Shown piece after piece: positions 1 to 64,000 of a stretch of 64,000 bases of DNA. Numbering within the stretch: the first letter of the stretch is position 1; the number at the start of each line of letters is the position of its first letter. The DNA lies in contig JACAEX010000033.1 in NCBI GenBank assembly GCA_013388635.1, forward strand, positions 2,356-66,355. Direction: 5' to 3'. The translations under genes were made by a program, and so were the position numbers. The notes beneath the pieces were generated by a model. It was not told the origin of the DNA. It saw only the letters and a program-made list of their open reading frames with translations, and did not search any database. This DNA is from Syntrophaceae bacterium (lineage in GTDB: Bacteria; Desulfobacterota; BSN033; UBA1163).

Positions 1-618
1 GGCACCTTTGACGACGATGGCCTTCAGATTCTTCGAGCCCATCACAGCGCCGACGCCCCCTCTACCTGCCTGGCGGTAGAGGTCGCTGTTGATCGAGGCA
101 AATTTCACCAGTTTCTCTCCGGCTGGCCCTATGGATGAGACCCCTACCGAAGCATCGGCCTCCATCTGCTTGAGCATGTTCTCCGTCTCGAAGCTATCCC
201 TTCCCCAGATGAGGTTTGCATCCCGGATCTCGACGCTCCGGTTGTCGATCCTGAGATAGCAGGGGTGATTCGCCCTTCCGCGAATCACAAGCCCATCGTA
301 TCCCGCCTTTTTCAACTCCACGGAGATTCTTCCGCTGGAGTAGCTGTCGCACCAGCCATGGGTCAGGGGCGATTTGGTGATCACCACAAACTTCGACGAC
401 CCGGTCACCAGCGTCCCTGTGAGCGGCCCTGTCAGAAAGAAGAGGAGGTTGTCCGGAGAGAGGGGGTCTGTCTTCGGAGGAAGCATGTCATGGAGAAGCC
501 TGATCCCCAGACCTCTTCCTCCGAGGTATTTTTCATACAGCTCGTCCTGGATGGGAAGGTCTTTTGTCCTTCCTGAACTGAGATCGATCTCAAGAAGTCT
601 TCCGCAGATCGCTTTCAT
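1..618 (-). CDS. Aldehyde:ferredoxin oxidoreductase (AOR family), N-terminal part; runs off the window edge
   Basis: Not in the ORF track because it has no stop in the window. Manual translation from ATG at 618: MKAICGRLLEIDLSSG...YLGGRGLG...TGPLTG...TKSPLT...IGPAGEKLVKFASI...AGRGGVGAVMGSKNLKAIVVKG, the hallmark AOR N-domain motifs. RBS-like AGAAAGGAA upstream. Confidence 0.9.
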   Translation of the reverse strand, partial: MKAICGRLLEIDLSSGRTKDLPIQDELYEKYLGGRGLGIRLLHDMLPPKTDPLSPDNLLFFLTGPLTGTLVTGSSKFVVITKSPLTHGWCDSYSSGRISVELKKAGYDGLVIRGRANHPCYLRIDNRSVEIRDANLIWGRDSFETENMLKQMEADASVGVSSIGPAGEKLVKFASINSDLYRQAGRGGVGAVMGSKNLKAIVVKGA

Positions 619-846
619 AGATTTCCTTTCTCACGGAATAATCTGGACTGATTGAATATAATATAAAATATAGCACACCCGTATTGAAAGTAAACCCTTC
701 GCGGATTACCTGAAAATAAAGGTTTCGTCTCAGGGCAAGGATGCGCTTATGGTCCAGAAATCGATAAGGAGATGAGGGCTTGAGGAAATGGGAGGAGAAA
801 GATAGTGTAGAGAACCTAACACTTCTTTACAATGATAATGAAAGTT

Positions 847-910
847 GTCATTCCCGCGAAAGCGGGAATCCGGTTGAAAAGACTGGATTCCGGATCAAGT
901 CCGGAATGAC
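847..910. repeat. REP-like palindromic doublet
   Basis: GTCATTCCCGCGAAAGCGGGAATCC (847-871) followed by the inverted variant GGATTCCGGATCAAGTCCGGAATGAC (885-910). Each half is itself a hairpin. Confidence 0.75.
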
Positions 911-1018
911 GTGATATGTAAATCCATATCCGAAACAGGACACGAGCTACCTTGAACCTGTTGAGCAAAGGTGTTAAGGGAGTATCGAATCAATTGTCAG
1001 GGAAAGAGGTGATTCTTC

Positions 1019-2779
1019 ATGACCGGTAAGAGGATCAGAACGAAAGAGGTCTTGCAGGCCAAGATGGCGGAGAGAGAGACGACCCCACTGTATAACCCTG
1101 AAGCCCTGAAGAAGCTGCGAACGGAATTTGACCGCTGGAGACAATCAACGGTAAGGGAAGAGGACCGAGAGAACTGGTTCGAGATACCCCGGACGGTTCT
1201 TGGGTCAGGGATCCCCAGAGAGATGCTTTACTCTCCCCTCAGCAACCCTGATCTGGATTACCTGCGCGACCTGGGATACTCTGGCCAAGAGCCTTACACC
1301 CGAGGGATTCACCCGAACATGTACCGGGGCAAAGCGTTCACCATGCGGCAGCTCACGGGATTCGGTGGCCCTGAAGAGACGAACCAGAGAATCAAATTCA
1401 TGCTGGCCCATGGCGGCACAGGAGTCAATGTGCTCTTTGACCTTCCGACGATTCAGATGTATGACTCGGATGACCCCATCTCCAAAGGCCAGGTGGGGAT
1501 GTCGGGAGTAGCCATTGACTCGGTGGAGGATATGGACATCGTCTTTAAAGACATCCCTCTGGACGAAGTGACTGTATCCCTCGTGACCCATTATCCGTCG
1601 AACACGGCCATTCTCTTTCCGATGTATCTGGCGCTGGCCGAGAGGAGAGGCATCCCCTGGACGAAACTCCGGGGAAGCGTTCAGAACGATATCACCCTGG
1701 AGGAGGTTGTCCGCAGCGGACCTGAGTACATTCCTCCGAGAGATTGTTTCAGGATCCAGTGCGACAACATCGAGTTCATCCGTGAACATGTTCCTCAATG
1801 GAACTTCGTGACCTATAACGGCTACAACCTCAGGGAGTTCGGGACCTCTGCCGTGACCGAGATGGCGGTGGCCGTAGCCAATGCCATCGAGACAGTCGAG
1901 GAGATGCTTCGGAGGGGCCGGGATGTGGACTGGGTGGCCGAAAGGATCGCCTTCTTCTGGTCACCTGCCAGTGATTTCTTTGAGGAAGTGGCAAGACTGA
2001 GAGCGGTCAGGAGGCTGTGGTACAAAATCATGAAGCATCGGTTTGAGGCGAAGCATCACCGGTCTCTCTGGATGCGGTGCCACGTCCAGACCTCGGGCGT
2101 CTCTCTGAGAATGGAGGAGCCGCTCAACAACATCATCCGAGCGGCTTACCAGGCCCTTTCAGCCGTCTTTGGAGGGGCTCAGTCGCTCCATGTGGACTCT
2201 TATGACGAGGCCTATTCCGTGCCTACCGAGGAAGCGGCCCTCCTCTCTTTACGAACTCAGCAGATCATTCAGGAGGAGACAGGCGTGACCGACGTGGTTG
2301 ATCCGCTGGGCGGCTCTTTCTATGTCGAGGCCTTGACGAACGAGATCGAGAAACGAATCCTTGATGAGGTGGACGAGATCGAAAAGATGGGAGGTTATGT
2401 GACCGCCATCGAAAAGGGATGGCTTCACCAGAAGATTGCCAATTATTTCTGCGAAGAAAGACGGAGGATCGAGGAGGGCGTGATCAAGATCGTAGGCTAC
2501 AACGTTCATCAGGCTCCTCTCGCATTGCCCGCCATCAATGTTTTTCGCTATCCGGAAGGAGTGGAGGAACGGCAGAGAGAGAGGCTGGCAAAGTTGAGAA
2601 GACAACGCGATAACCAGAAGGTGGAGGCGGCTTTGACTGCCCTTGAAAATGGCTGCAAGAGCGGGAAGAACGTGATGGGGCATGCTGTTGAGTGTGCGAA
2701 GGTGGGCTGTACAGAGGGGGAGATGTTCCGCGTGTTTAAACGAGTCTTCGGGCAATGGAAACCGCCGAGTCTCTGGTGA
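1019..2779 (+). CDS. AdoCbl-dependent acyl-CoA mutase, large (substrate-binding) subunit, MCM family, atypical active site
   Basis: Motifs PYTRGIHPNMYRG, TMRQLTGFG, FDLPT, GSVQNDI, EIAKxR-like EEVARLRAVRRLW, HVQTSG, NNIIR, GGAQSLHVDSYDEA, DPLGGSFYVEALT. There is no B12-binding domain in this chain. Confidence 0.92.
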   Translation: MTGKRIRTKEVLQAKMAERETTPLYNPEALKKLRTEFDRWRQSTVREEDRENWFEIPRTVLGSGIPREMLYSPLSNPDLDYLRDLGYSGQEPYTRGIHPNMYRGKAFTMRQLTGFGGPEETNQRIKFMLAHGGTGVNVLFDLPTIQMYDSDDPISKGQVGMSGVAIDSVEDMDIVFKDIPLDEVTVSLVTHYPSNTAILFPMYLALAERRGIPWTKLRGSVQNDITLEEVVRSGPEYIPPRDCFRIQCDNIEFIREHVPQWNFVTYNGYNLREFGTSAVTEMAVAVANAIETVEEMLRRGRDVDWVAERIAFFWSPASDFFEEVARLRAVRRLWYKIMKHRFEAKHHRSLWMRCHVQTSGVSLRMEEPLNNIIRAAYQALSAVFGGAQSLHVDSYDEAYSVPTEEAALLSLRTQQIIQEETGVTDVVDPLGGSFYVEALTNEIEKRILDEVDEIEKMGGYVTAIEKGWLHQKIANYFCEERRRIEEGVIKIVGYNVHQAPLALPAINVFRYPEGVEERQRERLAKLRRQRDNQKVEAALTALENGCKSGKNVMGHAVECAKVGCTEGEMFRVFKRVFGQWKPPSLW

Positions 2780-2846
2780 GGGCGCGATCTCCCCGTTTTC
2801 CAGGGGGTGGGCAACCGATTCAGAAAAGGAGGTCTTTCGGAAAGAG

Positions 2847-3260
2847 ATGGCCGGAAAGGTGAAAGTACTGCTATCGAAGCTCGGTCTGGATGTCCATAAC
2901 CGGGGGCTGATCACTGTAGCAACGGAGTTGAGGGATGCGGGGATGGAAGTGATCTACATCGGCAACTCGCTTCCGCAGGAGATCATCAAAACAGCCATTC
3001 AAGAGGGCGTGGATGTCGTTGGTGTAAGTTCGTTGGGAGGGGCGCACCTGACCTTGGGGAAGGAGCTGATCGAAGAGGCCAAGAAAGAGGGCGTGAAGGA
3101 CCAGATGGTTTTTGTCATCGGAGGCGTATTCCCGCCGGCCGATGCGAAGAGATTGGAGGAGATCGGCTTTGAGGGGACCTTCCTGCCCGGGGCGACTCGG
3201 GAGCAGATCGTCTCCTCAATTCTTAAGATGGCGTCTGCAAAGAAGAAGAAACCTGCCTGA
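2847..3260 (+). CDS. Cobalamin-binding small subunit of the acyl-CoA mutase
   Basis: GLDVHNRG (DxHxxG base-off motif), GVSSLGGAH, IGGVFP. The start is moved to ATG 2847, after AGGAGG and GAAAGAG. Confidence 0.92.
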   Translation: MAGKVKVLLSKLGLDVHNRGLITVATELRDAGMEVIYIGNSLPQEIIKTAIQEGVDVVGVSSLGGAHLTLGKELIEEAKKEGVKDQMVFVIGGVFPPADAKRLEEIGFEGTFLPGATREQIVSSILKMASAKKKKPA

Positions 3261-3307
3261 GGTTCCGTCAGGGGTTTTTCGATAAGAGAAGAAGGAGGTA
3301 GAAAGAG

Positions 3308-4711
3308 ATGAAGCAGTGGCCCCCGAAATATGATCAGTCTTATCTTCCCTCTCCAAGGTCCAAATATTGGAACAAGGATTTGGAAACCATGGACCCCGAG
3401 GAGAGGGAGAAGAAGATTATCCTGCCCAAGCTTAAGGCTCAATTGAAGTATGCCTACGAAAAGTCGGGCCTCTACCGGAGGAAATGGGACGAAGCCGGTA
3501 TCAGGCCGAGGGACATCAGGTCTCTGGAGGATTTTGAACAGATCCCCTTTCTGACCAAAGAGGAGATTCGGCAGGATCAGAAGGAGCATCCTCCTTTCGG
3601 CAGCAACCTGTGCGTTCCTTTGAAGGACCTGGCCAGGGTGCAGGGTACTTCCGGGACGACGGGCAAGCCTACGGCCTTCGGGATCAGCAAGGGAGACATG
3701 GAGCGCATTGCTGAGTTCCATGCCAGGGCCATGTGGGGGTTTGGACTCCGCCAGGAGGACATCGTTTTTATCGGTTCTTTTTTCAGCCTTTACTGGGGAA
3801 GCTGGGGCGCTTTGATCGGCGTCGAACGCCTTGGCGCCGTGGCCTTCCCATTCGGTGCGGGGGTGCCCGGTCAAACGGAACGGGCGCTGGAGTGGATGAA
3901 AGAGGTAAAGCCCACCGCCTTTTACGGGACGCCCTCGTACAGCCTCTACATCGCTGAGAAGGCAAAAGAGAAGGGCCTGGACCCGGCTAAGGATTTCAAC
4001 TTCCGCATTCTCTTCTTCTCCGGGGAGCCGGGCGCAGGCGTTCCTTCGACCAAGAAAAGAATAGAGGAGACCTACGGTGGAATCTGCATTGACTCAGGCT
4101 CCACTGCGGAGATGGCCCCGTGGATGTCGAACTGTGAGTGTGGATGGAGGAAAGGGATGCATCTCTGGCAGGACGTGGTTTATGCCGAGTTGGTGGACCC
4201 CGTTACGAAACGGAGGGTCCCCTATGGGAAAGAAGGGGTTACTGTTTACACTCATCTGGAGCGGACCTCTCAACCCATGATTCGTTTCTGGGCAGGGGAC
4301 CTCTCCCTGTGGGTCAACGATCCCTGTCCCTGCGGCCGGACCTATCCCCGCCTTCCTAAAGGGATCTACGGAAGAGCGGACGATATGTTTGTGGTGAGGG
4401 GAGAGAACGTCTATCCCAGCGCGATCGAGGATGTGATTCGGGGAATCGAAGGATTCGGAGACGAGTACCGGATCATCATCACCCGGGAAAAGGCCATGGA
4501 CGAAATGATCGTTCAGGCCGAATATAGGAGGGGAGTTGCCCCCGAGGTCATTCCTACATTGAAATCGAAGCTTGAGTCGGAGCTGAAATCTCGCGGACTC
4601 CGGTCGGTTGTCCAGATGGTTGAGCCGGATCAGCTTGAAAGAACCGAATTCAAGGCCAGGCGGGTCATCGATCAACGAACTCTGTATGACGAAATCATAA
4701 AAGGAGATTAG
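3308..4711 (+). CDS. AMP-forming acyl-CoA ligase, PaaK family, 2-hydroxyisobutyrate-CoA-ligase-like
   Basis: GTSGTTGKP P-loop, FSLYWGSWG, AFPFGAG, YGTPSY, FFSGEPG, THLERTSQPMIR, CGRTYPRLP, GRADDMFVVRGENVYPS, FKARRVID. These match my recollection of Aquincola HCL. Confidence 0.85.
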   Translation: MKQWPPKYDQSYLPSPRSKYWNKDLETMDPEEREKKIILPKLKAQLKYAYEKSGLYRRKWDEAGIRPRDIRSLEDFEQIPFLTKEEIRQDQKEHPPFGSNLCVPLKDLARVQGTSGTTGKPTAFGISKGDMERIAEFHARAMWGFGLRQEDIVFIGSFFSLYWGSWGALIGVERLGAVAFPFGAGVPGQTERALEWMKEVKPTAFYGTPSYSLYIAEKAKEKGLDPAKDFNFRILFFSGEPGAGVPSTKKRIEETYGGICIDSGSTAEMAPWMSNCECGWRKGMHLWQDVVYAELVDPVTKRRVPYGKEGVTVYTHLERTSQPMIRFWAGDLSLWVNDPCPCGRTYPRLPKGIYGRADDMFVVRGENVYPSAIEDVIRGIEGFGDEYRIIITREKAMDEMIVQAEYRRGVAPEVIPTLKSKLESELKSRGLRSVVQMVEPDQLERTEFKARRVIDQRTLYDEIIKGD

Positions 4712-4730
4712 GCAGCCGGCCTTTGATGCA

Positions 4731-6125
4731 TCATCTCGGTCGGTTCATGGCGAGTCGGCAGCGATAAAGGATCGAGAGGACCTCAAAGGGCTGCTCGATT
4801 TCAAAGAACGTAGGCACTCCACGCGGTTCGACAAAGGCTTTGCAGTCCTCCATGCATTGTTTGTCACCGCTGAAGGTGATGACGATCGGTTTTTCAGGGT
4901 ATTTCCTTGCCAGTTCGACGATAAAATTGTAAGAGGGAATGCCGGTGTCTTTTGTGAGCATGAGAACTGGAATGACGGCATCGATATTCGGATCCTGGAG
5001 CACTGCTTCCATGGCATCCCGGTAAGCAATCTCCACGCCGTGCATGTATGCAGCAGGCCATATATCGACCGGGTTCCTCATCCGGATATAGGAGGGACTC
5101 ATGTCCTGGAGTTTCTGTCGGGTGGCTGGCTCCACATCCGGGACCTCAAGGCCGAGGCGCGCACAGAGGTCGGCAAGGACGACCAGCATGGCTCCTGAGG
5201 GAGCCATAAAGCTGACACGGTTTCCCTTTGGCAGGGGGATCATGGAAAAGGCCTTTCCTGCGAGAATCAGATGGGTGTAATCCCAGATCCGTACGATCCC
5301 TGCCTGGCGAAGCATGCCATCGACGAGTCGGTCCTCGGCGGCCATGGTTGCGGTATGGGCCACTGCCGCATGCTTTCCTGCTTCGGTCACGCCGCCCTTG
5401 AGCATGACGACCGGCTTGATCCGGGTCACCTTCTTAGCAACCTCCAGGAATTCCCTTGGCCGTTTGATGCTCTCGAGGTAGATCAGGATCGCATCGGTTT
5501 CCGGGTCGTCGGCCAGATAGGCGAGCGCTTCGCTCTCTTCCACATCGATCTTATTTCCGAACCCGATCACCCGCGAGACGCCGAAATGCTCACCGGTCAG
5601 GATATACTTCATCGAATGGGTGGCGAAATTCCCGGTCTGTGCGATATAGGAGACCTTTCCCCGGCGTATCTTGCCCAAGGGGAAGAAGGTGGAGGTGAAA
5701 TGATGGGGTGTTGAAGTGTGGCCTGACGTGTTGGGGCCTATCACCCGTATCCCATTCTCACGGATGATATCCGTGAGCTCCTGCTGGATCTGTGCTCCAT
5801 ATTCATCGTACTCGGCAAACCCTCCGGCCGCGAGGACAAAGTGTTTGATCCCTTTGTGAACACATTGTCGCACGGCCTCGGGCGTCTCCTTTGCGGGAAG
5901 GATGATGATCCCAAGATCGATCCCATCGGGCAGGCTTTCGATCGAGGGATGGACAGGCAAGCCCAGGATATCGCCCCCTTTTGGATTGACGAGATAGAGT
6001 TTCCCTTCAAAGCCATTGGCCAGGATGTTCCGGATCACATCATTTCCGGGTTTACCGGCCGTGTTAGAGGCTCCTATGACGGCAACGCTTTCAGGCTCAA
6101 AATAGGCGGACAGTCGGTGTTTCAT
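4731..6125 (-). CDS. NDP-forming acyl-CoA synthetase alpha-type subunit (CoA-binding protein)
   Basis: FEPESVAVIGAS, VIGPNT, IAQTGN, GNKIDV, phospho-His region AAVAHTA, RNPVDI. No ATP-grasp domain. Confidence 0.85.
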   Translation of the reverse strand: MKHRLSAYFEPESVAVIGASNTAGKPGNDVIRNILANGFEGKLYLVNPKGGDILGLPVHPSIESLPDGIDLGIIILPAKETPEAVRQCVHKGIKHFVLAAGGFAEYDEYGAQIQQELTDIIRENGIRVIGPNTSGHTSTPHHFTSTFFPLGKIRRGKVSYIAQTGNFATHSMKYILTGEHFGVSRVIGFGNKIDVEESEALAYLADDPETDAILIYLESIKRPREFLEVAKKVTRIKPVVMLKGGVTEAGKHAAVAHTATMAAEDRLVDGMLRQAGIVRIWDYTHLILAGKAFSMIPLPKGNRVSFMAPSGAMLVVLADLCARLGLEVPDVEPATRQKLQDMSPSYIRMRNPVDIWPAAYMHGVEIAYRDAMEAVLQDPNIDAVIPVLMLTKDTGIPSYNFIVELARKYPEKPIVITFSGDKQCMEDCKAFVEPRGVPTFFEIEQPFEVLSILYRCRLAMNRPR

Positions 6126-6155
6126 TGCGGTAGGCGGTCAGGAAATGGGGATTGC

Positions 6156-7082
6156 CTATCTTCCCTTCTTTTTTGACGACAACTTCTTCCAGTCCATTCC
6201 AGCCCACTCCTCGTAAAGCCTCATGACCACCGTGGCATCGTTTCGCTCCCATCCGCTGTATTGGGTTTTGAGGAGGAACTGGTGGTAGAGCGCGCCCACT
6301 GGAAGAACCACTCCGAGCTGCCTTCCGGTCTCAAGGGAGAGGCCGAGATCTTTGATCGCGAGAACAGCAGGGCCCTTGGGTTCGAAATTGTTGGCCAGCA
6401 TATCCTCTCCCCTGGCAATCAAGAGATCGCTCGAAGCGGCTCCTGAGGTGATCACATCGAACATGACCTTGGGATCGAGACCTGCTTTAAGGCCCAGGAC
6501 CAATCCCTCAATCGCAGCGGCCTGGTTGAGGTAGAGGATGTGGTTGACGACAAGCTTCAGTGTCGCACCTTCACCGCTCTTACCGACGTAGACCGTTTTC
6601 TTACCGATCCGATCGAAGACGGGCTTGATCTTCTCATAGATGGACCTCTTGCCACCTGCCATGAAGACCATGTTTCCAACCCGTGCTTGGGCAGAGGACC
6701 CGGAGATGGGAACGTCCATCCACTCAATCCCTCTTTTCGCAAGCCTCTTGCCCAGGGCCCTGCTCTCCCACGGGGGCGATGTGCTGGTATCCACCACGAT
6801 CTGGCCCTTTCGGGCACCTGCGATCACCCCATCCCTCCCCTCCACGGCCTCGATCACCGCTTTCCAGGTCGGAAGGGAGAGGATGATAAGGTCCGCTCCG
6901 GTTGCCGCTTCTTTTGGAGAGTGGGCGGCCTTCAGGCCGAGGGGAACTAAACCGGAGATCTGTTCCTTGATGATATCGAAACCTGTGACCCGATATCCTG
7001 CCTTCATCAAGAAGGTTGCAATCGGTGTCCCCATCGCTCCCAGGCCGATGACCGAGACATTCCTTATCTCTGTAATTGACAT
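6156..7082 (-). CDS. NAD(P)-dependent beta-hydroxyacid dehydrogenase (3-hydroxyisobutyrate/tartronate-semialdehyde reductase family)
   Basis: VIGLGAMG, DTSTSPP, DVPISGS, catalytic LKLVVN, KDLGL. Confidence 0.9.
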   Translation of the reverse strand: MSITEIRNVSVIGLGAMGTPIATFLMKAGYRVTGFDIIKEQISGLVPLGLKAAHSPKEAATGADLIILSLPTWKAVIEAVEGRDGVIAGARKGQIVVDTSTSPPWESRALGKRLAKRGIEWMDVPISGSSAQARVGNMVFMAGGKRSIYEKIKPVFDRIGKKTVYVGKSGEGATLKLVVNHILYLNQAAAIEGLVLGLKAGLDPKVMFDVITSGAASSDLLIARGEDMLANNFEPKGPAVLAIKDLGLSLETGRQLGVVLPVGALYHQFLLKTQYSGWERNDATVVMRLYEEWAGMDWKKLSSKKKGR

Positions 7083-7140
7083 TTCTTCTCTCCCGTGATT
7101 GACCTTTGAGTAAAGGTTAGGGAAGCCGGTTTGGCCTCAG

Positions 7141-7168
7141 GTAGGGAACGCATATATGCATTCCCTAC
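7141..7168. repeat. GTAG-family REP-like palindrome
   Basis: GTAGGGAACGCATATATGCATTCCCTAC, a near-perfect palindrome starting with GTAG in an intergenic gap. Confidence 0.6.
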
Positions 7169-7201
7169 AAGAACAATCCCCTGACCTTTAGACAAGGTTT
7201 A

Positions 7202-8260
7202 TTATAAATCCTTCAGGTTGACCGGTTTTCCTGTACGGGCTGAGTCAATCGCGGCCCGGATCAAGGTGAGGGCCACCAGGGCTCCCCTTCCATCTGTTTC
7301 CGGTCTCCTTCCGGTGCGGATGCAGTCCGCGAACTCATCGATTTCTTCGAGGATCGGATCGCCCACCGGTAAAGGGATCGTTTCGGGTTTGTCCTTCGTC
7401 TTTTCGAGGATCTGGAGGACCGTATACCTATCCACGACCGACCAGATCTGAAGGTATTCCTCAAAAGGCACGTTCGGCAGAGAAAGCGTGCAGAAGAGTT
7501 GGGCATCGGTGCCGTAGACGTAGACGAAGTTCGTCCTGAGAGAGGCGTAGGTGGAGCCAAGATAGCCGAGGACGCCTGACTCAAATTGAAAGATGGTCAT
7601 GGTGACGTCCTCCACATCGGCTGGGGTGTAGAGCTTATTGAAAAAGGCGAAGACCTTTTGGATCGGGCCGAAGTAGTAGTTCAGCGTGTCGGCATGATGA
7701 ACCCCCATGGTCATCAGCGCGCCTGCGGGACAGCCCGAGTCGTCTCCGAACCATCGCCACTTATCGGGCGTCAATTCGAATCCCAACCTTGCAGAGAAGT
7801 TGGACTCCGCCATGACGGGTTTGCCGATGGCGCCCTGATCGATCAGCTCTTTCACCTTCCGGAATCCGGATAACCGTCGCATGTCGTGGCCGACGAGCAG
7901 GGTCACCTTTGCCTTTTCGCAGGCCTCCACCATCTTCCTCGCATCGGTCAGGGTATTGGCGATCGGCTTGTCAACAAAGACATGCTTACCGTGTTGGGCT
8001 GCTAAGACGGTCTGTTCCGCATGTATGGCATTCGGCGTGGTCAGCAGGATGCCCTCCACATCGTCCCTCTTCAGAAGATCCTCAAAGCTCTTCTCCTGAT
8101 CGCACCCGTACTTCTTGCTGAAGGCCTGCCGCTTCTCCGGTGTCCGGGTGTAGCAGGTCACCATCCTCACCTTTTTGCTTCTCGCCACAGCATTGGCAAT
8201 GACACCGGACCAGCTCCCAATCCCGACGAGAGCAACCCCAACCTTCTCCTGCTTAGCCAT
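7202..8260 (-). CDS. Gfo/Idh/MocA family oxidoreductase
   Basis: VALVGIGSW, TTPNAIH, HVFVDKPIA, GVHHAD, PETDG. Confidence 0.88.
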   Translation of the reverse strand: MAKQEKVGVALVGIGSWSGVIANAVARSKKVRMVTCYTRTPEKRQAFSKKYGCDQEKSFEDLLKRDDVEGILLTTPNAIHAEQTVLAAQHGKHVFVDKPIANTLTDARKMVEACEKAKVTLLVGHDMRRLSGFRKVKELIDQGAIGKPVMAESNFSARLGFELTPDKWRWFGDDSGCPAGALMTMGVHHADTLNYYFGPIQKVFAFFNKLYTPADVEDVTMTIFQFESGVLGYLGSTYASLRTNFVYVYGTDAQLFCTLSLPNVPFEEYLQIWSVVDRYTVLQILEKTKDKPETIPLPVGDPILEEIDEFADCIRTGRRPETDGRGALVALTLIRAAIDSARTGKPVNLKDL

Positions 8261-8515
8261 GAACTCGTTCCTCCTTCTTTTACGCTTTTTTAAGCATAAG
8301 TTTCTGATTTAAATTTTTTCTACAGAAATTTATACTGATACATCAAATGCTTTTTGTCAAACGATTTTTGGATTTTCTTCTCTCTTAGCACCCTTCCTCC
8401 ACCCTCTTCACAATCAAAATTAGCTGTTGACAGAAAGGGGAGGAGGTGGTACTAAGGAAACTGGTTAAGCCTCGATCTCCGGTGGTCCATTCAGCCCGGA
8501 GGGGGAGCTAAAAAT

Positions 8516-8526
8516 TGGTCAAACCA
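8516..8526. promoter_or_regulatory. Putative FadR-subfamily operator (TGGTCAAACCA)
   Basis: AATTGGTCAAACCATT lies downstream of TTGACA (8427-8432) and upstream of the cupin gene. The identical 11-mer occurs at 46760 and 46861. Confidence 0.6.
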
Positions 8527-8581
8527 TTAGGCAGCTAAACCAAACCAAAGGAGTTCAAAAATTGAGAGGGAGGTCAAGGAG

Positions 8582-8932
8582 ATGCCGTTTTTTAAATGGG
8601 AGGAATTGAATTCCGATTTTATCACCCCCAGTTATTCTCAGGGGAAAGGGCCGGCGATCAAGGGCGAAAAGATCGAGGTCGCCCTCATTCATTATCCGGC
8701 AGGGTCGAGGGCGAAGCCGCATGCTCACCCGAACGAACAGATCCAGGTGGTGACCAGGGGAAAGGCGAGGTATCGCATAGGAAAAGAGGAGAGGGTTCTG
8801 GGCCCTGGAGAGGCGGTCCTCATCCCCGCCAATGCCGAACATGAGGTGGAGATCTATGAAGACATGGAGGTGATCAACTGTAAGGATGTGGTTCCCGGCT
8901 GGAGCGTCTACCACGCGAGATGGGAGAAGTAA
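8582..8932 (+). CDS. Cupin domain protein
   Basis: PHAHPNEQ...IPANAEH cupin metal motifs. RBS GGAGG. Confidence 0.85.
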   Translation: MPFFKWEELNSDFITPSYSQGKGPAIKGEKIEVALIHYPAGSRAKPHAHPNEQIQVVTRGKARYRIGKEERVLGPGEAVLIPANAEHEVEIYEDMEVINCKDVVPGWSVYHARWEK

Positions 8933-8986
8933 CAGGATTCGGACACTGAGACTTCTGATCAACCCTGCCAGAGCAGAGGACGAAGA

Positions 8987-10303
8987 ATGGAATCCTTACA
9001 TGTCGGGATCATAGGAAGTATTCTATTCGTTGCCTTGATCTTTCTGAGGGTTCCCATTGCCTATGGTCTGGGGATTATCGGCACCGCTGGGCTGTTGTAC
9101 GTTTACGGTCCGGCGACCGTCTTTCGATTCATTCCCTTAGAGGTCTATTCGCATACTTCAAACTTCACTTTATCGGCATTGCCGCTTTTTATCCTGATGG
9201 GATACCTGGCTTACTACGCAGACCTCTCCAAAGATTCCTACGATGCCGCCCGGGCATGGTTCGGAAAAGTTCCAGGAGGGCTGGCCGTGGCCACGGTCTA
9301 TGCCTGTGCCATTTTTGGAGCGTGCTCAGGATCGAGCCTTGCAGAATGCGCTGTCTTTTCTAAGATCTCTGTCCCTGAGATGACTTCGAGTGGCTACAAT
9401 AAGAGATTGTCATTGGGGGTTGTGGCTGCGGCTGGAGGCCTCGATACGTTGATCCCTCCCAGCGTCATCATGGTTGTCTTTGGGGTGATGACAGAGACCT
9501 CCATCGGTCAACTTTTAATCGCTGGCATTGTTCCAGGAATCCTCTATGCATGTGTGTTTGCCATCGCCATCATCATTTTCTGCTACCTCAAGCCATCCTA
9601 TGCACCGAGTACGGTGAACATTGATACATCGTGGAGGGCCCGGATGGCCGCTATAAAGAATATCTGGGCCGTGGTTCTTCTTTTTGGCCTTGTCCTCGGT
9701 GCCATTTATGCAGGGTGGGCCACTCCGGACGAGGCAGCCGCAGTGGGTGTTCTGGGATCGTGCCTCCTGGTCGTCTATCGGAAAAAATTCACCTGGAGGA
9801 AACTGAAAGATGCTGCCGTTGACAGCGCCAAGGCGAGCGCGATGATCTTTCTCCTTTTTGGAGCGGCTTCCATTTTTGCTGCCTTCCTTTCGGTCACAGG
9901 GGTGATCTCTGCCCTGACCGAGTGGGTGATGAAAATGAAATTCCCTTTTTGGGGGATCATCCTCGCTTTGATGATCCTTTATCTCCTGATGGGATGTTTT
10001 CTCGATGCCATCTCGATGATGGTTTTGACCATGCCCGTGGTCGCGCCGATCATTCAGGCCCAGGGAGCAAGCCTGGTGTGGTTTGGTGTCTTCATCAGCA
10101 TGATGATGGTCATTGGCGCCATCACCCCACCCCTGGGATTAAATTGTTATGTGATGAAGGCAGCCCTGGGAGACCAGGTGGACCTCAATGACATCTTTGC
10201 AGGGGCCATGCCCTTCCTCGCTCTGATGATCATCATCGCCATTATCATCTGTCTCTTTCCCGAGATATCTTTATGGCTGCCTAATATGATGACTAAGAAA
10301 TAG
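8987..10303 (+). CDS. dctM: TRAP transporter large permease
   Basis: ALPLFILMG, GGLAVA, IPPSVIM, SIGQLLIAGIVPG, ITPPLGLN. About 12 TM segments. Confidence 0.92.
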   Translation: MESLHVGIIGSILFVALIFLRVPIAYGLGIIGTAGLLYVYGPATVFRFIPLEVYSHTSNFTLSALPLFILMGYLAYYADLSKDSYDAARAWFGKVPGGLAVATVYACAIFGACSGSSLAECAVFSKISVPEMTSSGYNKRLSLGVVAAAGGLDTLIPPSVIMVVFGVMTETSIGQLLIAGIVPGILYACVFAIAIIIFCYLKPSYAPSTVNIDTSWRARMAAIKNIWAVVLLFGLVLGAIYAGWATPDEAAAVGVLGSCLLVVYRKKFTWRKLKDAAVDSAKASAMIFLLFGAASIFAAFLSVTGVISALTEWVMKMKFPFWGIILALMILYLLMGCFLDAISMMVLTMPVVAPIIQAQGASLVWFGVFISMMMVIGAITPPLGLNCYVMKAALGDQVDLNDIFAGAMPFLALMIIIAIIICLFPEISLWLPNMMTKK

Positions 10304-10307
10304 AAGG

Positions 10308-10865
10308 ATGGGGGCTTCCTTGGAAAGACTGATTCTATTCCATGAGGAAAATTTGAAAAAATGGGGGGTTTATATCATCAGTACTCCACTGATCGTCATG
10401 ACGATCGTCGAGGTCCTCAATGCCTTCGGCCGGAAGCTTTTTATCCCCTTTCCCTGTTGTCTGGAAGCCGTGGAGAGCCTCCTCGTCATCTCGGTCTATT
10501 TCGGGGTCTCCATCGTTGCGATGGAGGGAGGGCATGTCAATGTGACGATCATGACGCGCAAACTTCCCAATCGGTTGCAACATGCCTTGGATGCCTTCGC
10601 CAACCTCTTGGGGATGTCGGCCTTTGGTTTTCTATCAGTCGGAGCATGGGCTGAGGCATTCAGGGCTTTGCGGATCCTGGAGATGCGGATCGGGGTGTAT
10701 CGATTTCCTCTTTGGCCGTTTAAACTGCTCTTCGCTGTGGGGATCAGTTTTCTGACCATCCAACTCGCGATCAATGCGATTAAATTTGTTCACTTCGCTT
10801 TAGGCCATTCCACCTATGCGGGGGCCAAGGCAAAGCAGGAGGCAGAGGTCTTAATGGAAATGTAG
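10308..10865 (+). CDS. dctQ: TRAP transporter small permease
   Basis: 4 TM segments, GGHVNVTIM motif, located between dctM and dctP. Confidence 0.85.
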   Translation: MGASLERLILFHEENLKKWGVYIISTPLIVMTIVEVLNAFGRKLFIPFPCCLEAVESLLVISVYFGVSIVAMEGGHVNVTIMTRKLPNRLQHALDAFANLLGMSAFGFLSVGAWAEAFRALRILEMRIGVYRFPLWPFKLLFAVGISFLTIQLAINAIKFVHFALGHSTYAGAKAKQEAEVLMEM

Positions 10866-11109
10866 GGATTTGAAGAAAATGGGGGAGGGCTGTGAGTTGA
10901 CATCAGAGGCTCGGAGGCATAATTAGGATTATGAAAGCAAGGGTTGCGGGGCACAAAGAGGTCTTCGAAGTCTGATTCGGGCAATGGCTTCAGGGGTTGT
11001 TTTGATCAGGGAATCTTTGGAAGAGGAGGTGATGGAAAGGGTAAAGATCTGCGGGACGGGAATGCGAGCTCGTCAATGAGCAAAAATAAAGATGATGAGG
11101 AGGACGAAG

Positions 11110-12162
11110 ATGAAAAAGGTGTGCTTTTTTATGGCAGGGGTCATGAGTTTTGCCTTGGTTCTCATGGGCTGGCCGACGAACGGCTTGGCTGTGGAATTAA
11201 AATACAGCACCTATGTCGCTCCAACCTCCTGGCATGGCGAGATGCATCAATGGTGGGCTAATGAAGTCGACAAGAGGACCGGAGGTAAGGTCAAGATCAA
11301 GATTTTCTGGATGGAGTCCCTGACGAAACATAAGGACGGCCTTCCCTCGGTTCAATCTGGGATGTGCGATCTGACCTGGCTCAGCAGTACCTATCATCCC
11401 AGTCAATTGCCACTCTTTTTGATTTTGGATAACCCGGGCAACTTCGGAAATGACTACGTCGCCTCCACGATGGCCATCATGGAGACCCTTGAAAAAGAGC
11501 CCAGTATCAAAGCGGAGCTCGAAAGGGAGAACATCATCCAGATGATGCCTCACATCAGCGGACACACCCAGTTAGCGATGAAGCGATGCCTGGACAAATT
11601 CACGGACATTAAAGGGAAGACACTCAGGACCTATGGAGGGGCAAGGGCCAAATATTATGAAAACCTCGGGGCCAACCCGATCTTCATGCCGTATCCTGAG
11701 ATTTATGAGGCGATCGACCGGGGTACGATTTCTGCCTATGACTGCGCCGTGGTGCTGAGCCACGGCTTCAAACACTATGAGGTAACGAAGTGCATCTATA
11801 AGATCAATGCGGGAGGAGCTCTTGCCTCCGGTGTTTTTATGAACCTCAAGACTTTCAAAGGCCTTCCCGCAGATGTCCAGAAAACCCTCCTGGATCTCAG
11901 GCGAGAATACGGGATCAAGATGGCCCAGAAACAGATGGAGGATGAGGCCAAATACTTCAAAGAGTGGAATACCAAATATGGTGTAGCGCTGAAAGAACTC
12001 ACCCCTGAAGAGCGGAAGCTGAATATCGAAGCCTTTAAGAAGGCCCAGGAGTATATGTTGAAGAAACAGGAGTCCGATGGGCATGGGGCGGTCCGAAAGG
12101 TATGGGACTACTTCATGGCTGCCCGGATGAAGTATGAAGGGGAGCGGGCAAAAAAGAAGTGA
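11110..12162 (+). CDS. dctP: TRAP transporter substrate-binding protein
   Basis: Signal peptide, KGKTLRTYGG, MPYPEIYEAIDRGTI. Start at ATG 11110 after GAGGAGG. Confidence 0.88.
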   Translation: MKKVCFFMAGVMSFALVLMGWPTNGLAVELKYSTYVAPTSWHGEMHQWWANEVDKRTGGKVKIKIFWMESLTKHKDGLPSVQSGMCDLTWLSSTYHPSQLPLFLILDNPGNFGNDYVASTMAIMETLEKEPSIKAELERENIIQMMPHISGHTQLAMKRCLDKFTDIKGKTLRTYGGARAKYYENLGANPIFMPYPEIYEAIDRGTISAYDCAVVLSHGFKHYEVTKCIYKINAGGALASGVFMNLKTFKGLPADVQKTLLDLRREYGIKMAQKQMEDEAKYFKEWNTKYGVALKELTPEERKLNIEAFKKAQEYMLKKQESDGHGAVRKVWDYFMAARMKYEGERAKKK

Positions 12163-12209
12163 TCTCAAAACTGGGATGATCATTATTATCTGAGCAAGAA
12201 AGGAGAAGG

Positions 12210-13181
12210 ATGATGAAACGTCGGATAGGGGTAAGATGGATGGTTTATTTGGTAGTCCTGATGGTTTCAATCCTTGGATCTCAGTTCGTCGGCGCTCAGG
12301 ACTTTCCCACCAGGCCGGTGGTGCTTGTGATCCCTTTTGGTGCAGGAGGTTCGCACGACCTCACAGCCAGAGCGGTGACCAGTGTGGCAGCAGACTATCT
12401 GGGACAGCCGATACTCGTTCAGCTCAAGCCGGGTGGAGGAGGAGCCATCGCCTCGGAATTTGTGTACAAGGCAGCGCCGGATGGCTATACCCTGCTCTTC
12501 GGCGGGACCGGACCCAATACCACGCTTCCAGCCATTGAGAATCGGTCAAAAGGCCCTGACGATTTCGTGGCTGTCTGCCGGGTCAACTACAGCCCTGCGG
12601 TCATCGTGGCACGACCCAATGCACCCTTTAAGACGTTCAAGGAGATGTTAACATGGGCCAAGGCCAACCCTGGAAAGCTGATCTTCGGAAACACAGGGCC
12701 CTGGGGAGCAGGCGATCTCTCCTGGAAGATGATTGTCAAGGAGACCGGCATCGAGGCCAAGAACGTTCCCCATGATGGGGGTGGCCCGGCCCTGGTGGCA
12801 GTTCTGGGCGGCCATGTGGATGTCTCCGGCCTCTTCACAGCCCAGACGCTGCCCCATATCCAGGCAGGAAAGCTGAGGGCTTTGGCGGTCACGGATACGC
12901 GACGGGACCCTTCCCTGAAGGACGTGCCGACATGCAAGGAAGAAGGGGTGAATGTGGTCTATCTGATGTGGCGAGGGGTCCTGGCTCCAAAAGGGACACC
13001 TCGGGCGGTCGTGGATAGACTGGCCGCAGCCTTCAAGAGGATGTGCGAGGACAAGTCGGTGATCAACATGATTAATAAGTTCGGAGATGAAGTCAATTAT
13101 TTAGGTCCTGATGAGTTTGCAAAGGTCTGGCGGGAGGAGTTCGAGATACAGAGAGAGCTTGGCAAGATTTTTAAGAAGTAG
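12210..13181 (+). CDS. tctC: Tripartite tricarboxylate transporter substrate-binding protein (Bug/TctC), orphan
   Basis: FPTRPVVLVIPFGAGG, KPGGGG, PDGYTLL, GGHVD, WRGVLAPKGTP. Confidence 0.9.
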   Translation: MMKRRIGVRWMVYLVVLMVSILGSQFVGAQDFPTRPVVLVIPFGAGGSHDLTARAVTSVAADYLGQPILVQLKPGGGGAIASEFVYKAAPDGYTLLFGGTGPNTTLPAIENRSKGPDDFVAVCRVNYSPAVIVARPNAPFKTFKEMLTWAKANPGKLIFGNTGPWGAGDLSWKMIVKETGIEAKNVPHDGGGPALVAVLGGHVDVSGLFTAQTLPHIQAGKLRALAVTDTRRDPSLKDVPTCKEEGVNVVYLMWRGVLAPKGTPRAVVDRLAAAFKRMCEDKSVINMINKFGDEVNYLGPDEFAKVWREEFEIQRELGKIFKK

Positions 13182-13403
13182 GGAGACCGATTCACCATCA
13201 GGTCCGAAATACGCATCATCCAGTCATGGCCTGAATCCCAATGGCCGAGGTTCAAAAAGGGTCCAGATCTCTTGGTCATCAGAGCTTGGGGATCGGATTT
13301 GATTGAGGGGATTTGAATTCGGTCATTGGGATTTGGCATATCGGGGTTACGGAGGGGATGTCTTTTTTCAAGAGGCCAAATTTTCAAAGGAGGGGAGGGT
13401 TTG

Positions 13404-14417
13404 ATGAAGCACCGTGCTATTGATATCCATACCCATGTGGAATTTGCAGGAACCCTGGACATCCTGAAAAGGCGATATACGGAGGAGGAGATCTTCAACC
13501 GGTTCGTCGTTTCGGTCACGGGTCGTCGTTCGGCAGAGCTCAACCGGGAGATCGTGGCAGGGGTCCGGGATGCGCTGAGGGATCCCGAGAAGAAGATTCG
13601 AGACATGGATGAGAAGGGGATCGGGCTTTCTCTCCTCTCGTCGACGCCCTTTGCCTTCTTTTACGAGGTCGAGGACGATCTCGCGGTGGAACTGGCTCGA
13701 TTCCAGAACGATCAGCTTTCGGAGATGGTGAAGAAGTATCCTGAGCGTTTTGCAGCGATGGCCACCCTTCCTTTGCAGGTTCCGGATCAAGCCCTGAAGG
13801 AGCTGGAGAGGGCGGTCAAGAAACTGGGTCTTCGGGGAGTTGAGATCGGTTCCCACGTGGGCAAGAAGGAATTGGGGAACGAGGCCTTCTGGCCCATCTA
13901 TGAGGCACTGGAGGAGATGAACGCACCGATCTTCATCCATCCCCACCATGTGGCTGGATTGGACCGGCTGATCGATTTTTATCTGAGCAACCTGATCGGA
14001 AATCCTCTGGACACAACCATTGCCGCTGCCAATCTGATCTTCAGCGGGGTCTTTGAAAAATTTCCTCGGCTGAAATTTATCCTGGCCCACGCCGGTGGAC
14101 AGGTCCCTTACATCATAGGAAGGTGGGAACACGGATACCAGGTCAGGCCGGAATGCAAGGACAAAGTCCACCGGTCTCCGATGGCGTTTTTCAAGAATTT
14201 CTATTTTGACACCATCACGCACAATCCGGATGCCCTTCGGTATCTGATTTCGTTTGCAGGAAGCGACCATGTCCTTTTGGGGAGCGATTACCCTTATGAC
14301 ATGGGAGATCAGGACCCTGTGCGGACGGTCTCCAGGCTTCCGAGGATTAAGAAGGAAGACCGAATGAGGATCCTGCGGGAGAACGCGATCAAGCTCTTTG
14401 GCTTGAAGGCCTCTTGA
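13404..14417 (+). CDS. Amidohydrolase-2 family protein (ACMSD/decarboxylase-like)
   Basis: DIHTH, IFIHP, LIGNPLDT, AHAGG, YFDT, GSDYPYDMG. Start at ATG 13404. Confidence 0.88.
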   Translation: MKHRAIDIHTHVEFAGTLDILKRRYTEEEIFNRFVVSVTGRRSAELNREIVAGVRDALRDPEKKIRDMDEKGIGLSLLSSTPFAFFYEVEDDLAVELARFQNDQLSEMVKKYPERFAAMATLPLQVPDQALKELERAVKKLGLRGVEIGSHVGKKELGNEAFWPIYEALEEMNAPIFIHPHHVAGLDRLIDFYLSNLIGNPLDTTIAAANLIFSGVFEKFPRLKFILAHAGGQVPYIIGRWEHGYQVRPECKDKVHRSPMAFFKNFYFDTITHNPDALRYLISFAGSDHVLLGSDYPYDMGDQDPVRTVSRLPRIKKEDRMRILRENAIKLFGLKAS

Positions 14418-14552
14418 CGTAATGAATGTAGAAAAGTCTCTGGTAAAGGCGAGGATGCCAGTTTGGTCGAAGGGTTAAACTGGTCGGTTCAAACAAATTG
14501 GCCTTGGCCCCGATACCAGGCCCAAACTGGCTTCCTGGCCCTGACCTCTTCT

Positions 14553-15857
14553 TTACTGTTTCTCTCTTTTCGGTCGAAAGAGGAGGTGCTCAAAGAGAAG
14601 GGAGAAGAGGATCCCCACGACCAGGCCGTTGCCGACAAAGGAGGCGATGCTGTTAGGGAAGAGATGCAAAAAGGGTTTGGGCAAGATGGAGACCAGAGAG
14701 CCTAAAAGGATGGGGATGCCAACCGTAAAGTACTCTCTCCTCTCCATCCTTCTCTTTCCTGTCATCATCGTATTCATGCCTGCCATCAATTGGGATGCAA
14801 GGGCGACGAAGAGGACAGAGGCGATGACCGAAGCAGGGATGGCGGTGAAGAAGGCCCAGAGCTTCGGGACGAAGGCAGAGAAGATCATGATCGCTCCGCT
14901 CACGGTGAGGACATAGCGGCTTGCCACCCGGGAGACGAGGATCACCCCTGGGCTGATCGCATAGCTCACGGTTCCCATGACGCCAAAGAGTGCCGAGGCG
15001 ATCCCACTGAGCCCGGTGAAGGCGATCCCTCGATGGATGCGGGATTCCAGGCCTTCCCGAGTGACCATTTCCGATACGCCCTGGATGCTTCCCACGGTAT
15101 TGATCATGACGGCCAGATAGGTGACGAGAAAAGAGAGGATCGAGGAGAGCGAGAAAGAGGGTGATTGGCCAAAGAGAGGGGAGGGCAGGGCGAACCAGCT
15201 CGCCTCGCTGAGCAGGGTCAACGATATCCGTCCCTGTGCTAAGAAGAGGAGAAGGCCCAGGATGATTCCGGCGAGCATGGCCGTGGTCTGGAGGAAGCCA
15301 CGCAGCCAGTTGGAGAGAAAGGAGACGAATAGGATGATCAGCAGCGAGGAGCCCCAGACCCCTAACTCTCCGTAGGGGAAGGTCTTGGTTGCGCCGATGA
15401 GCATGGGGATGAGAAAGGGGAGGATCGTCATCGCGACCAGGATCAGGATGACCCCGATCACATTGGGCGTGAAGAGCACGGAGAGCCATTTGAACCATCG
15501 AAAGGCACCGATGGCCATGAGCAACAGAGCCCCGATGATCATCCCGCCCTCGATCGTGGCCAGGCCCTCAGGAGCCAGGATGATGAAGGTGAGGGTGAGG
15601 GCTGATGAAGGCCCTTCGAGAATGGGGAACCGATGTCCTTTCAGGCTCTGGATCAGGGTCATCAGGCCTGTCACGAGGAGCAGACGCTGGGAAAAGCTGA
15701 TCTGGGCTGCAGGTTCGAGTTGAAGGGCGGCTGATCCGAGACCGGCAAAGACGATGATGTTCGGAATGGCCACCATCACCCATTGAAGGCCATAGGCCAG
15801 ACTTTTGAAAAAGGGAGGGGTCTCGTTCAGTTGAAATTGGAAGGAATGCTCATCCAT
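14553..15857 (-). CDS. NCS2 family nucleobase permease (uracil/xanthine type)
   Basis: YGLQW, GHRFPILEGPS, signature region SYAISPGVILVSRVASRYV. About 12-14 TM segments. Confidence 0.82.
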   Translation of the reverse strand: MDEHSFQFQLNETPPFFKSLAYGLQWVMVAIPNIIVFAGLGSAALQLEPAAQISFSQRLLLVTGLMTLIQSLKGHRFPILEGPSSALTLTFIILAPEGLATIEGGMIIGALLLMAIGAFRWFKWLSVLFTPNVIGVILILVAMTILPFLIPMLIGATKTFPYGELGVWGSSLLIILFVSFLSNWLRGFLQTTAMLAGIILGLLLFLAQGRISLTLLSEASWFALPSPLFGQSPSFSLSSILSFLVTYLAVMINTVGSIQGVSEMVTREGLESRIHRGIAFTGLSGIASALFGVMGTVSYAISPGVILVSRVASRYVLTVSGAIMIFSAFVPKLWAFFTAIPASVIASVLFVALASQLMAGMNTMMTGKRRMERREYFTVGIPILLGSLVSILPKPFLHLFPNSIASFVGNGLVVGILFSLLFEHLLFRPKREKQ

Positions 15858-15974
15858 ATGACGTGCCGGGTGAACGGTTCTACGTTAAGATAGTTTGTTA
15901 AAAATATCAACCCGAAAAATCATTGGGATAAGGTGCTTCTTTGAGACTGTTGCATTAAAAGATCAGGAGGGGAT

Positions 15975-16808
15975 ATGGGAGTCAGAGTGGCCGCTATCCA
16001 GACCAGGACGTTTCTTGAGCCCGATGAACAGAGAGAGAATATCAAGAAGGCGGCGGAGCATGTCGCAGAGGCAGCGGCTCAGGGAGCGAAGCTGATATGC
16101 TTTCCAGAGACCTACCCGGGGCCGTGGAAAGCACCGTTGAGTTACTCGCCTGTGAAATCACTGGAAGAGATGGCCTCCAGACATGGTGTTTACATCGTTG
16201 CGGGTGCCAACTGTCCTGTCCCGGGAAGACCGGAGATGGGATACTGCTCTGAGGTTCTTGTCGGTCCGAAGGGTTTGATCGGGAGATACAATCGTACCAT
16301 CCCAAAGGGGCCCTGGATCTATCAAGGAGGCCGCTACTGGGATTTCGATTATCAGGAGGCAGATGAGCTACCGGTATTCGACACGCCCTTCTGCAAGGTC
16401 GGGATCCTGATCTGCAGTGAGGTCTATGCCCCTGAGCTGTCTCGAATCCTTGCCCTGAAGGGAGCAGAGATCATCTTCCTGCCTGCGGGCATCTGTAAAT
16501 ACGAACTTCACGAGACGTGGCGGAACCTGATCTGGTCAAGGGCGATCGAGAATCTTGCCTATACGGTGACGTGCCAGAACATCCTCGGTGCGGAGCATGG
16601 ACTGGCCATGATTTGCAGCCCTGAAGAGATCCTCGTTGAATCCACAAGGCCTGGCATTTTCATCGCGGAGTGCGATTTGGATAGGATCCGATGGCTCAGG
16701 CAGGAGAGCGATGCCTATGGCCCGCCCATGCCTTTCCGAACTAAACCCGGGGTGCTCCGGGATTGGTTTCGTCCAGAGATCTATCGAAGGAACTTCCCAC
16801 AATGGTAA
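15975..16808 (+). CDS. Carbon-nitrogen hydrolase (nitrilase superfamily)
   Basis: AAIQ, CFPET (Glu45), ILICSEVYAPE (Cys147), LALKGAEIIFLP, RAIEN. Confidence 0.88.
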   Translation: MGVRVAAIQTRTFLEPDEQRENIKKAAEHVAEAAAQGAKLICFPETYPGPWKAPLSYSPVKSLEEMASRHGVYIVAGANCPVPGRPEMGYCSEVLVGPKGLIGRYNRTIPKGPWIYQGGRYWDFDYQEADELPVFDTPFCKVGILICSEVYAPELSRILALKGAEIIFLPAGICKYELHETWRNLIWSRAIENLAYTVTCQNILGAEHGLAMICSPEEILVESTRPGIFIAECDLDRIRWLRQESDAYGPPMPFRTKPGVLRDWFRPEIYRRNFPQW

Positions 16809-16920
16809 TAGCCGAGGAGTTGATTTTATGTGGAGAGGAAGAGAACAGTAGGGAACGCCTATATGCGTTCCCTGCTTCCGAGCAATCAAATCAGTGGATC
16901 AACACAGAGGAGGAGGGATG

Positions 16921-18660
16921 ATGAGTTACAAGACTGAATTGAGGGATGGGATGATGATCGACTGGGATGTGCCGATCACAATGGACGATGGCCTGGTTGT
17001 TCGAGCGGATGTCTACCGTCCACCCAGAGAGGGTAAATACCCGGTGATCATGAGTTACGGTCCATATGCAAAGGGTCTTGCGTTCCAGGACATCTATAAG
17101 ACCGCATGGGACCGAATGGCTGAGGAACATCCGGATGTGACCGCAGGTTCAACCAATCGGTACCAGGCCTGGGAGGTGGTCGATCCGGAAAAGTGGGTGT
17201 CGGAGGGATATGTCTGCGTTCGTGTCGATTCCCGGGGATGTGGCCGCTCGCCCGGCTACATCGACCTCTGGTCTCCGCGGGAGGCAAAGGATTTCTACAA
17301 CTGTATCGAGTGGGGAGCGGTCCAGCCATGGAGCAACGGGAGAATCGGCCTCAACGGCATCTCCTACTATGCGATGAACCAGTGGCAGGTGGCATGCCTG
17401 CAACCTCCGCATCTCGCAGCGATCTGCGTCTGGGAGGGCGCTGCTGACTTCTACCGCGACGTGAGCCACCACGGGGGTATTCTCACCACATTTCTGGCAA
17501 ACTGGTACGATATGCAGATCATTCCAGTGCAGCACGGCCTGGGAAGGCGTGGCTACCGGAGCCGTGTGACCGGAGAGTTCGTATCAGGGCCCGAGACGCT
17601 GAGCGATGAGGAGCTGGGTGCCAACCGTTCCAACTACGGGGAGGAGGTCCTCTCCCATCCCCTCGATGATGATTACTGGAAGTCCCGGACACCGGACTGG
17701 TCGAAGGTGAAGGTGCCGCTCTTCTCCGCAGCGAACTGGGGCGGTCAGGGGTTGCACCCCAGGGGGAACTTTGAGGGGTTTGTCCATGCTGCCTCAAAGC
17801 AGAAATGGCTCGAGGTCCATGGGGTCGAACACTGGACCCATTTCTATACCGATTACGGAAGGCTGCTCCAGAAGCGATTCTTTGACTACTTCCTCAAAGG
17901 CATTGACACGGGCTGGTCGAAGCAGGCGCGAGTCCTGCTTCAGGTACGCCATGTTGACAGATTCGTAGAGCGGCATGAGAATGAGTGGCCCCTCGCCAGG
18001 ACCCAATGGACCAAGTTCTATCTCCATCCATCGGACCTGACGCTCAGTCGAGAGCCGGGGAAAGGGACTGGAAGCCTTAGCTATGATGGCCTCGGCGACG
18101 GGCTTACCTTCTTGTCGCCTCCGTTGAAGGAGGAGATGGAGATTACGGGTCCGTCCGCGGCAAAGCTCTTTGTCTCTTCGTCCACGACGGATGCGGATCT
18201 CTTTCTCGTGCTTCGGGTTTTCGGGCCCGATATGAAGGAGGTGGTCTTCCAGGGCGCACTCGATCCCCATACCCCGATTGCTCAGGGTTGGCTCCGGGCC
18301 TCCCATCGGAAGATCGATCCCAAACTGAGCACCGAATACCGGCCCTACCATACCCATGATGAGAAGCAGCCGCTCAAGCCCGGTGAGGTGTACGAGCTCG
18401 ATGTGGAGATCTGGCCCACCTGCATTGTCATCCCCCCTGGTTACCGGATCGGGCTGAGCGTCCGGGGTAAGGATTATGTCTACCCTGGCGGAGGCGGGGG
18501 CAGGCTATCGTACATGAAGAATGAGTTCACCGGCTGTGGTCCATTCCTGCATAACGAATCGAGAGATCGTCCGCCGGAGATATTCGGAGGTAAGGTGACG
18601 CTGCACTTCAAGCCTGACCGGCCTTCCTATGTGCTTCTGCCAATCATCCCACCCAAGTAA
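16921..18660 (+). CDS. CocE/NonD family serine hydrolase
   Basis: ITMDDG..RADVYRP, PYAKG, DSRGCGRSPG, nucleophile GISYY, PepX_C-type C-terminal domain. Confidence 0.9.
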   Translation: MSYKTELRDGMMIDWDVPITMDDGLVVRADVYRPPREGKYPVIMSYGPYAKGLAFQDIYKTAWDRMAEEHPDVTAGSTNRYQAWEVVDPEKWVSEGYVCVRVDSRGCGRSPGYIDLWSPREAKDFYNCIEWGAVQPWSNGRIGLNGISYYAMNQWQVACLQPPHLAAICVWEGAADFYRDVSHHGGILTTFLANWYDMQIIPVQHGLGRRGYRSRVTGEFVSGPETLSDEELGANRSNYGEEVLSHPLDDDYWKSRTPDWSKVKVPLFSAANWGGQGLHPRGNFEGFVHAASKQKWLEVHGVEHWTHFYTDYGRLLQKRFFDYFLKGIDTGWSKQARVLLQVRHVDRFVERHENEWPLARTQWTKFYLHPSDLTLSREPGKGTGSLSYDGLGDGLTFLSPPLKEEMEITGPSAAKLFVSSSTTDADLFLVLRVFGPDMKEVVFQGALDPHTPIAQGWLRASHRKIDPKLSTEYRPYHTHDEKQPLKPGEVYELDVEIWPTCIVIPPGYRIGLSVRGKDYVYPGGGGGRLSYMKNEFTGCGPFLHNESRDRPPEIFGGKVTLHFKPDRPSYVLLPIIPPK

Positions 18661-18685
18661 GATAATGCGCCCCTCGGAGCCCAGG

Positions 18686-20194
18686 TTAATTGGCCTTCTT
18701 GGAAACGGAAGCGGCAGACCTTCTCAGGTAATGGGTGATGAAGGGAAGGATGGCTGATAGCAGAACGATGAACCACATCACCTGGCACAGGGTTGAATCC
18801 CAGAGGCCGCTGAGATTGCCTTGGGAGATGATCAGGGCCTGCCTGAGCGATCTTTCCATCACAGGTCCCAAAACCAGGCCGATCACCAGGGGTGCAGGTT
18901 CATAGCCGTACTTTCGCATCAGATAGCCTGTGACTCCAGCTCCGAACATCACCCAGACGTCAAATAGATTGAGATTATCTCCGTAAGCGCCGATCACACA
19001 GAGAACGAGCACGATCGGCATCAGGTATCTCGGAGCAACCCGGACAATCTTTGCGAAGATTCCGACAAGGGGCAGGTTCAGGATCAGGAGCATCGCATTG
19101 CCGAGATAAAAACTTCCGATCACCCCCCAGAAGAGCTCAGGTCGGTCTCGAAGGAGGAAGGGTCCTGGGGTGACTCCGTGAAGGAGCATTCCGCCGAGCA
19201 GCACGGCCGTGGTCGGAGTAAAAGGCAAGCCTAAGGAAAGCAGAGGCACCATGGCCCCTCCTGCAGCTGCATTGTTGGCAGATTCAGGGCCAGCCACCCC
19301 CTCGATAGCCCCTTTGCCGAATTGGTCGCGACGTTTGGAAAGTCGCCGTTCCAGGCTGTAGGAGGCAAAGGCTGCCATGGTCGCAGCAGGTCCAGGCAGG
19401 AGGCCGATCAGGAAGCCTAAGACAGAGCCCCGTGCCATCGGGGCTAAAGAACGCTTCAACTCCTCCCGATCGGGGTAGAGCTCTCGAAATCTGACGGGAA
19501 ACAGCCCCATTGGTTTCTCTTTTTCTGCCATCACGGAGAAGACCTCTGCAACTCCAAAGAGTCCAGTTGTCAGGGCAATAAAACTGATACCTCCCTGTAC
19601 GGATTCAAAACCAAAAGAGAAACGTTCCACACCGCCCACGGGGTCGAACCCAATGGTTGAGAGCATCAAACCGACCATGATCATGATCAAGGATTTCACA
19701 CGGGATTTCCCGGTCAGGTTCGAAAGTAAAATCACACCCAGGACGGTCAGAACAAAATATTCCGCAGGCCCGAAGGCAAGGGCAGACCTTGCCAGCAGCG
19801 GAGCGAAGAACTGCAATGCGATGACGCTGACCGTCCCGGCAACAAAAGAGCCGATGGCTGCGATGGCCAGCGCAGCTCCAGCCCTTCCTTTTTTGGCCAT
19901 TGCATAACCATCCAAGGTTGTGACAACACTGGCAGGCTCTCCAGGGACATTGACGAGGATTGAGGTGGTCGAACCGCCATACATGGAGCCGTAGTAGATA
20001 CCGGCCAGCATGATCAGACCGGCGGTCGGCCCCAGTTTAAGCGTCAAAGGGATGACCAGGGCCATGACAGCCGCAGGGCCAAGCCCGGGCAGCACTCCCA
20101 CCAATGTGCCGACGACCGCACCGGCAAAGCAGGCGAGGAGATTGGCAGGCTGAAAGGCGATCAGAAGAAATGATAAGATGGTGCGGTCAGCCAT
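18686..20194 (-). CDS. tctA: TTT large permease
   Basis: GVLPGLGP, YYGSMYGGS, NVPGEPAS, GVAGPESANNA, GVTPGP. Confidence 0.93.
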   Translation of the reverse strand: MADRTILSFLLIAFQPANLLACFAGAVVGTLVGVLPGLGPAAVMALVIPLTLKLGPTAGLIMLAGIYYGSMYGGSTTSILVNVPGEPASVVTTLDGYAMAKKGRAGAALAIAAIGSFVAGTVSVIALQFFAPLLARSALAFGPAEYFVLTVLGVILLSNLTGKSRVKSLIMIMVGLMLSTIGFDPVGGVERFSFGFESVQGGISFIALTTGLFGVAEVFSVMAEKEKPMGLFPVRFRELYPDREELKRSLAPMARGSVLGFLIGLLPGPAATMAAFASYSLERRLSKRRDQFGKGAIEGVAGPESANNAAAGGAMVPLLSLGLPFTPTTAVLLGGMLLHGVTPGPFLLRDRPELFWGVIGSFYLGNAMLLILNLPLVGIFAKIVRVAPRYLMPIVLVLCVIGAYGDNLNLFDVWVMFGAGVTGYLMRKYGYEPAPLVIGLVLGPVMERSLRQALIISQGNLSGLWDSTLCQVMWFIVLLSAILPFITHYLRRSAASVSKKAN

Positions 20195-20207
20195 GGATCA
20201 TCTCTCT

Positions 20208-20699
20208 CTAAAAAAGGATCCCTCTGGAAAAGGAGAGCTTTAACCAGACCTCGAAGAGGAGGTAACAGAAGAGGTTCGTTCCTGCAGCGAGGGTTACTGG
20301 CCCTTTCCAATCCTTAGCTCCCATCAGTCTGCTGGAGACGATCACGAATAAGAAGGTGGATGTGAAAAAACCAACTAACTTCACCATCGAGAGATAGATG
20401 ATGAAGACCGCAATCATAAGTAGGACTTTTCTCTCTCCTGTATTTCTTTGGAGGATTTCTCTCAAGAATCTTATTTTCTCTTTGCTTCTCTCCTCTTCGG
20501 TCAGCGATCCGGTTTTCCGAAAGGCGCGAATGAACTCAGAGGCAGCCAAGATCACCCATATCCCACCCGCGAGGAGCGGGAAGACCCCAGGCCCGGGGTT
20601 TGCCCACTGGTCCAGGGGATACCTGGTATCGTAGAGCAGAAAAAAGGCTCCACACAGAATCAGGACGAGGCTGCTTGCGATCTCTTTTCGGATCCCCAT
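20208..20699 (-). CDS. tctB: TTT small permease
   Basis: PGPGVFP motif, 4 TM segments, located between tctC and tctA. Confidence 0.88.
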   Translation of the reverse strand: MGIRKEIASSLVLILCGAFFLLYDTRYPLDQWANPGPGVFPLLAGGIWVILAASEFIRAFRKTGSLTEEERSKEKIRFLREILQRNTGERKVLLMIAVFIIYLSMVKLVGFFTSTFLFVIVSSRLMGAKDWKGPVTLAAGTNLFCYLLFEVWLKLSFSRGILF

Positions 20700-20705
20700 A
20701 GAAGG

Positions 20706-21692
20706 CTATTTTGAAAGTCCGGCAGCGATCATGATCTCCTTTGTAATCTTGTCGACCTCACCCACGAACTTGTAAAAGGCTACAGGGTCGAGATACTGGG
20801 GCGTGGTGCCCACGGAGGCAGCGAACTCGGCCCACTCCTTGCTCTCCACCGCTTTCTTGACAATGGCTGTCATCTTATCGATGACCGTTTTGGGCGTTCC
20901 TTTGGGAGCTGCAAACCCCCTCCACTGGTCAAAGACCAGGTCCACGCCCGATTCCTTCATGGTGGGCACGTTTGGCCAGATGCTAATCCGTTTCTCACTG
21001 GTCACCGCCAGAACTCGAACCTCTCCTGCTTTGACCTGGCTCAGGATCTCTGCAGGATGCTGGCTCGAGGCATCGATCTTACCGCCCATCAGGGCAGCCA
21101 CGGCCAGTCCGGTGCCAAATGGAACATGAACGAGCGGTGCGCCAATCTTGGCAGCCATGGCTACTGGTACCATGTGGGTCACGCTTCCGATTCCGGAGTT
21201 GCCCACGGTGACCTTATTGGGGTTCTGTCTGATATAGGCAACGAATTCCTTAAAGTCTTTCCATGGAGCTGTCTTATTGACTGCAATCGCAACCGTCTCA
21301 AAACCGACTCCGGCGATATGCTCGAATGCCCGATAGTCAAAAGAGATCTGTTTTCTCGCCGCCAGGGTATTGATGGCACCGGAATACCAGATCAGGGTAT
21401 AGCCATCGGGTTTTGCCCGATGGACCTCATTGTAGGCGATCGCTCCGCCAGCGCCTGTCACATTGCGAACCACTAAGGGCTGACCGAGATCCCGCGAGAT
21501 GATCTCGGCGAGCTTCCGAGCCTGTATATCGGCAGCTCCTCCGGCTCCAAACGGATTGATCAACTCCACCTGTTTCTCGGGCCATGCCTCCTTCGCCAGG
21601 CTGCTCCCAGCGCCCCACACCAGTATGGCTGTCAATAGGGTTAAGAAGAGCCATCTCCAATAGGTCTTTAAAGCGGCATCCTTTCTCAACAT
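20706..21692 (-). CDS. tctC: TTT substrate-binding protein
   Basis: WPEKQVELINPFGAGG, NVTGAGG, PDGYTL, WRGFAAPKGTP. Confidence 0.9.
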   Translation of the reverse strand: MLRKDAALKTYWRWLFLTLLTAILVWGAGSSLAKEAWPEKQVELINPFGAGGAADIQARKLAEIISRDLGQPLVVRNVTGAGGAIAYNEVHRAKPDGYTLIWYSGAINTLAARKQISFDYRAFEHIAGVGFETVAIAVNKTAPWKDFKEFVAYIRQNPNKVTVGNSGIGSVTHMVPVAMAAKIGAPLVHVPFGTGLAVAALMGGKIDASSQHPAEILSQVKAGEVRVLAVTSEKRISIWPNVPTMKESGVDLVFDQWRGFAAPKGTPKTVIDKMTAIVKKAVESKEWAEFAASVGTTPQYLDPVAFYKFVGEVDKITKEIMIAAGLSK

Positions 21693-21744
21693 GGTCGTCC
21701 TCCTTTCCTTACTCTGGATCGGTCGTCAAAGATGGATCCGAGGC

Positions 21745-22665
21745 CTACAGCATGGCCCAGGCCTCTTTGATCACCCGCTTTGTGTTTGCGATGATCACTT
21801 CGGATGTCTCCTCCGCAAGAAGTGGTCTGACCTCCGCACTGAGCACCGACCTTTTCTGCGGATTCAGAAGCTTCATATCGAGCAGGAGTTTGAAGAAGTC
21901 TCTCACCTGGGCGGTGTCGATCTCGCCGCCCGGCATTCCGAACCGGGGTTGCAGGTCACCGTAGGTCGGATCCCTCCGGTTGCGGAATGAACAATTTCCA
22001 ATGTGGAAGTGGAGAGGAAACTGCTTGACCAGCGGCAGCGCCTGATCCGGTGTCTCCCTGAGCAAGGGGAAATGGGAGAGGTCTGCAAGGACGCCAAAAT
22101 TTTTAAACTCCTTGCGAACCTCGGCTGCCACCTCGGCTGCATCCTTGAAATGGCCGATGAGAAAACATTTGTCGATGTCGTAGTCGAAGACTTTCAGGTA
22201 GATCTCCATCGGGCCCTGTTCCTTCGTGTACTGGCAAACTTCTTTGAGCGAGTCGATGAGAATCTTTTTGGCCTCTTCCTTTTTCTCCTCTCCGGGATGC
22301 TTTCCTGAAAAGACCCGGATGCAGGAGGCCCCGAGATCAAAGGCCTCGTTGGTTCCATTCTTCATCGCGTTGATCGCCCTTCTTCGCTCCTTTGGATCGA
22401 GGGCATTGAGATCGAGCTTGTTGCTGAACATCCTCGGCTGGTTGGCATAGCAGACCTCCATGTGAGAGGTCTCAAGGAGCTTGCGGGCCTCATTCCGCAC
22501 CTTGACATCTTTTATCCAGCCCACCTCCACAGCCGTCCAGAAGTCGTCCTCCACAATCTTCCGGAGCGTCTCGACAACAGGCCCTTCTCCCTCCGAGACC
22601 TGTGGAAATGCCTTGAAGTGCACGATCCCCAGTTTCATGTAACGATAGATTGAGAAATTTTCCAT
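21745..22665 (-). CDS. Xylose-isomerase-like TIM-barrel protein (sugar phosphate isomerase/epimerase family)
   Basis: DLSH, HFHIGN, YGDLQPRFG, AEVRP. Start MENF at 22665 after GAGGAGGAG. Confidence 0.75.
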   Translation of the reverse strand: MENFSIYRYMKLGIVHFKAFPQVSEGEGPVVETLRKIVEDDFWTAVEVGWIKDVKVRNEARKLLETSHMEVCYANQPRMFSNKLDLNALDPKERRRAINAMKNGTNEAFDLGASCIRVFSGKHPGEEKKEEAKKILIDSLKEVCQYTKEQGPMEIYLKVFDYDIDKCFLIGHFKDAAEVAAEVRKEFKNFGVLADLSHFPLLRETPDQALPLVKQFPLHFHIGNCSFRNRRDPTYGDLQPRFGMPGGEIDTAQVRDFFKLLLDMKLLNPQKRSVLSAEVRPLLAEETSEVIIANTKRVIKEAWAML

Positions 22666-22690
22666 CGATCTCCTCCTCAAAACTTACGAA

Positions 22691-23827
22691 TCAATGAACC
22701 TTGACCACGACCTTGATCGCATCTCCGATCCTCTCACGAAAGTATTTGAAGGCGGTCGGCAGCTCCTCCAGGGGAAAGGTGTGGGTATGGATCAGCTTGG
22801 CATCAAAACGTTTCTGCGCCATCAGCGCGGCCGCGCGATGGGTAGCGCTTCGGCCTTCACCCCGGATGCCGAAGACATAAATATTGTTGCGCACTAATTT
22901 GGCAAGATCCACGGGCACCGCCTCTCCGGGGAAGGCGGCCAGACAGATCCGGCCTCCCCGGTTGACCATGTCCATCGCCTCGTTCAGGGCATTGGGAGCG
23001 CCTGAACATTCCATCACGTAATGGACCCCTCTGCCTTTGGTGATCCGCTTCACCGCCTCAACGGGATCCTCATTTTTGACGTTGATCACGTGGTCCGCAC
23101 CTAACCTGGTCCCCAGGTTCAGTCTGGAGTCCCGTGTCCCTGTGAGGATCACAGGCTGGGCTCCTAAGGCCTTGCCCACGGCCACGCTCATCAGCCCGAT
23201 CGGGCCAGGGCCGGTCACAACCAGGCTCTCTCCCGCAATCAGACCACCCAGGACATCGAGACCGTACATCGCTGTCCCAGCGGTGACGATCAGTGTGGCC
23301 TCCTCATCACTCATGCCATCGGGCACATGGACCAGCGTATTGATATGGTTGACCGCATACTCTGCGAAACCACCATCGGTCGTGAAGCCATTGGCACGGT
23401 GGCCCTTGTTCTGCTCACCATAGTTTAAGCCATAATTGAGACAGGACGTATACATGCCCATCCGACATCTCTCACAACGGCCGCAGCCGGCGTGGATCTC
23501 CACTGCGATGCGATCCCCGATTTCGTATTCGTCCACGCCTGGCCCGAGTTTGACCACAGTGCCCATATATTCATGGCCTGGTGTGAAATTCTTATGGAAA
23601 GGGAGCCCCCCCTTTACCCACGCAGGCAGGCCTTTGGTCAGGATCTCCACGTCTGTTCCGCAGATCGCAACCGCATCAATGCGCACCAGGACCTCGGCAG
23701 GCCCTGGTTCCGGAACCGGTTTTTCGACCAGTCGCAGTTCTTCCGGACCATCCAGAACCCATGCCTTCATGGTTTTGGGAACTGAGAGGCCCTCTTTTTG
23801 ATCGGACGTTCTCATCACTGCCTCCAT
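22691..23827 (-). CDS. Zn-dependent medium-chain alcohol dehydrogenase
   Basis: ICGTD, PGHEYMG, CGRCERC...C structural Zn site, GPGPIG, ECSGA. Confidence 0.92.
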   Translation of the reverse strand: MEAVMRTSDQKEGLSVPKTMKAWVLDGPEELRLVEKPVPEPGPAEVLVRIDAVAICGTDVEILTKGLPAWVKGGLPFHKNFTPGHEYMGTVVKLGPGVDEYEIGDRIAVEIHAGCGRCERCRMGMYTSCLNYGLNYGEQNKGHRANGFTTDGGFAEYAVNHINTLVHVPDGMSDEEATLIVTAGTAMYGLDVLGGLIAGESLVVTGPGPIGLMSVAVGKALGAQPVILTGTRDSRLNLGTRLGADHVINVKNEDPVEAVKRITKGRGVHYVMECSGAPNALNEAMDMVNRGGRICLAAFPGEAVPVDLAKLVRNNIYVFGIRGEGRSATHRAAALMAQKRFDAKLIHTHTFPLEELPTAFKYFRERIGDAIKVVVKVH

Positions 23828-23830
23828 TTT

Positions 23831-24724
23831 CTATCCTTTCCAGAATCGACCGGGCCAATCCCTCTTCTCATCCGGGACCTTGAAATCGAACTTCTTTACC
23901 TCTTCGAGGAAGGCGGCCAGGTGGTCGCTGATCCTCTCGAAAATGGCAATGCCCTGCTTCTCACTCGACCTGAGCGGGTTGCCGATGGTCGCCGTGTCCG
24001 AGTACTCGTGGTGGAGCATCGGGACGAAGATATTCTCAGACCCCTGAAAGATGACGGTGTTGGTCCCATCCTTCTTGGAGAAGGCAGGCCCCATCCACTT
24101 TGGGGCGTGGGCACGATCGGGTTTGGCCCGCTCCATGAAGACCGAGCCCTCATAGATTCCCTTCTCCTTCATATAGGCAATGGTCGTGGAGGTCTCGAGC
24201 TCTCCTGCATGCCAGCCAGGTGTCTCCTCAGGAGGACCCTGGAGAACGTCAGCGACCACCGCGCATTCCCTCTCCGTAGGGGTCTTGTAGTAGGCACAGA
24301 AGCAACCGGTCTCAGCCCTCAGGGTGCGAAGGACCTCTCCCTGAGCACCCATGTTGGTGCCATGATGGGAGACATAGACCAGTTTGTTGAAGCCTGCGAA
24401 GATCAGGCTGCGGCCGATCGCATAGAGAACCTGACGGTAGACCTCGGCAGGAAGGGAGATGCTGCCTGTGCCCCAACCCGGCTCGCCCATATGGTGAGGC
24501 GAGAGGCCAAAGGGCAGGAGCGGAGTATAGAGGACTTTGGCCTTTATCGCAGCCCTCTCCACGCTTCCCATCGTGGTGTAGGAATCGACTCCAAGGGGTA
24601 CATGGCTGCCATGCTTTTCGCAGCTGCCAACAGGAATCATGACGACGTCATTGCCTGCCTTCAGATATTCGGCGATGTCCGTCCAGGGTAGCTCCAATAG
24701 GTTGTACTTTTTTAGTTTTGCCAT
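23831..24724 (-). CDS. Creatininase-family hydrolase
   Basis: PVGSCEKHGSHVPLGVD, SPHHMG, SHHGTN, WHAGELETS, GNP. Confidence 0.88.
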   Translation of the reverse strand: MAKLKKYNLLELPWTDIAEYLKAGNDVVMIPVGSCEKHGSHVPLGVDSYTTMGSVERAAIKAKVLYTPLLPFGLSPHHMGEPGWGTGSISLPAEVYRQVLYAIGRSLIFAGFNKLVYVSHHGTNMGAQGEVLRTLRAETGCFCAYYKTPTERECAVVADVLQGPPEETPGWHAGELETSTTIAYMKEKGIYEGSVFMERAKPDRAHAPKWMGPAFSKKDGTNTVIFQGSENIFVPMLHHEYSDTATIGNPLRSSEKQGIAIFERISDHLAAFLEEVKKFDFKVPDEKRDWPGRFWKG

Positions 24725-24763
24725 CTTGACTCTCCTTTCTTCTCGTTTTAGTCATCATTCTTC

Positions 24764-25369
24764 TTAGCCGTTAACGCTATGAAGAAATGCGACCTTTGCG
24801 CAATCCTCCACCAGGTCGGCAATGTAATAGGCGCTTTCAAGATCAGGTCCGACTGCAATGATGCCGTGGCCTTTGAGAAGGTAGGCCTTGGCCTCCATAC
24901 TCTCTTTCACTGTCTCTGTCACATAATCGCACAGCTCCTTCGTTCCCATAAAGGCAAATTGGACCAGAGGGACCTTCGCGAGATTGACCATTCCGGGCGC
25001 GGTCAGAATGGGAAGGGGTTTATCTTTCAAAGAGAGGGCAGTGGCAAAGGGAGGATGGAGATGGGCAATCGCCATCACATCCCCTCTCAATCGATAGATG
25101 GACGTGTGGAAGGGTGTCTCTTTGGAGGGTTTTAAATCCTTCTTACCCTTCAGGAGATTTCCTTCGATGTCCACTTCAATAATGATCTCGGGTGTGATAT
25201 CTCTTAACGATATCCCACTCGGGGTGATGAGCACACGTTCGGTTTCAGGAATTCGAATGCTGAGATTTCCTCCCCTGGCTGCCACCAATCCCCTCTCATA
25301 GGAGAGGCGCGAAAATCTGGCCAGATCATTCTTATATTTGCTCAGTTTATCTCTCTTTTTCTTAACCAT
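24764..25369 (-). CDS. Class II aldolase/adducin family protein
   Basis: GGNLSIR, ITPSG, PSKETPFH, HLHPPFA, LLKGHG. Confidence 0.9.
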   Translation of the reverse strand: MVKKKRDKLSKYKNDLARFSRLSYERGLVAARGGNLSIRIPETERVLITPSGISLRDITPEIIIEVDIEGNLLKGKKDLKPSKETPFHTSIYRLRGDVMAIAHLHPPFATALSLKDKPLPILTAPGMVNLAKVPLVQFAFMGTKELCDYVTETVKESMEAKAYLLKGHGIIAVGPDLESAYYIADLVEDCAKVAFLHSVNG

Positions 25370-26873
25370 TTGGTTTCATCCTTCTACGGGACAAGAGATG
25401 GAATCGATTTCTGAAGAAGGGGATTTCCTTCAGGGTCAAATAGATCAGGATCAGGATCAGGATGATGCAGATCGGCCTGGTGAAGAAGGGGAGAAAGGAG
25501 TAACTGCTCGTCAGGATAGCCCTGCGGAACTGGACATCGATCAGATCTCCCAGGACCATTCCCAGGACCAGCGGAGCGACATCGAACCCAAAACGCCTCA
25601 TCAACAGACCCAGAATGCCGAAGAGGAAAGAAAGGTAGACATCGAACATATTGGAATTGACCGCATAAGACCCGATGGTGCAGAGGATGATGACCACGGT
25701 CATCACCGCCCTTCTCGGCAGTTGCAGGATCTTTGACATCGGCTTGGCCAAAGAGAATCCCTGGAGCGCAAACATGATGTTGCTCGCAAAATGGATCGCA
25801 ACGACCGCATAGATCCAGTGGGGCTGCTCGATCCACATGGAGGGCCCTGGCCTCAGACCGTGGACCAGCATCATTCCCAAGACAATGGCGGTCGTGGCAT
25901 CTCCTGGGATCGCCAGTGTAAGCAGAGGCAGATAGACACCTGCGCAACAGGCATTGTTGGCTGTCTCTGCACCGATGATGCCCTCAGGATTTCCCTTCCC
26001 AAACATTTCTGGATGCTTGCTCGACCGTTTGGCATGGTCATAACCCACCCAGGCAGCAATATTGGCACCGGTGCCTGGCAGCGCTCCGATCAGAAAGCCG
26101 AGGAAGGTCACCTTTATGGTGAGCCACATCCCCCGGAGATATTGATGAAGAGGTGGAAGGACACCGCTCTTCCCCTGAATCGCTTTTCCCTCTGTGGTCT
26201 GGATGAATTCTGACAGGGCCTCTGCCACGCCGTAAAGGCCGATCAGTGCTGGAATATAGGAGATGCCGCCTTCGATCTGGGTGATTCCGAATGTGTAACG
26301 GAGCGTCCCGTGAAGGGGATCCACGCCTACGAGGGAGAAGAGGATGCCGATGATCCCGGCGATCAGCCCCTTGATCGTTGAGCCTGCGGAAAGGTTGGCG
26401 CAGACAAAGATGCCAAAGATGGAGAACCAGAAATATTCCCAGGGGCCAAATTTCAGGGCCAGCTCTGCGACCAGAGGGGCGGAGAACAAGAGGATCAATG
26501 TTCCGATGATTCCTCCTGTGAAGGATTGGAGCGTGCTGATCCCGATCGCCCTGCCTGCTTCACCCCTGAGGGCCATGGGGTAGGCCTCCAGAGCTGTCGC
26601 AGCGGCTGCAGGTGTTCCAGGGACATTGAGGAGGGTTGCTGAGAGGCTTCCACCGTAAGTCGAGGCGGTATAGGCTGCAATCAGGACCAGCATGCCGTTG
26701 AAGGGCGACATCCCATAGGTCAGGGAGACGAGCAGGGAGATCGTCATCGTGCTCGAGATTCCAGGCATGGCACCGCAAAGGAGCCCGAGGAAGCTGAACC
26801 CTGCGAGCATCAGAAGCCTGCCAGGCGTGAGGATGTCAAGAAATTGGTTGAAGAGAAGACCTGCATCGATCAT
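25362..26873 (-). CDS. tctA: TTT large permease
   Basis: GAMPGISS, YGGSLSA..NVPGTP, ETANNA, IPGDA, GLRPGP. Confidence 0.92.
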   Translation of the reverse strand: MIDAGLLFNQFLDILTPGRLLMLAGFSFLGLLCGAMPGISSTMTISLLVSLTYGMSPFNGMLVLIAAYTASTYGGSLSATLLNVPGTPAAAATALEAYPMALRGEAGRAIGISTLQSFTGGIIGTLILLFSAPLVAELALKFGPWEYFWFSIFGIFVCANLSAGSTIKGLIAGIIGILFSLVGVDPLHGTLRYTFGITQIEGGISYIPALIGLYGVAEALSEFIQTTEGKAIQGKSGVLPPLHQYLRGMWLTIKVTFLGFLIGALPGTGANIAAWVGYDHAKRSSKHPEMFGKGNPEGIIGAETANNACCAGVYLPLLTLAIPGDATTAIVLGMMLVHGLRPGPSMWIEQPHWIYAVVAIHFASNIMFALQGFSLAKPMSKILQLPRRAVMTVVIILCTIGSYAVNSNMFDVYLSFLFGILGLLMRRFGFDVAPLVLGMVLGDLIDVQFRRAILTSSYSFLPFFTRPICIILILILIYLTLKEIPFFRNRFHLLSRRRMKPNG

Positions 26874-27403
26874 AAATAGGTCCGGCCAATCATGAATTTT
26901 AATAGATATTCAAAGACCCCGAGCCTCAGGGGCAATCCGAAGATACAGGAAAAGATTGCGAAGAGACCGACCACCGTTGTAAAAGCGACGATGACTGCGT
27001 AATACCATTTGATACGGGGTGCATAGATCCGGATTCCAATCACGACGAATAATAGACTTGCGGGATAGAATTGGAGGTAAGAGATGCTTACAATGAATAG
27101 AAGAACAAAGGCAATGGTGAAGAGGGCTCTATGAAATTCACGGTTTTTTAAAAAGAGAAAGAGATGGAGAAAGGCCTTCCCATTCGACCCCGCTCCGAAG
27201 AATCTTCCGCCCTGGCTCCGGGCCTTGATCATAAGGCCAGATCCCAATCCTGCCAGAATGATCGACAGGCCTATTGGAACCGCTGCTGGAGCATCGATCC
27301 AGCGGCCCGGGATGGGTAGAGAGGCGCTGTAAAGGATCAGAAAGATAGCCACGCCTATGATCAGGATTCCAAGAAAGAGATCCTCTCTGGGCTGATCGGC
27401 CAT
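26870..27403 (-). CDS. tctB: TTT small permease
   Basis: 4 TM segments, overlaps the tctA start. Probable start MADQ after GGAG. Confidence 0.8.
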   Translation of the reverse strand: MADQPREDLFLGILIIGVAIFLILYSASLPIPGRWIDAPAAVPIGLSIILAGLGSGLMIKARSQGGRFFGAGSNGKAFLHLFLFLKNREFHRALFTIAFVLLFIVSISYLQFYPASLLFVVIGIRIYAPRIKWYYAVIVAFTTVVGLFAIFSCIFGLPLRLGVFEYLLKFMIGRTYL

Positions 27404-27505
27404 GGGTTTGCTCCGGCTCGTTCTTTTGGAGACTAATGCGTAAAAGGATGGGAGGAATGGCACGATCGATTAAAAGATGTAAAAACCATCCCTCCCTTAG
27501 CCCCT

Positions 27506-28543
27506 TTACTCCTTATATCGCTCGATCTTGACCGTCTCAGGGCTTCTTGCAGCTGCGCCCAGGTCGTAAAGAAGCCAGCTGACCACCCGGGTTCCAATCT
27601 CAGCCTGTTGATCCGCTTCCTTGCCAAAGACCCGTGCCGGGATCCAGTTTCGCTTCTTCAGGATTTCCATGAACTCAGGATCCTTTTCCACTGCAAACCT
27701 GGCTGCCTCCACCATCTTCTCGATATATTTCTCAGGCACATCCCGATGATAGCAGAGACCTCGGGAGCCTTTGATCGAGATCAACACCTTCTCCGAAATC
27801 CCGGGCACAAACTGGGTGATCGGAGGGATATCGGGCAATCCCTCTATCTTGAAGGGTTTTGTATCCATCACAGCCAGGGCCCTGAGGCGTTTCTCCTTCA
27901 GAAGGTTGAAGGATTCACCGATGTCGCTCATCCCGACCAGCGTCTCTCCCTTCATCGCTGCAACGGCTGAAGGGTAGCCACCGCCCTGAGAGACCGGGAT
28001 GAATTTTTTGGCTCCTATCTTATTGGCAAAAAGGGCCAGCCCCTGATACCAGGGTCCTCCCACATATTCGAAGGCTATTGGAATGCTCTCCTCCTTCATC
28101 TTCTTGATCAGGTCGTCCATCGTCTTGAGAGGGGAGTTGTAAGCTGTATTGAAGGTGGAAATCCCAAGGGCTGTCTGGGCCACCATTCGGTAATCCCGAT
28201 AAGTGAAGTCGGAGAGACCGGTGGCTGGCATTGCATAGAAGCCCGTGGTCCAGCCAAGCAGGGTATAGCCGTCTTTGGGTTGATTGAAGACGTAGCGCAT
28301 GGCCACGCCTCCTCCCGCGCCCTCCATATTGACAACCGCAATGGGAACGCCCAGAAATTTTTCCATTCCTGACTTGATCGCACGAATGCTGAGGTCGGTT
28401 CCCCCTCCTGCCTTGAATGGGATGACCACGGTGATCGGCCGGGTGGGCCATTTCTCCTCTGCGGCAAAGGATGAAATGGAAATGAACAGAAGGCTGAGAG
28501 CCGCCATTCCAATGGCCATCTTGAAGATTCTGCTTCGTTTCAT
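27506..28543 (-). CDS. tctC: TTT substrate-binding protein
   Basis: WPTRPITVVIPFKAGGGTD, NMEGAGG, DGYTLL. Confidence 0.88.
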   Translation of the reverse strand: MKRSRIFKMAIGMAALSLLFISISSFAAEEKWPTRPITVVIPFKAGGGTDLSIRAIKSGMEKFLGVPIAVVNMEGAGGGVAMRYVFNQPKDGYTLLGWTTGFYAMPATGLSDFTYRDYRMVAQTALGISTFNTAYNSPLKTMDDLIKKMKEESIPIAFEYVGGPWYQGLALFANKIGAKKFIPVSQGGGYPSAVAAMKGETLVGMSDIGESFNLLKEKRLRALAVMDTKPFKIEGLPDIPPITQFVPGISEKVLISIKGSRGLCYHRDVPEKYIEKMVEAARFAVEKDPEFMEILKKRNWIPARVFGKEADQQAEIGTRVVSWLLYDLGAAARSPETVKIERYKE

Positions 28544-28582
28544 CTCTCTCTCCTTTCTCGAAGAAATAGGGTTTAGACTATC

Positions 28583-28990
28583 TCACACCCATGGGTCCTC
28601 TAAGTAGACCGTGCCTGCGGCCTCTTTGCTCGGGCAGTTTCCGTAGGTGAAGATCAGCTCTGCTGTCTCGGTATTGCTCATGTTCAACAGACCGTGAATC
28701 CCTCCTGCAGGCGAGAAGACGATATGGTTCTCCGGAACGATGTACTCCTTCTTCTCCTCGCCGATGAAGACCTTGATCGTCCCCTTTCTGACAAAGAAAG
28801 CGGCATCGCAGTTGGCGTGGTAATGGCGCTGGTTCCTGCCGCCTGGCGGGATGATGGTCCTGCCCATGGTGATCGTCTTCGTTCCGGTGGTGAACTGGTC
28901 GACTCCCCAGGCGATGATGAGGGGAGGTTCATACTTGGTGTCCTTGTCCACCTTGTCTGTGTTGATGATCCTTGGTTCAAGCTTTGACAT
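28583..28990 (-). CDS. Cupin domain protein
   Basis: RHYHANCD...PAGGIHGLLN. Confidence 0.82.
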   Translation of the reverse strand: MSKLEPRIINTDKVDKDTKYEPPLIIAWGVDQFTTGTKTITMGRTIIPPGGRNQRHYHANCDAAFFVRKGTIKVFIGEEKKEYIVPENHIVFSPAGGIHGLLNMSNTETAELIFTYGNCPSKEAAGTVYLEDPWV

Positions 28991-29034
28991 CTTCCTTTCC
29001 TCCTCCTGAACGAATTAAGTATAGTAAAACTCCC

Positions 29035-30534
29035 TCATGGGGAGTTCGTCAGAGCGTTGCGCTTCCAGAGTCTTTTAAAGATCGGTGTCAGCATCAGAAA
29101 GGCGGCCACAGAAAGCAAGGCGGCTGAAATGGGCTTTTCGAAAAAGATCGAGACCTCTCCTCCGGATGAGATCAACGACTGTTGCAGAGACCTTTCAAGG
29201 ATGGGGCCCAGGATCATGGAGAGGATCAGCGGAGCCGGCGGAAACCCTCCTTTTCGCATGAAGTATCCGAGGACTCCGAAGATGACCATCATCCCCACGT
29301 CAAATGCTGAATTCTTCACACTGTAGGCGCCGATCAAACAGATCGTCACCACGACCACAGCGAGGAAGTGGTAGGGAACCCGAAGCAGCCGAACCCAGAA
29401 GCCGATCAGAGGCAAATTGAGTCCAAGCAACATCAAATTTCCGATGTACATGGAGGCCACGACCCCCCAGAAGAGATTGGGATGCTCCTGGATCAGCAAT
29501 GGTCCCGGTCGTATCCCATGGATCATGAGCGCAACAAAGATCATGGCGATCGTCGCGTTTCCCGGGATCCCCAGCGTGAGAAGGGGAATGAAGGAGGAGG
29601 TGGAGGCTGCATTGTTGGCTGACTCCGGAGCAGCAACCCCCTCGATCGCTCCTTTGCCAAATTGTTCCGGATGCTTGGAGACCCGCTTCTCGACCGCGTA
29701 GGAGACGAAGGAGCTGATGATCGCCCCTCCACCTGGAAGCACACCGATGAAGAAGCCTAAGAGAGAACCTCTGACCACCGAGGCCCAGCACCTTCGCCAA
29801 TCCTCCAGAGTGGGAAGGAGCCTTTTTAAAGCGGTCTTGAAGATGTCTCTGACCTCCGGCGCCTCCAGATTGATCAGCACCTCGGAGATGCCGAAGAGGC
29901 CCATGGCGACCACAACGAAATCGAACCCATCGGTGAGACGGGAGAGGCCAAAGGTGAATCGCGTGGCGCCGAGCACAGGATCAATGCCCACAGTTCCCAG
30001 GAGGAGGCCCAGACCACCCATGACAAGCCCTTTGACAATCGATTCCTCAGAGAGGTAGACCGCCATCATCAGGCCTAAAAGAATGAGCGAGAAGTATTCA
30101 GGGGGGCCGAACTTGAGGGCGAAGCTGGCCAGTGTCGGTGCCACCAGGGATAGGCCGAAGATGCTGATCGTTCCAGCGATGAATGAACCCATGGCAGATA
30201 TGCCAAGGGCCGGGCCTGCCCGGCCCTGTCTGGCCATCTTGTATCCGTCGAGACAGGTGACCACAGAGGCAGCTTCGCCAGGGATGTTGAGAAGGATCGA
30301 TGTGGTCGATCCGCCGTACATCGCTCCGTAGAAGATCCCTGCCAACATGATGATCGCAGCAGTCGGATCCATCTTATAGGTAAGAGGCAGGAGCAGTGCC
30401 ACTGTGGCCGGTGGCCCCAGACCGGGTAAAACCCCGATCGCTGTTCCGATCACGGCGCCCAATGCTGCAAAGATCAGATTCCATGGGTTGAGGGCTATGG
30501 AAAAGCCGTTGCCAAGGTTGGTCAGAAAATCCAT
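29035..30534 (-). CDS. tctA: TTT large permease
   Basis: GVLPGLGP, YGAMYGGS, NIPGEAAS, GVAAPESANNA. Confidence 0.93.
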   Translation of the reverse strand: MDFLTNLGNGFSIALNPWNLIFAALGAVIGTAIGVLPGLGPPATVALLLPLTYKMDPTAAIIMLAGIFYGAMYGGSTTSILLNIPGEAASVVTCLDGYKMARQGRAGPALGISAMGSFIAGTISIFGLSLVAPTLASFALKFGPPEYFSLILLGLMMAVYLSEESIVKGLVMGGLGLLLGTVGIDPVLGATRFTFGLSRLTDGFDFVVVAMGLFGISEVLINLEAPEVRDIFKTALKRLLPTLEDWRRCWASVVRGSLLGFFIGVLPGGGAIISSFVSYAVEKRVSKHPEQFGKGAIEGVAAPESANNAASTSSFIPLLTLGIPGNATIAMIFVALMIHGIRPGPLLIQEHPNLFWGVVASMYIGNLMLLGLNLPLIGFWVRLLRVPYHFLAVVVVTICLIGAYSVKNSAFDVGMMVIFGVLGYFMRKGGFPPAPLILSMILGPILERSLQQSLISSGGEVSIFFEKPISAALLSVAAFLMLTPIFKRLWKRNALTNSP

Positions 30535-30611
30535 TCAACACCTCAGGCCCTGAAAACCTCCTAAATAAAGGCGCTTAACCTGATTTTTCATAACTTCAAC
30601 ACCTTCTGATC

Positions 30612-31067
30612 TCAAAGGCCGAACCTTGTCAAGATGCCAGCAGGCAGGGTGATTCCTAAGAGCCAGTCAAAAAGCAGATACGTTCCGATCGATAGAACCA
30701 GGCTCGTGACCAGGAGCGCCCGCCAAGACTTTATACCCATGATCCGAAGCACCACCGCGATCAGAAAAGGGGAGGCGAGCACATAACCCAAAGGTTCCAA
30801 GACCGCTACAAAAGCAGCCAAGACAGCGATGAGCATGGCAGGCCGCTTGATCTCTCCAAGGCCTATCCTCCTTTTGCTTCGGCCGAGCCAACCCTGGACA
30901 AAGATGATCGACGAAAGGATGACGATAATAGCACCGCTCAGGAAAGGGAAGAAGCCTGGCTGGGGCTCTGTGGGTGTTCCCACGCGAAGCCCGATCGCTC
31001 CGATGATCGCGCCGATTCCCAATAGGATGAGAAAAAGGCTCCCCAGAATATCGGTCAGGTTTTTCAT
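30612..31067 (-). CDS. tctB: TTT small permease
   Basis: PQPGFFP motif, 4 TM segments. Confidence 0.88.
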   Translation of the reverse strand: MKNLTDILGSLFLILLGIGAIIGAIGLRVGTPTEPQPGFFPFLSGAIIVILSSIIFVQGWLGRSKRRIGLGEIKRPAMLIAVLAAFVAVLEPLGYVLASPFLIAVVLRIMGIKSWRALLVTSLVLSIGTYLLFDWLLGITLPAGILTRFGL

Positions 31068-31103
31068 GCCGGCTGACCCCCCCGAAAAGATCGACATCCC
31101 TTT

Positions 31104-32057
31104 CTATTTCTTAAAGATCTTTCCTAACTCCTTATGGGTTTCAAACTCCTCCCGCCAGTATTTCGTGATCTCCTCGGATCCCAGGTAATGGAAATCGTCT
31201 CCAAGCTTCTTGATCATGGCGATTGCGGACCTGTCCTCTGTCATCTTCTTGAATGCCAGAGCCAGTTTTTCAATGATCGGCCGGGGCGTACCCTTTGGGG
31301 CCATGATCCCCTTCCAGAGGAGATTGACGATATTGACCCCTTCTTCTTTCAATGTTGGGACGTCAGGAAGGTCGGGATCGCGCCTGGTGTCCGAGACGGC
31401 TAAGGGTCGAAGTTTTCCAGCCTTGATATGGGGCAGGGTCTGGGTAGGTGCGAGGACCACGATATCAATATGGCCGCCAAGGATCCCGAGAAGCGCCTCG
31501 CCGCCTCCATCGTACGGGACGACCTTAGTCGTAATACCGGTCTGATGCATGATCTGTTTCCAGCAGAGATCTGGTCCTCCCCATACTCCTGCATGGCCAA
31601 ATTTGAGTTGGTTGGGATGGGCCTTCGCATACTGGATCAGTTCTTTAAAGGTTTTGTAGGGCGCATGGGTAGGGACGAGGACGAACATCGGAGCGTAATT
31701 GATCCGGCAGACAGCCACCAGATCGTCCGGACCCTTTGATCGGCCTTCGATGGCCGGAAGGGTGGTGTTCGGTCCCGGGCCACCCATCAGCAACGTATAT
31801 CCGTCTGGAGCGGCCTTTGCGACCATTTCAGAAGCGATCGCCCCTCCTCCACCGGGCTTGAGCTGGATGACGATCGGCTGTCCGAGATGATCCGGGGCTA
31901 CGCTGACCAGTGCCCTTGCGGTCAGGTCGCTTGCGCCACCCGGTCCGAACGGGATGATCAGGAGCACGGGTTTGGTCGGAAATTCCTGAGCTTGGACAGA
32001 ATGAACGCAAAAAAGAGAGAGAAGAAAGAGGCTGAGAAGAAGAGATCTTTTTTTCAT
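31104..32057 (-). CDS. tctC: TTT substrate-binding protein
   Basis: FPTKPVLLIIPFGPGG, KPGGGG, PDGYTLL, WKGIMAPKGTP. Confidence 0.9.
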   Translation of the reverse strand: MKKRSLLLSLFLLSLFCVHSVQAQEFPTKPVLLIIPFGPGGASDLTARALVSVAPDHLGQPIVIQLKPGGGGAIASEMVAKAAPDGYTLLMGGPGPNTTLPAIEGRSKGPDDLVAVCRINYAPMFVLVPTHAPYKTFKELIQYAKAHPNQLKFGHAGVWGGPDLCWKQIMHQTGITTKVVPYDGGGEALLGILGGHIDIVVLAPTQTLPHIKAGKLRPLAVSDTRRDPDLPDVPTLKEEGVNIVNLLWKGIMAPKGTPRPIIEKLALAFKKMTEDRSAIAMIKKLGDDFHYLGSEEITKYWREEFETHKELGKIFKK

Positions 32058-32093
32058 TATGTTCTCCTTATCTTGATCTTGGTTTTGGTTTAT

Positions 32094-33221
32094 TTAACGA
32101 TAGAACTCATCCAGGTCAATGGGGAGCTTCAGTGCGTGTCCCCGCTCTGCTGAGAGATCCATGGCCATGGTCAGAACGAGATTCCGATGCCCATCCTCAG
32201 CCGTGGCATGGGGCGTTTCGAGCCCTGTGCAGAGCCGGGCAAACCATGAAATGGTCTCCTCCCGCATCGGTCCCCAGAGCTGGCCAAAGGCCACATCTCC
32301 AGGAGGAAAACTCCCGAGGAAATCGACGTGGCGTTCGAAGTCTGGCTTGTAACCCTCGGGTCTATAGCCAGCCCACTGGGGAAGTTCTGAGGCGATGATC
32401 ACGTCTCGATGGGTATCGTCGATGTCGATCACCCCTTTGGTTCCAACAATTCCAACTTCAATTCCGTAAACCGCCCCTGGCCAGACGATCGGCAGGGCCC
32501 AGCTGATGTTCATGCTCCAGATGGTGCCGTCCTTAAACGTGAAGAGACCGAAGGTGGAATCTTTCGTTCCCCACTGACCCAGGGCTTTATCGACCGAGCG
32601 GGCATAGACCTCCACTGGTTCCTTTCCCTCCAACATCCACATCGTCAGATCGAGACTGTGGGTGCCTGAGACCACCATAGGGGTGAGATGCCTCCGTTCC
32701 TTTGCCCGGCTCACTGTCGGGATGGGGACCATGCGGTTCATGAAAGCCCTGGTCACGACCGATGTCACCTCACCGATCTGGCCGCTCCTCAGTTTTTCTT
32801 TCACCCCTAAGAATCGGCGTCGAAAACGATTGGTATAGCCCACGACCGCGTCAACTCTGCTCTTCTGGATGGCGGTGAGGACCTTGAGGGATTCCTTCAC
32901 ATCCGTGGCCAGTGGTTTTTCGATCAACAGGTCATGCGCTCGCTCCACAGCAGTCAGGGTGGGACCGACATGGTTGGTCTCGTCCGTGGAGATGATGGTC
33001 GCTGTGATCTCAGGACGTCTGAGAAGCTCCCTGTAATCGGTGGTGTAGAAATCGGCCTTCACATCCTCGGCAAGCTGTTTGACCAGATTCTCTTTCACAT
33101 CGCAGAGGCCGAGCCAGGCCACCCCGGGATAACTCCGGGCGAAGAGCGTCCGGATACGACCGATGGTACCGCATCCGACCACTGCCAATCCAATCTCTTT
33201 CTTATGCCCTTTCTTTTCCAT
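32094..33221 (-). CDS. Gfo/Idh/MocA family oxidoreductase
   Basis: LAVVGCGTIG, LIEKPLA, GYTNRF, SGTHSLD. Probable start MEKK at 33221. Confidence 0.87.
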   Translation of the reverse strand: MEKKGHKKEIGLAVVGCGTIGRIRTLFARSYPGVAWLGLCDVKENLVKQLAEDVKADFYTTDYRELLRRPEITATIISTDETNHVGPTLTAVERAHDLLIEKPLATDVKESLKVLTAIQKSRVDAVVGYTNRFRRRFLGVKEKLRSGQIGEVTSVVTRAFMNRMVPIPTVSRAKERRHLTPMVVSGTHSLDLTMWMLEGKEPVEVYARSVDKALGQWGTKDSTFGLFTFKDGTIWSMNISWALPIVWPGAVYGIEVGIVGTKGVIDIDDTHRDVIIASELPQWAGYRPEGYKPDFERHVDFLGSFPPGDVAFGQLWGPMREETISWFARLCTGLETPHATAEDGHRNLVLTMAMDLSAERGHALKLPIDLDEFYR

Positions 33222-33237
33222 GCATTCCCCCCATCTT

Positions 33238-34011
33238 TTATCGAAGGTACCTCCCTCCGCTGACATCGATCGTGATCCCCGTGATGTAACTCGATTCATT
33301 CGATGCGAGGAAGACGACCACAGAGGCCACTTCCTCTGGAGTCCCCAGCCTGCCCAATGGAATTCCGGAGAGGACCTTCTGTTTCTCCTCCTCGCTCTTT
33401 CCATCCCAGAGGGATTGGATCCGATCGCCGGTCATGGTCACGGTAGGAGCCACGGCATTCACCCGGATCCCTGCCTTTCCCCAATCGTAGGCAAGTTGAC
33501 GGGTCAATCCTTCGACCCCTGCCTTGGCCGCGGTATATTGGACCCCTGCCAGTGAAGCCCTCCAATGGCCAGCCAGAGCGGAGATGTTGACGATCACCCC
33601 GCCTCCCTGTTTCACCATCTCCGGGATGACCGCCTGGCAGCATAAGAACGTTCCCTTGAGATTGACATCGACCACAAGGTTCCAATCCTTTTCCTCGATC
33701 TCCTCGAGGAGGTAGGGTGTGTTCAGTGCGCCTCCGGCATTGTTCACCAGGATGTCGATGCTTCCCCAGAGGTTCTTCATCTCCTGGACAAAGAGGAGGA
33801 CATCGGACTTATGGGTGACGTCCACCCTTTTACCGATCACCCGGCCGGACTTCGGGTCAAGCTGCCTGGCAGCCTCAACCGCCCCCTTCTCATCGATGTC
33901 GAGGATTGCCACGCGCGCCCCTTCCTGATAAAGGGCCCTGGCGATCGCGAACCCCATGCCCCGTGCTGCTCCTGTGACCATGGCGTTCTTGTCGAGGAGG
34001 CGTTTACACAT
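33238..34011 (-). CDS. Short-chain dehydrogenase/reductase (SDR)
   Basis: TGAARGMG, LVNNAG, YTAAK (YxxxK), RVNAVAP. Confidence 0.93.
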   Translation of the reverse strand: MCKRLLDKNAMVTGAARGMGFAIARALYQEGARVAILDIDEKGAVEAARQLDPKSGRVIGKRVDVTHKSDVLLFVQEMKNLWGSIDILVNNAGGALNTPYLLEEIEEKDWNLVVDVNLKGTFLCCQAVIPEMVKQGGGVIVNISALAGHWRASLAGVQYTAAKAGVEGLTRQLAYDWGKAGIRVNAVAPTVTMTGDRIQSLWDGKSEEEKQKVLSGIPLGRLGTPEEVASVVVFLASNESSYITGITIDVSGGRYLR

Positions 34012-34038
34012 CTTACTCTCCTTTAAATCAACCCTCTC

Positions 34039-34791
34039 TTAAGCCTGTAGCCTTCGTGAGATCTCTCCCGTTCTCTTCCCCTTAACAGGAGGAGAGGAGC
34101 GGTAGAGGACCTTCAGAAATTCTTTTCCGATGTCTGAGAGGTGTCCTGCCATCAGACGGCGAGCCCGGGAGGCATCGCCCTCTTTGATCGCCTCGAAGAT
34201 GCGCTGATGGTAGTGGAGGGACCGTCTACTGATGTTCGACTCCTGAATGACCAGAGCGATATTCTCCTTAAGCAGGTCCCTTATCTTTTGGATGAAGTCG
34301 TAGAGGATGCTGTTTTTGGCCGCCCTGGCAATCGAGAGATGGAAGCGATAGTCAGCCTCGATGAAACCCGCTGCATCGCCGATCTGAGATTCCATCTGAC
34401 GAAGACTTTCTTCGAGGGCCCTCATATCCTCCGGCTCCGCCCTTTTGGCTGCTGAGGCAGAGAGCTCGGTTTCAATGATCTGACGGACCTCGATGATCTC
34501 TGCGATGTTCCATTCCTGCTGGGACCTGGCGAAGGGAAGGGAGGAGGTTGACTTCCAGAAGGAGTCCGGAGTCACATAGAGCCCCCTGTTCCTCCTCTCA
34601 AGATACCCCATATGAACCAGGGCATTGAGGGCCTCCCTCAACGAGCTCCGGCTGGCAGAAAGCTGCGAGGCCATCTCGATCTCCGGAGGGAGTTTCTGGC
34701 CAGGTGCGAGCTCGCCAGAAAGGATGGCGGTTCGAATCTGATCCAGGATGCCATCGGAAACCAGGATTTTTTCGACCGGTTTCAACCCCAT
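34039..34791 (-). CDS. GntR/FadR-family transcriptional regulator
   Basis: LAPGQKLPPE..MASQLSASRSSLREAL HTH followed by an FCD domain (DYRFHLSIA). Confidence 0.9.
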   Translation of the reverse strand: MGLKPVEKILVSDGILDQIRTAILSGELAPGQKLPPEIEMASQLSASRSSLREALNALVHMGYLERRNRGLYVTPDSFWKSTSSLPFARSQQEWNIAEIIEVRQIIETELSASAAKRAEPEDMRALEESLRQMESQIGDAAGFIEADYRFHLSIARAAKNSILYDFIQKIRDLLKENIALVIQESNISRRSLHYHQRIFEAIKEGDASRARRLMAGHLSDIGKEFLKVLYRSSPPVKGKRTGEISRRLQA

Positions 34792-35068
34792 GCTTCTTTC
34801 CTCTCCAATCTGAAAGCGATTCTCGACCGCCTGACCGATTCCCTGCATTCCGAGAGAATCGTGCCGGTTTGTGGTCTCTCCATATGATAGTCGGTTTGTC
34901 GGGCAGTATAACCAAAGGCATCATCCCTGTCAACCCTTTTTCGCGCTCCTCGGCTGTGATTCAGAGAAGAGACCCCAGAGAGGGAAGTAGAAAAGAATTA
35001 CAAAGCTTATGGATTGACGCTGGGTATATCGGGCGACGGAGCTGCGTAGGAAGGGAGGTAAGCGGCTC

Positions 35069-36667
35069 TCATGCCTGGACCGGCTTGGGCAGCACCTCTT
35101 CTTTTCTCCCCTGGCTCAGGACCTTCCCTTTATGGATTCGAATCACGTGGGTGATACAGTCCAGGATCTCGTCCCTGTGATTGGTCACGTAGAGGAGGTT
35201 GGTTTGGGTATGGCCGATCCGCTCCAGTATTTCTAAGACCCTTTTGCGGTTGGGGATATCCAGGCCATGACAGGGTTCGTCTACAATCAATAAGGCCGGT
35301 GACTTGACCATGGCCCGGGCCAGGAGGATCAGCCGCTTCTGGCCATAGGAGAGATGATGATAGGGCCGATGGGCAATGTCTTCGATATGGAGGGTCTGAA
35401 TCCATCGGTCAACGATCTCCTTCTCCTCTGTCGTAGGATATTGATACAATCCGATGGAGTCGTAAAACCCGGACGCGATGACGTCATAGGCGCTCATCTT
35501 TTTGCGGTACTGGATCTGCAACTCCGAGGAGACGGCTCCAATCCTTTCCCTGATCTCCCAAAGGGATTCTCCGGTGCCTTTCCGTTTTCCAAAGAGCGTG
35601 ATCTGATTTGCATACCCCTGCAGGTTTTCGCCCAGGATCAGCCTTAGGATCGTGGATTTGCCCGAGCCGTTAGGCCCCAGGATCGCCCAGTTCTCTCCCC
35701 GCCTCATCACCCAGTTCAACCCATCGAGTACGACATGACCATCGTATTGGACCGTGGTATCCCTCATCTCGATCAGGGTCTCCGGAAGGTCCTGGTGTAC
35801 CTCCTCACTCAGGAGGCCGCTGTCGATGGGTTCCTTCTTCTCGGTTTCGTAGGAGACACGGTACGTCCCGTCCTCTTTCTCAAGCCGAAGCTGACATCCG
35901 TAAAGCCGACTGATATTTTCAGAGGTCAAGATCTCATCTTTTGGGCCCTGCATAAAGAGCTGGCCGTCTCTGACGAAGAGGAGATGGGTGATGGGAGGAA
36001 GGATCTCCTCCAATCGATGGACGACGAGGACGACCCGCAAGGCGCTTGCCATCAGACGATGGATCGATTCTCTCAGGGTTTGACGGGAGGCCTCATCGAG
36101 CCCATCGAAGGGCTCATCTAAGATTAGGAGCTTTGGGGATTTCATCAGAGCCCGGGCGATCAATACCTTGCGCATCTCTCCGGTTGATAGAGAGGTGATG
36201 CCGCGATGGAGGAGAGGCTGGATTGAGAGAAGGTCTGCGATCTCTGCGCATCTCTTCTGATCAGAGGATGAGAGGGTTCGATCTGCAGGGAGTCCGGAGA
36301 AGATCACATCCCGGGCCGTCGTGCCCTCATCATTCTTGCTTGCGAAGGCACGAAGATCCTCCTGGATTCCTTCATGTTCCATGAGGACCTGATGCGTCTC
36401 AAAAGAGACATAGCCGATCGTATCCCGTTGGGGCGCTGAGGAGAGATCTGTTTCGGAGCCCAAGAAGTTAAAGAGGATGCGGCCGCTTCGGAGAGGGACC
36501 CCTCCCCAGAGGGAACGAACAAAGGTCGATTTCCCGGCCCCATTCGGTCCAAGGATTGCCCAGTGCTCGTCCGCGTGGATCTGCCACGAGCTGTTCTGGA
36601 GGATCGTTCGATCCTGCAGACGAAGCGTCGCATTATCGACGGTGAGGAATGGCCTTTTCTTGGACAT
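35069..36667 (-). CDS. Twin-domain ABC ATPase, ModF-like
   Basis: Two ABC cassettes: GPNGAGKS/LSTGEMRK/LDEP and GPNGSGKS/LSYGQKR/VDEP. The start codon is uncertain (36667 or 36688). Confidence 0.85.
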   Translation of the reverse strand: MSKKRPFLTVDNATLRLQDRTILQNSSWQIHADEHWAILGPNGAGKSTFVRSLWGGVPLRSGRILFNFLGSETDLSSAPQRDTIGYVSFETHQVLMEHEGIQEDLRAFASKNDEGTTARDVIFSGLPADRTLSSSDQKRCAEIADLLSIQPLLHRGITSLSTGEMRKVLIARALMKSPKLLILDEPFDGLDEASRQTLRESIHRLMASALRVVLVVHRLEEILPPITHLLFVRDGQLFMQGPKDEILTSENISRLYGCQLRLEKEDGTYRVSYETEKKEPIDSGLLSEEVHQDLPETLIEMRDTTVQYDGHVVLDGLNWVMRRGENWAILGPNGSGKSTILRLILGENLQGYANQITLFGKRKGTGESLWEIRERIGAVSSELQIQYRKKMSAYDVIASGFYDSIGLYQYPTTEEKEIVDRWIQTLHIEDIAHRPYHHLSYGQKRLILLARAMVKSPALLIVDEPCHGLDIPNRKRVLEILERIGHTQTNLLYVTNHRDEILDCITHVIRIHKGKVLSQGRKEEVLPKPVQA

Positions 36668-36732
36668 GGAACGTTCCGTGCCTCTCATTGGCTCTTCGGA
36701 AAAACCGGACGATGAGGCGAGAGGTCTGGAGA

Positions 36733-37791
36733 TCAGGCTTCCCTCTTCCAGTTTTCGGGTCGGAGTTCTCTCACCTTCTCGCCTGCCTTCCACATCTCAA
36801 GATTGGCCATCTCTGCCAGTTCTGCATTCAATTTCTGCCGGTAGTCGGGCTGACTGTTCCTCTCGAGAACGATCCGGGCTTCTGTTCCGTCAGCCACACG
36901 TTTGTAGAGCTCCGTAAAAAGAGGGGCCACGGCATCGCGAAACCTTCCCTTCCAATCCAGGGCGCCCCGCTGGGAGGTTGTGCTGCAGTTGGCATAGAGC
37001 CAGTCCATTCCCTTTTCTGCAGCCAGCCTGATCAGACTCTGGGTGAACTCCTCGACCGTCTCATTGAAGGCTTCGCTGGGGCTATGGCCATGCCTTCGGA
37101 GTTCGTTGTACTGTGCCTCCATGATCCCCTCGATCGCTCCCATTAAGACGCCCCGCTCGCCCACCAGATCGCTATAGACCTCTTTCTCGAAGGTGGTGTA
37201 GAAGAGATATCCTGAACCGATGGCAATTCCAAGGGCGAGCACCTTTTCTTCCGCCTTGCCGGTATAGTTCTGGAAAATGGCATAGCTCGCATTGATGCCG
37301 CTGCCCTCGAGGAAGTTTCTTCGCACGGAAAGGCCTGAACCTTTTGGGGCGACCATGATGACGTCGATATTCTTCGGCGGGACAACGCCCGTTAGATTCC
37401 GGTAGGTGATTGCAAAACCATGGGAGAAGAAGAGGGTTTTGCCCTCGGTCAGATGGGGTTTGAGCTTTGGCCAGAACTCTTTCTGCCCGGCATCCGAAAG
37501 GAGATACTCGATGATCGTCCCCTTTGCAGCAGCCTCTTCCAATGGGAAGAGCGTCACCCCGGGCATCCAGCCATCCCTCACCGCCCTCTCCCATGAAGGG
37601 GTGTTCGGCCGCTGACCGACGATGACACGGATTCCGTTATCTCTCATGTTGAGGCTCTGCCCCGGTCCCTGGACCCCGTATCCCAGTACTGCGACCGTTT
37701 CATTCTTCAGAACCTCCCGCGCCCTTGAAAGCGGAAATTCCTCTCGAGTGACCACCTGTTCATCCACTCCCCCGAAATTGATAATCGCCAT
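36733..37791 (-). CDS. ilvC: Ketol-acid reductoisomerase
   Basis: VLGYGVQGPGQSLNMRD, FSHGF, VAPKGSG, YSDLVGERGVLMG, EAFNETVEE. Confidence 0.95.
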   Translation of the reverse strand: MAIINFGGVDEQVVTREEFPLSRAREVLKNETVAVLGYGVQGPGQSLNMRDNGIRVIVGQRPNTPSWERAVRDGWMPGVTLFPLEEAAAKGTIIEYLLSDAGQKEFWPKLKPHLTEGKTLFFSHGFAITYRNLTGVVPPKNIDVIMVAPKGSGLSVRRNFLEGSGINASYAIFQNYTGKAEEKVLALGIAIGSGYLFYTTFEKEVYSDLVGERGVLMGAIEGIMEAQYNELRRHGHSPSEAFNETVEEFTQSLIRLAAEKGMDWLYANCSTTSQRGALDWKGRFRDAVAPLFTELYKRVADGTEARIVLERNSQPDYRQKLNAELAEMANLEMWKAGEKVRELRPENWKREA

Positions 37792-38025
37792 GAGCCAAGC
37801 CTCCTGAAATTTTGAAATTGACTTCCAATATTAAGCCATTTCAAAATGAAACGCAACCTCTCGGCAATCTCGAAGGGGGATAGGCGGGCCGGAGAAGCCC
37901 GGGAGGGAGGATCGAGAATTCAAACCCTGTTGCAATTTTGGGGATTATGGGTGAAAATTTCCAGGGTAAGATCAGCACACCTTGAAGGCAAATTCCTTAG
38001 CCGACAGGGGCAGGAGGGATGAGAG

Positions 38026-39321
38026 ATGAGCAGGAAGAGATCGATCAGCTTCTACCATAAAGCTTTGGAAATGCTTCCAGGGGGTGTGAACAGCCCGGTC
38101 CGGGCGTTCAAGGCGATAGGCATTCCGCCTCTCTTTATCGATCGTGCAAAGGGGTCGAGGATCTGGGATGTCGATGGAAATGAATATATCGACTATGTCG
38201 GTTCCTGGGGCCCAATGATCTTAGGTCATGCCCATCCGAAGGTTGTGGCTGCGCTGAAAAGGGCGGTGCTGAAAGGGACGAGTTTTGGTGCTCCCACGCC
38301 TCTGGAGGTTGAACTCGCGGCCAGGGTGAAGAAGGCCTTTCCCTCGATGGAACTGGTCAGGATGGTCAGTTCCGGTACAGAGGCGGTGATGAGTGCCATT
38401 CGAGTGGCAAGAGGATATACCGGAAGGGATAAGATCATCAAGTTTGAAGGATGTTACCACGGCCACGGAGACAGCCTGCTCGTGAAGGCAGGCTCCGGCG
38501 CCACCACTTTTGGCGTTCCCGACAGCCTTGGAGTTCCAGAGGATTTAGCCAGACATACCTTAACAGCCGTCTACAATAACTTAGAAAGTGTGAAGGGCCT
38601 GGTCAGCCAATATCCAGGCCAGATCGCCTGCATCATTGTGGAACCTGTAGCAGGGAACATGGGGGTGATCGCGCCGGAAAGGGGATTTTTGGAGGGCCTG
38701 AGAAAGATCTGCGATGAGGAAGGGATTCTTCTGCTTTTCGACGAGGTGATCACCGGCTTTCGCGTGGCCTACGGAGGTGCCCAGGAACTTTATGGGATCA
38801 GGGCAGATCTCACCTGCCTCGGAAAGATCATCGGTGGTGGGCTTCCGGTCGGTGTCTACGGAGGCAGGGAGAGGATCATGGAGAAGGTCTCCCCTTTAGG
38901 AGGCGTCTATCAGGCAGGCACACTCTCTGGCAACCCCCTTGCCATGACCGCAGGGATTGAGACGCTGGACCTGTTGAGGTCAAAAAAGGCCTATCCCGAC
39001 CTGGAGAAAAAAACATCTTACCTCGTGGAGAACATTTCGATCAGCGCTGAAGAGAAAGGGATCCCTCTCTGCATTAACCACGCCACAGGCATGTTCACCC
39101 TCTTCTTCACAGAAGGGCCGGTCAGGGATTATCGCTCGGCAAAGACGAGCGATACCAACCGATTTGCCAGGTTCTTTACGGAGATGATGAAGGAGGGGAT
39201 CTATCTCCCGCCATCCCAGTTCGAGGCCTGGTTCGTCTCCCTCGCCCATACCCAGAAGGATCTGGATCGGACGATCGAGGCCTGTGATCACGCCTTCAAC
39301 GCAATCTGTTCTAATGAATAA
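38026..39321 (+). CDS. hemL: Glutamate-1-semialdehyde 2,1-aminomutase
   Basis: PGGVNSPVRAF, DYVGSWGP, FEGCYHGH, DEVITGFR, LGKIIGGGLP, YQAGTLSGNP, PPSQFEA. Confidence 0.97.
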   Translation: MSRKRSISFYHKALEMLPGGVNSPVRAFKAIGIPPLFIDRAKGSRIWDVDGNEYIDYVGSWGPMILGHAHPKVVAALKRAVLKGTSFGAPTPLEVELAARVKKAFPSMELVRMVSSGTEAVMSAIRVARGYTGRDKIIKFEGCYHGHGDSLLVKAGSGATTFGVPDSLGVPEDLARHTLTAVYNNLESVKGLVSQYPGQIACIIVEPVAGNMGVIAPERGFLEGLRKICDEEGILLLFDEVITGFRVAYGGAQELYGIRADLTCLGKIIGGGLPVGVYGGRERIMEKVSPLGGVYQAGTLSGNPLAMTAGIETLDLLRSKKAYPDLEKKTSYLVENISISAEEKGIPLCINHATGMFTLFFTEGPVRDYRSAKTSDTNRFARFFTEMMKEGIYLPPSQFEAWFVSLAHTQKDLDRTIEACDHAFNAICSNE

Positions 39322-39442
39322 GTAAGATGGAGCTGCGGAACGATCTGGCGGTCAAACTCGATCATCAGGCCTGCCCCTTGCTCTCCCCTCATCAGAAGTC
39401 TGCAAATATCTTGTATGTCCTAAGGTCCGATGGTCATGAAGC

Positions 39443-39481
39443 GGAGCCGCCCCGCGGACTGAAGTCCGCAGCACCGGCTCC
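39443..39481. repeat. Palindromic hairpin of IS200/IS605- or RAYT-associated type
   Basis: GGAGCCG-cccc-GCGGACT-GA-AGTCCGC-agcac-CGGCTCC at the left edge of the AT-richer islet. Confidence 0.45.
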
Positions 39482-39584
39482 AGCTTAGGCGAACACCCGC
39501 CGAAGCACATCCGCCTTCGTCCTGTTAACACGGGACCTTGGCGTGATACCCTTTTCGTTCGGTTCTGGCAATTAATTTATTTGA

Positions 39585-39623
39585 TTGACGTTTTGTCGTT
39601 ATGGTGTTATAGTTATATAACTA
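39585..39623 (+). promoter_or_regulatory. Sigma70 promoter and palindromic operator of the TA operon
   Basis: TTGACG-17 nt-TATAGT with an extended TG. A perfect 14-bp palindrome TAGTTATATAACTA (39610-39623) overlaps the -10 box. Confidence 0.75.
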
Positions 39624-39638
39624 CAGTAGGAGGAGGTT

Positions 39639-39872
39639 ATGATTACACAAACCAAAAGAGTTACAGTATATCTGGATCCCGAGCTACATAAAGCATTACG
39701 GCTTAAGGCTGTAGAGACCTCCCGTTCAATATCAGAGCTTGTCAATAATGCGATCAGAGAAGCTCTTGCAGAGGATGCCGAGGATATTGCGGCCTTTGAA
39801 GAAAGGGCTAAAGAGCGGTTAATTAGCTATGACGAAATGGTCAAAAGGCTAAAGAAAGATGGCCGCATATAA
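39639..39872 (+). CDS. CopG/RHH-type antitoxin
   Basis: RVTVYLDPELHKALRLKA..SISELVNNAIREAL ribbon-helix-helix, acidic tail, overlaps the toxin start. Confidence 0.85.
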   Translation: MITQTKRVTVYLDPELHKALRLKAVETSRSISELVNNAIREALAEDAEDIAAFEERAKERLISYDEMVKRLKKDGRI

Positions 39873-40116
39873 AGTTCTTTTCAAAGCATCTGTTGAGAAA
39901 GACCTCATCACCATACCCAAGAAAGATTTGAAGAAGATCCTCAAACGCATTGAGGAATTTGCCAATAACCCAAGGCCGTCGAGTTGCGAAAAGTTGGCCG
40001 GTCAGGAAAGGTATCGACTGCGTCAAGGACGGTACCGTATCGCCTATTCGATCCAAGACGTTGAACTTACAGTTTGCGTAGTCAAAGTGGGCCACCGTAA
40101 AGATATTTATCGTTGA
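39859..40116 (+). CDS. relE: Type II toxin, RelE/ParE family
   Basis: YKVLFKASVEKDL...NPRP..CEKLAGQERYRLRQGRYRIAY...VVKVGHRKDIYR. Confidence 0.9.
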   Translation: MAAYKVLFKASVEKDLITIPKKDLKKILKRIEEFANNPRPSSCEKLAGQERYRLRQGRYRIAYSIQDVELTVCVVKVGHRKDIYR

Positions 40117-40238
40117 AGCGAGCACTCGATCGGATGGTTTACCCCCACCGCTGATTATAATCGTGTGTGCCGGGCATGGCACAGAGCCCGTGAGGTGTAA
40201 GTCCTCACACCAGGTATTAGCATTAGAGATCCCGTGAA

Positions 40239-40478
40239 ATGAAGAGTTGCATGGATAATGCGATTAAAGAGATATGCGATAAAGAAGGGGTTTCGGAGCG
40301 GGCATTGAGGCTGGGAGTGCGGACCAGAAAGTTTTCGAGGGTCCGAGTGAAGGTTGCGTATCATTTGAATCATGAGTACGGGATTTCGAGGGCTGAGGTC
40401 GCGCGGCAACTTGGGGTATGTACTTCAGCGATTGCTAAGGCCGTTCAGAACATGGAAGGAGCCGAAAATAAGTGTTGA
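40239..40478 (+). pseudogene. Probable C-terminal remnant of a REP-associated tyrosine transposase (HTH tail only)
   Basis: VAYHLNHEYGISRAEVARQLGVCTSAIAKAV resembles the DnaA-C/TrpR-like tail of RAYT-type transposases. No HUH catalytic domain is seen upstream. Confidence 0.5.
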
Positions 40479-40530
40479 TTTTCAACTATGTCCCTTTTCG
40501 TATTTTAATCTTTTAGACGGAGGTGGAATC

Positions 40531-40932
40531 ATGGACAAAGAGGTTGTTCTTGAGAACGAATATATAACCGTATGGTATTATCCTCAAAAGAAAATCGTCC
40601 ACCATGAATTTCATAAATTTACGTCTGGGAAGACATTTCAGGACGCATTAAGTGCAGGAGCTGCAATATTAGAGAAAAATAGGGCTCAAAAATGGCTATC
40701 AGATGACAGGAAAAATACTGTTATCGGTAAAGATGACATGCAATGGACTAAGACCGTTTGGAGGCCTCGAGTCATTAAGGCAGGGTGGAAATATTGGGCT
40801 CTTGTTCTCCCGGAAAAAGTTATAGGACAGATGGTTATGAAACGAATAATTAAAGAATATGCCGATACTGGCGTTACGGTAGAGATATTCAGCGACCCTG
40901 ATAAAGCCATGAAGTGGCTTGAGGCCCAATAG
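40531..40932 (+). CDS. Hypothetical protein, STAS/SpoIIAA-like fold
   Basis: RBS GGAGGT. KWLSDDR...WRPRVIKAGWKYWALVLP...VEIFSDPDKAMKWL. AT-rich codon usage. Confidence 0.7.
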   Translation: MDKEVVLENEYITVWYYPQKKIVHHEFHKFTSGKTFQDALSAGAAILEKNRAQKWLSDDRKNTVIGKDDMQWTKTVWRPRVIKAGWKYWALVLPEKVIGQMVMKRIIKEYADTGVTVEIFSDPDKAMKWLEAQ

Positions 40933-40973
40933 GGTGTCAGTGGTGTCTTCCTATGCTGCAGAAATCGCCTCCT

Positions 40974-42041
40974 TCAACCTGTCGTTGAGGCCCGAACAGG
41001 ATTCAGGATGGTCGTTGAAAAATCTTTCGATTCGACCCCAGGGGATTCGATCCTTTCCTTTTCATAAAAACTTTCTACCCTTTCGATGATCTGGTCTTCT
41101 TCCAGGGGAACCCTTTCCAGTGACCTCTCCAGACCGTCGAGCCGCTCCTTTGGAAAAAAGGTGAAATCCCCTGAGATGGTGATCTGCTCGATCCTTCTCT
41201 CCGAAATCTCTTCGATGGTCCGGATAAGTCCGCCCCTGGCCTTGTGGAGGCCGTAGTAGACCTCCAGGCCCTCTTTTATCTTCACCCCTTTGGGGACCTT
41301 GGATGTCTTTTTCAGCAGAAACCCTTCTGATGTCATCCAGGATTCTAACTCTTTCATCTTTTCGACAATTTCCTGGTTCAATGAGACAGGCTCGAGCCTT
41401 CCCAGCATCTTTTCAAAACTCTCTCGGAGTACCCTGACGATCTCCTCACGGCGAGGGATCGTTCCCAGCTCTTTCTTCATCGTGGTCAGATTTTCTTCCA
41501 TGGTTTTATGAACCTTATCCCTGAATTTTTCGTCAGGGACCTTCAAGATCCGACTCATCGTTCTGTAGTCAAAATCGAGGAGGATTCCTCCGACGAAGAC
41601 CATACAGTCCCCGATATTCCCTCCGCCCTCCCCTGCGATCTTTCTTCCCTCTCTGGTAATGATGTCGTTGACCGCCCGGTATTCGGCCTGGATTCCGAAG
41701 GTCCTGTAAGTCTCAACAGGCGCCTGTGAGAACCAGGGGTAGATCTCATGGATCGCCCTCGGGAATTTTTGATTCTCCTTCCTCCAGATCAGTTGATAGA
41801 AGATCTGGTTCTCATCGAGATAAGTGGCTCCTCCTCCGACCTCTCTTCGCATGAACGGGATCCCCATCCCTTTGCAGTACTGGAGGTCCACCTCCTGCTC
41901 GGCATCCTGGAAATATCCGATGCTCGCAAGAGGGCGGCTTGGTGATACGATCACCAGGGCCTCGATTCCCATTCGCGCAAGGGCATGAAAGATGAGCATC
42001 GATTGCTGCCCTGGAAGCTTTCCGAGATCAAATAGATACAT
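40974..42041 (-). CDS. lplA: Lipoate-protein ligase (LplA catalytic domain plus C-terminal LplB-like domain)
   Basis: SIGYFQD, RREVGGGATYLD, YRAVNDI...GRKIAG, KARGGLIR, ITISGDF. Confidence 0.88.
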   Translation of the reverse strand: MYLFDLGKLPGQQSMLIFHALARMGIEALVIVSPSRPLASIGYFQDAEQEVDLQYCKGMGIPFMRREVGGGATYLDENQIFYQLIWRKENQKFPRAIHEIYPWFSQAPVETYRTFGIQAEYRAVNDIITREGRKIAGEGGGNIGDCMVFVGGILLDFDYRTMSRILKVPDEKFRDKVHKTMEENLTTMKKELGTIPRREEIVRVLRESFEKMLGRLEPVSLNQEIVEKMKELESWMTSEGFLLKKTSKVPKGVKIKEGLEVYYGLHKARGGLIRTIEEISERRIEQITISGDFTFFPKERLDGLERSLERVPLEEDQIIERVESFYEKERIESPGVESKDFSTTILNPVRASTTG

Positions 42042-42098
42042 GGTCTCCTCCTTTTTGATTGATTTAAGTCTCCGAACTCAGAACTCGAAACCTCGATC

Positions 42099-43286
42099 TC
42101 AGGACTTCATATTTTTGAGCACAAATTCCGTGATGTCCATCACGGTGATCGGGATCTTTTTCTTTCGGGCCGTGCTCATCATGGTGCGCACACACTGCTG
42201 ACAGGAGGTGATCACCGTATCGGCACCGGTGGCCTGGATCTGCTTGAGCTTCTCCTGGGCCAGGGCTGCCGAAAGCTCTGGATCGACCATCTCGAGGTTA
42301 CCTCCTCCACCGCAGCACTTGCACGCCTCTCGGCTGTTTTCCATCTCAACGAGGACCACCCCAGGGATCTGCCGGAGCACCTCTCGGGGCGGTTCATAAA
42401 CACCGCTCCCCCTGCCCAGATCGCAGGGATCGTGATACGTGACCTTCGCCTTTTTCTCCTTAAAGATGATCTTCCCTTCCTCGATCAACTTCTTGAGGAA
42501 CTGAGTGGAATGAAAGACCTCGATATCTGTTTGGTAATCCTCCAGCCAGGTATGGTAGCAAGACGGGCACGCGAAGACCGCCCGCACGACGCCCTTCGCT
42601 TTCATCTTTTCGAGATTGTGCTGGATCAGAACCTCGGCCTCCTTTTTCATTCCTGCTCCGATCAGAGGAAACCCACAGCACCACTCCTCTCCGCCGAGGA
42701 GGGTGAAATCAACCCCGGTCTTCCGAAAGATCTCGACGAGGGCCTTGGGAATCCTGTGGACCATGGGAAAGAAGGAGGCCACGCACCCGACGAAAAAGGC
42801 CACTTCAGCCCTCTCTTTGTCATAAAGGTGATCCGGGACCTCGTCCAGGGACTTGACCCACTCCACCCGCTCCATATTTTCATTTCCGAGGATGTTATGG
42901 ACCTCGGAGAGGTTGGACTTCAGTTGATCCATCGCCTTCGGGAAGTAGCCCATCTCCACCAGGGTCTCCCTCAAGGCAAGCCAGAGATTTTTAGCATCGA
43001 TGGAGACCGGACAGCTCACGCCACATTCACCGCAGAGGGTACAGCGGTAGACCATCTCTGAGAATCTTTTCAACTTCTCCTCGTCCAGTTTTTTAGGGCC
43101 GAAGACCCTTGCCCAAAGGCCGTACTGGCTCCGGATGAAAGCCTTAAAGGCCTGAATCTTTCCCCGGGGATCGATCTCCTCCTGGCCCTTCTGGGCATAG
43201 ACCGGGCAGGATTTCAGGCATTCGCCACACCGGGTGCAGGCATCGATCTCGATCAGTTGTCTGGGAGAGAGGGCTGAGAGCTTCAT
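42099..43286 (-). CDS. Fe-S oxidoreductase with 2x4Fe-4S and CCG domains (HdrD/GlcF-like)
   Basis: CTRCGECLKSCP, CTLCGECGVSCP, FVGC, WCCGFP, YHDPCDLGR, CCGGGG, TSCQQC. Confidence 0.9.
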   Translation of the reverse strand: MKLSALSPRQLIEIDACTRCGECLKSCPVYAQKGQEEIDPRGKIQAFKAFIRSQYGLWARVFGPKKLDEEKLKRFSEMVYRCTLCGECGVSCPVSIDAKNLWLALRETLVEMGYFPKAMDQLKSNLSEVHNILGNENMERVEWVKSLDEVPDHLYDKERAEVAFFVGCVASFFPMVHRIPKALVEIFRKTGVDFTLLGGEEWCCGFPLIGAGMKKEAEVLIQHNLEKMKAKGVVRAVFACPSCYHTWLEDYQTDIEVFHSTQFLKKLIEEGKIIFKEKKAKVTYHDPCDLGRGSGVYEPPREVLRQIPGVVLVEMENSREACKCCGGGGNLEMVDPELSAALAQEKLKQIQATGADTVITSCQQCVRTMMSTARKKKIPITVMDITEFVLKNMKS

Positions 43287-43292
43287 GGCGAA

Positions 43293-44405
43293 TTAGGCTG
43301 CCTCCTTCTTATTGGCAAGCCCTTCCTCATAAAGCCGGGCGAGGAACTCGGTGATATTGTAGATCTCGATGTTCTGCCTTCGCCTCGCATTTCTAAAATT
43401 ATGAAGGCATGAAGGGCACTCGGTGAGCAGAACCTCGGCTCCTGTCTCCTCGATGATCTGGCTCAAGCGGTTTCTTGCAATCTTGACCGAGTCCTTTGGA
43501 AATGCACCTCTGAAGCCTCCTCCCGCGCCGCAACACATGGCGTTCTCCCTGGTTCGTCTCGGCTCGACAAAATTGGGAGCGATCTTGCGGATGATTGCCC
43601 TCGGTTCATCATAGATGCCTGCATGACGGCCGAGATCGCAGGGGTCGTGATAGGTGACCCTTTTTTCCGTCTTCACCTCGAAGTCAAAGTCTTTGAGAAA
43701 CTGGGTGATGTGCTTAACCTCCAGGCCCAGATCCCGGTAGGCAGGATGTTCCTTGAAGACCCGGTAACAGTAAGGACAGGTGGTGATCAGGGTCTTCGCT
43801 CCGGTCTTCTGGAATTCTTGAATATTATGTTGGGCCAATCCTTTCTTGACTTGGTAGCCCACGTCTTCGAGCACCCCACTGCAGCAGACCTCTTCGATCA
43901 TGGTGAAGTCGACCTTGAGGAGATCGAGAAGGCGGATGGTCTCGGCCACGCTCTCCTGCTCCCGATAGGTCCCCACACAGCCTAAGAAGAGGACGTAGGG
44001 AGCCTTTCCCTTCCTATGGCCCCAGTCCTGCCTCTCTTGCTCTCCATAGATGTTGCCATACTTCTCCACGATCTCGCCCATGGCCCTGAAGAGGTTGTCG
44101 TATCCGATCCCGACCAGCTCTTTTCGCATGGCCTTGATCACCTCCTGAGGGTCTGCACCGGAGGGACAGTTGGTCGTACAATTCATGCAGGTGGTGCAGC
44201 GGAGAAGGGCCTGAGCCACGGCCTCGGTCACGGGAAGCTTCCCGTCCATCACCTCTTTGAGGAGGATCATCTTTCCTCGAGCATTGGTAATGGGCCTTTT
44301 GGTCAGGTCGAAGATCGGGCAGACCGCCCTGCAGAAGCCGCAGCGGGAACATTGGGTGATCGCCTTACGCCGGTTGTCGTCGAGTTGCAAATGGTTGATC
44401 ATCAT
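43293..44405 (-). CDS. Fe-S/CCG-domain subunit (GlcF/LdhB-like)
   Basis: CSRCGFCRAVCP, CTTCMNCTTNCP, FLGC, CCSG, YHDPCDLGR, CCGAGG, ECPSC. Confidence 0.9.
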   Translation of the reverse strand: MMINHLQLDDNRRKAITQCSRCGFCRAVCPIFDLTKRPITNARGKMILLKEVMDGKLPVTEAVAQALLRCTTCMNCTTNCPSGADPQEVIKAMRKELVGIGYDNLFRAMGEIVEKYGNIYGEQERQDWGHRKGKAPYVLFLGCVGTYREQESVAETIRLLDLLKVDFTMIEEVCCSGVLEDVGYQVKKGLAQHNIQEFQKTGAKTLITTCPYCYRVFKEHPAYRDLGLEVKHITQFLKDFDFEVKTEKRVTYHDPCDLGRHAGIYDEPRAIIRKIAPNFVEPRRTRENAMCCGAGGGFRGAFPKDSVKIARNRLSQIIEETGAEVLLTECPSCLHNFRNARRRQNIEIYNITEFLARLYEEGLANKKEAA

Positions 44406-44420
44406 TTCACCTGTTAAGTT

Positions 44421-44487
44421 AAAATTCCAAATCCAAAACACCAAATCCAAAATTGTTTCGGGTTTCGTGCTTCGAATTTCGGTTTTT
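44421..44487. repeat. Intergenic low-complexity palindromic repeat, copy 1
   Basis: aaattccaaatccaaaacaccaaatcc...; the core TTTCGTGCTTCGAATTT at 44463-44479 is shared with 49435-49451 (reverse) and 54687-54703. Confidence 0.65.
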
Positions 44488-45855
44488 TCATTTATCCAGT
44501 GCTCTTTTCCCAGGGTTCATAATATTGTTAGGGTCCAAAACCCTTTTGATCTTTCTCATCAGGGCCATCTCCACAGGATCGTGCTCCAGGCTCATGTAGT
44601 TGGCCTTGGAGAGGCCGATGCCATGCTCTCCTGAGAGGGTTCCCTTGAGTGAGATGGCCAAGTCGAAGATCTCCTCCTCGACCTTCTCCATCAACTCCAC
44701 CTGGTTCGGGTCGTACTCGTCGTAAAGGATCTGGGGATGGAGATTGCCATCGCCAGCATGGCCATAGGTCGCGATCAGCATGCCATGTTTTCGGGAGATC
44801 TCCTGGATCCCCAAGAGGAGGTCTGATATTCTTGAAACCGGAACGGTGACATCGTCCAGCACGAAGCTGTGGCTGGCCCGTGCCAGGGTGGCATAAGCAG
44901 ACTTGCGGGCCTTCCAGAGATCGAGCCGGTCCTTCTCATCCTTGGCCGTCTTAATAGAGATCGGATGGTTCTGGTTAAAGATGTTTAAGACGACCTCCAT
45001 TTGGGCCTCCACCTCCTGCCAGGTATAGCCGTCTGTCTCGGTCAGGATCATCGCCTCTGCATCAGGCAGGTCGATGTCGGTGTTCTCCTTAATCGATTTG
45101 AGAGTGACCTTGTCGAGGATCTCCATCACACTCGGAAGCACGCCACTCATCATGGTCTGAGAGATCGCCTTTCCCGCATCCTCCAGCCTGGCAAAGGTTG
45201 CCACTGCGGTCATCGCATGTCGGGGGATGGGATTGATCTTCAGGGTGACCTCCGTAATCACCCCCAGGGTTCCTTCAGAACCGACGAACAGTTTCGAAAG
45301 GTCGTAGCCCGAGACACACTTCATCGTGTAGGCGCCGGTTTGCATGATCTCACCGGTTGGCAGGACGACCTGCAGACCGAGGACATAGTCTCGCGTGGTG
45401 CCGTATTTGGCCCCCTTGATCCCGCCCGCGTTTGTGGCTACGTTGCCGCCGATCGTAGAGACGGAGCTGCTTGCAGGGTCAGGGGGAAATATGAAGCCGG
45501 ACTTTGCCAATGCCCGATTGAGATCGTCACAGACCACGCCTGCCTGGACCTTGGCATAACGGTTCTCAATACTGATTTCGAGGATGCGGTTCATCTTTGA
45601 GAGGTCGATGATGATGCCGCCCTGAATGGGGACCGCCCCGCCGCTCAGGCTGGTCCCTGCCCCCCTTGGGATCAGGGGGGTTTTATGCTCATTGGCAAAC
45701 TTGACGATTTCAGATACCTGCTCCGTCGATTCAGGCCAGACGGCGGCATCGGGTCTATGGACGTTGATCGAGGCATCATAACTGTAGGGCACCAGTTCCT
45801 CCAGCTGGTCGGTGAAATTCTCTTTCCCAACGATCTCAATCAATCTCTTAAGCAT
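44488..45855 (-). CDS. FAD-linked 2-hydroxy-acid dehydrogenase (GlcD/D-lactate dehydrogenase-like)
   Basis: PRGAGTSLSGG, FPPDPAS, NAGGIKGAKYGTTRDYV, GSEGTLG, GHAGDGNLHP, SGEHGIG, MNPGK. Confidence 0.92.
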   Translation of the reverse strand: MLKRLIEIVGKENFTDQLEELVPYSYDASINVHRPDAAVWPESTEQVSEIVKFANEHKTPLIPRGAGTSLSGGAVPIQGGIIIDLSKMNRILEISIENRYAKVQAGVVCDDLNRALAKSGFIFPPDPASSSVSTIGGNVATNAGGIKGAKYGTTRDYVLGLQVVLPTGEIMQTGAYTMKCVSGYDLSKLFVGSEGTLGVITEVTLKINPIPRHAMTAVATFARLEDAGKAISQTMMSGVLPSVMEILDKVTLKSIKENTDIDLPDAEAMILTETDGYTWQEVEAQMEVVLNIFNQNHPISIKTAKDEKDRLDLWKARKSAYATLARASHSFVLDDVTVPVSRISDLLLGIQEISRKHGMLIATYGHAGDGNLHPQILYDEYDPNQVELMEKVEEEIFDLAISLKGTLSGEHGIGLSKANYMSLEHDPVEMALMRKIKRVLDPNNIMNPGKRALDK

Positions 45856-46044
45856 ACGAAATTCCCTTCTCGCTTATCGTCGGTCGAATTATAACCTCTT
45901 CGTCTCCATTACTCCAACCTGATCTGAACGATTCGGCGCTCCTGAAGGAGAGCAGAAATGGCTCAAAGTCTTTCCGCCAAAGGCGGATCCGACTCTGTTG
46001 GATTAGAATGCGATTTTTCAATAAGCGAGCTCAATACCATTCGA

Positions 46045-46746
46045 TCATCGTTTCTGATTCCTGAAGGCCATCACCTCGGATTCGACATAATTTAGATGTT
46101 CAAGCGTTTTTCTCCTCGCCTTATTGGGCGAGCGGTTCTTGATCGCATCGAATATCTGGTAATGCTGACGAATCAGTTTTTTCACCTTTTCTCGATCCGT
46201 GAAGACCCGTGCTACCGATTCCCGGAGAAGCCCGTAAATGGTGGACATGAGATGGGTCTGGATGGTGTTATGGGTTGCCTGAGCGATGGCCAGGTGAAAA
46301 TCGGCATCTTCCTTTTCCCAGGATCGACCTTCGTCAAAGGCCTTGGTCATCTCCACGATGATCTCTTCCAGCCGTTTGATATCCTCGTCCATCGCTCTTT
46401 GAGCTGCCTGAAAGGAAGCCCATGACTCCATCGCCTTTCTCACCTCTATCAGATCGAAGATCTTCTGTGTGTCCGTTTTAATGATCCGGGAGAGGGGGTC
46501 TTCAATCCTTTCCGAGATGACCGATTTGACAAAGGTCCTCCTGGCCTGTTTCACTTCGAGAAACCCCATCGCCACCAATGAGTTCAGGGCCTCTCGGAGG
46601 GTGGGACGGCTTACACCAAATTCTTTAACGAGCTGGCGTTCGGGAGGAAGGCGATCGCCGGGCTTTAGCTTGCCCTCGCTGATGAGGCCTTTGATCTGGT
46701 TTACGATTTCGTCGGAGGCCCTTTTGGGCCTGATCGTTTGGAACAT
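46045..46746 (-). CDS. FadR-subfamily GntR regulator (LutR/PdhR/GlcC-like)
   Basis: IRPKRASDEIVNQI...LKPGDRLPPERQLVKEFGVSRPTLREAL, FCD domain DADFHLAIAQATHN. Confidence 0.92.
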   Translation of the reverse strand: MFQTIRPKRASDEIVNQIKGLISEGKLKPGDRLPPERQLVKEFGVSRPTLREALNSLVAMGFLEVKQARRTFVKSVISERIEDPLSRIIKTDTQKIFDLIEVRKAMESWASFQAAQRAMDEDIKRLEEIIVEMTKAFDEGRSWEKEDADFHLAIAQATHNTIQTHLMSTIYGLLRESVARVFTDREKVKKLIRQHYQIFDAIKNRSPNKARRKTLEHLNYVESEVMAFRNQKR

Positions 46747-46759
46747 GTCGATTCAGGTT

Positions 46760-46770
46760 TGGTCAAACCA
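46760..46770. promoter_or_regulatory. Putative FadR operator (autoregulatory)
   Basis: TGGTCAAACCA 14 nt upstream of the regulator start codon. Confidence 0.65.
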
Positions 46771-46860
46771 TTTTAATTTGAATTCAGTCATGTTGTCAAT
46801 CGAAAAATAGAATCCTTTAAAGATCGAAAGGTTAGGCGGGATATTGGATCGTTATGGTAG

Positions 46861-46923
46861 TGGTCAAACCATTTGTCCAAAAATCATTTTTTGGTTGACA
46901 ACCTCTCTGCGGTTTGTTATAAA
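46861..46923 (+). promoter_or_regulatory. FadR operator plus sigma70 promoter of the ligase/lyase/GlcDE operon
   Basis: TGGTCAAACCA (46861-46871), then TTGACA (46895-46900)-17 nt-TATAAA (46918-46923) with an extended TG. Confidence 0.7.
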
Positions 46924-46959
46924 GCCAGAGAATTTGAGAAGCACCCCAAGGAGGTTATT

Positions 46960-48216
46960 ATGGCTCGTTTATATGAGTATCAGGGAAAACAGCTGCTCAA
47001 GGCAGCAAAAGTCCCCATTCCTCAGGGAGAGGTGGCTACGACACCGGAGGAAGCGGGGAAGATAGCGGAGAAGATCGGGAAGCCGGTCGCGATCAAGGCG
47101 CAGATCTGGGCCGGAGGCCGGGGAAAGGCTGGAGGCATTAAGTTTGCCCAGAATCCGGAAGAGGCCAAAAAGGTCGCCAGCGATCTTCTCGGATCGGAGA
47201 TCAAGAAGCTCAAAGTGGAGAAGGTCCTTGTTGAGGAGAAGCTGGAGATCGACAAGGAGTACTATGCGGGCATCATTATCGATGCCTCCAGGGAGGTGCG
47301 TGCGCCTGTGGTGATGTTCAGCACAGAGGGAGGCATGGACATCGAATCGGTGCCTTCCGAAAAGATTGCCCAGATGCCTGTGGATGTTTTGAGAGGCTTT
47401 CGCCTTTACGATGCCCTCAATCTCGGAGTCAGGCTGAAGGTCCCGACCAAATTCCTTCCAGCGATTGCTCAGGCTGTGATGGGTCTGTACCAGACCTTCC
47501 GGTCATATCATTGCAGGACAGCGGAGATCAATCCTCTGGTTCAGACCAAGGATGGCAAGATACTGGCCGGAGATTGTCGGATGGCGATTGACGACTCCTC
47601 CGTATTCCGTCATCCGGAGCTCGGCATTGAGGTGGCGCGAGAGTCACCCACGCCTCCGACTGAGCTGGATAAGATTGCGTGGCAGATAGAGGAGGGAGAT
47701 CTCCGGGGGACCTGCTACATTGCGCAGATGGTTCCAGAGATAAAGGAGCTCAATTACGTAGGCTATCATGGAATCGGCGGAGGCGGTGCGATTCTCGGGG
47801 TCGATGCCCTGAACCGGCAGGGGCTCAAGATTGCTAACTATGCGGACACCAGTGGAAACCCGACTGCGGCAAAGGTCTACAGGGCGGCCAAAGTGATTAT
47901 TAACCAGCCGGGGATCGAAGGGTATATGCTCGGTGGATTCATCGTGGCGAATCAGGAGCAGTGGCACCACGCACACGGCGTGGTGAAGGCCCTTCGGGAG
48001 GAGATACCCAAGAGGCCGGGTTTCCCCTGCGTGATCCTCCTCTGCGGAAATAAAGAGAAGGAGTCGATGGAGATACTGAAAGAGGGGACGAAAGATTTGC
48101 CCGGAAGGTTTGAGTTCTATGGAAGCGATAAGGTTTACGAGACCGAATTCTTAGCCAAGAGAATGAAGGCGCTGATCCTGGAGTACCGGAGGGACAGAGG
48201 GATAAAGGAGGAGTAG
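46960..48216 (+). CDS. ATP-grasp beta subunit of an SCS/malate thiokinase/ACL-like acyl-CoA synthetase
   Basis: LYEYQGKQLL, IKAQIWAGGRGKAGGI, VLVEE, GGMDIE, AEINPL. The C-domain (ANYADTSGNP, GFIVANQE) diverges from SucC. Confidence 0.85.
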   Translation: MARLYEYQGKQLLKAAKVPIPQGEVATTPEEAGKIAEKIGKPVAIKAQIWAGGRGKAGGIKFAQNPEEAKKVASDLLGSEIKKLKVEKVLVEEKLEIDKEYYAGIIIDASREVRAPVVMFSTEGGMDIESVPSEKIAQMPVDVLRGFRLYDALNLGVRLKVPTKFLPAIAQAVMGLYQTFRSYHCRTAEINPLVQTKDGKILAGDCRMAIDDSSVFRHPELGIEVARESPTPPTELDKIAWQIEEGDLRGTCYIAQMVPEIKELNYVGYHGIGGGGAILGVDALNRQGLKIANYADTSGNPTAAKVYRAAKVIINQPGIEGYMLGGFIVANQEQWHHAHGVVKALREEIPKRPGFPCVILLCGNKEKESMEILKEGTKDLPGRFEFYGSDKVYETEFLAKRMKALILEYRRDRGIKEE

Positions 48217-48219
48217 GCG

Positions 48220-48513
48220 ATGATTGAGTTTAAAGAGAGAACGATCAAAGTCATCATCGACGATAGCAAATGCAAAGATTGTAAGACGCACGCATGCGCA
48301 GCGGGTTGTAAGCTCTATGACAGGGGCATCCTGGTCATTAAAGACGGCAAACCAGCGCTCGCCGGTGATGCGGCCTATGCGGAGAGGGTTGGGACGGAAT
48401 GCCTGGCCTGCGAGTATGAGTGTTCGTTCAGAGGAAATAAAGCGATCCGGATCGAAGCCCCCATTCCAGGGCTGAAGGAGTATTTGGAGAAACGGGGACT
48501 GTCACTTTCATAA
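48220..48513 (+). CDS. Small ferredoxin-like Fe-S protein
   Basis: CKDCKTHACAAGC and GTECLACEYEC (7 Cys). RBS GGAGGAG, 3 nt after the beta-subunit stop. Confidence 0.8.
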   Translation: MIEFKERTIKVIIDDSKCKDCKTHACAAGCKLYDRGILVIKDGKPALAGDAAYAERVGTECLACEYECSFRGNKAIRIEAPIPGLKEYLEKRGLSLS

Positions 48514-48526
48514 GAAGGAGTGAGAA

Positions 48527-49423
48527 ATGGCTATTTTGCTTGAAAAGAACACGACAGTGTTGGTTCAGGGAATTACCGGAAGGGAAGGGTCTGCTCGGGC
48601 GGTTTTCATGAGAGATTATGGCACCAAAGTCGTGGCAGGGGTGACACCCGGACGGGGCGGTGAAGACGTCTCAGGGATACCGGTCTACAATACCGTTGAG
48701 GAAGCGGTAAGAGCACATGGCCGGATCGATGCCAGTGTGACCTTTGTGCCCGGCCCAGGACTGAAAGATGCGGTCTTTGAGGCGATTGATGGAGGAATCA
48801 AGTTTATATCGATGCCGGTTGAGCGGGTCCCTCTGTATGACATCCTTGAGATGATGGCCTATGCAAAGGTTCATGGGGTTAAACTCCTCGGGCCAGGCTC
48901 AATCGGTATCATGAGCCCTGGGATCGCTGTCATGGGATGGCTGGGAGGCACGCCTGAGTTTGCCAAGAGGGTCTTCGTGCCAGGACCGGTTGGCGTGATC
49001 TCAAGAAGTGGGGGTCAATCCGGGACTGTACCCTGGGCCATTAAGGAAGCTGGGATGGGTGTCAGCACGGTGATCCACATCGGGACAGAGCCGGTTCTAG
49101 GTATGTCCTGTGGCGACATCCTGCCCCTGTTCGAGAAAGACCCGGACACGAAGGCGGTGGCGATGTTCGGGGAGATCGGCGGGCCCTATGAGGAGGAGGC
49201 CGCAGAGGCGGTGAGGAAGAAGGAGTTCACCAAACCTCTCGTGGTCTACGTCGCAGGCGCGTGGGCCCCTGAAGGGATGCGGTTCTCCCATGCCAGCAGC
49301 ATCATTGAGAGAGGAAGGGGGTCGGCGAAGGATAAGATCAAGTCGCTCAAGGAGGCCGGGGTCCATGTGGTCGATCGGCCGGATGAGATCGCCCCAACCC
49401 TCAAACGCTTGCTGAAAATTTAA
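48527..49423 (+). CDS. CoA-binding alpha subunit of the SCS-like synthetase
   Basis: VLVQGITGREG, GVTPGRGG, LLGPGS, ISRSGG, IGTEP, FGEIGG, phospho-His RFSHAS. Confidence 0.88.
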   Translation: MAILLEKNTTVLVQGITGREGSARAVFMRDYGTKVVAGVTPGRGGEDVSGIPVYNTVEEAVRAHGRIDASVTFVPGPGLKDAVFEAIDGGIKFISMPVERVPLYDILEMMAYAKVHGVKLLGPGSIGIMSPGIAVMGWLGGTPEFAKRVFVPGPVGVISRSGGQSGTVPWAIKEAGMGVSTVIHIGTEPVLGMSCGDILPLFEKDPDTKAVAMFGEIGGPYEEEAAEAVRKKEFTKPLVVYVAGAWAPEGMRFSHASSIIERGRGSAKDKIKSLKEAGVHVVDRPDEIAPTLKRLLKI

Positions 49424-49430
49424 CCTTGAA

Positions 49431-49592
49431 CAAGAAATTCGAAGCACGAAATCCCTGCCTACCGCAGGCAGGCGAAATTCGAAACGAGCACGAATTACGA
49501 AAATACATTAATGATCGAAATAGGGGGTTTAGAACTTGAAGGATTTGGATTGAAGATTTGTTTCGGATTTCGATATTCGAAATTCGGATTTA
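49431..49592. repeat. Intergenic palindromic repeat, copy 2, with nested CCTGCCTACCGCAGGCAGG hairpin
   Basis: AAATTCGAAGCACGAAA (49435-49451), interrupted by a 19-nt hairpin (49454-49472), closing with tttcggatttcgatattcgaaattcggattt. Confidence 0.65.
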
Positions 49593-49614
49593 TTCCCAAA
49601 CAGGAGGTATGACA

Positions 49615-50511
49615 ATGACTGTGATGAGATCTGTTTTTTATGTTCCGGGGAATAATGAAAAGATGGTGGCCAAAGCACCGGAGATTCCAGCCGACATCAT
49701 CACCCTCGACCTGGAAGACTCTGTTCCACCCGCTGAAAAAGCGAAGGCCCGTGAGATGACCCGTGAGAATCTGAAGTTTGCAGGCTCTGGAGGGTCGACC
49801 GTATACGTCCGGATCAACAACTGGGAGACGTTGATGACGAACGATGACCTTGAGGCGATCGTCCACGAAGGGCTCTCCGGGGTCTGTCTGGCGAAGTGTG
49901 GAGGGCCGGATCATGTCCAGCGCCTCGACTGGAAGCTTGAGGAGCTCGAGAGGAGAAGAGGCCTGCCTGTAGGGAGCATCGCCATCCAGCTTCTCATCGA
50001 AACAGCCAAAGGGGTGATCAACGCCTATCCCTCAGCCATCGCAAGCAAAAGGGTCAACTCCCTGATCTTCGGTGCGGTGGATTACACAAAAGATATGAGG
50101 GTGAAGCTGACGATCGAAGGCGAGGAGCAGTTCTATGCGAGGGCCCATACTGCTGTTGCGGCAAGGGCTGCAGGGTGCATTGCCATTGACTGCCCGTTTG
50201 TGGCGTACAAAGACACCGAGGCATTTGAAAAGAGCACGCGATTTGGCCGTCAATTAGGCTATGAAGGAAGGATGCTCATCCATCCAAGCCAGATCGAACC
50301 CTCTCACCGGATCTACACGCCAGCACCGGAGGACGTGGAATGGGCCAGAGGGGTGGTCAAGGTCTTCGAGGAGGAGGGAATTGCCAAAGGCGCGGCCGCG
50401 GTCTCCTATCAGGGGAAGATGGTAGACACCCCGGTCTATGAGAATGCGAAGACGATCCTGGCCATTATGGAAGAGATCGCCGCCTTCGATGCAAAGCGCA
50501 AAAAGGCCTGA
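49615..50511 (+). CDS. CitE/HpcH family acyl-CoA lyase (malyl-/citramalyl-/citryl-CoA lyase-like)
   Basis: RSVFYVPG, DLEDSV, YVRIN, LLIETAKG, FGAVDY, GRMLIHPSQI, GKMVDTP. Confidence 0.9.
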   Translation: MTVMRSVFYVPGNNEKMVAKAPEIPADIITLDLEDSVPPAEKAKAREMTRENLKFAGSGGSTVYVRINNWETLMTNDDLEAIVHEGLSGVCLAKCGGPDHVQRLDWKLEELERRRGLPVGSIAIQLLIETAKGVINAYPSAIASKRVNSLIFGAVDYTKDMRVKLTIEGEEQFYARAHTAVAARAAGCIAIDCPFVAYKDTEAFEKSTRFGRQLGYEGRMLIHPSQIEPSHRIYTPAPEDVEWARGVVKVFEEEGIAKGAAAVSYQGKMVDTPVYENAKTILAIMEEIAAFDAKRKKA

Positions 50512-50770
50512 GATCAATCCCAGCTAAATGGTTTTCCTTCTTAGTCCGATTCCAAGAAGCAGGATCATTAAGAAGCGAAAGACCATCCCCTTGCTTTGTG
50601 CCTGTGTCGTAATCATGACAAGGGGGTGATCTCCGCGGAGAGGCAATCAGCCTCGTCACCTGACCGCCTCTCCCGTGTAGCGACAGAAGTGTTTTTTAGG
50701 CAATGATGACACAGCTTTCGAGGGGTGAGGTATCCTGTTTTTGTCTTGATCAGTCAAGGAGCTTAAAGGA

Positions 50771-51682
50771 ATGAAGATCGTTCTCGTAGGCCAGGGCCCT
50801 TTTGGAGAGAAGGTTTTGAGGTCTCTGGTTGAGAACGGCGAGAAAGTGGTCGGCGTCTTCTGTCCTCCGGATCGGAGGGGAGAGCCGTTGAGGGAGGCCG
50901 CAGAGCAGGCAGGCGTTTTGTTCTTTCGTCCCTCCCGGATGAAGAATCCCGAAGTCTATGAAGCCTACCTGAAGTTGGAGCCCGATCTGGTCATCCTTGC
51001 CTTTGTAACCGATATCATTCCAGAGAGGCTGCTCGATCTTCCTTCGATCGGGACGATCTGCTATCATCCCTCTCTTCTGCCAAGGCATCGAGGAGCCAGT
51101 GCGATCAACTGGGCGATCATCATGGGAGAGACCCGAACGGGGCTGACAATCCTTTGGGCCGATAAGGGGATTGATACCGGACCGATCCTCCTTCAAAAAG
51201 AGGTGGAGATCGGGCCCCATGATACTGCAGGGACCCTTTATTTTAATACCCTCTTTCCTCTCGGGGTTCATGCGATCATGGAGGCGGTTGAGCTGATCGA
51301 AAAGGGAAGGGCGCCTCGAATCCCTCAGGACGATTCAAAGGCGACCTATGAGCCTCCTTGCGATGATCGGGTGGCGAGGATCGATTTTGGGAGACCGGCC
51401 AGGGACGTCTACAATCTGATCAGGGGGTGCGATCCTCAGCCCGGTGCTTATACAACCTTTAAGGGGAAGAAGACGAGGTTTTATGAGGCCATGCTGATTC
51501 CGGAATCCACGGGAAGGGCCTTGGGAGAGATCATCTCCATCGAGGAGAGTGGACTTCGGGTTGCACTAAAAGATGGCGTCATCCAGATCGGTAGACTGAG
51601 GACGGAGAAAGGGGAGAAGGTTGGCCCGATCGAGTTTGCTAAATTGACCGACTTGAGAGCAGGAGATCGATTTGGAGAATAG
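50771..51682 (+). CDS. Stand-alone formyltransferase domain, similar to the 10-formyl-THF hydrolase domain of ALDH1L1
   Basis: MKIVLVGQ..FG, YHPSLLPRHRGASAINW, WADKGIDTG, LFPLG, GRAPRIPQ..ATYE, C-terminal Fmt_C domain. Confidence 0.85.
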   Translation: MKIVLVGQGPFGEKVLRSLVENGEKVVGVFCPPDRRGEPLREAAEQAGVLFFRPSRMKNPEVYEAYLKLEPDLVILAFVTDIIPERLLDLPSIGTICYHPSLLPRHRGASAINWAIIMGETRTGLTILWADKGIDTGPILLQKEVEIGPHDTAGTLYFNTLFPLGVHAIMEAVELIEKGRAPRIPQDDSKATYEPPCDDRVARIDFGRPARDVYNLIRGCDPQPGAYTTFKGKKTRFYEAMLIPESTGRALGEIISIEESGLRVALKDGVIQIGRLRTEKGEKVGPIEFAKLTDLRAGDRFGE

Positions 51683-51789
51683 GACAATTTTAGACAGGGA
51701 TTTCGGATTGGAGAGGCTTTGAAGATAAACCCTCCGAATTCTTAACTCATGACTCCGAACTGTTTTGCACAAAATTCCAGGAGGTTTTG

Positions 51790-53181
51790 ATGGAACGAGA
51801 GAAGATGGTTGAGGAACTGGCGGGGATCGTAGGGAAGGAGAATGTCCTGTCCTCTGAGACGGACTTGCTCCTCTACGGCTACGATGCCTCCCTCTTCAGG
51901 GGAAGGCCTGACTGCATCGTCCTTCCTGGTTCGACCGAAGAGGTTTCGAAGATCGTCAAGTTCGCCCGGGCGAATGGCATCCATATTGTCGCCAGGGGAT
52001 CTGGAACGAACCTGAGCGGTGGGACCATTCCCACCCAGGGAGGGATCGTCCTTCACTTTTCTCGGATGAACAGGGTTCTGGAGATCGACATCGAGAATCA
52101 GAGGGCCGTGGTGGAGCCGGGGATCTTCACCCTTGTGCTGAAGAACCAATTGGCCCGTTACGGATATATTTACCAACCCGATCCGGCCAGCGAGAAGGTC
52201 TCCACGCTTGGAGGAAATTTCGGAGAAAATTCGGGAGGGCCCCACTGCCTCAAATACGGGGTGACGACCAACCACATCTTAGGGGCAGAGGTTGTGCTCT
52301 ACGACGGTGAGGTGATTCAGGTCGGCGGCAAAGCCCTTGACCATCCGGGTTACGATCTAACCGGCGTGCTAGTGGGATCGGAGGGAACACTGGGAATTGC
52401 GACGAAGTTGATCCTCCGGATCATGCCAAAACCTGAAGCGGTCAAGACGATGCTCGCCATCTACAACTCCCTGGAGGATGCAGGCAGGACGGTCTCCGCG
52501 ATCATTGCCGATGGGATCATCCCTGCGACCTTAGAGATGATTGACCGATTGACGATTAAGGCGGTTGAGGAGTCGATCCACGCCGGATTTCCTCTCGATG
52601 CAGAGGCTGTTCTTCTAATCGAACTGGATGGATTAAAGGATGGGATGGAGAGGCTGGCTGAAAGGATCATGGAGATATGCAGGAAGAACAATGTCCGTGA
52701 GGTGAAGGTGGCAAAGACCGAGGCAGAGAGGGCGCAGCTCTGGGCCGGACGAAGGGGTGCCTTCGGCGCGGTGGCCCGGCTCAGGCCGAACTACTTTGTC
52801 TGCGACGGAACCGTTCCGAGAACAAGGCTGCCCGAGGTTCTGACCAGGGTGATGGAGATAGGCAGGAGATACGGCCTCGCCATTGCGAATGTCTTCCATG
52901 CGGGAGATGGAAACCTTCATCCTCTTATCCTTTTCGATGAGCGAAATGAGGAGGAGCTGAGAAAGGTCCATTTAGCCGGGTCTGAGATCTTGAAATTATG
53001 TGCTGATGCAGGTGGGACGATCAGCGGGGAGCATGGCATTGGCACGGAGAAGATGAAGGAGATGCTCTTCGTCTTCAACTCTCAGGACATTGCGGCCATG
53101 AAAAAGGTAAAGAAGGCCTTCGACCCTGAGGATGTTTATAATCCGGGGAAGGTCCTGCCGGAACAGACGCTCTCTGCTTAG
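51790..53181 (+). CDS. glcD: Glycolate dehydrogenase FAD subunit
   Basis: RGSGTNLSGG, PDPASEKVSTLGG, NSGGPHCLKYGVT, GSEGTLG, FHAGDGNLHP, SGEHGIG, NPGK. Confidence 0.88.
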   Translation: MEREKMVEELAGIVGKENVLSSETDLLLYGYDASLFRGRPDCIVLPGSTEEVSKIVKFARANGIHIVARGSGTNLSGGTIPTQGGIVLHFSRMNRVLEIDIENQRAVVEPGIFTLVLKNQLARYGYIYQPDPASEKVSTLGGNFGENSGGPHCLKYGVTTNHILGAEVVLYDGEVIQVGGKALDHPGYDLTGVLVGSEGTLGIATKLILRIMPKPEAVKTMLAIYNSLEDAGRTVSAIIADGIIPATLEMIDRLTIKAVEESIHAGFPLDAEAVLLIELDGLKDGMERLAERIMEICRKNNVREVKVAKTEAERAQLWAGRRGAFGAVARLRPNYFVCDGTVPRTRLPEVLTRVMEIGRRYGLAIANVFHAGDGNLHPLILFDERNEEELRKVHLAGSEILKLCADAGGTISGEHGIGTEKMKEMLFVFNSQDIAAMKKVKKAFDPEDVYNPGKVLPEQTLSA

Positions 53182-53203
53182 CGTGGGAGAAGGAGAAAGG
53201 AGT

Positions 53204-54565
53204 ATGCCCAGCACCATGAAAACGCTTTCTCGGCTGCAAGAGATCGTTGGGGAAGCCAATCTCATTAAGGATCGCGATAGGCTAAAGGCTTATAAACTGG
53301 ATGGAAAGACCCCCAAGGTGGTTGTCTCTCCGGCGACGGTCGACGAGACCTCCAGGGTCGTGGCTTATGCCTATGAAAAAGGGTTAGCCCTCGTCCCGAG
53401 AGGGAATGGGACAAAGATGAAGATGGGTGGCATTCCCAAAAGGGTGGACATCCTTCTTTCAACCACCCGGCTCAATCGGATAACTGATAAGGACTGCGAC
53501 AATCTCACCCTCTGCGTAGAAAGCGGCATCACCCTCGATGAGGTTCAGAAGACCCTGGCCAGAGAGGGGAGAGGCTACTTTCTTCCTCTCGACCCACCTT
53601 TCTCAGATAAGGCGACGCTCGGCGGGATTGTGGCGACAAATGCGAGCGGGCCCAAGAGATTGCTCTACGGCACAGCGAGAGACTTAATTACAGGTATGAA
53701 GACGGTCTTCCCCAATGGGGATGTGGTGGTTTCAGGTGGGAAGACGGTCAAGAATGTCTCCGGCTATGATATGTGTAAACTCCTGATCGGTTCTTTTGGA
53801 ACCCTGGGCATCATCTGTGAGATGACTTTTAGACTCCTTCCCCTTCCCGAAAAGGAGGCGACTCTCCTCCTCTCCTTCCAAAAGCTGGAGCAGGCCGATG
53901 GATTCGTTCGGGAGATCATCTCGTCCCAGCTTATTCCTGCCTCCATTGAAACCCTCAACCGACCGGCTCTCGATTATTTGAAACGCCAGATCCCTCTATC
54001 GACGGATGGGAATTATCTCGTTGCCATTGGATTGGAGGGTGTTCGAGAGGGTGTGGAGAGACAGATGGCTGAGATTGGGGAACGGGGGAAGAGATACGGA
54101 TGTGTCAACGCGGAGGCGATGGATGGGGAGGAAGGAGAGGCCTTTTGGAAGGCCCTTCGAGACTTCTCGATCTGGAGCGATCCGGATCTCATCTCTCTCA
54201 AGTCGAATTTTTTCCTGTCAAAACACGGGGAGATGATCGCAAGTTATGAAAGGATGACCGCAGAATCGGGTGTTCGATCTGCCTTGATCTGCCATTCCGG
54301 AAATGGGATCCTTTATTCCCATCTCCTCACGGCAAAGGTTTCGCGATCAAAAGCCGAGGTCTTGGCCGGGCTGATTCAAAAGATGACCCTGGAAGCGGTG
54401 AAGAACGGAGGAAATCTGATTGTGGAGTCGGCCCCTTCTTCTCTTAAAAAGAGAATCGATGTGTGGGGAGAGGCCCGGAGCGATCTCCGGATCATGCAGC
54501 GTATTAAAGAGGAGATGGATCCGAGGAGAATCCTCAACCCGGGAAGGTTTGTAGGAGGAATCTAA
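53204..54565 (+). CDS. glcE: Glycolate dehydrogenase second FAD-binding subunit
   Basis: ATLGGIVATNASGP.RLLYG..RD, GGKTVKNVSGYDMCKL.IGSFGTLG, ILNPGRF. Lacks GEHG. Confidence 0.88.
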   Translation: MPSTMKTLSRLQEIVGEANLIKDRDRLKAYKLDGKTPKVVVSPATVDETSRVVAYAYEKGLALVPRGNGTKMKMGGIPKRVDILLSTTRLNRITDKDCDNLTLCVESGITLDEVQKTLAREGRGYFLPLDPPFSDKATLGGIVATNASGPKRLLYGTARDLITGMKTVFPNGDVVVSGGKTVKNVSGYDMCKLLIGSFGTLGIICEMTFRLLPLPEKEATLLLSFQKLEQADGFVREIISSQLIPASIETLNRPALDYLKRQIPLSTDGNYLVAIGLEGVREGVERQMAEIGERGKRYGCVNAEAMDGEEGEAFWKALRDFSIWSDPDLISLKSNFFLSKHGEMIASYERMTAESGVRSALICHSGNGILYSHLLTAKVSRSKAEVLAGLIQKMTLEAVKNGGNLIVESAPSSLKKRIDVWGEARSDLRIMQRIKEEMDPRRILNPGRFVGGI

Positions 54566-54569
54566 CGTA

Positions 54570-54710
54570 CCAAAAATGCGAAATCCGAATGTCGAAATCC
54601 GAAACAGATTCAAAATGTTAATTTTCAAGATTTGGATCTTTTTTGTTTAGAAAATTAGGATTTTGAACATTCGATATTGTTTCGAATTTCGTGCTTCGAA
54701 TTTAGGATTT
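54570..54710. repeat. Intergenic palindromic repeat, copy 3
   Basis: cgaaatccgaatgtcgaaatccgaaac ... gaacattcgatattgtttcgaatttcgtgcttcgaatttaggattt. The two ends are imperfect inverted repeats. Confidence 0.65.
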
Positions 54711-54731
54711 TACGCGAGGAAAGAGTGAATT

Positions 54732-55880
54732 ATGAAACAGGAAGAGCTGAAGACATTGTTATACGATGAGATCGCCAAATGCAATCGGTGTGGCTTCTGT
54801 TTGGCAGTCTGTCCTGTTTATACCGTTAAAGGAAGAGAGTGGGCGACGCCAAGGGGTAAGAATGCGCTGATCCGGGCGATCATCGAGAATAAGATCGATT
54901 GGACCCCGGAGATCGAGGAGACCCTCTTCCGCTGTACCGGATGCAGGCTCTGTACCCAGACCTGTTTTCCTGCTGTGGAGACGAACCAGGGTGTTCTCGC
55001 AGGAAGGGAGTGCCTGGTCGACAGAAGGCAGTACCCAAAGGTTGTCGATCGGGTGGTGGAGGCCCTGGAGAAGAATTTCAATATCTCCGGTGAGTCAAAT
55101 CAAAGCCGTTCGATGTGGGTGGAGGGATTGGGGGAGGTTCCCGATCATAAGTTTCAAAAGGAGAGGGCTGAGGTGATCTACTTCGTCGGATGTGTGGCAG
55201 CCTTCTACCCCATGGCCCATAAAATTCCTCAGACCTTTGTCCGGATTCTGGACAGGGCCGGAGTGGACTTCACCATCCTTGGAGGAGAGGAGTGGTGCTG
55301 CGGGTTTCCTCTGATTCAGGCAGGGATGAAGGAGAAGATGGGAAAACTGGTGGAACACAATGAGCAGAAGGTGAAGGAGGTGGGTGCGAAGGCCGTTGTC
55401 TTTGCCTGTCCCTCCTGTTATCACACGTGGAAGGAGAGGTATCATACCGATGCTGAGCTGCTCCACTCCACCCAGTTCATGGAGAGACTGATCGAGGAGA
55501 AGAAGATTGCTTTCAATAACGGGATTGAGAGGAAGGTGACCTATCACGATCCCTGCGATCTCGGCAGAAACAGTGGCGTTTACGACCCGCCGAGAAATAT
55601 ATTGAGAAAAATCCCCAATCTTCATCTGGTCGAACTGGAAGGAAATCGCCAGCTATCGGTTTGTTGTGGCGGGGGAGGGGATCTTGAGATGATCGATCCG
55701 GAGCTCTCCGCAGCCATTGCTCAAAGGAAGGTCGAAGAGATTCAGAGGACCGGAGCGGACGAGGTGGTCACTTCCTGCCAGCAATGCATCCGGACGATCT
55801 CCGGTTACGCCAGAAAACACAAGATCAAAATCAGGGTCAAGGATATTACCGAAGTGGTCTGGGAGGCGATGGTAAAGTAG
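54732..55880 (+). CDS. Fe-S/CCG-domain subunit (GlcF role, HdrD-like sequence)
   Basis: CNRCGFCLAVCP, CTGCRLCTQTC, FVGC, WCCGFP, YHDPCDLGR, CCGGGG, TSCQQC. Confidence 0.9.
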   Translation: MKQEELKTLLYDEIAKCNRCGFCLAVCPVYTVKGREWATPRGKNALIRAIIENKIDWTPEIEETLFRCTGCRLCTQTCFPAVETNQGVLAGRECLVDRRQYPKVVDRVVEALEKNFNISGESNQSRSMWVEGLGEVPDHKFQKERAEVIYFVGCVAAFYPMAHKIPQTFVRILDRAGVDFTILGGEEWCCGFPLIQAGMKEKMGKLVEHNEQKVKEVGAKAVVFACPSCYHTWKERYHTDAELLHSTQFMERLIEEKKIAFNNGIERKVTYHDPCDLGRNSGVYDPPRNILRKIPNLHLVELEGNRQLSVCCGGGGDLEMIDPELSAAIAQRKVEEIQRTGADEVVTSCQQCIRTISGYARKHKIKIRVKDITEVVWEAMVK

Positions 55881-55887
55881 ATTTAGC

Positions 55888-55941
55888 TTGACAAAGGCTT
55901 TTAAATTATATTATTTCTTTTTGCCATTAATGGTAAGACCA
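55888..55941 (+). promoter_or_regulatory. Promoter and FadR-type operator of the TRAP operon
   Basis: TTGACA at 55888-55893, an AT-rich -10 region, and AATGGTAAGACCAATT (core 55931-55941). Confidence 0.65.
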
Positions 55942-56061
55942 ATTTCGGAAGGAAGATTTTTCAAAGAGGTTGAATTTAACCAAATCTCATGCGAAAGGAG
56001 GTGAAGGTTTTTAGAAGAGGCAGGTTGTTTTCCTTTAACCCTTTTGTGAAAGGAGAAAGGT

Positions 56062-57213
56062 ATGGGAAAGAAAGTTCAAGACAAGAAAAGTGAAGAGAAG
56101 GTTTCTCGTCGTAGGTTTTTGAAGGCCGCGGCAGCCACGGCCGGCGTGACGGCAGCCACCATCGGTGTTCCCGCGTTTCTCAAACATGCTTCGGCCGCAC
56201 CTATCAAATGGAAGATCCAGACAGCCTGGGATGCAGGCACCCTTGGGTTTGTGAAATTTCAGGAATTCTGCAAGAAGATGGGAGAGATTTCGGAGGGTAA
56301 ACTCGTATTTGAAGGTTTTCCTGCCGGTGCGATTGTGGGCACGTTTGAGATGTTTGACGCAGTGAAGGCGGGTGTTTTTGACGCTTACCATTCCTTTGAC
56401 GTTTACTGGGTAGGTAAGGTGCCTGCTTGTACCTTCCTGTCTTCTTACCCATTTGGAATGGATCGTCCGGACCAGTGGGAAACCTGGTATGAATATCTGG
56501 GAGGAAAAGAAATTGCCCGGGAAGCTTATGGCGCACATAATATGATGTACGTGGGACCCATCCAGCATGATGATAACCTGATCCATTCTAAGATACCTAT
56601 TCGATCGTTTGAAGAGTTCAAGGGAAAAAAGATCCGCTATCCGGGAGGTATGATCGCTGATATCTATCGGGCGGCTGGTGTCTCTACCGTGCTCCTTCCT
56701 GGAGGGGAAGTCTATCCTGCCTTGGAGAAGGGTGTCATCGACGCTTCGGACTATGTTGGTGCAGCGGTCAATTACAACCTTGGTTATGGAGAGATTGCAA
56801 AGTACATTATCATGGGGCCTCCCTCCACGCCATGCCTGCATCAACCTGTGGACTTGATGAGCTTGGAGGTTAACATGGGCAGATGGAAGGCTTTGCCCAA
56901 ATATCTTCAGGATATGGTAGAAGCAGTGGTCAAATGGCACTCCTGGGATCATTACGCAGCCATCCAGAAAGCGGATATCCAGGCCTTCGAAGACTTCCAG
57001 AAAAAGCAAGGGGTTACGATTATCCGGCTTAAAGAGTCCGATATTGAGAAGTTCAGGAAGTTCGCCCCGGAATTGTGGGTGACGTGGGCGAAGAAGCATC
57101 CTCTTGCGATGAAGGCCTTCAAGTCTCAATGGGAATACATGAAGTCTATCAAGATCGGCTACTATAAGGATTCAGACTTAGTTGATCTGAAAGGGAAGAG
57201 GTTAACCCTTTAG
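56062..57213 (+). CDS. dctP: Tat-exported TRAP substrate-binding protein, lactate/2-hydroxy-acid type
   Basis: SRRRFLK twin-Arg signal; WKIQTAWDAGT, FLSSY..DRPDQWETW, GPIQHD, LPGGEVYPALE, HQPVDLM. Resembles the Thermus lactate-binding TRAP protein as recalled. Confidence 0.88.
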   Translation: MGKKVQDKKSEEKVSRRRFLKAAAATAGVTAATIGVPAFLKHASAAPIKWKIQTAWDAGTLGFVKFQEFCKKMGEISEGKLVFEGFPAGAIVGTFEMFDAVKAGVFDAYHSFDVYWVGKVPACTFLSSYPFGMDRPDQWETWYEYLGGKEIAREAYGAHNMMYVGPIQHDDNLIHSKIPIRSFEEFKGKKIRYPGGMIADIYRAAGVSTVLLPGGEVYPALEKGVIDASDYVGAAVNYNLGYGEIAKYIIMGPPSTPCLHQPVDLMSLEVNMGRWKALPKYLQDMVEAVVKWHSWDHYAAIQKADIQAFEDFQKKQGVTIIRLKESDIEKFRKFAPELWVTWAKKHPLAMKAFKSQWEYMKSIKIGYYKDSDLVDLKGKRLTL

Positions 57214-57220
57214 AGGCGAC

Positions 57221-57263
57221 TGGGGAGGGGGAGCGGAATATTTTCGATTCTCCTCCCCATTTT
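57221..57263 (+). terminator. Stem-loop between dctP and dctQ (attenuating or mRNA-stabilising)
   Basis: TGGGGAGGGGGAG ... TTCTCCTCCCCA followed by TTTT. Confidence 0.5.
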
Positions 57264-57304
57264 ACGTGGATGGAACGGGCTGAAGATCCTCTGAGGAGAA
57301 GGTT

Positions 57305-57853
57305 ATGGATGGTTTGAGGAAATTTATGATGATTGTGAACAAAACCAACATCTTTGTCGGAAAGATGATGGTTGGGGTGACCCTGCTGGCTGTCTTTGTG
57401 ATCACCTTTGAGGTGGTGATGCGTTATGTGTTTAACCGGCCTACAAACTGGGGCCATGAGAGCATGATCCTCCTTTTTGCGATTTTCTACTGTGCCGCGG
57501 CCGGCTATGCCCACTACTACCGCGCCCATGTGCGAGTGGATGTTTTTTACTCGACTCGCCCTCCAAGAACAAGAGCCTACCTCGATTTGATCACCTCTAT
57601 CTTTTTCTTTCTCTTTGCGATCGTCTTCACCTATACGAGCTGGAATTTTTACTGGAGTTCCCAGACCATGCTAGGTGGAGGTAAGATATTCGGGATTACC
57701 GTTCCCGGAGAACTCTCCTTTACCGATTGGCAACCTCCTTACTATCCGGTCAAGTTTATGATGCCTCTGGGAGGGTTTTTGTTGCTGCTTCAGGGAGTTG
57801 TCTGGTTGATCCGCGATATCCACATGGCTGCGACCGGGAGGGAGATGAAATGA
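57305..57853 (+). CDS. dctQ: TRAP small permease
   Basis: EVVMRYVFNRPTNW, AHVRVDVFY, YPVKFMMP. Confidence 0.9.
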   Translation: MDGLRKFMMIVNKTNIFVGKMMVGVTLLAVFVITFEVVMRYVFNRPTNWGHESMILLFAIFYCAAAGYAHYYRAHVRVDVFYSTRPPRTRAYLDLITSIFFFLFAIVFTYTSWNFYWSSQTMLGGGKIFGITVPGELSFTDWQPPYYPVKFMMPLGGFLLLLQGVVWLIRDIHMAATGREMK

Positions 57854-59163
57854 GTATCGAGCTGATTACCATCACGATGTTTGGATCCATGTTGATCCTT
57901 TTGATGCTTGGGCTGCCCGTGGCCTTTTCCTGTGGGGCGGTGGGCATCATTTTCACTGCAATTCTGCAGGGACCTTCTGCTGTCAATATTGTCCCAACCC
58001 GAATCTTTGGCCTCATGGTAAACTATCTCTTGGACGCCATCCCCCTCTTCATCTTCATGGCCTGTATTCTTGAAAGGGGCGGTCTCATCGGAGAAATCTA
58101 TGAAATGGTCCATCAGTGGCTGGGATGGCTTAAAGGCGGTGTGGCAACAGCGTCTGTTGTAGCATGCACCATGATGGCTGCTATGGTGGGAGTGATTGGA
58201 GCGAGTGAAGTGACCATGGGCGTGATCGCCTTTCCGGAAATGCTGAGAAGAAGGTACGATAAATATATGGCTGCTGGCTCGGTGCTTGCAGGTGGAACCC
58301 TTGGGATCCTCATTCCGCCGAGTGCCATGCTCATCGTATACGGGATGGTCGATAATGTTTCAATCGGCCAGCTCTACGGTGGGGCCTTTTTGCCTGGTTT
58401 TCTCCTTTCCGCCCTGTATATAGGTTACATCTCCGTACGGTCTTATCACAACCCGATAATGGGACCTGCGATTCCCAAAGAGGAGCGTCTGCCTTTGTCT
58501 GGAAAGTTAAAGCTCTCCAAGCCAATTATACCCGTAGCCATTCTGATTTTTCTCGTTCTTGGCACTATTTTGATTGGCATTGCAGCACCCACCGAGGCGG
58601 CAGGTGTGGGATGCGCTGGAGCGTTCGTCATCCTTGCCCTACAACGCAGGTTAAAGTGGAAGGGAGTGGTCGAGGCCTGCGAGAATACCCTGAAATCCTC
58701 GGCCATGGTTCTGTGGACTATGTTCGGAGCCAACATCTTCGTCGCTCTCTACGTCATGGTGGGAGGTGGAAAGTTTGTCACGGACCTGCTTCTTGGAATC
58801 GGGGAAAGATGGGTCATCATTGGTGTCACGCAGCTTATCCTGATCTTTTTAGGTTGTTTTATCGATTGGGTCGGCATTATCATGCTCACCGTCCCGATTT
58901 TTGGCCCGATTATCCGGCAGTTGGGGTTCGACCCGGTCTGGTTCGGAGTGCTTTACGCTGTCAACCTGCAGATATCGTTCTTGTCCCCACCTTTTGGATA
59001 TGCTCTCTTCTATCTCAAAGGTGTGGCACCGCCGGAGATCTCAACGACCGATATCTGGAAGGCAGCAGCTCCATTTATCGGACTCCAGTTCATAGGATTG
59101 ATTCTCTGCATGATCTTTCCTGATATCATCCTGATCGTTCCGAAATTGTTTTATAGAGGGTGA
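57850..59163 (+). CDS. dctM: TRAP large permease
   Basis: AIPLFIFM, GTLGILIPPS, SIGQLY, QISFLSPPFG. ATGA overlap with dctQ. Confidence 0.92.
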   Translation: MSIELITITMFGSMLILLMLGLPVAFSCGAVGIIFTAILQGPSAVNIVPTRIFGLMVNYLLDAIPLFIFMACILERGGLIGEIYEMVHQWLGWLKGGVATASVVACTMMAAMVGVIGASEVTMGVIAFPEMLRRRYDKYMAAGSVLAGGTLGILIPPSAMLIVYGMVDNVSIGQLYGGAFLPGFLLSALYIGYISVRSYHNPIMGPAIPKEERLPLSGKLKLSKPIIPVAILIFLVLGTILIGIAAPTEAAGVGCAGAFVILALQRRLKWKGVVEACENTLKSSAMVLWTMFGANIFVALYVMVGGGKFVTDLLLGIGERWVIIGVTQLILIFLGCFIDWVGIIMLTVPIFGPIIRQLGFDPVWFGVLYAVNLQISFLSPPFGYALFYLKGVAPPEISTTDIWKAAAPFIGLQFIGLILCMIFPDIILIVPKLFYRG

Positions 59164-59190
59164 TATTTGAAAATCGGGTTCATATCGCTG

Positions 59191-59232
59191 GAAACGCCCC
59201 TTTTGAAAGGGGCGTTTCTCTTTTCCCCTTTT
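59191..59232 (+). terminator. Rho-independent terminator
   Basis: GAAACGCCCCTTT-TG-AAAGGGGCGTTTC followed by TCTTTTCCCCTTTT. Confidence 0.8.
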
Positions 59233-59270
59233 GGAAGGGAGGAGATTACCCCTTCCTTATTCTCCAAACC

Positions 59271-59729
59271 ATGATAAACAAGAAGTCTTCTGGCACCACA
59301 AAAACTTTTGTTTATAGAGCCCCCACGATTTATGTAGCCATTTTCTATTTAGTCCTGCTCGCTTGGACAGTTGTCTCCGTTTCTATCATGGGAACAAAGG
59401 GATGGGTCGATTGGCTTCAACTCTTTATGGTTGCTTTTGTCTTCGTCATGACCTGGTTTTTCTCTCTGGGAATTTCTTACAGGGTGGAAATAAACGAGGA
59501 TGGAAAGTTAGAGTTATTCAGCTTCAGGAGGCTCATCAGTATCCATTCCACAAAAATAGCAACGGTGGAGGGCCCCCATCTGCCCCTCGGATTCATCCGG
59601 TTTAGGCTGGAGAGGGAAAAAGCTTACCTCTTCGGAATTCCCAGAAACAGGGATCTTCAGCAGATCTTGGAAATCATCCGCAAAACAAATCCGGGCATTA
59701 AGTTCAAGAATCTTCCGTTGACCCCTTGA
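59271..59729 (+). CDS. Hypothetical membrane protein (2 TM plus possible bacterial PH-like domain)
   Basis: Two hydrophobic segments followed by a beta-rich tail (YRVEINEDGKLELFSF). Start assumed after the terminator. Confidence 0.6.
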   Translation: MINKKSSGTTKTFVYRAPTIYVAIFYLVLLAWTVVSVSIMGTKGWVDWLQLFMVAFVFVMTWFFSLGISYRVEINEDGKLELFSFRRLISIHSTKIATVEGPHLPLGFIRFRLEREKAYLFGIPRNRDLQQILEIIRKTNPGIKFKNLPLTP

Positions 59730-59764
59730 ACGCCAGAGCTCTGGGACCCTCGATTATGGACCGG

Positions 59765-60280
59765 TCAGAATTTGGTCCAATCAATATTCGTTTTTTCAGA
59801 AGGCAGCGGGATAATAAAGACGGGCTTTCGGCTCCGTTGTAATACTGAACCAGCGACGCTTCCAAGAAAGGTCTGCTTCAAGAACCCCTTTCCATGAGTT
59901 CCAAGGATGATCGTGTCACAACCTTCATCATCTGCTGTCTTCAAAATCTCTTCCACGGGATAGCCCACCGGAACAAGGATTTTGGATACAAGCGCAATGC
60001 ATGCGGAGCCCATTTGGTCCTCTATCGTCTTGCAAACTTCCTGGAGACGTTTCTTGATTTCTTCGATATTCCTCTCCTGTTCTCGCTTTATGCTTTCTTT
60101 CACCCGCTTCTCTATCCCAATACCAGATTCATCATACGGGTGGCGAAAGGGCTCAACAGCGTGTAGAATGATAATCTCTGCATTATATTTGTTTGCTAGA
60201 TCTACCGCATAAAAAAAGGCATAATAAGAGTTCTTACTGAGATCTGTCGCATAAAGAATCTTCTTAATTTGCGGATTCAT
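59765..60280 (-). CDS. Universal stress protein (UspA family)
   Basis: IKKILYATDLS, ILHAVE, IILGTHGKG...FLGSVA..VL..S.KPVFIIP. Confidence 0.92.
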   Translation of the reverse strand: MNPQIKKILYATDLSKNSYYAFFYAVDLANKYNAEIIILHAVEPFRHPYDESGIGIEKRVKESIKREQERNIEEIKKRLQEVCKTIEDQMGSACIALVSKILVPVGYPVEEILKTADDEGCDTIILGTHGKGFLKQTFLGSVAGSVLQRSRKPVFIIPLPSEKTNIDWTKF

Positions 60281-60380
60281 CTCTCTCCTCCATTTCTCCA
60301 CCTATTTTCTCCTGCTCTCATTTCAGAGTTATTCAATGCCGGTGGAAGATTTAGTCCAAATTAAGGCTACCTCTGACAAT

Positions 60381-60472
60381 CTCATTCCTGCGAAAGTAGA
60401 AATCCAGAATTTCTTGACATTACTGGACTCCCCCTGGAGTTTAGCCCGTACTTGATACGGGGCGGGAGTGAC
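60381..60472. repeat. Degenerate REP doublet related to 847-910
   Basis: CTCATTCCTGCGAAAGTAGAAATCC (5 mismatches in 25 nt to the 847 unit) ... GGACTCCC-insert-CGGGAGTGAC. Confidence 0.55.
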
Positions 60473-60694
60473 AAATTGATATTTATTAGAGAGTTAATTA
60501 AACCCTATCAGGCTTCAACACCGTTGTCAATAAATTCTGAGAATTATGTTTCTATGCAATCCGCATAATCGTCTCCTGATCTCTGCCTGATAGCCCCCTG
60601 CCAACCGGTAGGCAGGAGGATCCAAAAGCGGGCTGGCTGGCAGGAGGGAGTAGTCCGAGATTTCAGAACTTTCCAGAAATCTCACCAAATTCTG

Positions 60695-60723
60695 TTGACA
60701 ACAAAAGCCATAGATGTTATTTT
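60695..60723 (+). promoter_or_regulatory. Sigma70 promoter for a small ORF
   Basis: TTGACA (60695-60700)-17 nt-TATTTT (60718-60723) with an extended TG at 60715-60716. Confidence 0.65.
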
Positions 60724-60752
60724 TAGTCCAATTCTGAAGAGGGGGTTATCCA

Positions 60753-60872
60753 ATGTTCGTTCTTCCTCCGAATTTCATACTGCTGGTCTGTGTAGCTATC
60801 GTTGTCGGGATTATAGGGTTTCTCATCTACGGCTTCAGAAAAGGTTTTGAAAATATATTCCCTGACGAGTAG
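60753..60872 (+). CDS. 39-aa single-TM small protein (below the ORF-track cutoff)
   Basis: MFVLPPNFILLVCVAIVVGIIGFLIYGFRKGFENIFPDE*. RBS GAGGGGG 7 nt upstream, with its own promoter and a downstream hairpin. Confidence 0.65.
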   Translation: MFVLPPNFILLVCVAIVVGIIGFLIYGFRKGFENIFPDE

Positions 60873-60962
60873 AGTAGTCTCGACACCCCGGGAATCGATC
60901 CTCTTAAGCATTCAAGGGTTAATCCGCCAGTTCTTCTTCAAAAGGATGTTTGGCCGGATAAA

Positions 60963-60997
60963 AACGAACCCCGCTGGAGTTTCCAGCGGAGTTCGTT
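60963..60997. terminator. Hairpin between convergent small genes (probable bidirectional terminator)
   Basis: AACGAAC-C-CCGCTGGA-GTT-TCCAGCGG-A-GTTCGTT. Confidence 0.65.
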
Positions 60998-61115
60998 CTC
61001 TTCAACATTTCTCCTCCCTGAAGATATTCCGGTCACTTCATCGTGAGGGATGGGATTACAGGAATATTGGTTAACTATTCAGAACCGATCAGGCGGAATA
61101 TTATGGACCTTCGAG

Positions 61116-61361
61116 CTAAATCAGATCACCGAGACGGTCGGCGACCCATTTGGCGAGGTCCTTTGCTTTATCCGTATCCCAATAGGGTTTTTGGTCACCT
61201 TCATTTCCGAGCTGAAGCAGGTACTTTTTCCCACCTTTTTCCGGGTTGAGCCCGATGATCGCCACGCCGCCTCCAAAGATCTCCGGGATATTGAATTTTA
61301 GTGATTCGCCGTCCTTTAGCTTTTCCATCCTGCTGATGATCTCTTCTCGACTGAGTTTCAT
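61116..61361 (-). CDS. Hypothetical 81-aa protein
   Basis: Strong RBS GGAGGAG. Minus-strand promoter TTGACA (61457-61452)-17 nt-TAAATT (61434-61429). Protein-like composition. Confidence 0.75.
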   Translation of the reverse strand: MKLSREEIISRMEKLKDGESLKFNIPEIFGGGVAIIGLNPEKGGKKYLLQLGNEGDQKPYWDTDKAKDLAKWVADRLGDLI

Positions 61362-61543
61362 ATACTCCTCCAGACTTAGATTAGAAGCAATGCGGTTACT
61401 TCAGTGCCTCCTTGATCATTTGTTAATAAATTTATCAGTTAATTCATTCTATGTCAAGAATCCGACTCGACTGATTCGGCGGTACGGGGAGTATAAAAGC
61501 GAGGGGGGCAACCATCGGAGACGTTAACGAGCAGTTTTTGTTT

Positions 61544-61783
61544 TTAAGACTTTTTCTTTGCCATTTCCTCCCTTGCTCTGCGGTCTTGTTCTGCTCTCCA
61601 GGCGCGTATTCTTCTCTTCTGCCTATCTGTAAAAGCGGCAGCCAACAGGGCCAGGCCCAGGAGGACCATGAACCCGGCCCTATGGTTATAGCCATTCATC
61701 AGGATATGACGCAGAGCCACAAAAAGGAACCCGATCCCACACCATAAAAAGATTGTAAATCGGGTGAAATAACCTCTTATCAT
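61544..61783 (-). CDS. Hypothetical small membrane protein
   Basis: Two hydrophobic segments and a charged tail, downstream of the Nramp-like gene. The RBS is weak. Confidence 0.5.
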   Translation of the reverse strand: MIRGYFTRFTIFLWCGIGFLFVALRHILMNGYNHRAGFMVLLGLALLAAAFTDRQKRRIRAWRAEQDRRAREEMAKKKS

Positions 61784-61807
61784 CTGAAAATCTCTATTGC
61801 CCTTAGC

Positions 61808-61840
61808 CAGGACCCTTCCCCTGAAAGAAGGAGGGTCCTG
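61808..61840. terminator. Stem-loop after the Nramp-like gene
   Basis: CAGGACCCTTCC ... GGAGGGTCCTG. Confidence 0.5.
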
Positions 61841-61849
61841 TTTGGATCG

Positions 61850-63392
61850 TTACTCCTGATAACCCTCTTCCTTTCTCTTTGCCAGATCAACAATGCCCAG
61901 CAACAGGACGATGAGGTAGACGATTAGCAGGATGACCCAGCCCGTTGTCTTGAATGCCTTATTGACCGCGAAAAGGCTGAAGATCCCATAGAAGATGATC
62001 ATACAGATCACCATCAGGTCTTCGAACCAGTTGGGTCTGATGGCCTTGGGCAGGAACTTATGGTTGACCACCAGTGTCTGAATCCCGCCGTAGACGAAGA
62101 CAAACCCAGCGATATTGGCCTGAATCAGGATGTAGGTTAAGGGTAGTTTTACCACTGAAACCATCATGATGACCCAGATGACCACCAGGGCGAAGACAAT
62201 ATAGTAGATGATTCGGATGTCCCCTTTGATCCAACTCCTCAAACCCGGCCAGAGGTTGTAAAGCATATCAGCCATCTGACGGGTCGCGGAGTCAGTGACA
62301 CCAAGCTGGGTGCCGAAAAGGACCCAGAAACCGATCAGTTGAACCCAGACCCATCCAGGGGTTCCTAAGAATTTACGGATCGCATCACCCTGATAAGCAG
62401 CCACTGCCCAGCCTCCCAATTTGGTCCCTTGAGGGATCAAACCAACGGCGAAGTTCACAGTCAGCCACATTCCGATCCAGCAACCCAAGCCGAAGATGAT
62501 CCATTGATCCAAACGAGCGAAGTGGAGCCAGTCTTTCCAGCGTTTCAGATTCTCGGCAGTGGGTCTAAATACGATTCCAGTGGGATGGACATCAATCTTC
62601 TCCCCTCCGATGGCACCAGAGATGTAACCGACCTCCTTACCCATTCCATACCCCTTATCCCTGGACCAGTTAGAGGAGGAGATGTTGAAAATCCCACCTG
62701 CCGCTGAATAAGCAGCAAACCCTCCCAAAAGCACCGGATCTGCGCCCTCGGGAATCATGCCAAAGGAGAAGAAGCCCTTGGTAACTCTCCAGATCGACTC
62801 GGCAGGAACGTAGCCGATGAGAAGAATCACCATCGAACCGACAATAGCAGCCACAAAAGCCCAGGAGATCTTCTCTAAAGTACTTTCAACCTTTCTTCCC
62901 CATAAGAGCATGAAGAGGACCAGGGCAGTCCAGACCATCCCCCAGACCATTACTGTAACCTTCTGTTCAGGCCCTGGCATCTTGTTAATAAGGATGGCCG
63001 TCCATGCGGTGGCTGAGGTGATGGCCCATCCTGGTCCAATACAGACGACACAGGTGATGATCCAGAAGGGGCCCCATAGCCCAACGTCCGGGTTTTAAAC
63101 GGTTGTAACCGATCATCATGGGCTCGCCGGTATAGATGGTATATCGAATGCACTCAAGGTTAAAAAAGGTCTGGGTAATGCAAGCAATCGTGGTAATCCA
63201 CATCAACATTGGGCCGTACTGGACGGCTGCTGCAGGGCCCATGAGCCACTCACCGCTCCCGATAGAAAGGGAGAGCATGATGGCACCTGGACCAATGAAT
63301 TTAAGAAAGTTCCTAAATCCCCTTTTTGGGCCTTCAGGCATATCCCTGACATCCCAGGGCTGAAGACAACCAGCTTTGATTTGATCAGCCAT
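61850..63392 (-). pseudogene. Nramp-related (YcsG-like) transporter split by a +1 frameshift near 63080
   Basis: 5' ORF has IGPGAIMLSLSIGSGEWLMGP...LECIRYTIYTGEP. The reading continues in another frame as WGPFWIIT...AAYSAAGG...FGTQLG. One extra base separates the frames; the joined product is about 513 aa. Confidence 0.75.
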
Positions 63393-63568
63393 ATTCTCCC
63401 TCCTTCCTTCACCGCTTAGGTGAGCCGGATTTTAAGAAACCGAAAGCTCTATCCTCACCTCCTTTCTCCAACGTTTACCAAGGGACTCAAAGACAGCTCC
63501 ACGATGTAGATTTCACAACAAAGCACCTTTTTTGTCAAGATTTTCGTGAGATGATAATTCCTTTCCGG

Positions 63569-63597
63569 GAAGCCCCGTCCTGTGGACGGGGAGCTTC
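63569..63597. mobile_element. Isolated hairpin resembling an IS200/IS605 end
   Basis: GAAGCCCCGTCC-TGT-GGACGGGGAGCTTC resembles GAAGCCCCGCCCTTCAGGGCGGGG-type IS605 ends. No tnpA/tnpB nearby. Confidence 0.35.
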
Positions 63598-63723
63598 ATT
63601 AGGGATTAAGTTCCAATCACATAGGTCGGGGTTGGGTAAATGATAATTTTGCTTGACAATTATTTTAAATCTTTTAATGTAATAGTAGTATTTTTCAGAC
63701 AGGTCAAGGATGGAGGAAGGACC

Positions 63724-64000
63724 TTGGTTGAAGAGAGGATCAAGGACGGGACAAAGATATTGAACCTGTTGAGATCGATGGCCGACTACAAACCCCACTT
63801 TGAGATCATCGGAAACTACCGCCTGATCGATGACGGCATTCGACCCGAGGCCACCATCATGATTCGTGCCAATGGTAAGGAGATGCATGAGGCCGATACA
63901 GGGGCAGGGCCTGTGGACGCACTGGCCAGGGCACTGAAAAAGGCACTCAAATCGATCTTTCCTGAGATCGAAGGGGTGAAATTGATCGACTTCAGTTCGA
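63724..64000 (+). CDS. Stand-alone LeuA/CimA allosteric (regulatory) domain protein, partial
   Basis: TTG start after GGAGGAAGG: (M)VEERIKDGTKILNLLRSMADYKPHFEIIGNYRLIDDGIRPEATIMIRANGKEMHEADTGAGPVDALARALKKALKSIFPEIEGVKLIDFS. The G.GPVDAL..AL.KAL...VKL.DF pattern is the LeuA dimer domain. TTGACA at 63653 upstream. Confidence 0.75.
   Translation, partial: MVEERIKDGTKILNLLRSMADYKPHFEIIGNYRLIDDGIRPEATIMIRANGKEMHEADTGAGPVDALARALKKALKSIFPEIEGVKLIDFSS

Follow-up and report, generated by a model that had tools for sequence, protein, structure and literature searches.

A putative 2-hydroxyacyl-CoA mutase and ligase cassette of a hot-spring Syntrophaceae bacterium and its probable relation to the 2-hydroxyisobutyrate pathway

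Two lineages of 2-hydroxyisobutyryl-CoA mutase are known, HcmAB from Aquincola tertiaricarbonis L108, Methylibium petroleiphilum PM1 and Xanthobacter autotrophicus Py2, and the (R)-specific RcmAB from Kyrpidia tusciae and Bacillus massiliosenegalensis. For hcmAB or rcmAB together with hcl, a layout of regulator, mutase and ligase has been described (Rohwerder et al. 2020, PMC7176365). The first-shell residues of the B. massiliosenegalensis enzyme BmRcmA are I95, V122, V172, H174, Y252 and F296 (PMC11599936, Suppl. Fig. 6 data), and a weak lactyl-CoA mutase activity is already present in RCM enzymes (PMC11599936). Here we analyzed a mutase–ligase cassette on a 64 kb stretch of DNA (64,000 nucleotides, called the window in the following) from a Syntrophaceae bacterium, a hot-spring anaerobe. 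The first-pass annotation of this DNA had put forward a candidate new pathway acting on a carboxylated, alpha-quaternary acid; according to our analysis the cassette is most likely a variant of the known 2-hydroxyisobutyrate pathway instead.

Cassette layout and gene identities

The large, substrate-binding subunit of the acyl-CoA mutase is encoded at 1019..2779 (586 aa; all features of the cassette and its leader lie on the + strand). It matches Pfam PF01642 MM_CoA_mutase with 567 bits over residues 63-578 and TIGR00641 with 550 bits (cut-off 304) and reaches no equivalog model, the one for MCM giving 465 bits at a cut-off of 876. HcmA (4r3u) is its best solved relative with 434 bits, and the match to IcmF amounts to 178 bits only. 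The B12-binding small subunit (2847..3260 within the ORF 2682-3260, 137 aa; Pfam B12-binding, TIGR00640 107 bits at a cut-off of 57) starts with MAGKVKV after an AGGAG-type ribosome-binding site, and its base-off/His-on motif DxHxxG reads DVHNRG (2889-2906). The HCL-type acyl-CoA ligase of the PaaK family (3308..4711, 467 aa; Pfam AMP-binding and AMP-binding_C_2) begins 47 nt past the small subunit. The non-coding leader (640..1018) contains two short hairpins at ~845-910, and no cobalamin riboswitch was found in it. Also, no MeaB homologue was found in the whole 64 kb window (first 15 kb by tblastn), and neither a GntR regulator nor a 3-hydroxyacyl-CoA dehydrogenase was found adjoining the cassette. 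Most likely, the three genes are an operon-like unit comparable in kind to the known hcm/rcm-hcl clusters.

Substrate pocket and mutase family

The pocket was mapped using HMMER alignments to 1req, 2xij and 4r3u, which are gap-free in the motifs and concordant with MAFFT. Leu112 (codon 1352..1354) takes the position of MCM Tyr89, HcmA Ile90 and BmRcmA Ile95, Leu139 (1433..1435) that of HcmA Asp117 and BmRcmA Val122, and Arg232 (1712..1714) that of MCM Arg207 and HcmA Gln208. Tyr269-Asn270 (1823..1828) align with Tyr243-His244 of MCM, the Asn lying opposite a His also in HcmA, and Val189-Thr190-His191 (1583..1591) correspond to the first-shell Val172 and His174 of BmRcmA, where MCM, HCM and ICM-like enzymes carry Thr/Asn. 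Leu112, Arg232 and Asn270, reported before with codons starting at 1352, 1712 and 1826, were confirmed by sequence and alignments. From the MCM/ECM signature Tyr89, Arg207 and His244 only the Arg is retained, the ICM/IcmF signature Phe89 and Gln207 is absent with Leu and Arg at these positions, and the HcmAB signature Ile90/Asp117/Gln208 is replaced by Leu112/Leu139/Arg232. Asn is no rarity opposite His244, being found in 21 of 150 family-wide representatives, and Arg at position 207 without Tyr89 is also found in about ten other uncharacterised clusters.

The L-[L/I]-R-Y-N pocket is present in all 120 closest cluster representatives (74-100% identity), and H191, Q222, R232, Y269 and N270 are all kept in distant members down to 54% identity. 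At position 112 the main clade has L and the relative L017 has I, and position 139 can be L, I, V or A. In 100/100 bootstraps the family forms a monophyletic group, and the tree places it outside the MCM, ECM-like (Y/R/H), ICM-like (F/Q/H), HCM (I/D/Q/H) and PCM groups, so that the distinct conserved clade suspected from the single sequence does exist. The family is large and branches deeply, and every member found belongs to an uncultured anaerobe; homologue searches gave metagenomic proteins only, and the Desulfobacterota are a phylum rich in this family.

The six first-shell residues of BmRcmA map to positions 112, 139, 189, 191, 269 and 313 of the window protein with a constant offset of +17. 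Four of the six are identical, the other two being L for I and L for V, and the I and V of BmRcmA do occur in the family members L017, L018 and L020. Among 270 aligned mutases, only one unrelated representative has the BmRcmA spacing in addition to the 120 close homologues. Judged on the six published residues and the spacing, the family probably resembles RcmAB most and represents the RcmAB-like lineage; RcmAB was missing from the characterised enzymes considered in the first-pass annotation.

Ligase and gene neighbourhoods

Against the crystallised 2-HIBA-CoA ligase 6hdw the ligase reaches 548 bits (E 2e-163), compared with 240 bits for PaaK, and in 17 loci it comes directly after the small subunit, in agreement with its earlier description as HCL-like. 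It is 52.5% identical to the HCL of strain L108 and 50-53% identical to five HCLs, which are 44-98% identical among themselves. These include the HCLs of Methylibium, Xanthobacter, Mycobacterium ELW1 and Natrinema, whose genes lie beside canonical I/D/Q/H HcmA genes and which show 44-97% identity to one another. By sequence identity it is thus within the spread of genuine HCM-linked HCLs. Ten differences from the HCLs are consistent and none of them adds a positive charge that could hold a second carboxylate. The motifs FSLYW and DSGSTAEMAPW, which had been regarded as altered pocket residues, are both present; the two Trp flagged in them also occur in HCM-linked HCLs (ELW1, Py2, Natrinema), leaving as consistent differences only Met to Thr at residue 266 (GSMAE to GSTAE) and Val to Cys at residue 260. 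Both residues belong to the motif lining the acyl pocket in PaaK-type enzymes. The likeness of the ligase does not fix the substrate, because an uncharacterised mutase of a different type (P0122, V/V/G/Q) also adjoins an HCL-like ligase, which is 57% identical to the one in the window.

The small subunit adjoins the large one in every related locus with sequence. As had been suggested for checking, we looked at synteny in the family and found that in 16 other loci a ligase orthologue (67-86% identity) directly follows the small subunit. Nine related loci show an opposite-strand GntR/FCD regulator followed by the mutase subunits and the ligase, which is the layout described for the hcm and rcm clusters. 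In seven of ten related loci without ligase a HgdAB-like 2-hydroxyacyl-CoA dehydratase is encoded, mostly with an activator ATPase nearby, and several of these ligase-less loci also contain MeaB, a short-chain acyl-CoA dehydrogenase, a MaoC hydratase, a FabG-like or Hbd dehydrogenase and an archaeal-type acetoacetyl-CoA thiolase with DUF35. MeaB adjoins the mutase in the relatives L017-L019, L021 and L023, and the short-chain dehydrogenase beside family members has the (3R)-hydroxyacyl-CoA dehydrogenase 2et6 as best solved match. CoA-transferase, malyl-CoA lyase and methylsuccinyl-CoA dehydrogenase are syntenic in none of 33 loci, and no epimerase or carboxyltransferase neighbours were seen, unlike in true MCM loci. 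These neighbourhoods point to ligase and dehydratase modules that both supply a 2-hydroxyacyl-CoA, with the remaining genes handling a C4 3-hydroxyacyl-CoA. The dehydratase and the C4-type beta-oxidation partners of the relatives indicate a reaction from a 2-hydroxyacyl-CoA to a 3-hydroxyacyl-CoA.

Candidate substrates and comparison with known systems

Based on the sequence and synteny comparisons we lean, with moderate confidence, towards an HCM/RCM-type 2-hydroxyacyl-CoA mutase working with an HCL for 2-hydroxyisobutyrate or a close analogue. The ligase would use ATP and CoA to activate a small free 2-hydroxy acid whose alpha carbon is substituted, most likely 2-hydroxyisobutyrate or a near analogue, and the AdoCbl mutase composed of both subunits would then shift the CoA-thioester group to the neighbouring carbon, giving a 3-hydroxyacyl-CoA that is most likely (R)-3-hydroxybutyryl-CoA. 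This product could enter acetyl-CoA metabolism through a 3-hydroxyacyl-CoA dehydrogenase and a thiolase whose genes lie elsewhere. Arg232 might form a hydrogen bond to the hydroxyl of the substrate instead of holding a carboxylate. Several observations speak against this reading: the invariant Arg232 occupies the carboxylate-binding position of MCM, for which HcmA has Gln, Leu stands in for the hydroxyl-binding Asp117 of HcmA and Asn for His244, and MeaB, GntR and the 3-hydroxyacyl-CoA dehydrogenase are absent beside the cassette in the window.

We consider it improbable that Arg232 binds a free carboxylate as in MCM and that the cassette activates and rearranges a carboxylated acid whose alpha carbon is quaternary, for example 2,2-dimethylmalonyl-CoA to methylsuccinyl-CoA or methyltartronyl-CoA to malyl-CoA. 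The exact alignment of the family-invariant Arg232 with MCM Arg207 fits this idea, the smaller Leu in place of Tyr89 would make room for an extra alkyl group, and at 46-50 kb a GntR regulator with 41% identity to the family-linked one adjoins malate-thiokinase-like and lyase genes. However, these genes are 42 kb away from the cassette and in other genomes show no synteny with the family, which lends no support to the earlier suggestion that the latter reaction would feed the lyase and ligase at 47-50 kb. The ligase, lying inside HCL diversity, has gained no cationic residue, Arg without Tyr89 is not restricted to this family, and the alternative partners are the 2-hydroxyacyl-CoA dehydratase and C4-type beta-oxidation enzymes, not enzymes for dicarboxylates. 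What stands of the original proposal on the substrate is the fully substituted alpha carbon, a feature of a 2-hydroxyisobutyrate-type acid as well; the carboxylate had been deduced from Arg232 alone. It is very improbable that the enzyme is an ordinary mutase for methylmalonyl-, ethylmalonyl-, isobutyryl- or pivalyl-CoA that just has unusual residues, even if all members are labelled 'methylmalonyl-CoA mutase' in public annotation and Leu at position 89 is shared with the PCM candidate Xaut_5043, as the score for the MCM equivalog model, the separate position in the tree, the identity of only 35% to PCM and ~40% to MCM and the lack of epimerase or carboxyltransferase neighbours all argue against it.

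The same chemistry on a different small 2-hydroxyacyl-CoA is rather unlikely, candidates being lactyl-CoA to 3-hydroxypropionyl-CoA (a natural 'Lcm'), 2-hydroxybutyryl-CoA to 3-hydroxyisobutyryl-CoA, which would join valine/isobutyrate breakdown to crotonyl-CoA via the HgdAB-type dehydratase, and 2-hydroxy-2-methylbutyryl-CoA to 3-hydroxyvaleryl-CoA. At least six first-shell positions differ from HcmA, with L139, H191 and R232 being bulkier, and the two ligase substitutions, Met to Thr and Val to Cys, fall into the acyl-pocket motif. Further points in its favour are the D. cetonica mutase cluster, which also serves higher ketones, and the weak lactyl-CoA mutase activity of RCM enzymes. The type-B acyl-CoA dehydrogenase scores best against the acryloyl-CoA reductase AcrC (505 bits, below the cut-off of 640), but such scores are expected of any butyryl-CoA dehydrogenase. 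A lactyl-CoA mutase would also be redundant beside dehydratase and hydratase, C4 is a better match than C3 for the neighbouring thiolase/DUF35 and 3-hydroxyacyl-CoA dehydrogenase, and nothing in the sequence tells these substrates apart. Tentatively, the substrate specified by the invariant Leu/His/Arg/Asn pocket may be one that characterised acyl-CoA mutases do not use, which could be lactyl-, 2-hydroxybutyryl- or a carboxylated hydroxyacyl-CoA. If this is true, the mutase and the HgdAB-type dehydratase would form an undescribed anaerobic route joining branched C4 (isobutyryl-/methacrylyl-CoA) or C3 acids to linear C4/C3 acyl-CoA, and such a route would occur widely among uncultured Syntrophales, Dehalococcoidia and Bathyarchaeia.

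Compared with known systems, the large subunit has the same fold as MCM (P. shermanii 1req, human 2xij) and retains Arg207 and the equivalents of Gln197, Tyr243 and Gln330, but differs in Leu for Tyr89 and Asn for His244 and is located outside the Y/A/R/Y/H group. Xaut_5043/5044 of X. autotrophicus Py2, which we take to be the pivalyl-CoA mutase of Kitanishi et al. 2015, resembles the cassette in the Leu at position 89 and a PaaK-family ligase nearby; in contrast, it lacks Arg207, has Gln-His instead of Tyr-Asn at 243/244, and its ligase is only 29% identical to that of the window. With HcmAB and HCL the cassette shares a two-subunit AdoCbl mutase beside an HCL-family ligase and, in its relatives rather than in the window, an upstream GntR. 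The pockets differ, L/L/V-H/R/Y-N in the window versus I/D/T-N/Q/Y-H in HcmA at an identity of only 39-43%, with I/D/Q/H found in all four plasmid-borne HCL-linked mutases and 4r3u, and the gene order is large-small-ligase, without MeaH, versus small-ligase-meaH-large. The 'RcmAB-like' mutase of Desulfococcus biacutus and Desulfosarcina cetonica, which is encoded beside a FabG-annotated (R)-type dehydrogenase and MeaB, comes like the window from the phylum Desulfobacterota. BmRcmA itself has I/V (95/122) in place of L/L and shares with the window protein the V, H, Y and F residues and the rare 78-residue spacing, and a linkage to HCL is reported for rcmAB.

Cassette organisation and mutase pocket

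The cassette (window 1019-4711) consists of three genes on one strand, separated by gaps of 67 and 47 nt, that encode an acyl-CoA mutase large subunit (586 aa; Pfam MM_CoA_mutase, 567 bits), a B12-binding small subunit (2847-3260, 137 aa, motif DVHNRG) and a PaaK-family ligase (467 aa). No convincing terminator was found between these genes, as terminator-like matches did not exceed the shuffled expectation, and no cobalamin riboswitch was found upstream of the mutase gene. The leader 5' of the mutase gene carries two short perfect hairpins at 845-910, TCCCGCGAAAGCGGGA and ATTCCGGATCAAGTCCGGAAT, with a weak, sub-threshold similarity to FtrB (29 bits vs. a gathering score of 66) as the sole Rfam match. 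Near-identical cassette sequence was found only in hot-spring metagenome DNA runs.

The first-pass annotation had placed Leu112, Arg232 and Asn270 opposite Tyr89, Arg207 and His244 of methylmalonyl-CoA mutase (MCM). We could confirm the three codons in the window sequence and, using HMMER against P. shermanii MCM, human MCM and HcmA (2-hydroxyisobutyryl-CoA mutase, HCM), their gap-free alignment to these positions. A MAFFT alignment of 273 sequences gave the same pocket placement and showed Leu139 at the position of HcmA Asp117. The 120 nearest cluster representatives (74-100% identity) all show the pattern L-[L/I]-R-Y-N, and V/I189, H191, Q222, R232, Y269 and N270 are retained in members down to 54% identity, with position 112 being Leu (one Ile) and position 139 Leu, Ile, Val or Ala. 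Among 1.84 billion representatives searched, one at 55% identity carried LARYN and the next match showed only 43%. Neighbour-joining analysis of 149 sequences recovered the mutases sharing H191, R232, Y269 and N270 (H/R/Y/N family) as monophyletic in 100 of 100 bootstraps and placed them outside the HCM, MCM, isobutyryl-CoA mutase (ICM)-like and pivalyl-CoA mutase (PCM) groups, with no sister group resolved. The large subunit reaches only a generic subfamily model in NCBIfam. Having Asn in place of His244 is no exclusive trait, as 21 of 150 representatives carry it, and dozens of uncharacterised pocket patterns exist in the acyl-CoA mutase superfamily.

The family counts considerably more than a hundred clusters at 90% identity, from hot springs, aquifers, peat and sediments, distributed over Desulfobacterota, Chloroflexota, Actinomycetota and Bathyarchaeia. 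Its partner is either an HCL-type ligase or a radical 2-hydroxyacyl-CoA dehydratase. Homologue searches starting from the window protein, the Actinomycetota member L017 and the outlier P0123 returned metagenomic proteins only. P0123 (locus L040, 520-1815) is a lone 431-aa relative, truncated at both ends and 59% identical to the family, in which Gln replaces Arg at position 232; no close relatives of it were found among 5.8 billion proteins. No family member was detected on plasmids by tblastn, the best match being 44% identical, and the top plasmid matches from Brevibacillus, Deinococcus and Ilyobacter were rejected because neighbouring MeaB, epimerase or carboxyltransferase genes mark them as ordinary MCM loci.

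The ligase and the gene neighbourhoods of relatives

With the crystallised 2-hydroxyisobutyryl-CoA synthetase 6hdw the window ligase reaches 548 bits, compared with 240 bits for PaaK. In Methylibium PM1, Xanthobacter Py2, Mycobacterium ELW1 and Natrinema, plasmids carry homologues of 2-hydroxyisobutyrate-CoA ligase (HCL) next to HcmA genes with the canonical I/D/Q/H pocket. As its identity to these HCM-linked HCLs is 50-53%, and theirs to one another 44-98%, the window ligase lies inside the HCL diversity. Between 14 family-linked ligases and five HCLs just 10 positions separate the two sets, with no added positive charge among them. In the two ligase motifs pointed out in the first-pass annotation, a Met-to-Thr and a Val-to-Cys change are the only consistent differences; the Trp residues occur in genuine HCLs too.

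In order to compare the gene neighbourhoods we collected 33 loci, every one a MAG or metagenome contig, from Syntrophales and other Thermodesulfobacteriota, Dehalococcoidia and other Chloroflexota, Actinomycetota and Bathyarchaeia. The ligase lies directly 3' of the small subunit in 17 of them (type A), in some cases together with a divergently oriented GntR/FCD regulator gene, a gene for a FabG-like short-chain dehydrogenase, or the two combined. Among the loci of sufficient sequence length, ten are ligase-free (type B), and seven of these encode an HgdAB-like 2-hydroxyacyl-CoA dehydratase, in most cases with the activator ATPase close by. Several add MeaB, a butyryl/acryloyl-CoA-dehydrogenase-like ACAD, a MaoC hydratase, an SDR or Hbd dehydrogenase and an archaeal-type acetoacetyl-CoA thiolase with DUF35. 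The ligase-free dehydratase clusters (L002 6655-14121; L018 4982-11800; L019/L021; L023 2570-11750; L038 595-7785) belong to Chloroflexota, Bathyarchaeota and some Syntrophaceae MAGs, include an HdrD-like Fe-S protein, and could represent an anaerobic pathway, so far undescribed, that connects methacrylyl-CoA or isobutyryl-CoA with 3-hydroxybutyryl-CoA. The best match of the family-linked short-chain dehydrogenase among solved structures is a (3R)-hydroxyacyl-CoA dehydrogenase. The product class common to HCL-type ligases and HgdAB-type dehydratases is 2-hydroxyacyl-CoA; the remaining neighbour genes would handle short 3-hydroxyacyl-CoA, and this is the reaction logic of HCM.

Two further genes recur around these clusters. 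A haloarchaeal canonical HCM-HCL cluster on a Natrinema zhouii plasmid (L034 6215-15025) contains a TPP-dependent enzyme and an M24 Xaa-Pro-peptidase-like gene, a distant homologue of which (30% identity) lies beside the family clusters L014, L016 and L025. The hcm clusters of PM1 and Py2, like loci L001 and L004, encode a gamma-carbonic-anhydrase-like hexapeptide protein.

Candidate substrates and proposed reaction

In the reaction that we propose, the ligase would adenylate and thioesterify a small 2-hydroxy acid substituted at the alpha carbon; the default candidate is 2-hydroxyisobutyrate (2-HIBA). The AdoCbl-dependent mutase would then take a methyl hydrogen and shift the thioester carbon, releasing a 3-hydroxyacyl-CoA, probably in the (R) form. 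Leu112 and Leu139 may face the methyl side of the pocket and Arg232 and His191 may hydrogen-bond the hydroxyl group, while Asn270 would take over the position of His244 at the thioester oxygen, an exchange that strict anaerobes may tolerate.

Another small 2-hydroxyacyl-CoA, namely lactyl-, 2-hydroxybutyryl- or 2-hydroxy-2-methylbutyryl-CoA, is a possible but rather unlikely substrate. The P0122-type mutase (L044 5252-8789), with the pocket V/V/I-Y/G/Y-Q, is accompanied by a MaoC protein and an HCL-like ligase 57% identical to that of the window. HCL-type ligases thus partner at least three mutase pocket types, and as this uncharacterised mutase type also has one, the ligase alone cannot fix the substrate. 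The interpretation in the first-pass annotation is supported in part. The carboxylated quaternary-carbon substrate it proposed, for which Arg232 is the one argument, conflicts with both the ligase and the neighbouring genes and is improbable. That the enzyme is an ordinary MCM, ICM or PCM is contradicted by tree, pocket and gene context alike and seems hardly credible. Indoleacetate (IaaGH) and alkylsuccinate mutases were considered as well and provisionally set aside, since no hydantoinase-like, CoA-transferase or glycyl-radical genes lie near the cassette.

The functional link to the genes at 47-50 kb that had been suggested for the cassette has to be dropped, because these malate-thiokinase-like, lyase and GlcDEF genes are 42 kb distant and never syntenic with the family elsewhere. 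They belong to a region (46045-55880) whose GntR/FCD regulator (46045-46746, minus strand) shares 41% identity with the one encoded upstream of the family clusters of other MAGs. Diverging from this regulator are malate-thiokinase-like genes (46873-49423), an HpcH/malyl-CoA-lyase-like gene (49558-50511), a formyltransferase gene and GlcD/E/F-like glycolate oxidase genes, and a TRAP transporter comes next at 56-59 kb. Two tandem HdrD/GlcF-like CCG-domain Fe-S proteins adjoining an FAD-linked oxidase (42099-45855) make up a second glycolate- or D-lactate-oxidase-like set besides the one at 51.8-55.9 kb. A link to the convergent operon at 4731-8260 (minus strand) was also rejected, as its genes are conserved beside the mutase family in no other locus; it encodes an ADP-forming acyl-CoA synthetase alpha-domain protein without a nearby ATP-grasp beta partner, a tartronate-semialdehyde-reductase/HIBADH-like dehydrogenase and a GFO/IDH/MocA oxidoreductase. 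Within 13 kb at 18686-32057 there are three sets of tripartite tricarboxylate transporter genes (TctC/B/A), and genes for creatininase, class II aldolase, Zn-dependent alcohol dehydrogenase and xylose-isomerase-like TIM-barrel proteins alternate with them. Together with two TRAP systems, these three sets suggest an organism that scavenges organic acids.

To our knowledge, only a handful of cultured bacteria metabolise 2-hydroxyisobutyrate. Its natural source has been acknowledged as an open question (Rohwerder et al. 2020, PMC7176365). If the H/R/Y/N family acts on 2-hydroxyisobutyryl-CoA, tertiary 2-hydroxy acids would be a common substrate in anoxic habitats, and the family would offer a mutase scaffold that works without oxygen and is probably (R)-specific, of interest for the production of 2-HIBA and methacrylate precursors and for the engineering of lactyl-CoA mutase (Lcm).

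Relation to the HCM and RCM systems

The window mutase lacks the I/D/Q/H pocket of HcmA. The first-shell residues published for RcmA of B. massiliosenegalensis, from the second, (R)-specific lineage, are I95, V122, V172, H174, Y252 and F296 (Lcm paper, PMC11599936), and adding 17 to these numbers leads to L112, L139, V189, H191, Y269 and F313 of the window protein. The corresponding spacing of 27/50/2/78/44 was found in the 120 close homologues and one unrelated representative among 270 aligned sequences, whereas MCM, HCM and ICM-like enzymes have 75 residues at the interval where the family has 78. From the six published residues and their spacing we infer that RcmA lies inside or beside the H/R/Y/N family. 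If RcmA has no equivalents of Arg232 and Asn270, both residues would mark a new specificity signature. A search for the D. cetonica protein on the basis of its published mass and pI gave no match. In the known systems hcl is grouped with meaH and either hcmAB or rcmAB, and a GntR gene usually precedes the group (Rohwerder et al. 2020, PMC7176365), and by analogy the cassette is predicted to work like such an hcm/rcm-hcl system.

Follow-up and report, generated by a model that had tools for sequence, protein, structure and literature searches.

The question raised by this locus is whether a 16-kb run of catabolic genes, located in a stretch of 64,000 nucleotides of Syntrophaceae DNA (the whole of which is referred to as the window), constitutes one pathway, as proposed in a preliminary description, or a composite. 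The run consists of two separately conserved, uncharacterised catabolic operons, presumably for carboxylated sugars or polyols (modules A and B, Table 1), joined end to end, and its origin is modular. The ORF listing and Pfam searches gave 17 intact co-directional genes on the minus strand (18686–34791), with intergenic gaps of −8 to 77 nt. The strand, the short gaps (77 nt at most) and all the family assignments of the preliminary description were confirmed, and its interpretation overall was partly supported.

Table 1. Genes of the run and the promoter-like site upstream of it, in window coordinates.
Feature	Module	Position	Strand	Basis and remarks
Promoter-like site TTGACA-17-TATACT		34905..34933	minus	upstream of GntR/FCD gene; 11/12 consensus matches
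GntR/FCD (FadR-subfamily) regulator		34039–34791	minus	Pfam GntR + FCD; first gene of run
SDR dehydrogenase	B	33238–34011	minus	Pfam adh_short
Gfo/Idh/MocA dehydrogenase	B	32094–33221	minus	Pfam; 375 aa
TctC3 / TctB3 / TctA3 transporter	B	31104–32057 / 30612–31097 / 29035–30534	minus	Pfam
Small metal-binding cupin	B	28583–28990	minus	Pfam Cupin_2
TctC2 / TctB2 / TctA2 transporter	B	27506–28543 / 26870–27463 / 25362–26873	minus	Pfam
Class II aldolase/adducin-family enzyme	B (end)	24764–25369	minus	Pfam Aldolase_II
Creatininase-family metal hydrolase	A	23831–24724	minus	Pfam Creatininase
Zn-dependent MDR dehydrogenase (Zn-ADH)	A	22691–23827	minus	Pfam ADH_N + ADH_zinc_N
Xylose-isomerase-like TIM barrel, ketose 3-epimerase type	A	21745–22665	minus	Pfam AP_endonuc_2
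TctC1 / TctB1 / TctA1 transporter	A	20706–21692 / 20208–20699 / 18686–20194	minus	Pfam

All 17 reading frames are intact across 16 kb and have good ribosome-binding sites. Two starts were corrected, that of the Gfo/Idh/MocA dehydrogenase to Met62 of the long ORF and that of the TIM barrel, by alignment of homologues, to MENFS. The ATG of the regulator gene at 34791 is preceded by the ribosome-binding site GAGAGGAAAG, and the promoter-like site is the sole strong sigma-70-like site, by consensus match only, on the minus strand within 18000–35500. No intergenic terminators were found within the run, which, judging from the short gaps and the consensus promoter scan, is probably transcribed from this site. 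Kinase families were not found among its 17 products. The GntR/FCD regulator is missing from orthologous module B operons, and homologues with 63–66% identity lie within DHDPS–creatininase-like–GntR–ZnADH cassettes of three genomes (G001, G002 and G013).

Module A belongs to a widespread and horizontally mobile operon (569 matches in species genomes), of which the block in the window is the distal part. A total of 78 loci were examined, and the 35 with full flanks were used for partner counts. The gene order is LacI-CREAT-UPF0261-AldII-ZnADH-TIM-TctCBA or a Moorella variant; the partners were UPF0261 and ZnADH (33/35 each), AldII (28/35), TctA and LacI (21/35 each) and TIM (20/35), and Gfo, cupin and TAL were found in 0/35 and, on the same strand, in 0/78 loci. 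Relative to canonical operons, e.g., those of Moorella humiferrea (CP136421.1), Neomoorella stamsii DSM 26217 and Syntrophorhabdaceae MAGs (Thermus scotoductus has a short form), the hydrolase, Zn-ADH, TIM barrel and TctC1B1A1 of the window are orthologous at about 80–92% identity and in the same order, whereas LacI, the UPF0261 kinase and the module A aldolase are absent and the block follows another operon, to which it is fused, under GntR. The hydrolase (Pfam Creatininase, 159 bits) has orthologues of 80–94% identity across several phyla, with invariant columns E36-x-H38, D47, H120/H121 and E175/E177. Its sole full-length NCBIfam match was IolN, the creatininase and MftE profiles covering the N-terminal part only, and structure comparison gave a creatininase fold (TM 0.65–0.80 at 19–23% identity). 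The Zn-ADH, whose orthologues (82–92%) adjoin the hydrolase gene, matched threonine-3-dehydrogenase (242 bits) and IolM, each under the cut-off. The top PDB match found by Foldseek for the AlphaFold model of the TIM barrel (pLDDT 88) was T. maritima TM0416 (2ZVR, 5H1W), with D-tagatose/psicose 3-epimerases, YcjR and UlaE among further matches; IolO was its only NCBIfam match.

Module B was found as a separate operon, with identities of 78–97%, in L100–L105, L113 and G066, and occurs without module A in L097, L100–L105 and G066. Elsewhere it includes a transaldolase-family gene and a UPF0261 kinase of its own, and the class II aldolase is always its terminal gene. The transaldolase-family gene is missing from the run, the nearest copy (55% identical) being located in a TRAP cluster on contig C83. 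The SDR is 85–86% identical to those of the module B operons L101 and L103, and in loci of Bacillota and Spirochaetota, homologues with 61–69% identity directly adjoin creatininase-like genes. Orthologues of the Gfo dehydrogenase (85–87%) occur in L095–L098, L101 and L103, and the closest among solved relatives is DgpA (101 bits), which oxidises C-glycosides at position 3. The cupin, for which a search for informative solved relatives gave none, is the most conserved Gfo partner (91–97% identity in L095–L097, L100–L105, G017 and G066), invariably downstream of Gfo with varying genes in between. The backbone around module B (aminotransferase, KARI, ABC ATPase ... xanthine/uracil permease) is conserved, and module B occupies a variable slot in it; between ABC ATPase and permease, the gene sets differ among L095, L097 and the window.

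The aldolase (Pfam Aldolase_II, 160 bits), which has an 8-nt overlap with the stop of tctA2, lies at the junction. It groups in a clade of 74–88% identity that terminates module B operons and has just 44–52% identity with the aldolase that canonical module A operons carry; aldolases 58–61% identical to it lie directly upstream of creatininase-like genes in L115–L117. No equivalog was reached in the NCBIfam search, the matches below cut-off including L-ribulose-5-P 4-epimerase (128 bits) and the 3-oxo-tetronate-4-P decarboxylase OtnC (112 bits). A reading of the run as a single co-inherited unit was not supported, as the two blocks occur separately elsewhere and, in the family-level relative G017, on different contigs. 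Neighbourhood comparison did not find the whole gene set together elsewhere, except for two closely related but independent metagenome contigs (L144 and L145) with the fusion, at ~83–86% nucleotide identity. These carry the tctA2 tail followed by AldII (85%), CREAT (94%), ZnADH (92%), TIM (92%) and TctC1 (90%), and the products of L144 are 85–94% identical to those of the window, in the same gene order. The presence of the fusion in two independent contigs rules out an artefact of assembly.

The three complete TTT systems are mutually divergent, as had been described, with pairwise identities of 37–49% for TctA, 27–35% for TctC and 21–29% for TctB. Their presence in one unit, earlier called unusual, was confirmed, but the genome has 10 genes for TctA (four of them inside 57 kb of another contig) and at least 13 for TctC, and the number results from a two-TTT operon being joined to a one-TTT operon. 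System 3 (Pfam bits: TctC 193, TctB 75 and TctA 573) has orthologues in L097 (TctA 90%, TctC 67%), L101 and L104. System 2 scored lower (TctC just 51, TctB 31 and TctA 459), TctC2 being a divergent binding protein; its TctC and TctA are 91% and its TctB 67% identical to those of L101, and orthologues above 41% were absent among 40 related genomes. Orthologues of TctC1-B1-A1 (72–90%) close the canonical module A operons. The carboxylate-binding motif of TctC proteins, P-F-x-A-G-G-x-x-D (PMC5812351), is matched by TctC1 (PFGAGGAAD) and TctC2 (PFKAGGGTD) and, with one substitution, by TctC3 (PFGPGGASD), and the conservation of this carboxylate pincer in all three binding proteins suggests that the systems import carboxylates.

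The run had been compared with the Thermotoga maritima inositol pathway IolG-IolM-IolN-IolO (Rodionova et al. 2013, Environ Microbiol 15:2254, as cited in PMC3750489). The same set of families is indeed present, i.e., a Gfo/Idh/MocA dehydrogenase, a Zn-MDR dehydrogenase, a creatininase-family hydrolase and a ketose-epimerase-type TIM barrel, matched at family level by the NCBIfam models TIGR04380, NF041097, NF041098 and NF041099, and TM0416 is the top structural match for the TIM barrel. Nevertheless, none of the four enzymes is orthologous, the scores of 207 (IolM), 113 (IolG; cut-off 355), 62 (IolN; cut-off 245) and 38 bits (IolO) being 3–8 times under the equivalog cut-offs, which agrees with the earlier view of a distinct route. 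A single dedicated 17-gene pathway, in which a cyclic polyhydroxy carboxylate would undergo ring opening in the Thermotoga fashion by successive IolG-, IolM-, IolN- and IolO-like steps, ending in kinase-independent aldol cleavage or decarboxylation, could also account for the carboxylate-type TTT importers in place of the inositol ABC system, but is improbable. The gene set is not co-inherited, the Gfo enzyme belonging to module B, and canonical module A is complete and widespread without an IolG-type first dehydrogenase, and includes a UPF0261 kinase as well as a class II aldolase. The kinase-free end is an accident of lineage, because 33/35 orthologous module A operons and the module B operons L101, L103 and L113 carry UPF0261. 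Moreover, the aldolase retains a motif that we take to be the FucA-type phosphate-binding one. Somewhat less improbable, though still unlikely, is linear acid-sugar chemistry of the Ula/Sgb (ascorbate/2,3-diketogulonate) or Otn (threonate/erythronate) type instead of ring opening, with the hydrolase as a lactonase, the TIM barrel as a keto-acid or pentulose-phosphate 3-epimerase/isomerase, UPF0261 replacing LyxK or OtnK, and the aldolase-family enzyme as a 4-epimerase or beta-keto-acid decarboxylase rather than an aldolase. Sgb/Otn operons combine a carboxylate importer, a dehydrogenase, a TIM barrel (epimerase/isomerase) and a kinase with a class II aldolase-family enzyme that acts, as in E. 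coli yiaK-S/sgb and ula and in OtnK/OtnC/OtnI, on a phosphorylated keto intermediate, and the gene set follows this logic; the epimerase and OtnC matches of the aldolase and the UlaE and YcjR matches of the TIM barrel point the same way. However, no profile reached its cut-off, the OMP-decarboxylase-type gene (UlaD/SgbH) is missing, UPF0261 accompanies the parent operons instead of an FGGY or DUF1537 kinase, and the window adds a creatininase-family hydrolase, a family in which we know of no lactonases. The Glu at the FucA Glu73 position presumably also makes the enzyme more aldolase-like.

A more serious competitor, although doubtful on balance, is passive juxtaposition, in which modules A and B would degrade unrelated carboxylates and be co-transcribed after insertion into a variable slot, sharing only the promoter and perhaps the regulator. 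As A and B are usually unlinked (G017, the module B operons without A and the 0/78 count), they may serve unrelated substrates, and the changing slot contents and the abundance of TTT systems in the genome fit this. On the other side stand the retention of the fusion in two other assemblies, a second, independent neighbourhood of A and Gfo (L020, where a module A without a kinase adjoins Gfo, at 74%, and TTT genes) and two rare partners normal to both parent operons, the UPF0261 kinase and an aldolase of a closely related clade. Relatives of the SDR, GntR and DHDPS found in B-type operons are repeatedly neighbours of creatininase-like genes, and the genes lost by A are exactly those that B or the remaining genome could supply. 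We lean, with moderate confidence, towards a mosaic operon in which two catabolic operons of one uncharacterised pathway family, each conserved separately, have been joined. That the cluster is a decaying, non-functional remnant is barely credible: three or four near-universal parent-operon genes are gone (those for the kinases, LacI and the transaldolase-family protein), but the intact frames with their ribosome-binding sites, the conserved catalytic columns and the high identity and unchanged order in L144 argue otherwise.

In the mosaic operon, module A would have been placed directly behind the module B aldolase in the window lineage, with loss of LacI, the module A aldolase and both kinases. 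The GntR regulator, relatives of which may control creatininase-like cassettes, now heads the fused unit. We infer co-transcription, aldolase sharing, a kinase acting in trans and each of the following chemical steps. Related carboxylated polyols or sugar acids would be imported by the three TTT systems and converted to keto intermediates by the NAD-dependent dehydrogenases. The binuclear-metal hydrolase would cut an activated bond, perhaps by IolN-like beta-dicarbonyl C-C hydrolysis or by lactone opening, with amide hydrolysis as a further candidate reaction, and the TIM barrel and cupin would epimerise or isomerise adjacent to the keto group. The product would be phosphorylated by a UPF0261 kinase encoded elsewhere, and the single class II aldolase-family enzyme, shared between the modules, would cleave or decarboxylate it to a triose- or pentulose-phosphate.

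The genome contains a single UPF0261 gene, on another contig (C20:80134–81348), which shares 70% identity with the module B kinase of L103 and 38% with a kinase from module A. It lies in its own GntR/Liv-type ABC/2-hydroxyacid dehydrogenase cluster, to which it may be dedicated, and the kinase-less module A variants L011, L020 and G020 could point to a non-phosphorylative route. The only member of this family with demonstrated activity is MarK of Novosphingobium aromaticivorans, which phosphorylates aromatic ketones, e.g., acetovanillone (PMC12624787); unlike the window, which has no UPF0261 gene of its own, both parent operons are accompanied by the family.

Compared with loci in other genomes and metagenomes, the catabolic run of 17 intact minus-strand genes in the ORF listing is best described as two operons joined. 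All family assignments of the preliminary description were confirmed by Pfam, the order being GntR/FCD regulator, SDR, Gfo/Idh/MocA (Gfo), TctC3B3A3, Cupin_2, TctC2B2A2 and class II aldolase, which, with the exception of the regulator, form module B, followed by creatininase-family hydrolase, Zn-ADH, AP_endonuc_2 TIM barrel and TctC1B1A1, which form module A. With the start of the Gfo gene corrected to Met62 of the long ORF and that of the TIM barrel corrected to MENFS, the latter set by homologues, the gaps between genes were found to range from -8 to 77 nt. The layout is that of one predicted transcription unit, since the sole strong sigma-70-like site on the minus strand (TTGACA-17-TATACT) precedes the regulator gene and terminator-like hairpins were never intergenic within the run.

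Coordinates of the run and of neighbouring features in the window
Feature	Position	Strand
17-gene run	34791-18686	-
Sigma-70-like site	34933-34905	-
Gfo, corrected start	33221	-
TIM barrel, corrected start	22665	-
Hydrolase/Zn-ADH spacing	23827-23831	-
Antisense ORF	23798-24691	+
S15/PepX-type peptidase	16894-18660	+
CN-hydrolase	15975-16808	+
Xanthine/uracil permease	14553-15857	
Amidohydro_2 enzyme	13326-14417	+
Orphan fourth TctC	12210-13181	+
TRAP system, DctP	11092-12162	
TRAP system, DctQ	10308-10865	
TRAP system, DctM	8987-10303	
Second Gfo/Idh/MocA	7202-8260	-
Beta-hydroxyacid dehydrogenase	6156-7082	-

Relatives of the hydrolase numbered 569 among species-representative genomes, and 78 loci were examined. 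MAGs bearing the labels Syntrophorhabdales, Syntrophaceae or 'delta proteobacterium' had the order LacI, hydrolase, UPF0261, class II aldolase, Zn-ADH, TIM barrel and TctCBA; Moorella and Neomoorella presented LacI, hydrolase, aldolase, TIM barrel, UPF0261, Zn-ADH and TctCBA, and Thermus scotoductus hydrolase, UPF0261, aldolase and TctCBA. When partner genes were counted with tblastn at the 35 loci with full flanks, UPF0261 and Zn-ADH each accompanied the hydrolase in 33, the aldolase in 28, TctA and LacI in 21 each and the TIM barrel in 20; Gfo, cupin and transaldolase-family genes were beside it in none of the 35. The hydrolase, Zn-ADH, TIM barrel and TctC1B1A1 of the window share 80-92 % identity with loci L005-L042, in the same order. 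Unlike this canonical operon, the window contains no LacI, UPF0261 or A-type aldolase, and its own aldolase is only 44-52 % identical to the canonical module A aldolases. Hydrolases 80-92 % identical to that of the window were found in MAGs labelled deltaproteobacterial (Syntrophales/Syntrophorhabdales type), Acidobacteriota, candidate division NC10 and Spirochaetota, whereas in G001, the genome from the same genus, the closest homologue (locus L127) reached only 57 %. The contrast between 83-92 % across phylum labels and 57 % within the genus suggests that module A spread horizontally and that the hydrolase is under very strong constraint.

The window aldolase belongs to a clade of 74-88 % identity, distinct from the module A aldolases, which closes an operon of the order UPF0261, SDR, TAL_FSA, Gfo, TctCBA, cupin, (TctCBA) and aldolase (loci L100-L105 and L113 and the related genome G066). 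Compared with L101 and L103, the window keeps the same order, with identities of 86 % for the SDR, 85-86 % for Gfo, 87 % for TctA3, 94 % for the cupin, 91 % for both TctC2 and TctA2 and 78-81 % for the aldolase. It differs in the absence of the UPF0261 and transaldolase-family genes that head the operon elsewhere. A minimal module B, consisting of UPF0261, SDR, TAL_FSA and aldolase with no Gfo, cupin or TTT between them, was observed at L113 and L106, and because such four-gene forms exist, the Gfo-TTT-cupin segment seems to have been inserted into an older core of four genes. At L103 (6445-9066), TctC is broken into ORFs of 186 and 157 aa, and TctA, at 384 aa, is short; the module B transporter of this locus appears to be decaying, with the enzymes intact.

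The genes framing module B form a conserved backbone (aminotransferase, KARI, ABC ATPase ... xanthine/uracil permease), and the slot within it is variable, filled by Gfo, another Zn-ADH and cupin in L095 and by Gfo, TTT, cupin and TTT in L097. G017, which belongs to the same family, carries module B in this slot and a complete canonical module A on a separate contig; in this genome, as in more than 70 loci, the modules were unlinked. Neither module was found in the same-genus genome, and among all 68 species of the class the B-type aldolase is confined to the window's genome and G066, where no hydrolase follows it. The junction of the window (tctA2 tail, B-type aldolase, hydrolase) was recovered in L144 and L145, two metagenome contigs from other samples, and an assembly chimera at this point was rejected on these grounds. 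Identities to the window were 85 % for the aldolase, 94 % for the hydrolase, 92 % for both Zn-ADH and TIM barrel and 90 % for TctC1. The same junction at a nucleotide identity of ~83-86 % shows that the fused arrangement has persisted through considerable divergence. The locus is a derived mosaic and no new kind of system. The spacing between hydrolase and Zn-ADH genes is 286 nt in L144 (1730-2017) compared with 3 nt in the window, and in the L144 lineage the longer spacer could contain a regulatory element internal to the operon.

Compared with its parent operons, the window is without LacI, the module A aldolase, both UPF0261 kinases and the module B transaldolase-family gene, and has gained the GntR/FCD regulator. 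UPF0261 is a kinase family for which MarK provided the first demonstrated activity, described in the sole relevant paper found in the literature on the family (PMC12624787). No kinase family was detected by Pfam among the 17 products of the run. The closest genome copies of the genes missing from module B are a transaldolase-family gene on contig C83 (55 %) and the single UPF0261 gene of the genome, on contig C20, which shares 70 % identity with the L103 kinase of module B and 38 % with a module A kinase; no orthologue of the A-type UPF0261 was found anywhere in the genome. The C20 gene shares a cluster with GntR, a Liv-type ABC transporter and a 2-hydroxyacid dehydrogenase, and a cupin and a further Zn-ADH are close by (C20:74200-88100). 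Some 30 kb from it (C20:47900-51200), another creatininase-like gene, only distantly related at 28 % identity, lies beside a Zn-ADH and an SDR.

The motifs GGN35, TPSG52, PSKE84, H103-L-H105 and KGHG of the window aldolase match, by offset, FucA N29, T43-G44, S71-S72-E73, H92/H94 and H155, with one Ser replaced by Lys; we take these positions to be the zinc site (His-x-His ... His), the catalytic Glu and the greater part of the phosphate pocket (Asn / Thr(Ser)-Gly / Ser). Because the FucA-like zinc, Glu and most phosphate-pocket motifs appear to be kept, a phosphorylated aldolase substrate and a kinase supplied in trans are judged more likely than the kinase-free pathway end of the preliminary description. 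A non-phosphorylative branch may exist, in line with the kinase-less forms of module A found in L011, G020 and L020. No NCBIfam equivalog cut-off was reached by the aldolase; membership in the four-carbon acid-sugar pathway (OtnK/OtnC/OtnI) was not supported, given its OtnC score (NF043034, 112 bits, cut-off 250) and the absence by Pfam of a DUF1537 kinase domain from the 17 products.

The likeness to the Thermotoga inositol route, on which a single ring-opening pathway had been proposed, holds for enzyme families and folds and fails for orthology, none of the four enzymes reaching its NCBIfam equivalog cut-off. The Zn-ADH scored 207 bits against IolM (NF041097, cut-off 450), Gfo 113 bits against IolG (TIGR04380, cut-off 355), the hydrolase 62 bits against the 3-dehydro-scyllo-inosose hydrolase IolN (NF041098, cut-off 245) and the TIM barrel 38 bits against IolO (NF041099, cut-off 300). 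The Zn-ADH scored higher against the threonine 3-dehydrogenase profile than against IolM (242 bits), yet below the cut-off. Moreover, the Thermotoga route consists of four enzymes inherited with an inositol importer, whereas in the window Gfo belongs to module B, the other three belong to module A and the importers are TTT systems.

IolO was the single NCBIfam match of the TIM barrel, whose AlphaFold model (pLDDT 88) gave T. maritima TM0416 (2ZVR/5H1W) as top fold match (E 1e-12, TM 0.67-0.77, 20 % identity), followed by other ketose 3-epimerases and YcjR; an IolE-type dehydratase of Bacillus-type inositol logic was not supported by these matches. The hydrolase model (pLDDT 81) presented the creatininase fold at 19-23 % identity, the presumed metal-ligand columns were invariant across homologues, and IolN was the sole NCBIfam profile covering the full length. 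Identification as a creatininase proper or an MftE peptidase was rejected despite the common fold, both profile scores being below cut-off (TIGR04448, 58.7 bits, cut-off 235; TIGR03964, 64.9 bits, cut-off 172) in alignments that cover the N-terminal part only. Sequence searches of the PDB gave no match for the TIM barrel, matches limited to the N-terminal 115 residues of creatininases for the hydrolase and nothing informative for the cupin. An antisense ORF of 297 aa is an exact mirror of the hydrolase gene, and many related loci have comparable long antisense ORFs opposite the hydrolase or the Zn-ADH gene; the ORF of the window is most likely no gene but an artefact of codon composition.

Adjacent TctA, TctB and TctC genes occur three times in the run, all above the Pfam gathering score, the weakest being TctC2 (51 bits, gathering score 27) and TctB2 (31 bits, 29). 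The three TTT systems in one unit were thus present as first described, but their extraordinary character was weakened by the 10 TctA genes of the genome and by the two TTT systems that module B alone contains in L097, L101 and G066. P-F-x-A-G-G-x-x-D has been described as the carboxylate pincer motif in domain 1 of the TctC binding protein (PMC5812351). The motif reads PFGAGGAAD in TctC1, PFKAGGGTD in TctC2 and, with one substitution, PFGPGGASD in TctC3, and its retention in all three points to carboxylates, and not neutral cyclitols, as the probable ligands.

That the modules are usually unlinked speaks against a functional connection between them. In its favour are the retention of the fusion and the use by both parents of one rare kinase family and of aldolase clades that are related. 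Creatininase-like genes of other lineages directly adjoin homologues of the SDR (61-69 %) and the GntR regulator (63-66 %), aldolases 58-61 % identical to that of the window lie immediately upstream of creatininase-like genes in L115-L117, and the kinase-less module A of L020 adjoins Gfo (74 %), TTT genes, an SDR and Amidohydro_2. On balance, we conclude that the modules probably belong to a single network in which parts for related substrates have been shuffled. Carboxylated polyols or sugar acids related to one another would be imported by the three TTT systems and their secondary alcohols oxidised to ketones by Gfo, SDR and Zn-ADH. The creatininase-like enzyme would perform a metal-dependent hydrolysis, either an IolN-like beta-dicarbonyl C-C cleavage or a lactone opening, while the TIM barrel would epimerise beside the carbonyl and the cupin isomerise. 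A UPF0261 kinase would phosphorylate the product, from which the class II aldolase-family enzyme would then form a central phosphorylated intermediate by cleavage or decarboxylation. Chemistry of the Ula/Sgb or Otn type, compatible with the same enzyme families, may operate instead. Decidedly improbable, in our estimation, is the more specific reading that modules A and B feed, as two entry branches, into a single undescribed anaerobic pathway for carboxylates of hydroaromatic or cyclitol type (for example quinate/shikimate-type acids or their keto derivatives). The ring would be oxidised to a beta-dicarbonyl and opened by hydrolysis through the creatininase-like enzyme, which is highly conserved, and the product would be phosphorylated by a UPF0261 kinase and split by the class II aldolase; a literature search on anaerobic quinate/shikimate ring cleavage found nothing relevant. 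If true, this would be a non-aromatic, oxygen-independent route and the first physiological role for operon-linked UPF0261 kinases and this hydrolase clade.

No description of either operon or of this gene combination was found in the literature search. Among bacterial catabolic operons without an assigned substrate, that of the hydrolase, Zn-ADH, TIM epimerase, UPF0261, class II aldolase and TTT importer is one of the more widespread. A further conserved operon (Gfo, cupin, SDR, transaldolase-family, UPF0261 and aldolase), drawing on the same kinase and aldolase families, is defined by the window, which also shows that the two operons can merge and stay merged; the natural kinase-less variants tell which steps can be common or supplied in trans. 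New here are the TTT-linked operon form, the newly delineated partner operon and the conserved kinase-less fusion. As the canonical operon is also present in cultured bacteria (Moorella/Neomoorella species and Thermus scotoductus), the pathway is open to experiment, and its solution would assign functions to several TTT binding proteins and to two families that are poorly understood, UPF0261 and a deep creatininase clade.

Just past the run, between 6156 and 14417, further carboxylate-catabolic equipment was observed. The CN-hydrolase and peptidase genes converge on tctA1, with 25 nt between stop codons, and lie between the run and the permease, which in L097 directly follows the second TTT system.

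Follow-up and report, generated by a model that had tools for sequence, protein, structure and literature searches.

A lipoate-protein ligase clade linked to GlcD-type flavoproteins and CCG iron-sulfur proteins in a Syntrophaceae bacterium and across phyla

Introduction

Methanosarcina HdrDE and DsrMK of sulfate reducers each pair an HdrD-type protein with a NarI/HdrE-like cytochrome b and thereby couple the quinone pool to a disulfide carrier of the cytoplasm. The GlcDEF glycolate oxidase and the two-subunit GlcD/GlcF-like D-lactate dehydrogenases found in sulfate reducers share a gene order in which a GlcF-like CCG subunit comes after a GlcD flavoprotein; neither GlcF nor GlpC is known to act on a disulfide. 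The HdrDE model is treated in preprint 10.64898/2026.08.18.745454, which also describes the mycobacterial EtfD/EMO and the Syntrophus EMO, in both of which the non-cubane clusters serve solely to carry flavoprotein electrons on to quinone. This ETF:menaquinone oxidoreductase is known from M. smegmatis (9ojn) and Syntrophus aciditrophicus (PMC13083937; preprint 10.64898/2026.08.18.745454). In the sHdr-LbpA-sLpl(AB) system of the sulfur oxidisers Hyphomicrobium denitrificans and Thioalkalivibrio (Cao et al. 2018 PMC6067878; Tanabe et al. 2023 PMC10332631; Kumpel et al. 2026 preprint 10.64898/2026.10.01.755906), as in the system described here, CCG proteins are tied genetically to a GcvH-like lipoate-binding protein and a dedicated, non-housekeeping ligase. 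No published description of a lipoate-coupled hydroxyacid/CCG system was found in the literature.

Results and Discussion

Gene content of the operon

The window, 64,000 nucleotides of a contig (C93) from a Syntrophaceae bacterium, carries a tightly packed minus-strand unit encoding a GntR/FCD regulator, a GlcD-like flavoprotein, two HdrD-type CCG proteins and an LplA-type ligase, with intergenic gaps of 189, 37, 6 and 57 bp. A flavin dehydrogenase/double-CCG/ligase unit had been recognised in a preliminary description, and all five genes were found where it placed them. A sigma-70-like promoter (TTGACA-18-TAAAAT, 46770..46799, minus strand), a pattern match only that agrees with the consensus at 11 of 12 positions, is located 5′ of the regulator gene, and sequence inspection revealed no convincing terminator within the unit. 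The host is a hot-spring anaerobe belonging to the Thermodesulfobacteriota.

The first gene (46045..46746, minus strand) predicts a PdhR/LldR/GlcC-like regulator (Pfam GntR 2.7e-21, FCD 1e-27), and its position is conserved in relatives including L012, L020 and L024. The gene had been called FadR; a GntR/FCD regulator is indeed present, but its NCBIfam score is 62 bits for FadR and 175 bits for both PdhR and LldR, every one under its cut-off. The next gene (44488..45855, minus strand) encodes a GlcD-type FAD 2-hydroxyacid dehydrogenase subunit (FAD_binding_4 1.1e-48, FAD-oxidase_C 1.3e-69) that scores 496 bits against glcD TIGR00387 (cut-off 568), and its closest solved relatives are glycolate oxidase (9qgz, 1e-91) and LctD (7qh2, 3e-85). 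CCG1 (43293..44450, minus strand) is a GlcF/HdrD-like iron-sulfur protein (Pfam CCG 9.5e-30, Fer4_8) in which both CCG motifs are complete and two ferredoxin motifs are present; its N-terminus scores 98.6 bits against GlcF. Translation probably begins at the ATG at 44405, which would give a product of 370 aa like its orthologues and extend the 37 bp gap to 82 bp.

GlcD and CCG1 would be expected to form a 2-hydroxyacid dehydrogenase of the glycolate or D-lactate type. GlcD followed by a CCG subunit, with a GlcC/LldR/PdhR-type GntR/FCD regulator, is shared with GlcDEF and the GlcD/GlcF-like D-lactate dehydrogenases. Unlike GlcDEF, the minus-strand unit has no GlcE, includes a second CCG protein and a ligase, and scores below the equivalog cut-offs throughout, whereas a canonical three-subunit GlcD-GlcE-GlcF set, accompanied by a TRAP transporter and absent from the preliminary description, is found on the plus strand of the window (51787-59163).

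The ligase and its clade

The last gene (40974..42041, minus strand) predicts an LplA-type lipoate-protein ligase (LplA-B_cat 4e-33; weak Lip_prot_lig_C 3e-4) that aligns with the solved ligases 6jom and 2ars and carries a C-terminal accessory domain. The catalytic lysine K134, together with R65, R66 and the GGG of the RRxxGGG motif, is invariant across 32 relatives, and the enzyme looks active from its sequence. Family placement, a check proposed in the preliminary description, assigned it to a distinct Hdr/GlcD-linked clade, with scores under the cut-offs of both the LplA model (TIGR00545, 115 bits, cut-off 280) and the sLpl(AB) model (LplAB NF053751, 86 bits, cut-off 550). In the tree, a long branch separates it from the other LplA-like gene of the host genome, which is adjoined on contig C17 by LipS1/LipS2/LipT, and its own sequence is 52-81% identical across phyla. 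The window ligase is in a different clade from that of sHdr-LbpA-sLpl(AB) systems and has no LipS1/LipS2/LipT neighbours.

Conserved linkage across phyla

Ligases of this clade were found at 82 loci in Thermodesulfobacteriota, WOR-3, TA06, Stahlbacteria, Zixibacteria, Aerophobetes, Thermoplasmata, Promethearchaeota and others. Neighbours within 8 kb were scored at the 49 loci, from more than 10 phyla, that have at least 4 kb on each side. GlcD was present at 35/49, a CCG protein likewise at 35/49 and a GcvH-like gene at 19/49, and 39 of the 49 loci have at least one of GlcD, CCG/HdrB or a GcvH-like gene. Around the paralogous LplA::DUF116-LipT-LipS2-LipS1 ligase of the same family, used as the control, none of these was found within 8 kb (0/20 loci).

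The linkage is retained through at least six gene orders. Close relatives have GlcD-CCG1-GcvH-CCG2-NarI-ligase, and the other arrangements are GlcD-ligase-HdrC-HdrB-HdrA-MvhG-MvhA, GlcD-CCG-ligase-HdrCBA, GcvH-ligase-HdrCBA, GcvH-ligase-GlcD::CCG fusion and GcvH-ligase-LutA-LutB-Ldh_2. About 10 ligase loci lie in unrelated contexts, and most of these are paralogues with 76-77% identity. The preliminary description had made its proposal depend on linkage in other genomes. Because the clade adjoins GlcD and/or CCG/Hdr genes at most loci in many phyla, and a GcvH-like carrier gene in the operon of close relatives, an unlinked ligase is not what was found.

Within the family, however, the operon occurs both with and without the ligase. 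Among 55 genomes surveyed, 31 have the ligase and 36 a CCG1 orthologue; 22 have both, 14 only CCG1, 9 only the ligase and 10 neither. At the genome level this co-occurrence does not exceed chance. GlcD-CCG1 and GlcD-CCG1-CCG2 operons also occur in genomes without any ligase.

Lipoyl carriers in the host genome

The preliminary description noted no lipoyl-domain protein in the window. This was correct, as a search of the whole of contig C93 found no GcvH or lipoyl/E2 domain. A GcvH-like carrier of the KW type, named after its invariant lysine-tryptophan pair, and a NarI-like cytochrome b are encoded on another contig, C33, where the carrier gene is 285 bp from a contig end. The motif [EQ][ST][GAS]KW is present in 32/32 KW-type carriers; GcvH proteins encoded next to gcvP have E[SA]VK[AT] and form their own clade, apart from the ligase-linked carriers. 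The C33 GcvH groups with carriers whose genes directly adjoin the ligase (98% SH-aLRT). GcvP is missing from one genome of 2.07 Mb, whose sole GcvH gene adjoins the ligase, together with a GlcD::CCG fusion.

Service of the ligase to glycine cleavage, an alternative raised in the preliminary description, is disfavoured: the host gcv operon on contig C89 has its own LipB, Lpd and LipA for housekeeping lipoylation, and the linked carriers are separate from the gcvP-adjacent GcvH. The host also encodes three E2 proteins and a canonical GcvH as possible targets of a ligase. A C33-type carrier is present in 53/55 family genomes, including all 24 that lack a window-type ligase, and therefore some other enzyme must be capable of lipoylating it, most obviously that of the LplA::DUF116-LipT-LipS set.

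CCG2 and a putative split membrane module

CCG2 (42099..43286, minus strand; Pfam CCG 3.7e-33) is an HdrD/DsrK-like iron-sulfur protein that shares the architecture of CCG1 (Fer4 and two CCG domains), having two ferredoxin motifs with 8 cysteines and two complete CCG motifs with 10. Scores against DsrK, TmcB and GlpC are each about 110 bits (DsrK ∼113), and the best PDB match is EtfD/EMO (9ojn, 1.3e-35), followed by HdrB. CCG2 is 61% identical to the GcvH-adjacent CCG protein of relative G009, and the host genome has no closer copy.

Relatives have the order GcvH-CCG2-NarI-ACS-SecDF, and host contig C33 has GcvH-NarI-ACS-SecD, with a NarI-like protein that shares 75% identity with the NarI encoded in the operons of relatives, while the host CCG2 gene is only in the window. 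By sequence, the window CCG2 is the sole candidate in the host genome for an HdrD-like partner of the C33 GcvH-NarI pair. In relative G007 this pair follows ACAD-EtfB-EtfA. Complex prediction for CCG2 and the C33 GcvH gave a score of 0.57 (0.00 for the best of 3 controls), and in calibration passing scores of ≤0.60 were obtained for only 7/80 solved complexes and for both passing mismatches. At least 80% of contacts agreed over three runs, with a partner pLDDT of at least 86; the pass mark was reached by 58/80 solved complexes and 2/110 mismatched pairs. The predicted complex lends weak support to a carrier-CCG2 pairing.

The preliminary description had placed the extra CCG protein between the flavoprotein and lipoate. 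The gene order of relatives instead makes an HdrD-like partner of the NarI-like membrane cytochrome the best reading of CCG2, which would put it on the carrier's quinone side. As in HdrDE/DsrMK, a NarI/HdrE-like cytochrome b would have an HdrD-type partner that combines two ferredoxin clusters with two CCG motifs, but the proposed carrier is a lipoylated protein rather than CoM-S-S-CoB or DsrC, and in the host the two halves are at separate loci. EMO/EtfD likewise combines NarI-like and HdrD-like modules that deliver flavoprotein electrons to menaquinone, and no solved protein is closer to CCG2 in sequence. In EMO, however, the modules are fused into a single polypeptide, the distal cluster is modified (one cysteine lost), the substrate site is blocked and there is no lipoyl carrier, whereas CCG1 and CCG2 each retain all ten CCG cysteines and are accompanied by a carrier and a ligase.

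Proposed function and alternatives

The reading that accounts best for these data, and which we hold to be somewhat more probable than its negation, is that the ligase lipoylates the KW-type carrier and that the CCG proteins use this carrier as their dithiol/disulfide partner. Besides GlcD and CCG1, the operon would supply a dedicated lipoate ligase and, as CCG2, the soluble HdrD-like half of a membrane module resembling HdrDE/DsrMK; the remainder of that module, the KW carrier and NarI-like cytochrome b, would come from C33 in the host and from within the operon in close relatives. The ligase would place lipoate or octanoate on the carrier, and the non-cubane iron-sulfur sites in the CCG domains may then reduce and oxidise the carrier dithiolane, by analogy with CoM-S-S-CoB in methanogens and with the role suggested for LbpA of sHdr systems. 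We infer that the carrier links the flavoprotein to menaquinone via CCG2 and NarI, and in other phyla it may link instead to HdrABC-Mvh hydrogenase complexes. Given that the ligase adjoins these genes and a dedicated lipoyl carrier in many other anaerobes, protein-bound lipoate may be the disulfide that CCG/HdrD-like enzymes use.

The potential of the lipoyl/dihydrolipoyl couple is approximately -290 mV, that of D-lactate/pyruvate -190 mV and that of glycolate/glyoxylate -90 mV. Hydroxyacid-driven reduction of lipoyl groups would be uphill because the lipoyl couple is lower than the lactate and glycolate couples. The lipoate-coupled hydroxy-acid oxidation suggested in the preliminary description is supported in part: the genetic association with ligase and carrier stands, but the placement of CCG2 changes, and the energetics and the optional ligase count against it.

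A less likely but serious alternative is that CCG1 and CCG2 serve only for electron transfer, like GlcF, GlpC or EMO/EtfD, and pass electrons from the GlcD flavin to menaquinone, while the co-expressed ligase salvages lipoate for any lipoyl protein (GcvH, E2s) and lipoate stays outside the dehydrogenase reaction. The relationship of CCG2 to EtfD/EMO, whose non-cubane clusters only transfer electrons, is consistent with this, as are GlcD-CCG1(-CCG2) operons without the optional ligase, unlinked ligase paralogues, and the three E2s and canonical GcvH available in the host. It leaves unexplained why 39/49 loci are linked compared with 0/20 for the LplA-LipT-LipS paralogue, and does not account for a distinct KW-type GcvH interleaved among CCG genes or for the GcvP-less genome that keeps a GcvH by the ligase and GlcD::CCG fusion. 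Housekeeping LipB-LipA is moreover already present with gcv, and the ten-cysteine set, partly lost in EMO, is full in both CCG proteins.

It is improbable that the lipoylated GcvH-like protein carries sulfur, as a persulfide or trisulfide on its dithiol, rather than electrons, with the CCG proteins processing a sulfur substrate and the hydroxyacid dehydrogenase as electron donor. The analogy with sHdr-LbpA (PMC6067878, PMC10332631), a host in the Thermodesulfobacteriota and the DsrK score of CCG2 point that way. However, DsrE, TusA and rhodanese, the constant companions of sHdr, were not seen in the window operon or the listed operons of relatives, and the partners are hydroxyacid dehydrogenases, ETF and hydrogenases. 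Compared with sHdr-LbpA-sLpl(AB), the carrier is a KW-type GcvH, its partners are a GlcD-type dehydrogenase and NarI-like cytochrome (HdrABC-Mvh hydrogenase in other phyla), no sulfurtransferases were seen, and the hosts are strict anaerobes and not sulfur oxidisers.

Least likely is a role for the ligase-like protein other than, or beyond, maturation, as a stable subunit or as a modifier of a lysine on one of the proteins of the complex itself: its high conservation and the many WOR-3/Thermoplasmata loci with the ligase between GlcD/CCG and HdrC and no adjacent carrier gene would fit, but the catalytic lysine and nucleotide-binding motif are invariant, Pfam shows no lipoyl-domain-like segment in GlcD, CCG1 or CCG2, and a KW-type carrier is encoded in 5/5 checked genomes with such carrier-less loci. 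The three WOR-3 genomes among them encode the carrier elsewhere than at the ligase locus; in both that were inspected, it adjoins a GlcD::CCG fusion.

The minus-strand unit and its setting

Five closely packed genes on the minus strand (window positions 40974-46746) predict a GntR/FCD regulator, a GlcD-type FAD dehydrogenase, two iron-sulfur proteins designated CCG1 (43293-44450; GlcF/HdrD-like) and CCG2 (42099-43286; HdrD/DsrK-like), and an LplA-type ligase (40974-42041). CCG1 and CCG2 each consist of two ferredoxin-type and two CCG domains, and both carry two CxnCCxnCxxC motifs with all 10 cysteines as well as two CxxCxxCxxxC motifs. The start of CCG1 is most likely at position 44405, 15 codons within the listed open reading frame, as in 370-aa orthologues. 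A promoter-like site (11/12 match) is located upstream of the regulator gene, and no convincing terminator was found inside the unit. GlcD scores 496 bits against an equivalog cut-off of 568, CCG1 and CCG2 score 98.6 and 66.8 bits against the GlcF equivalog cut-off of 333, and GlcE is absent from the unit. No GcvH, E2 or other lipoyl domain is encoded on the window's contig. As the five genes are as described and the contig carries no such domain, the preliminary description of the gene content, and of the absence of a lipoyl protein from the window, is confirmed as written. The runs listed as containing the stretch are four DNA runs, all from one hot-spring metagenome study, with no RNA run among them.

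The divergent plus strand, with which the unit has a control region in common, includes genes for a succinyl-/citryl-CoA-synthetase-like ligase, a CitE-type lyase and a formyltransferase-like protein. Downstream of these is a second hydroxyacid dehydrogenase set, of canonical composition, with genes for GlcD (51787-53181), a GlcE-like protein (53132-54565) and a GlcF-like CCG protein (54732-55880) followed by the TRAP transporter genes DctP, DctQ and DctM (51787-59163 for the whole set including the transporter). Given this canonical set, the minus-strand unit represents a further, unusual hydroxyacid dehydrogenase within a glycolate/lactate-type regulon. A 186-aa open reading frame convergent with the ligase gene (40372-40932, plus strand) has no Pfam or NCBIfam match.

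A third lipoylation enzyme

The window ligase includes the LplA/LipB catalytic domain PF21948 (115.5 bits, gathering cut-off 27). K134, which aligns with the KIMG-motif lysine of Thermoplasma acidophilum LplA, and R65, R66 and G69-G71 of the RRxxGGGxxY nucleotide motif are invariant in 32 clade members. In LplA-type ligases, the catalytic lysine holds lipoyl-AMP. The accessory domain Lip_prot_lig_C is weakly matched (21 bits, cut-off 24), the LplB model NF053749 gives 50 bits (cut-off 65), and residues 29-326, nearly the whole length, align to the solved ligase 6jom. Judged from the catalytic lysine, the RRxxGGG motif, the C-terminal accessory domain and the near-full-length alignment to solved ligases, the protein looks to be an active lipoate ligase.

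Its placement was based on model scores and on paralogues in the same genome, used in place of named LplA/LipM/sLpl(AB) reference sequences. A standard LplA is ruled out by TIGR00545 (115 bits, equivalog cut-off 280), and the LplAB type of the sLpl pathway by NCBIfam NF053751 (85.9 bits, cut-off 550). No LipS1, LipS2 or LipT gene was found near the window ligase. Two other lipoylation systems are encoded in the same genome, LipB-Lpd-LipA inside a gcvH-gcvPA-gcvPB operon on contig C89 and an LplA::DUF116-LipT-LipS2-LipS1 cluster on contig C17, making the window ligase a third, separate enzyme, and a very long branch parts it from the C17 paralogue in the tree. The earlier alternative that the window ligase serves glycine cleavage is set aside as the principal reading, since the gcv operon comes with a LipB-Lpd-LipA set of its own.

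In the C17 cluster (L016:2503-7158), a gene for a 518-aa fusion of an LplA-like ligase with DUF116 precedes those for a geranylgeranyl-reductase-like flavoprotein and two radical SAM proteins. One of the latter two reaches 241 bits with the LipS2 model (cut-off 270). The cluster is kept in 20/20 family loci examined, two of which are cut by locus ends. The DUF116 fusion is not, to our knowledge, a feature of the described sLpl(AB).

Linkage of the ligase gene across phyla

Prokaryotes were searched at one genome per species with an alignment of 8 close ligase sequences, and 80 ligase loci, 52-81% identical, were returned. The bacterial loci are from Thermodesulfobacteriota, WOR-3, TA06, Stahlbacteria, Zixibacteria, Aerophobetes, Hydrothermota, Acidobacteriota and Bacillota, and the archaeal loci from Thermoplasmata, other Euryarchaeota and Promethearchaeota. 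Together with two loci fetched earlier, 82 loci were scored by comparing all reading frames with profiles of the relevant proteins, and linkage was counted, for genes up to 8 kb away, in the 49 loci that extend at least 4 kb to either side of the ligase. A GlcD gene is present in 35 of these 49 loci, a CCG protein gene also in 35, and a GcvH-like gene in 19. At least one of the three is present in 39/49; the preliminary description had made its interpretation depend on the ligase being linked to these genes in other genomes, and such linkage is thus found.

The linkage is kept through very different gene orders. Syntrophaceae-type loci are arranged as GntR-GlcD-CCG1-GcvH-CCG2-NarI-ligase, those of WOR-3 and Stahlbacteria as GlcD-ligase-HdrC-HdrB-HdrA-MvhG-MvhA, and those of Thermoplasmata as GlcD-CCG-ligase-HdrC-HdrB-HdrA. 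One Promethearchaeota genome has ligase-HdrC-HdrB-HdrA-GcvH, Syntrophobacterales have GcvH-ligase followed by a GlcD::CCG fusion, and one bacterium (L114:8577-13083) has GcvH-ligase-LutA(CCG)-LutB-Ldh_2. This last arrangement ties the carrier and ligase also to a dehydrogenase of another family and to proteins of LutAB-type lactate utilisation. In 20 control loci of the same family carrying the C17-type ligase, LipT/LipS genes (whole or part) are present in 20/20 and GlcD, CCG, HdrC or GcvH within 8 kb in 0/20, indicating that the GlcD/CCG/GcvH association is specific to the clade of the window ligase.

About ten ligase loci, mostly 76-77% identical paralogues, are in unrelated contexts. Such paralogues are found in several Thermodesulfobacteriota, away from any GlcD/CCG gene (for example L098 [ENA contig_11286], ligase at 10001-11086), with MOSC, metallo-beta-lactamase, DUF364, methyltransferase, radical SAM protein and MoCF_biosynth genes as neighbours.

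A proposed module split over two loci

In relatives, the operon also contains the carrier and the membrane protein; the window lacks both, and they are encoded on contig C33 of the same genome. The C33 carrier is a 152-aa GcvH-like protein of the type with lysine-tryptophan at the lipoyl site (KW-type; C33:286-744), and is not encoded with gcvP/gcvT but adjoins a gene for a NarI-like protein (C33:986-1825) that is 75% identical to the in-operon NarI of relatives. Genes for an acyl-CoA synthetase (ACS) and then SecD follow, and C33 breaks exactly upstream of the carrier. In 13 related loci, a NarI-like gene is located 3′ of CCG2; the window has none.

The GcvH-NarI-ACS-SecDF synteny is also found in relatives, with differing partners. 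One relative, G007 (L126:3658-10581), carries genes for a sigma-54 activator, an acyl-CoA dehydrogenase (ACAD), EtfB, EtfA, a KW-type GcvH and a NarI-like protein, with no HdrD-like gene between GcvH and NarI, and the locus resembles that of the ETF:menaquinone oxidoreductase (EMO, or EtfD) with a lipoyl carrier inserted. Two others, G009 and G045, have an HdrD-like CCG gene between GcvH and NarI, and divergent from these three genes are HdrC-HdrB-HdrA-MvhD in G009 and a GlcD::CCG fusion in G045. Window CCG2 is the best and only close homologue of the GcvH-adjacent CCG gene in its own genome (61% identity). The simplest reading of these arrangements is that GcvH-CCG2-NarI may constitute one module, a lipoyl-carrier version of HdrDE/DsrMK. 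In the present lineage, the HdrD-like gene would then have relocated to the GlcD operon along with the ligase, and the whole module would have moved in the six-gene operons (GlcD-CCG1-GcvH-CCG2-NarI-ligase).

The KW-type carrier

The C33 GcvH matches GCV_H (PF01597, 151 bits) and keeps the lipoyl lysine, in the sequence ESGKW. All ligase-linked GcvH-like proteins have [EQ][ST][GAS]KW around this lysine, with lysine and tryptophan invariant, and gcvP-adjacent GcvH proteins have E[SA]VK[AT]. In the tree, a separate clade unites the gcvP-adjacent copies, and the C33 GcvH groups with the ligase-adjacent carriers (98% SH-aLRT). The use of surface charge as a discriminator of carrier type is an idea from a 2026 Dahl-lab preprint. 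Net charge gave no general separation, being 0 to -23 for KW-type carriers and -11 to -17 for gcvP-adjacent proteins; the Syntrophaceae carriers, including that of C33, are less acidic (-1 to -4).

The ligase-linked carrier type was found in 5/5 nearly complete ligase-bearing genomes checked. In three WOR-3 genomes the carrier is far from the ligase, which in G001 and G004 belongs to a ligase-Hdr-Mvh locus. The carrier directly adjoins a GlcD-family frame in G001 (L115:8203-11303), and one frame without identity (8771-10024) separates the two in G004 (L116:8268-12625). The GlcD-family frames are 832-833 codons long, and the one scanned, from G001, is a GlcD::Fer4::CCG fusion. One 2.07-Mb Syntrophobacterales genome has no GcvP, and its sole GcvH is the copy beside the ligase.

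Distribution within the order

The order was surveyed in 55 genomes, of which 31 have the ligase, 36 a CCG1 orthologue and 53 the C33-type carrier. Co-occurrence of ligase and CCG1 at the genome level is not above chance (22 genomes have both, 14 only CCG1, 9 only the ligase and 10 neither), and the ligase is physically inside the GlcD operon in at least 14 genomes. GlcD-CCG1 and GlcD-CCG1-CCG2 operons exist in genomes without a window-type ligase, and the carrier is kept in 24/24 genomes that lack the ligase. The patchy ligase, the ligase-free operons and the carriers in ligase-free genomes together indicate that the ligase serves the system as an accessory and is not required throughout. Presumably, the LplA-LipT-LipS pathway is also able to lipoylate the C33-type carrier. 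A second carrier paralogue, of the six-gene-operon type, was found in 15 genomes, all with the ligase, and is on one contig with the ligase in at least 11.

Electron wire or lipoyl-dependent enzyme

The preliminary description proposed that electrons from the hydroxy acid pass via the extra CCG protein to a lipoyl disulfide carrier. This stands in part, with the linkage of the ligase and the presence of the carrier in relatives' operons in its favour, and the optional ligase, the energetics and the precedent of EMO against it. The best solved relative of CCG2 is EtfD/EMO, which has a blocked substrate site and lacks one cysteine, and whose non-cubane clusters act as electron wires, so that the HdrD/HdrB-type CCG fold can be a pure electron wire [preprint 10.64898/2026.08.18.745454]. 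Unlike EMO, CCG1 and CCG2 have lost no cysteine. We know of no cysteine loss in GlcF either. The predicted complex of CCG2 with the C33 carrier scored 0.57, and the best of 3 controls 0.00; the runs agreed in at least 80% of contacts, and the partner pLDDT was at least 86. The pass mark was reached by 58/80 solved complexes and 2/110 mismatched pairs in calibration, and passing scores of up to 0.60 by only 7/80 solved complexes and both of the passing mismatches; the model thus weakly supports docking of the carrier by CCG2.

Textbook potentials make the reduction of lipoyl groups by D-lactate or glycolate an uphill step, requiring that the carrier potential is shifted, that the flow is pulled or coupled, or that it is reversed. 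On balance, we lean slightly towards a lipoyl-carrier mechanism for the CCG/GlcD system. More tentatively, CCG-domain enzymes (HdrB, HdrD, GlcF-like and LutA-like) of non-methanogenic anaerobes might have the lipoate of the KW-type carrier as their physiological dithiol/disulfide substrate. The bound lipoate would be a protein analogue of CoM-S-S-CoB, shuttling electrons among hydroxyacid dehydrogenases, ETF, HdrABC-Mvh hydrogenases and NarI-type membrane cytochromes. The window would then show the hydroxyacid-to-quinone version, whose parts here occupy two loci.

Relationship to known systems

Few redox modules are as common in anaerobes as Hdr-like and other CCG-domain proteins, whose thiol/disulfide substrates are CoM-S-S-CoB in methanogens, DsrC in sulfate reducers and LbpA in sulfur oxidisers. 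Outside these three groups, we know of no such substrate. A special ligase and a special carrier linked to CCG, Hdr and GlcD genes over bacterial and archaeal phyla provide a concrete candidate. If correct, this would account for the connection of glycolate- or lactate-type substrates to the membrane in the present organism, and the wiring would be modular, the carrier-NarI pair adjoining ETF, HdrABC or GlcD genes in relatives.

The membrane half of the window/C33 module resembles HdrDE, DsrMK and EMO, and the flavoprotein half of the window unit resembles GlcD/GlcF-type dehydrogenases. Among described systems, sHdr-LbpA-sLpl(AB) of sulfur oxidisers [PMC6067878; PMC10332631; preprint 10.64898/2026.10.01.755906] comes closest. 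It follows the same logic of Hdr-like CCG proteins with a dedicated lipoyl protein and a dedicated ligase but differs in ligase clade, carrier type, partner enzymes and physiology. No description of this ligase or carrier with GlcD/Hdr genes was found in the full-text literature outside subscription journals.

Another locus in the same genome (C46:38500-43250; L014:8521-13233) encodes three GcvH-domain proteins that carry long N-terminal extensions and are apparently anchored in the membrane. Their genes flank those for an NrfD-type membrane protein and a Fer4_11 (PsrB/DsrO-like) protein, and genes for a histidine kinase and a sigma-54 regulator come after them. Two of the three GcvH-domain proteins are without the lipoyl lysine, and all branch far from other GcvH.
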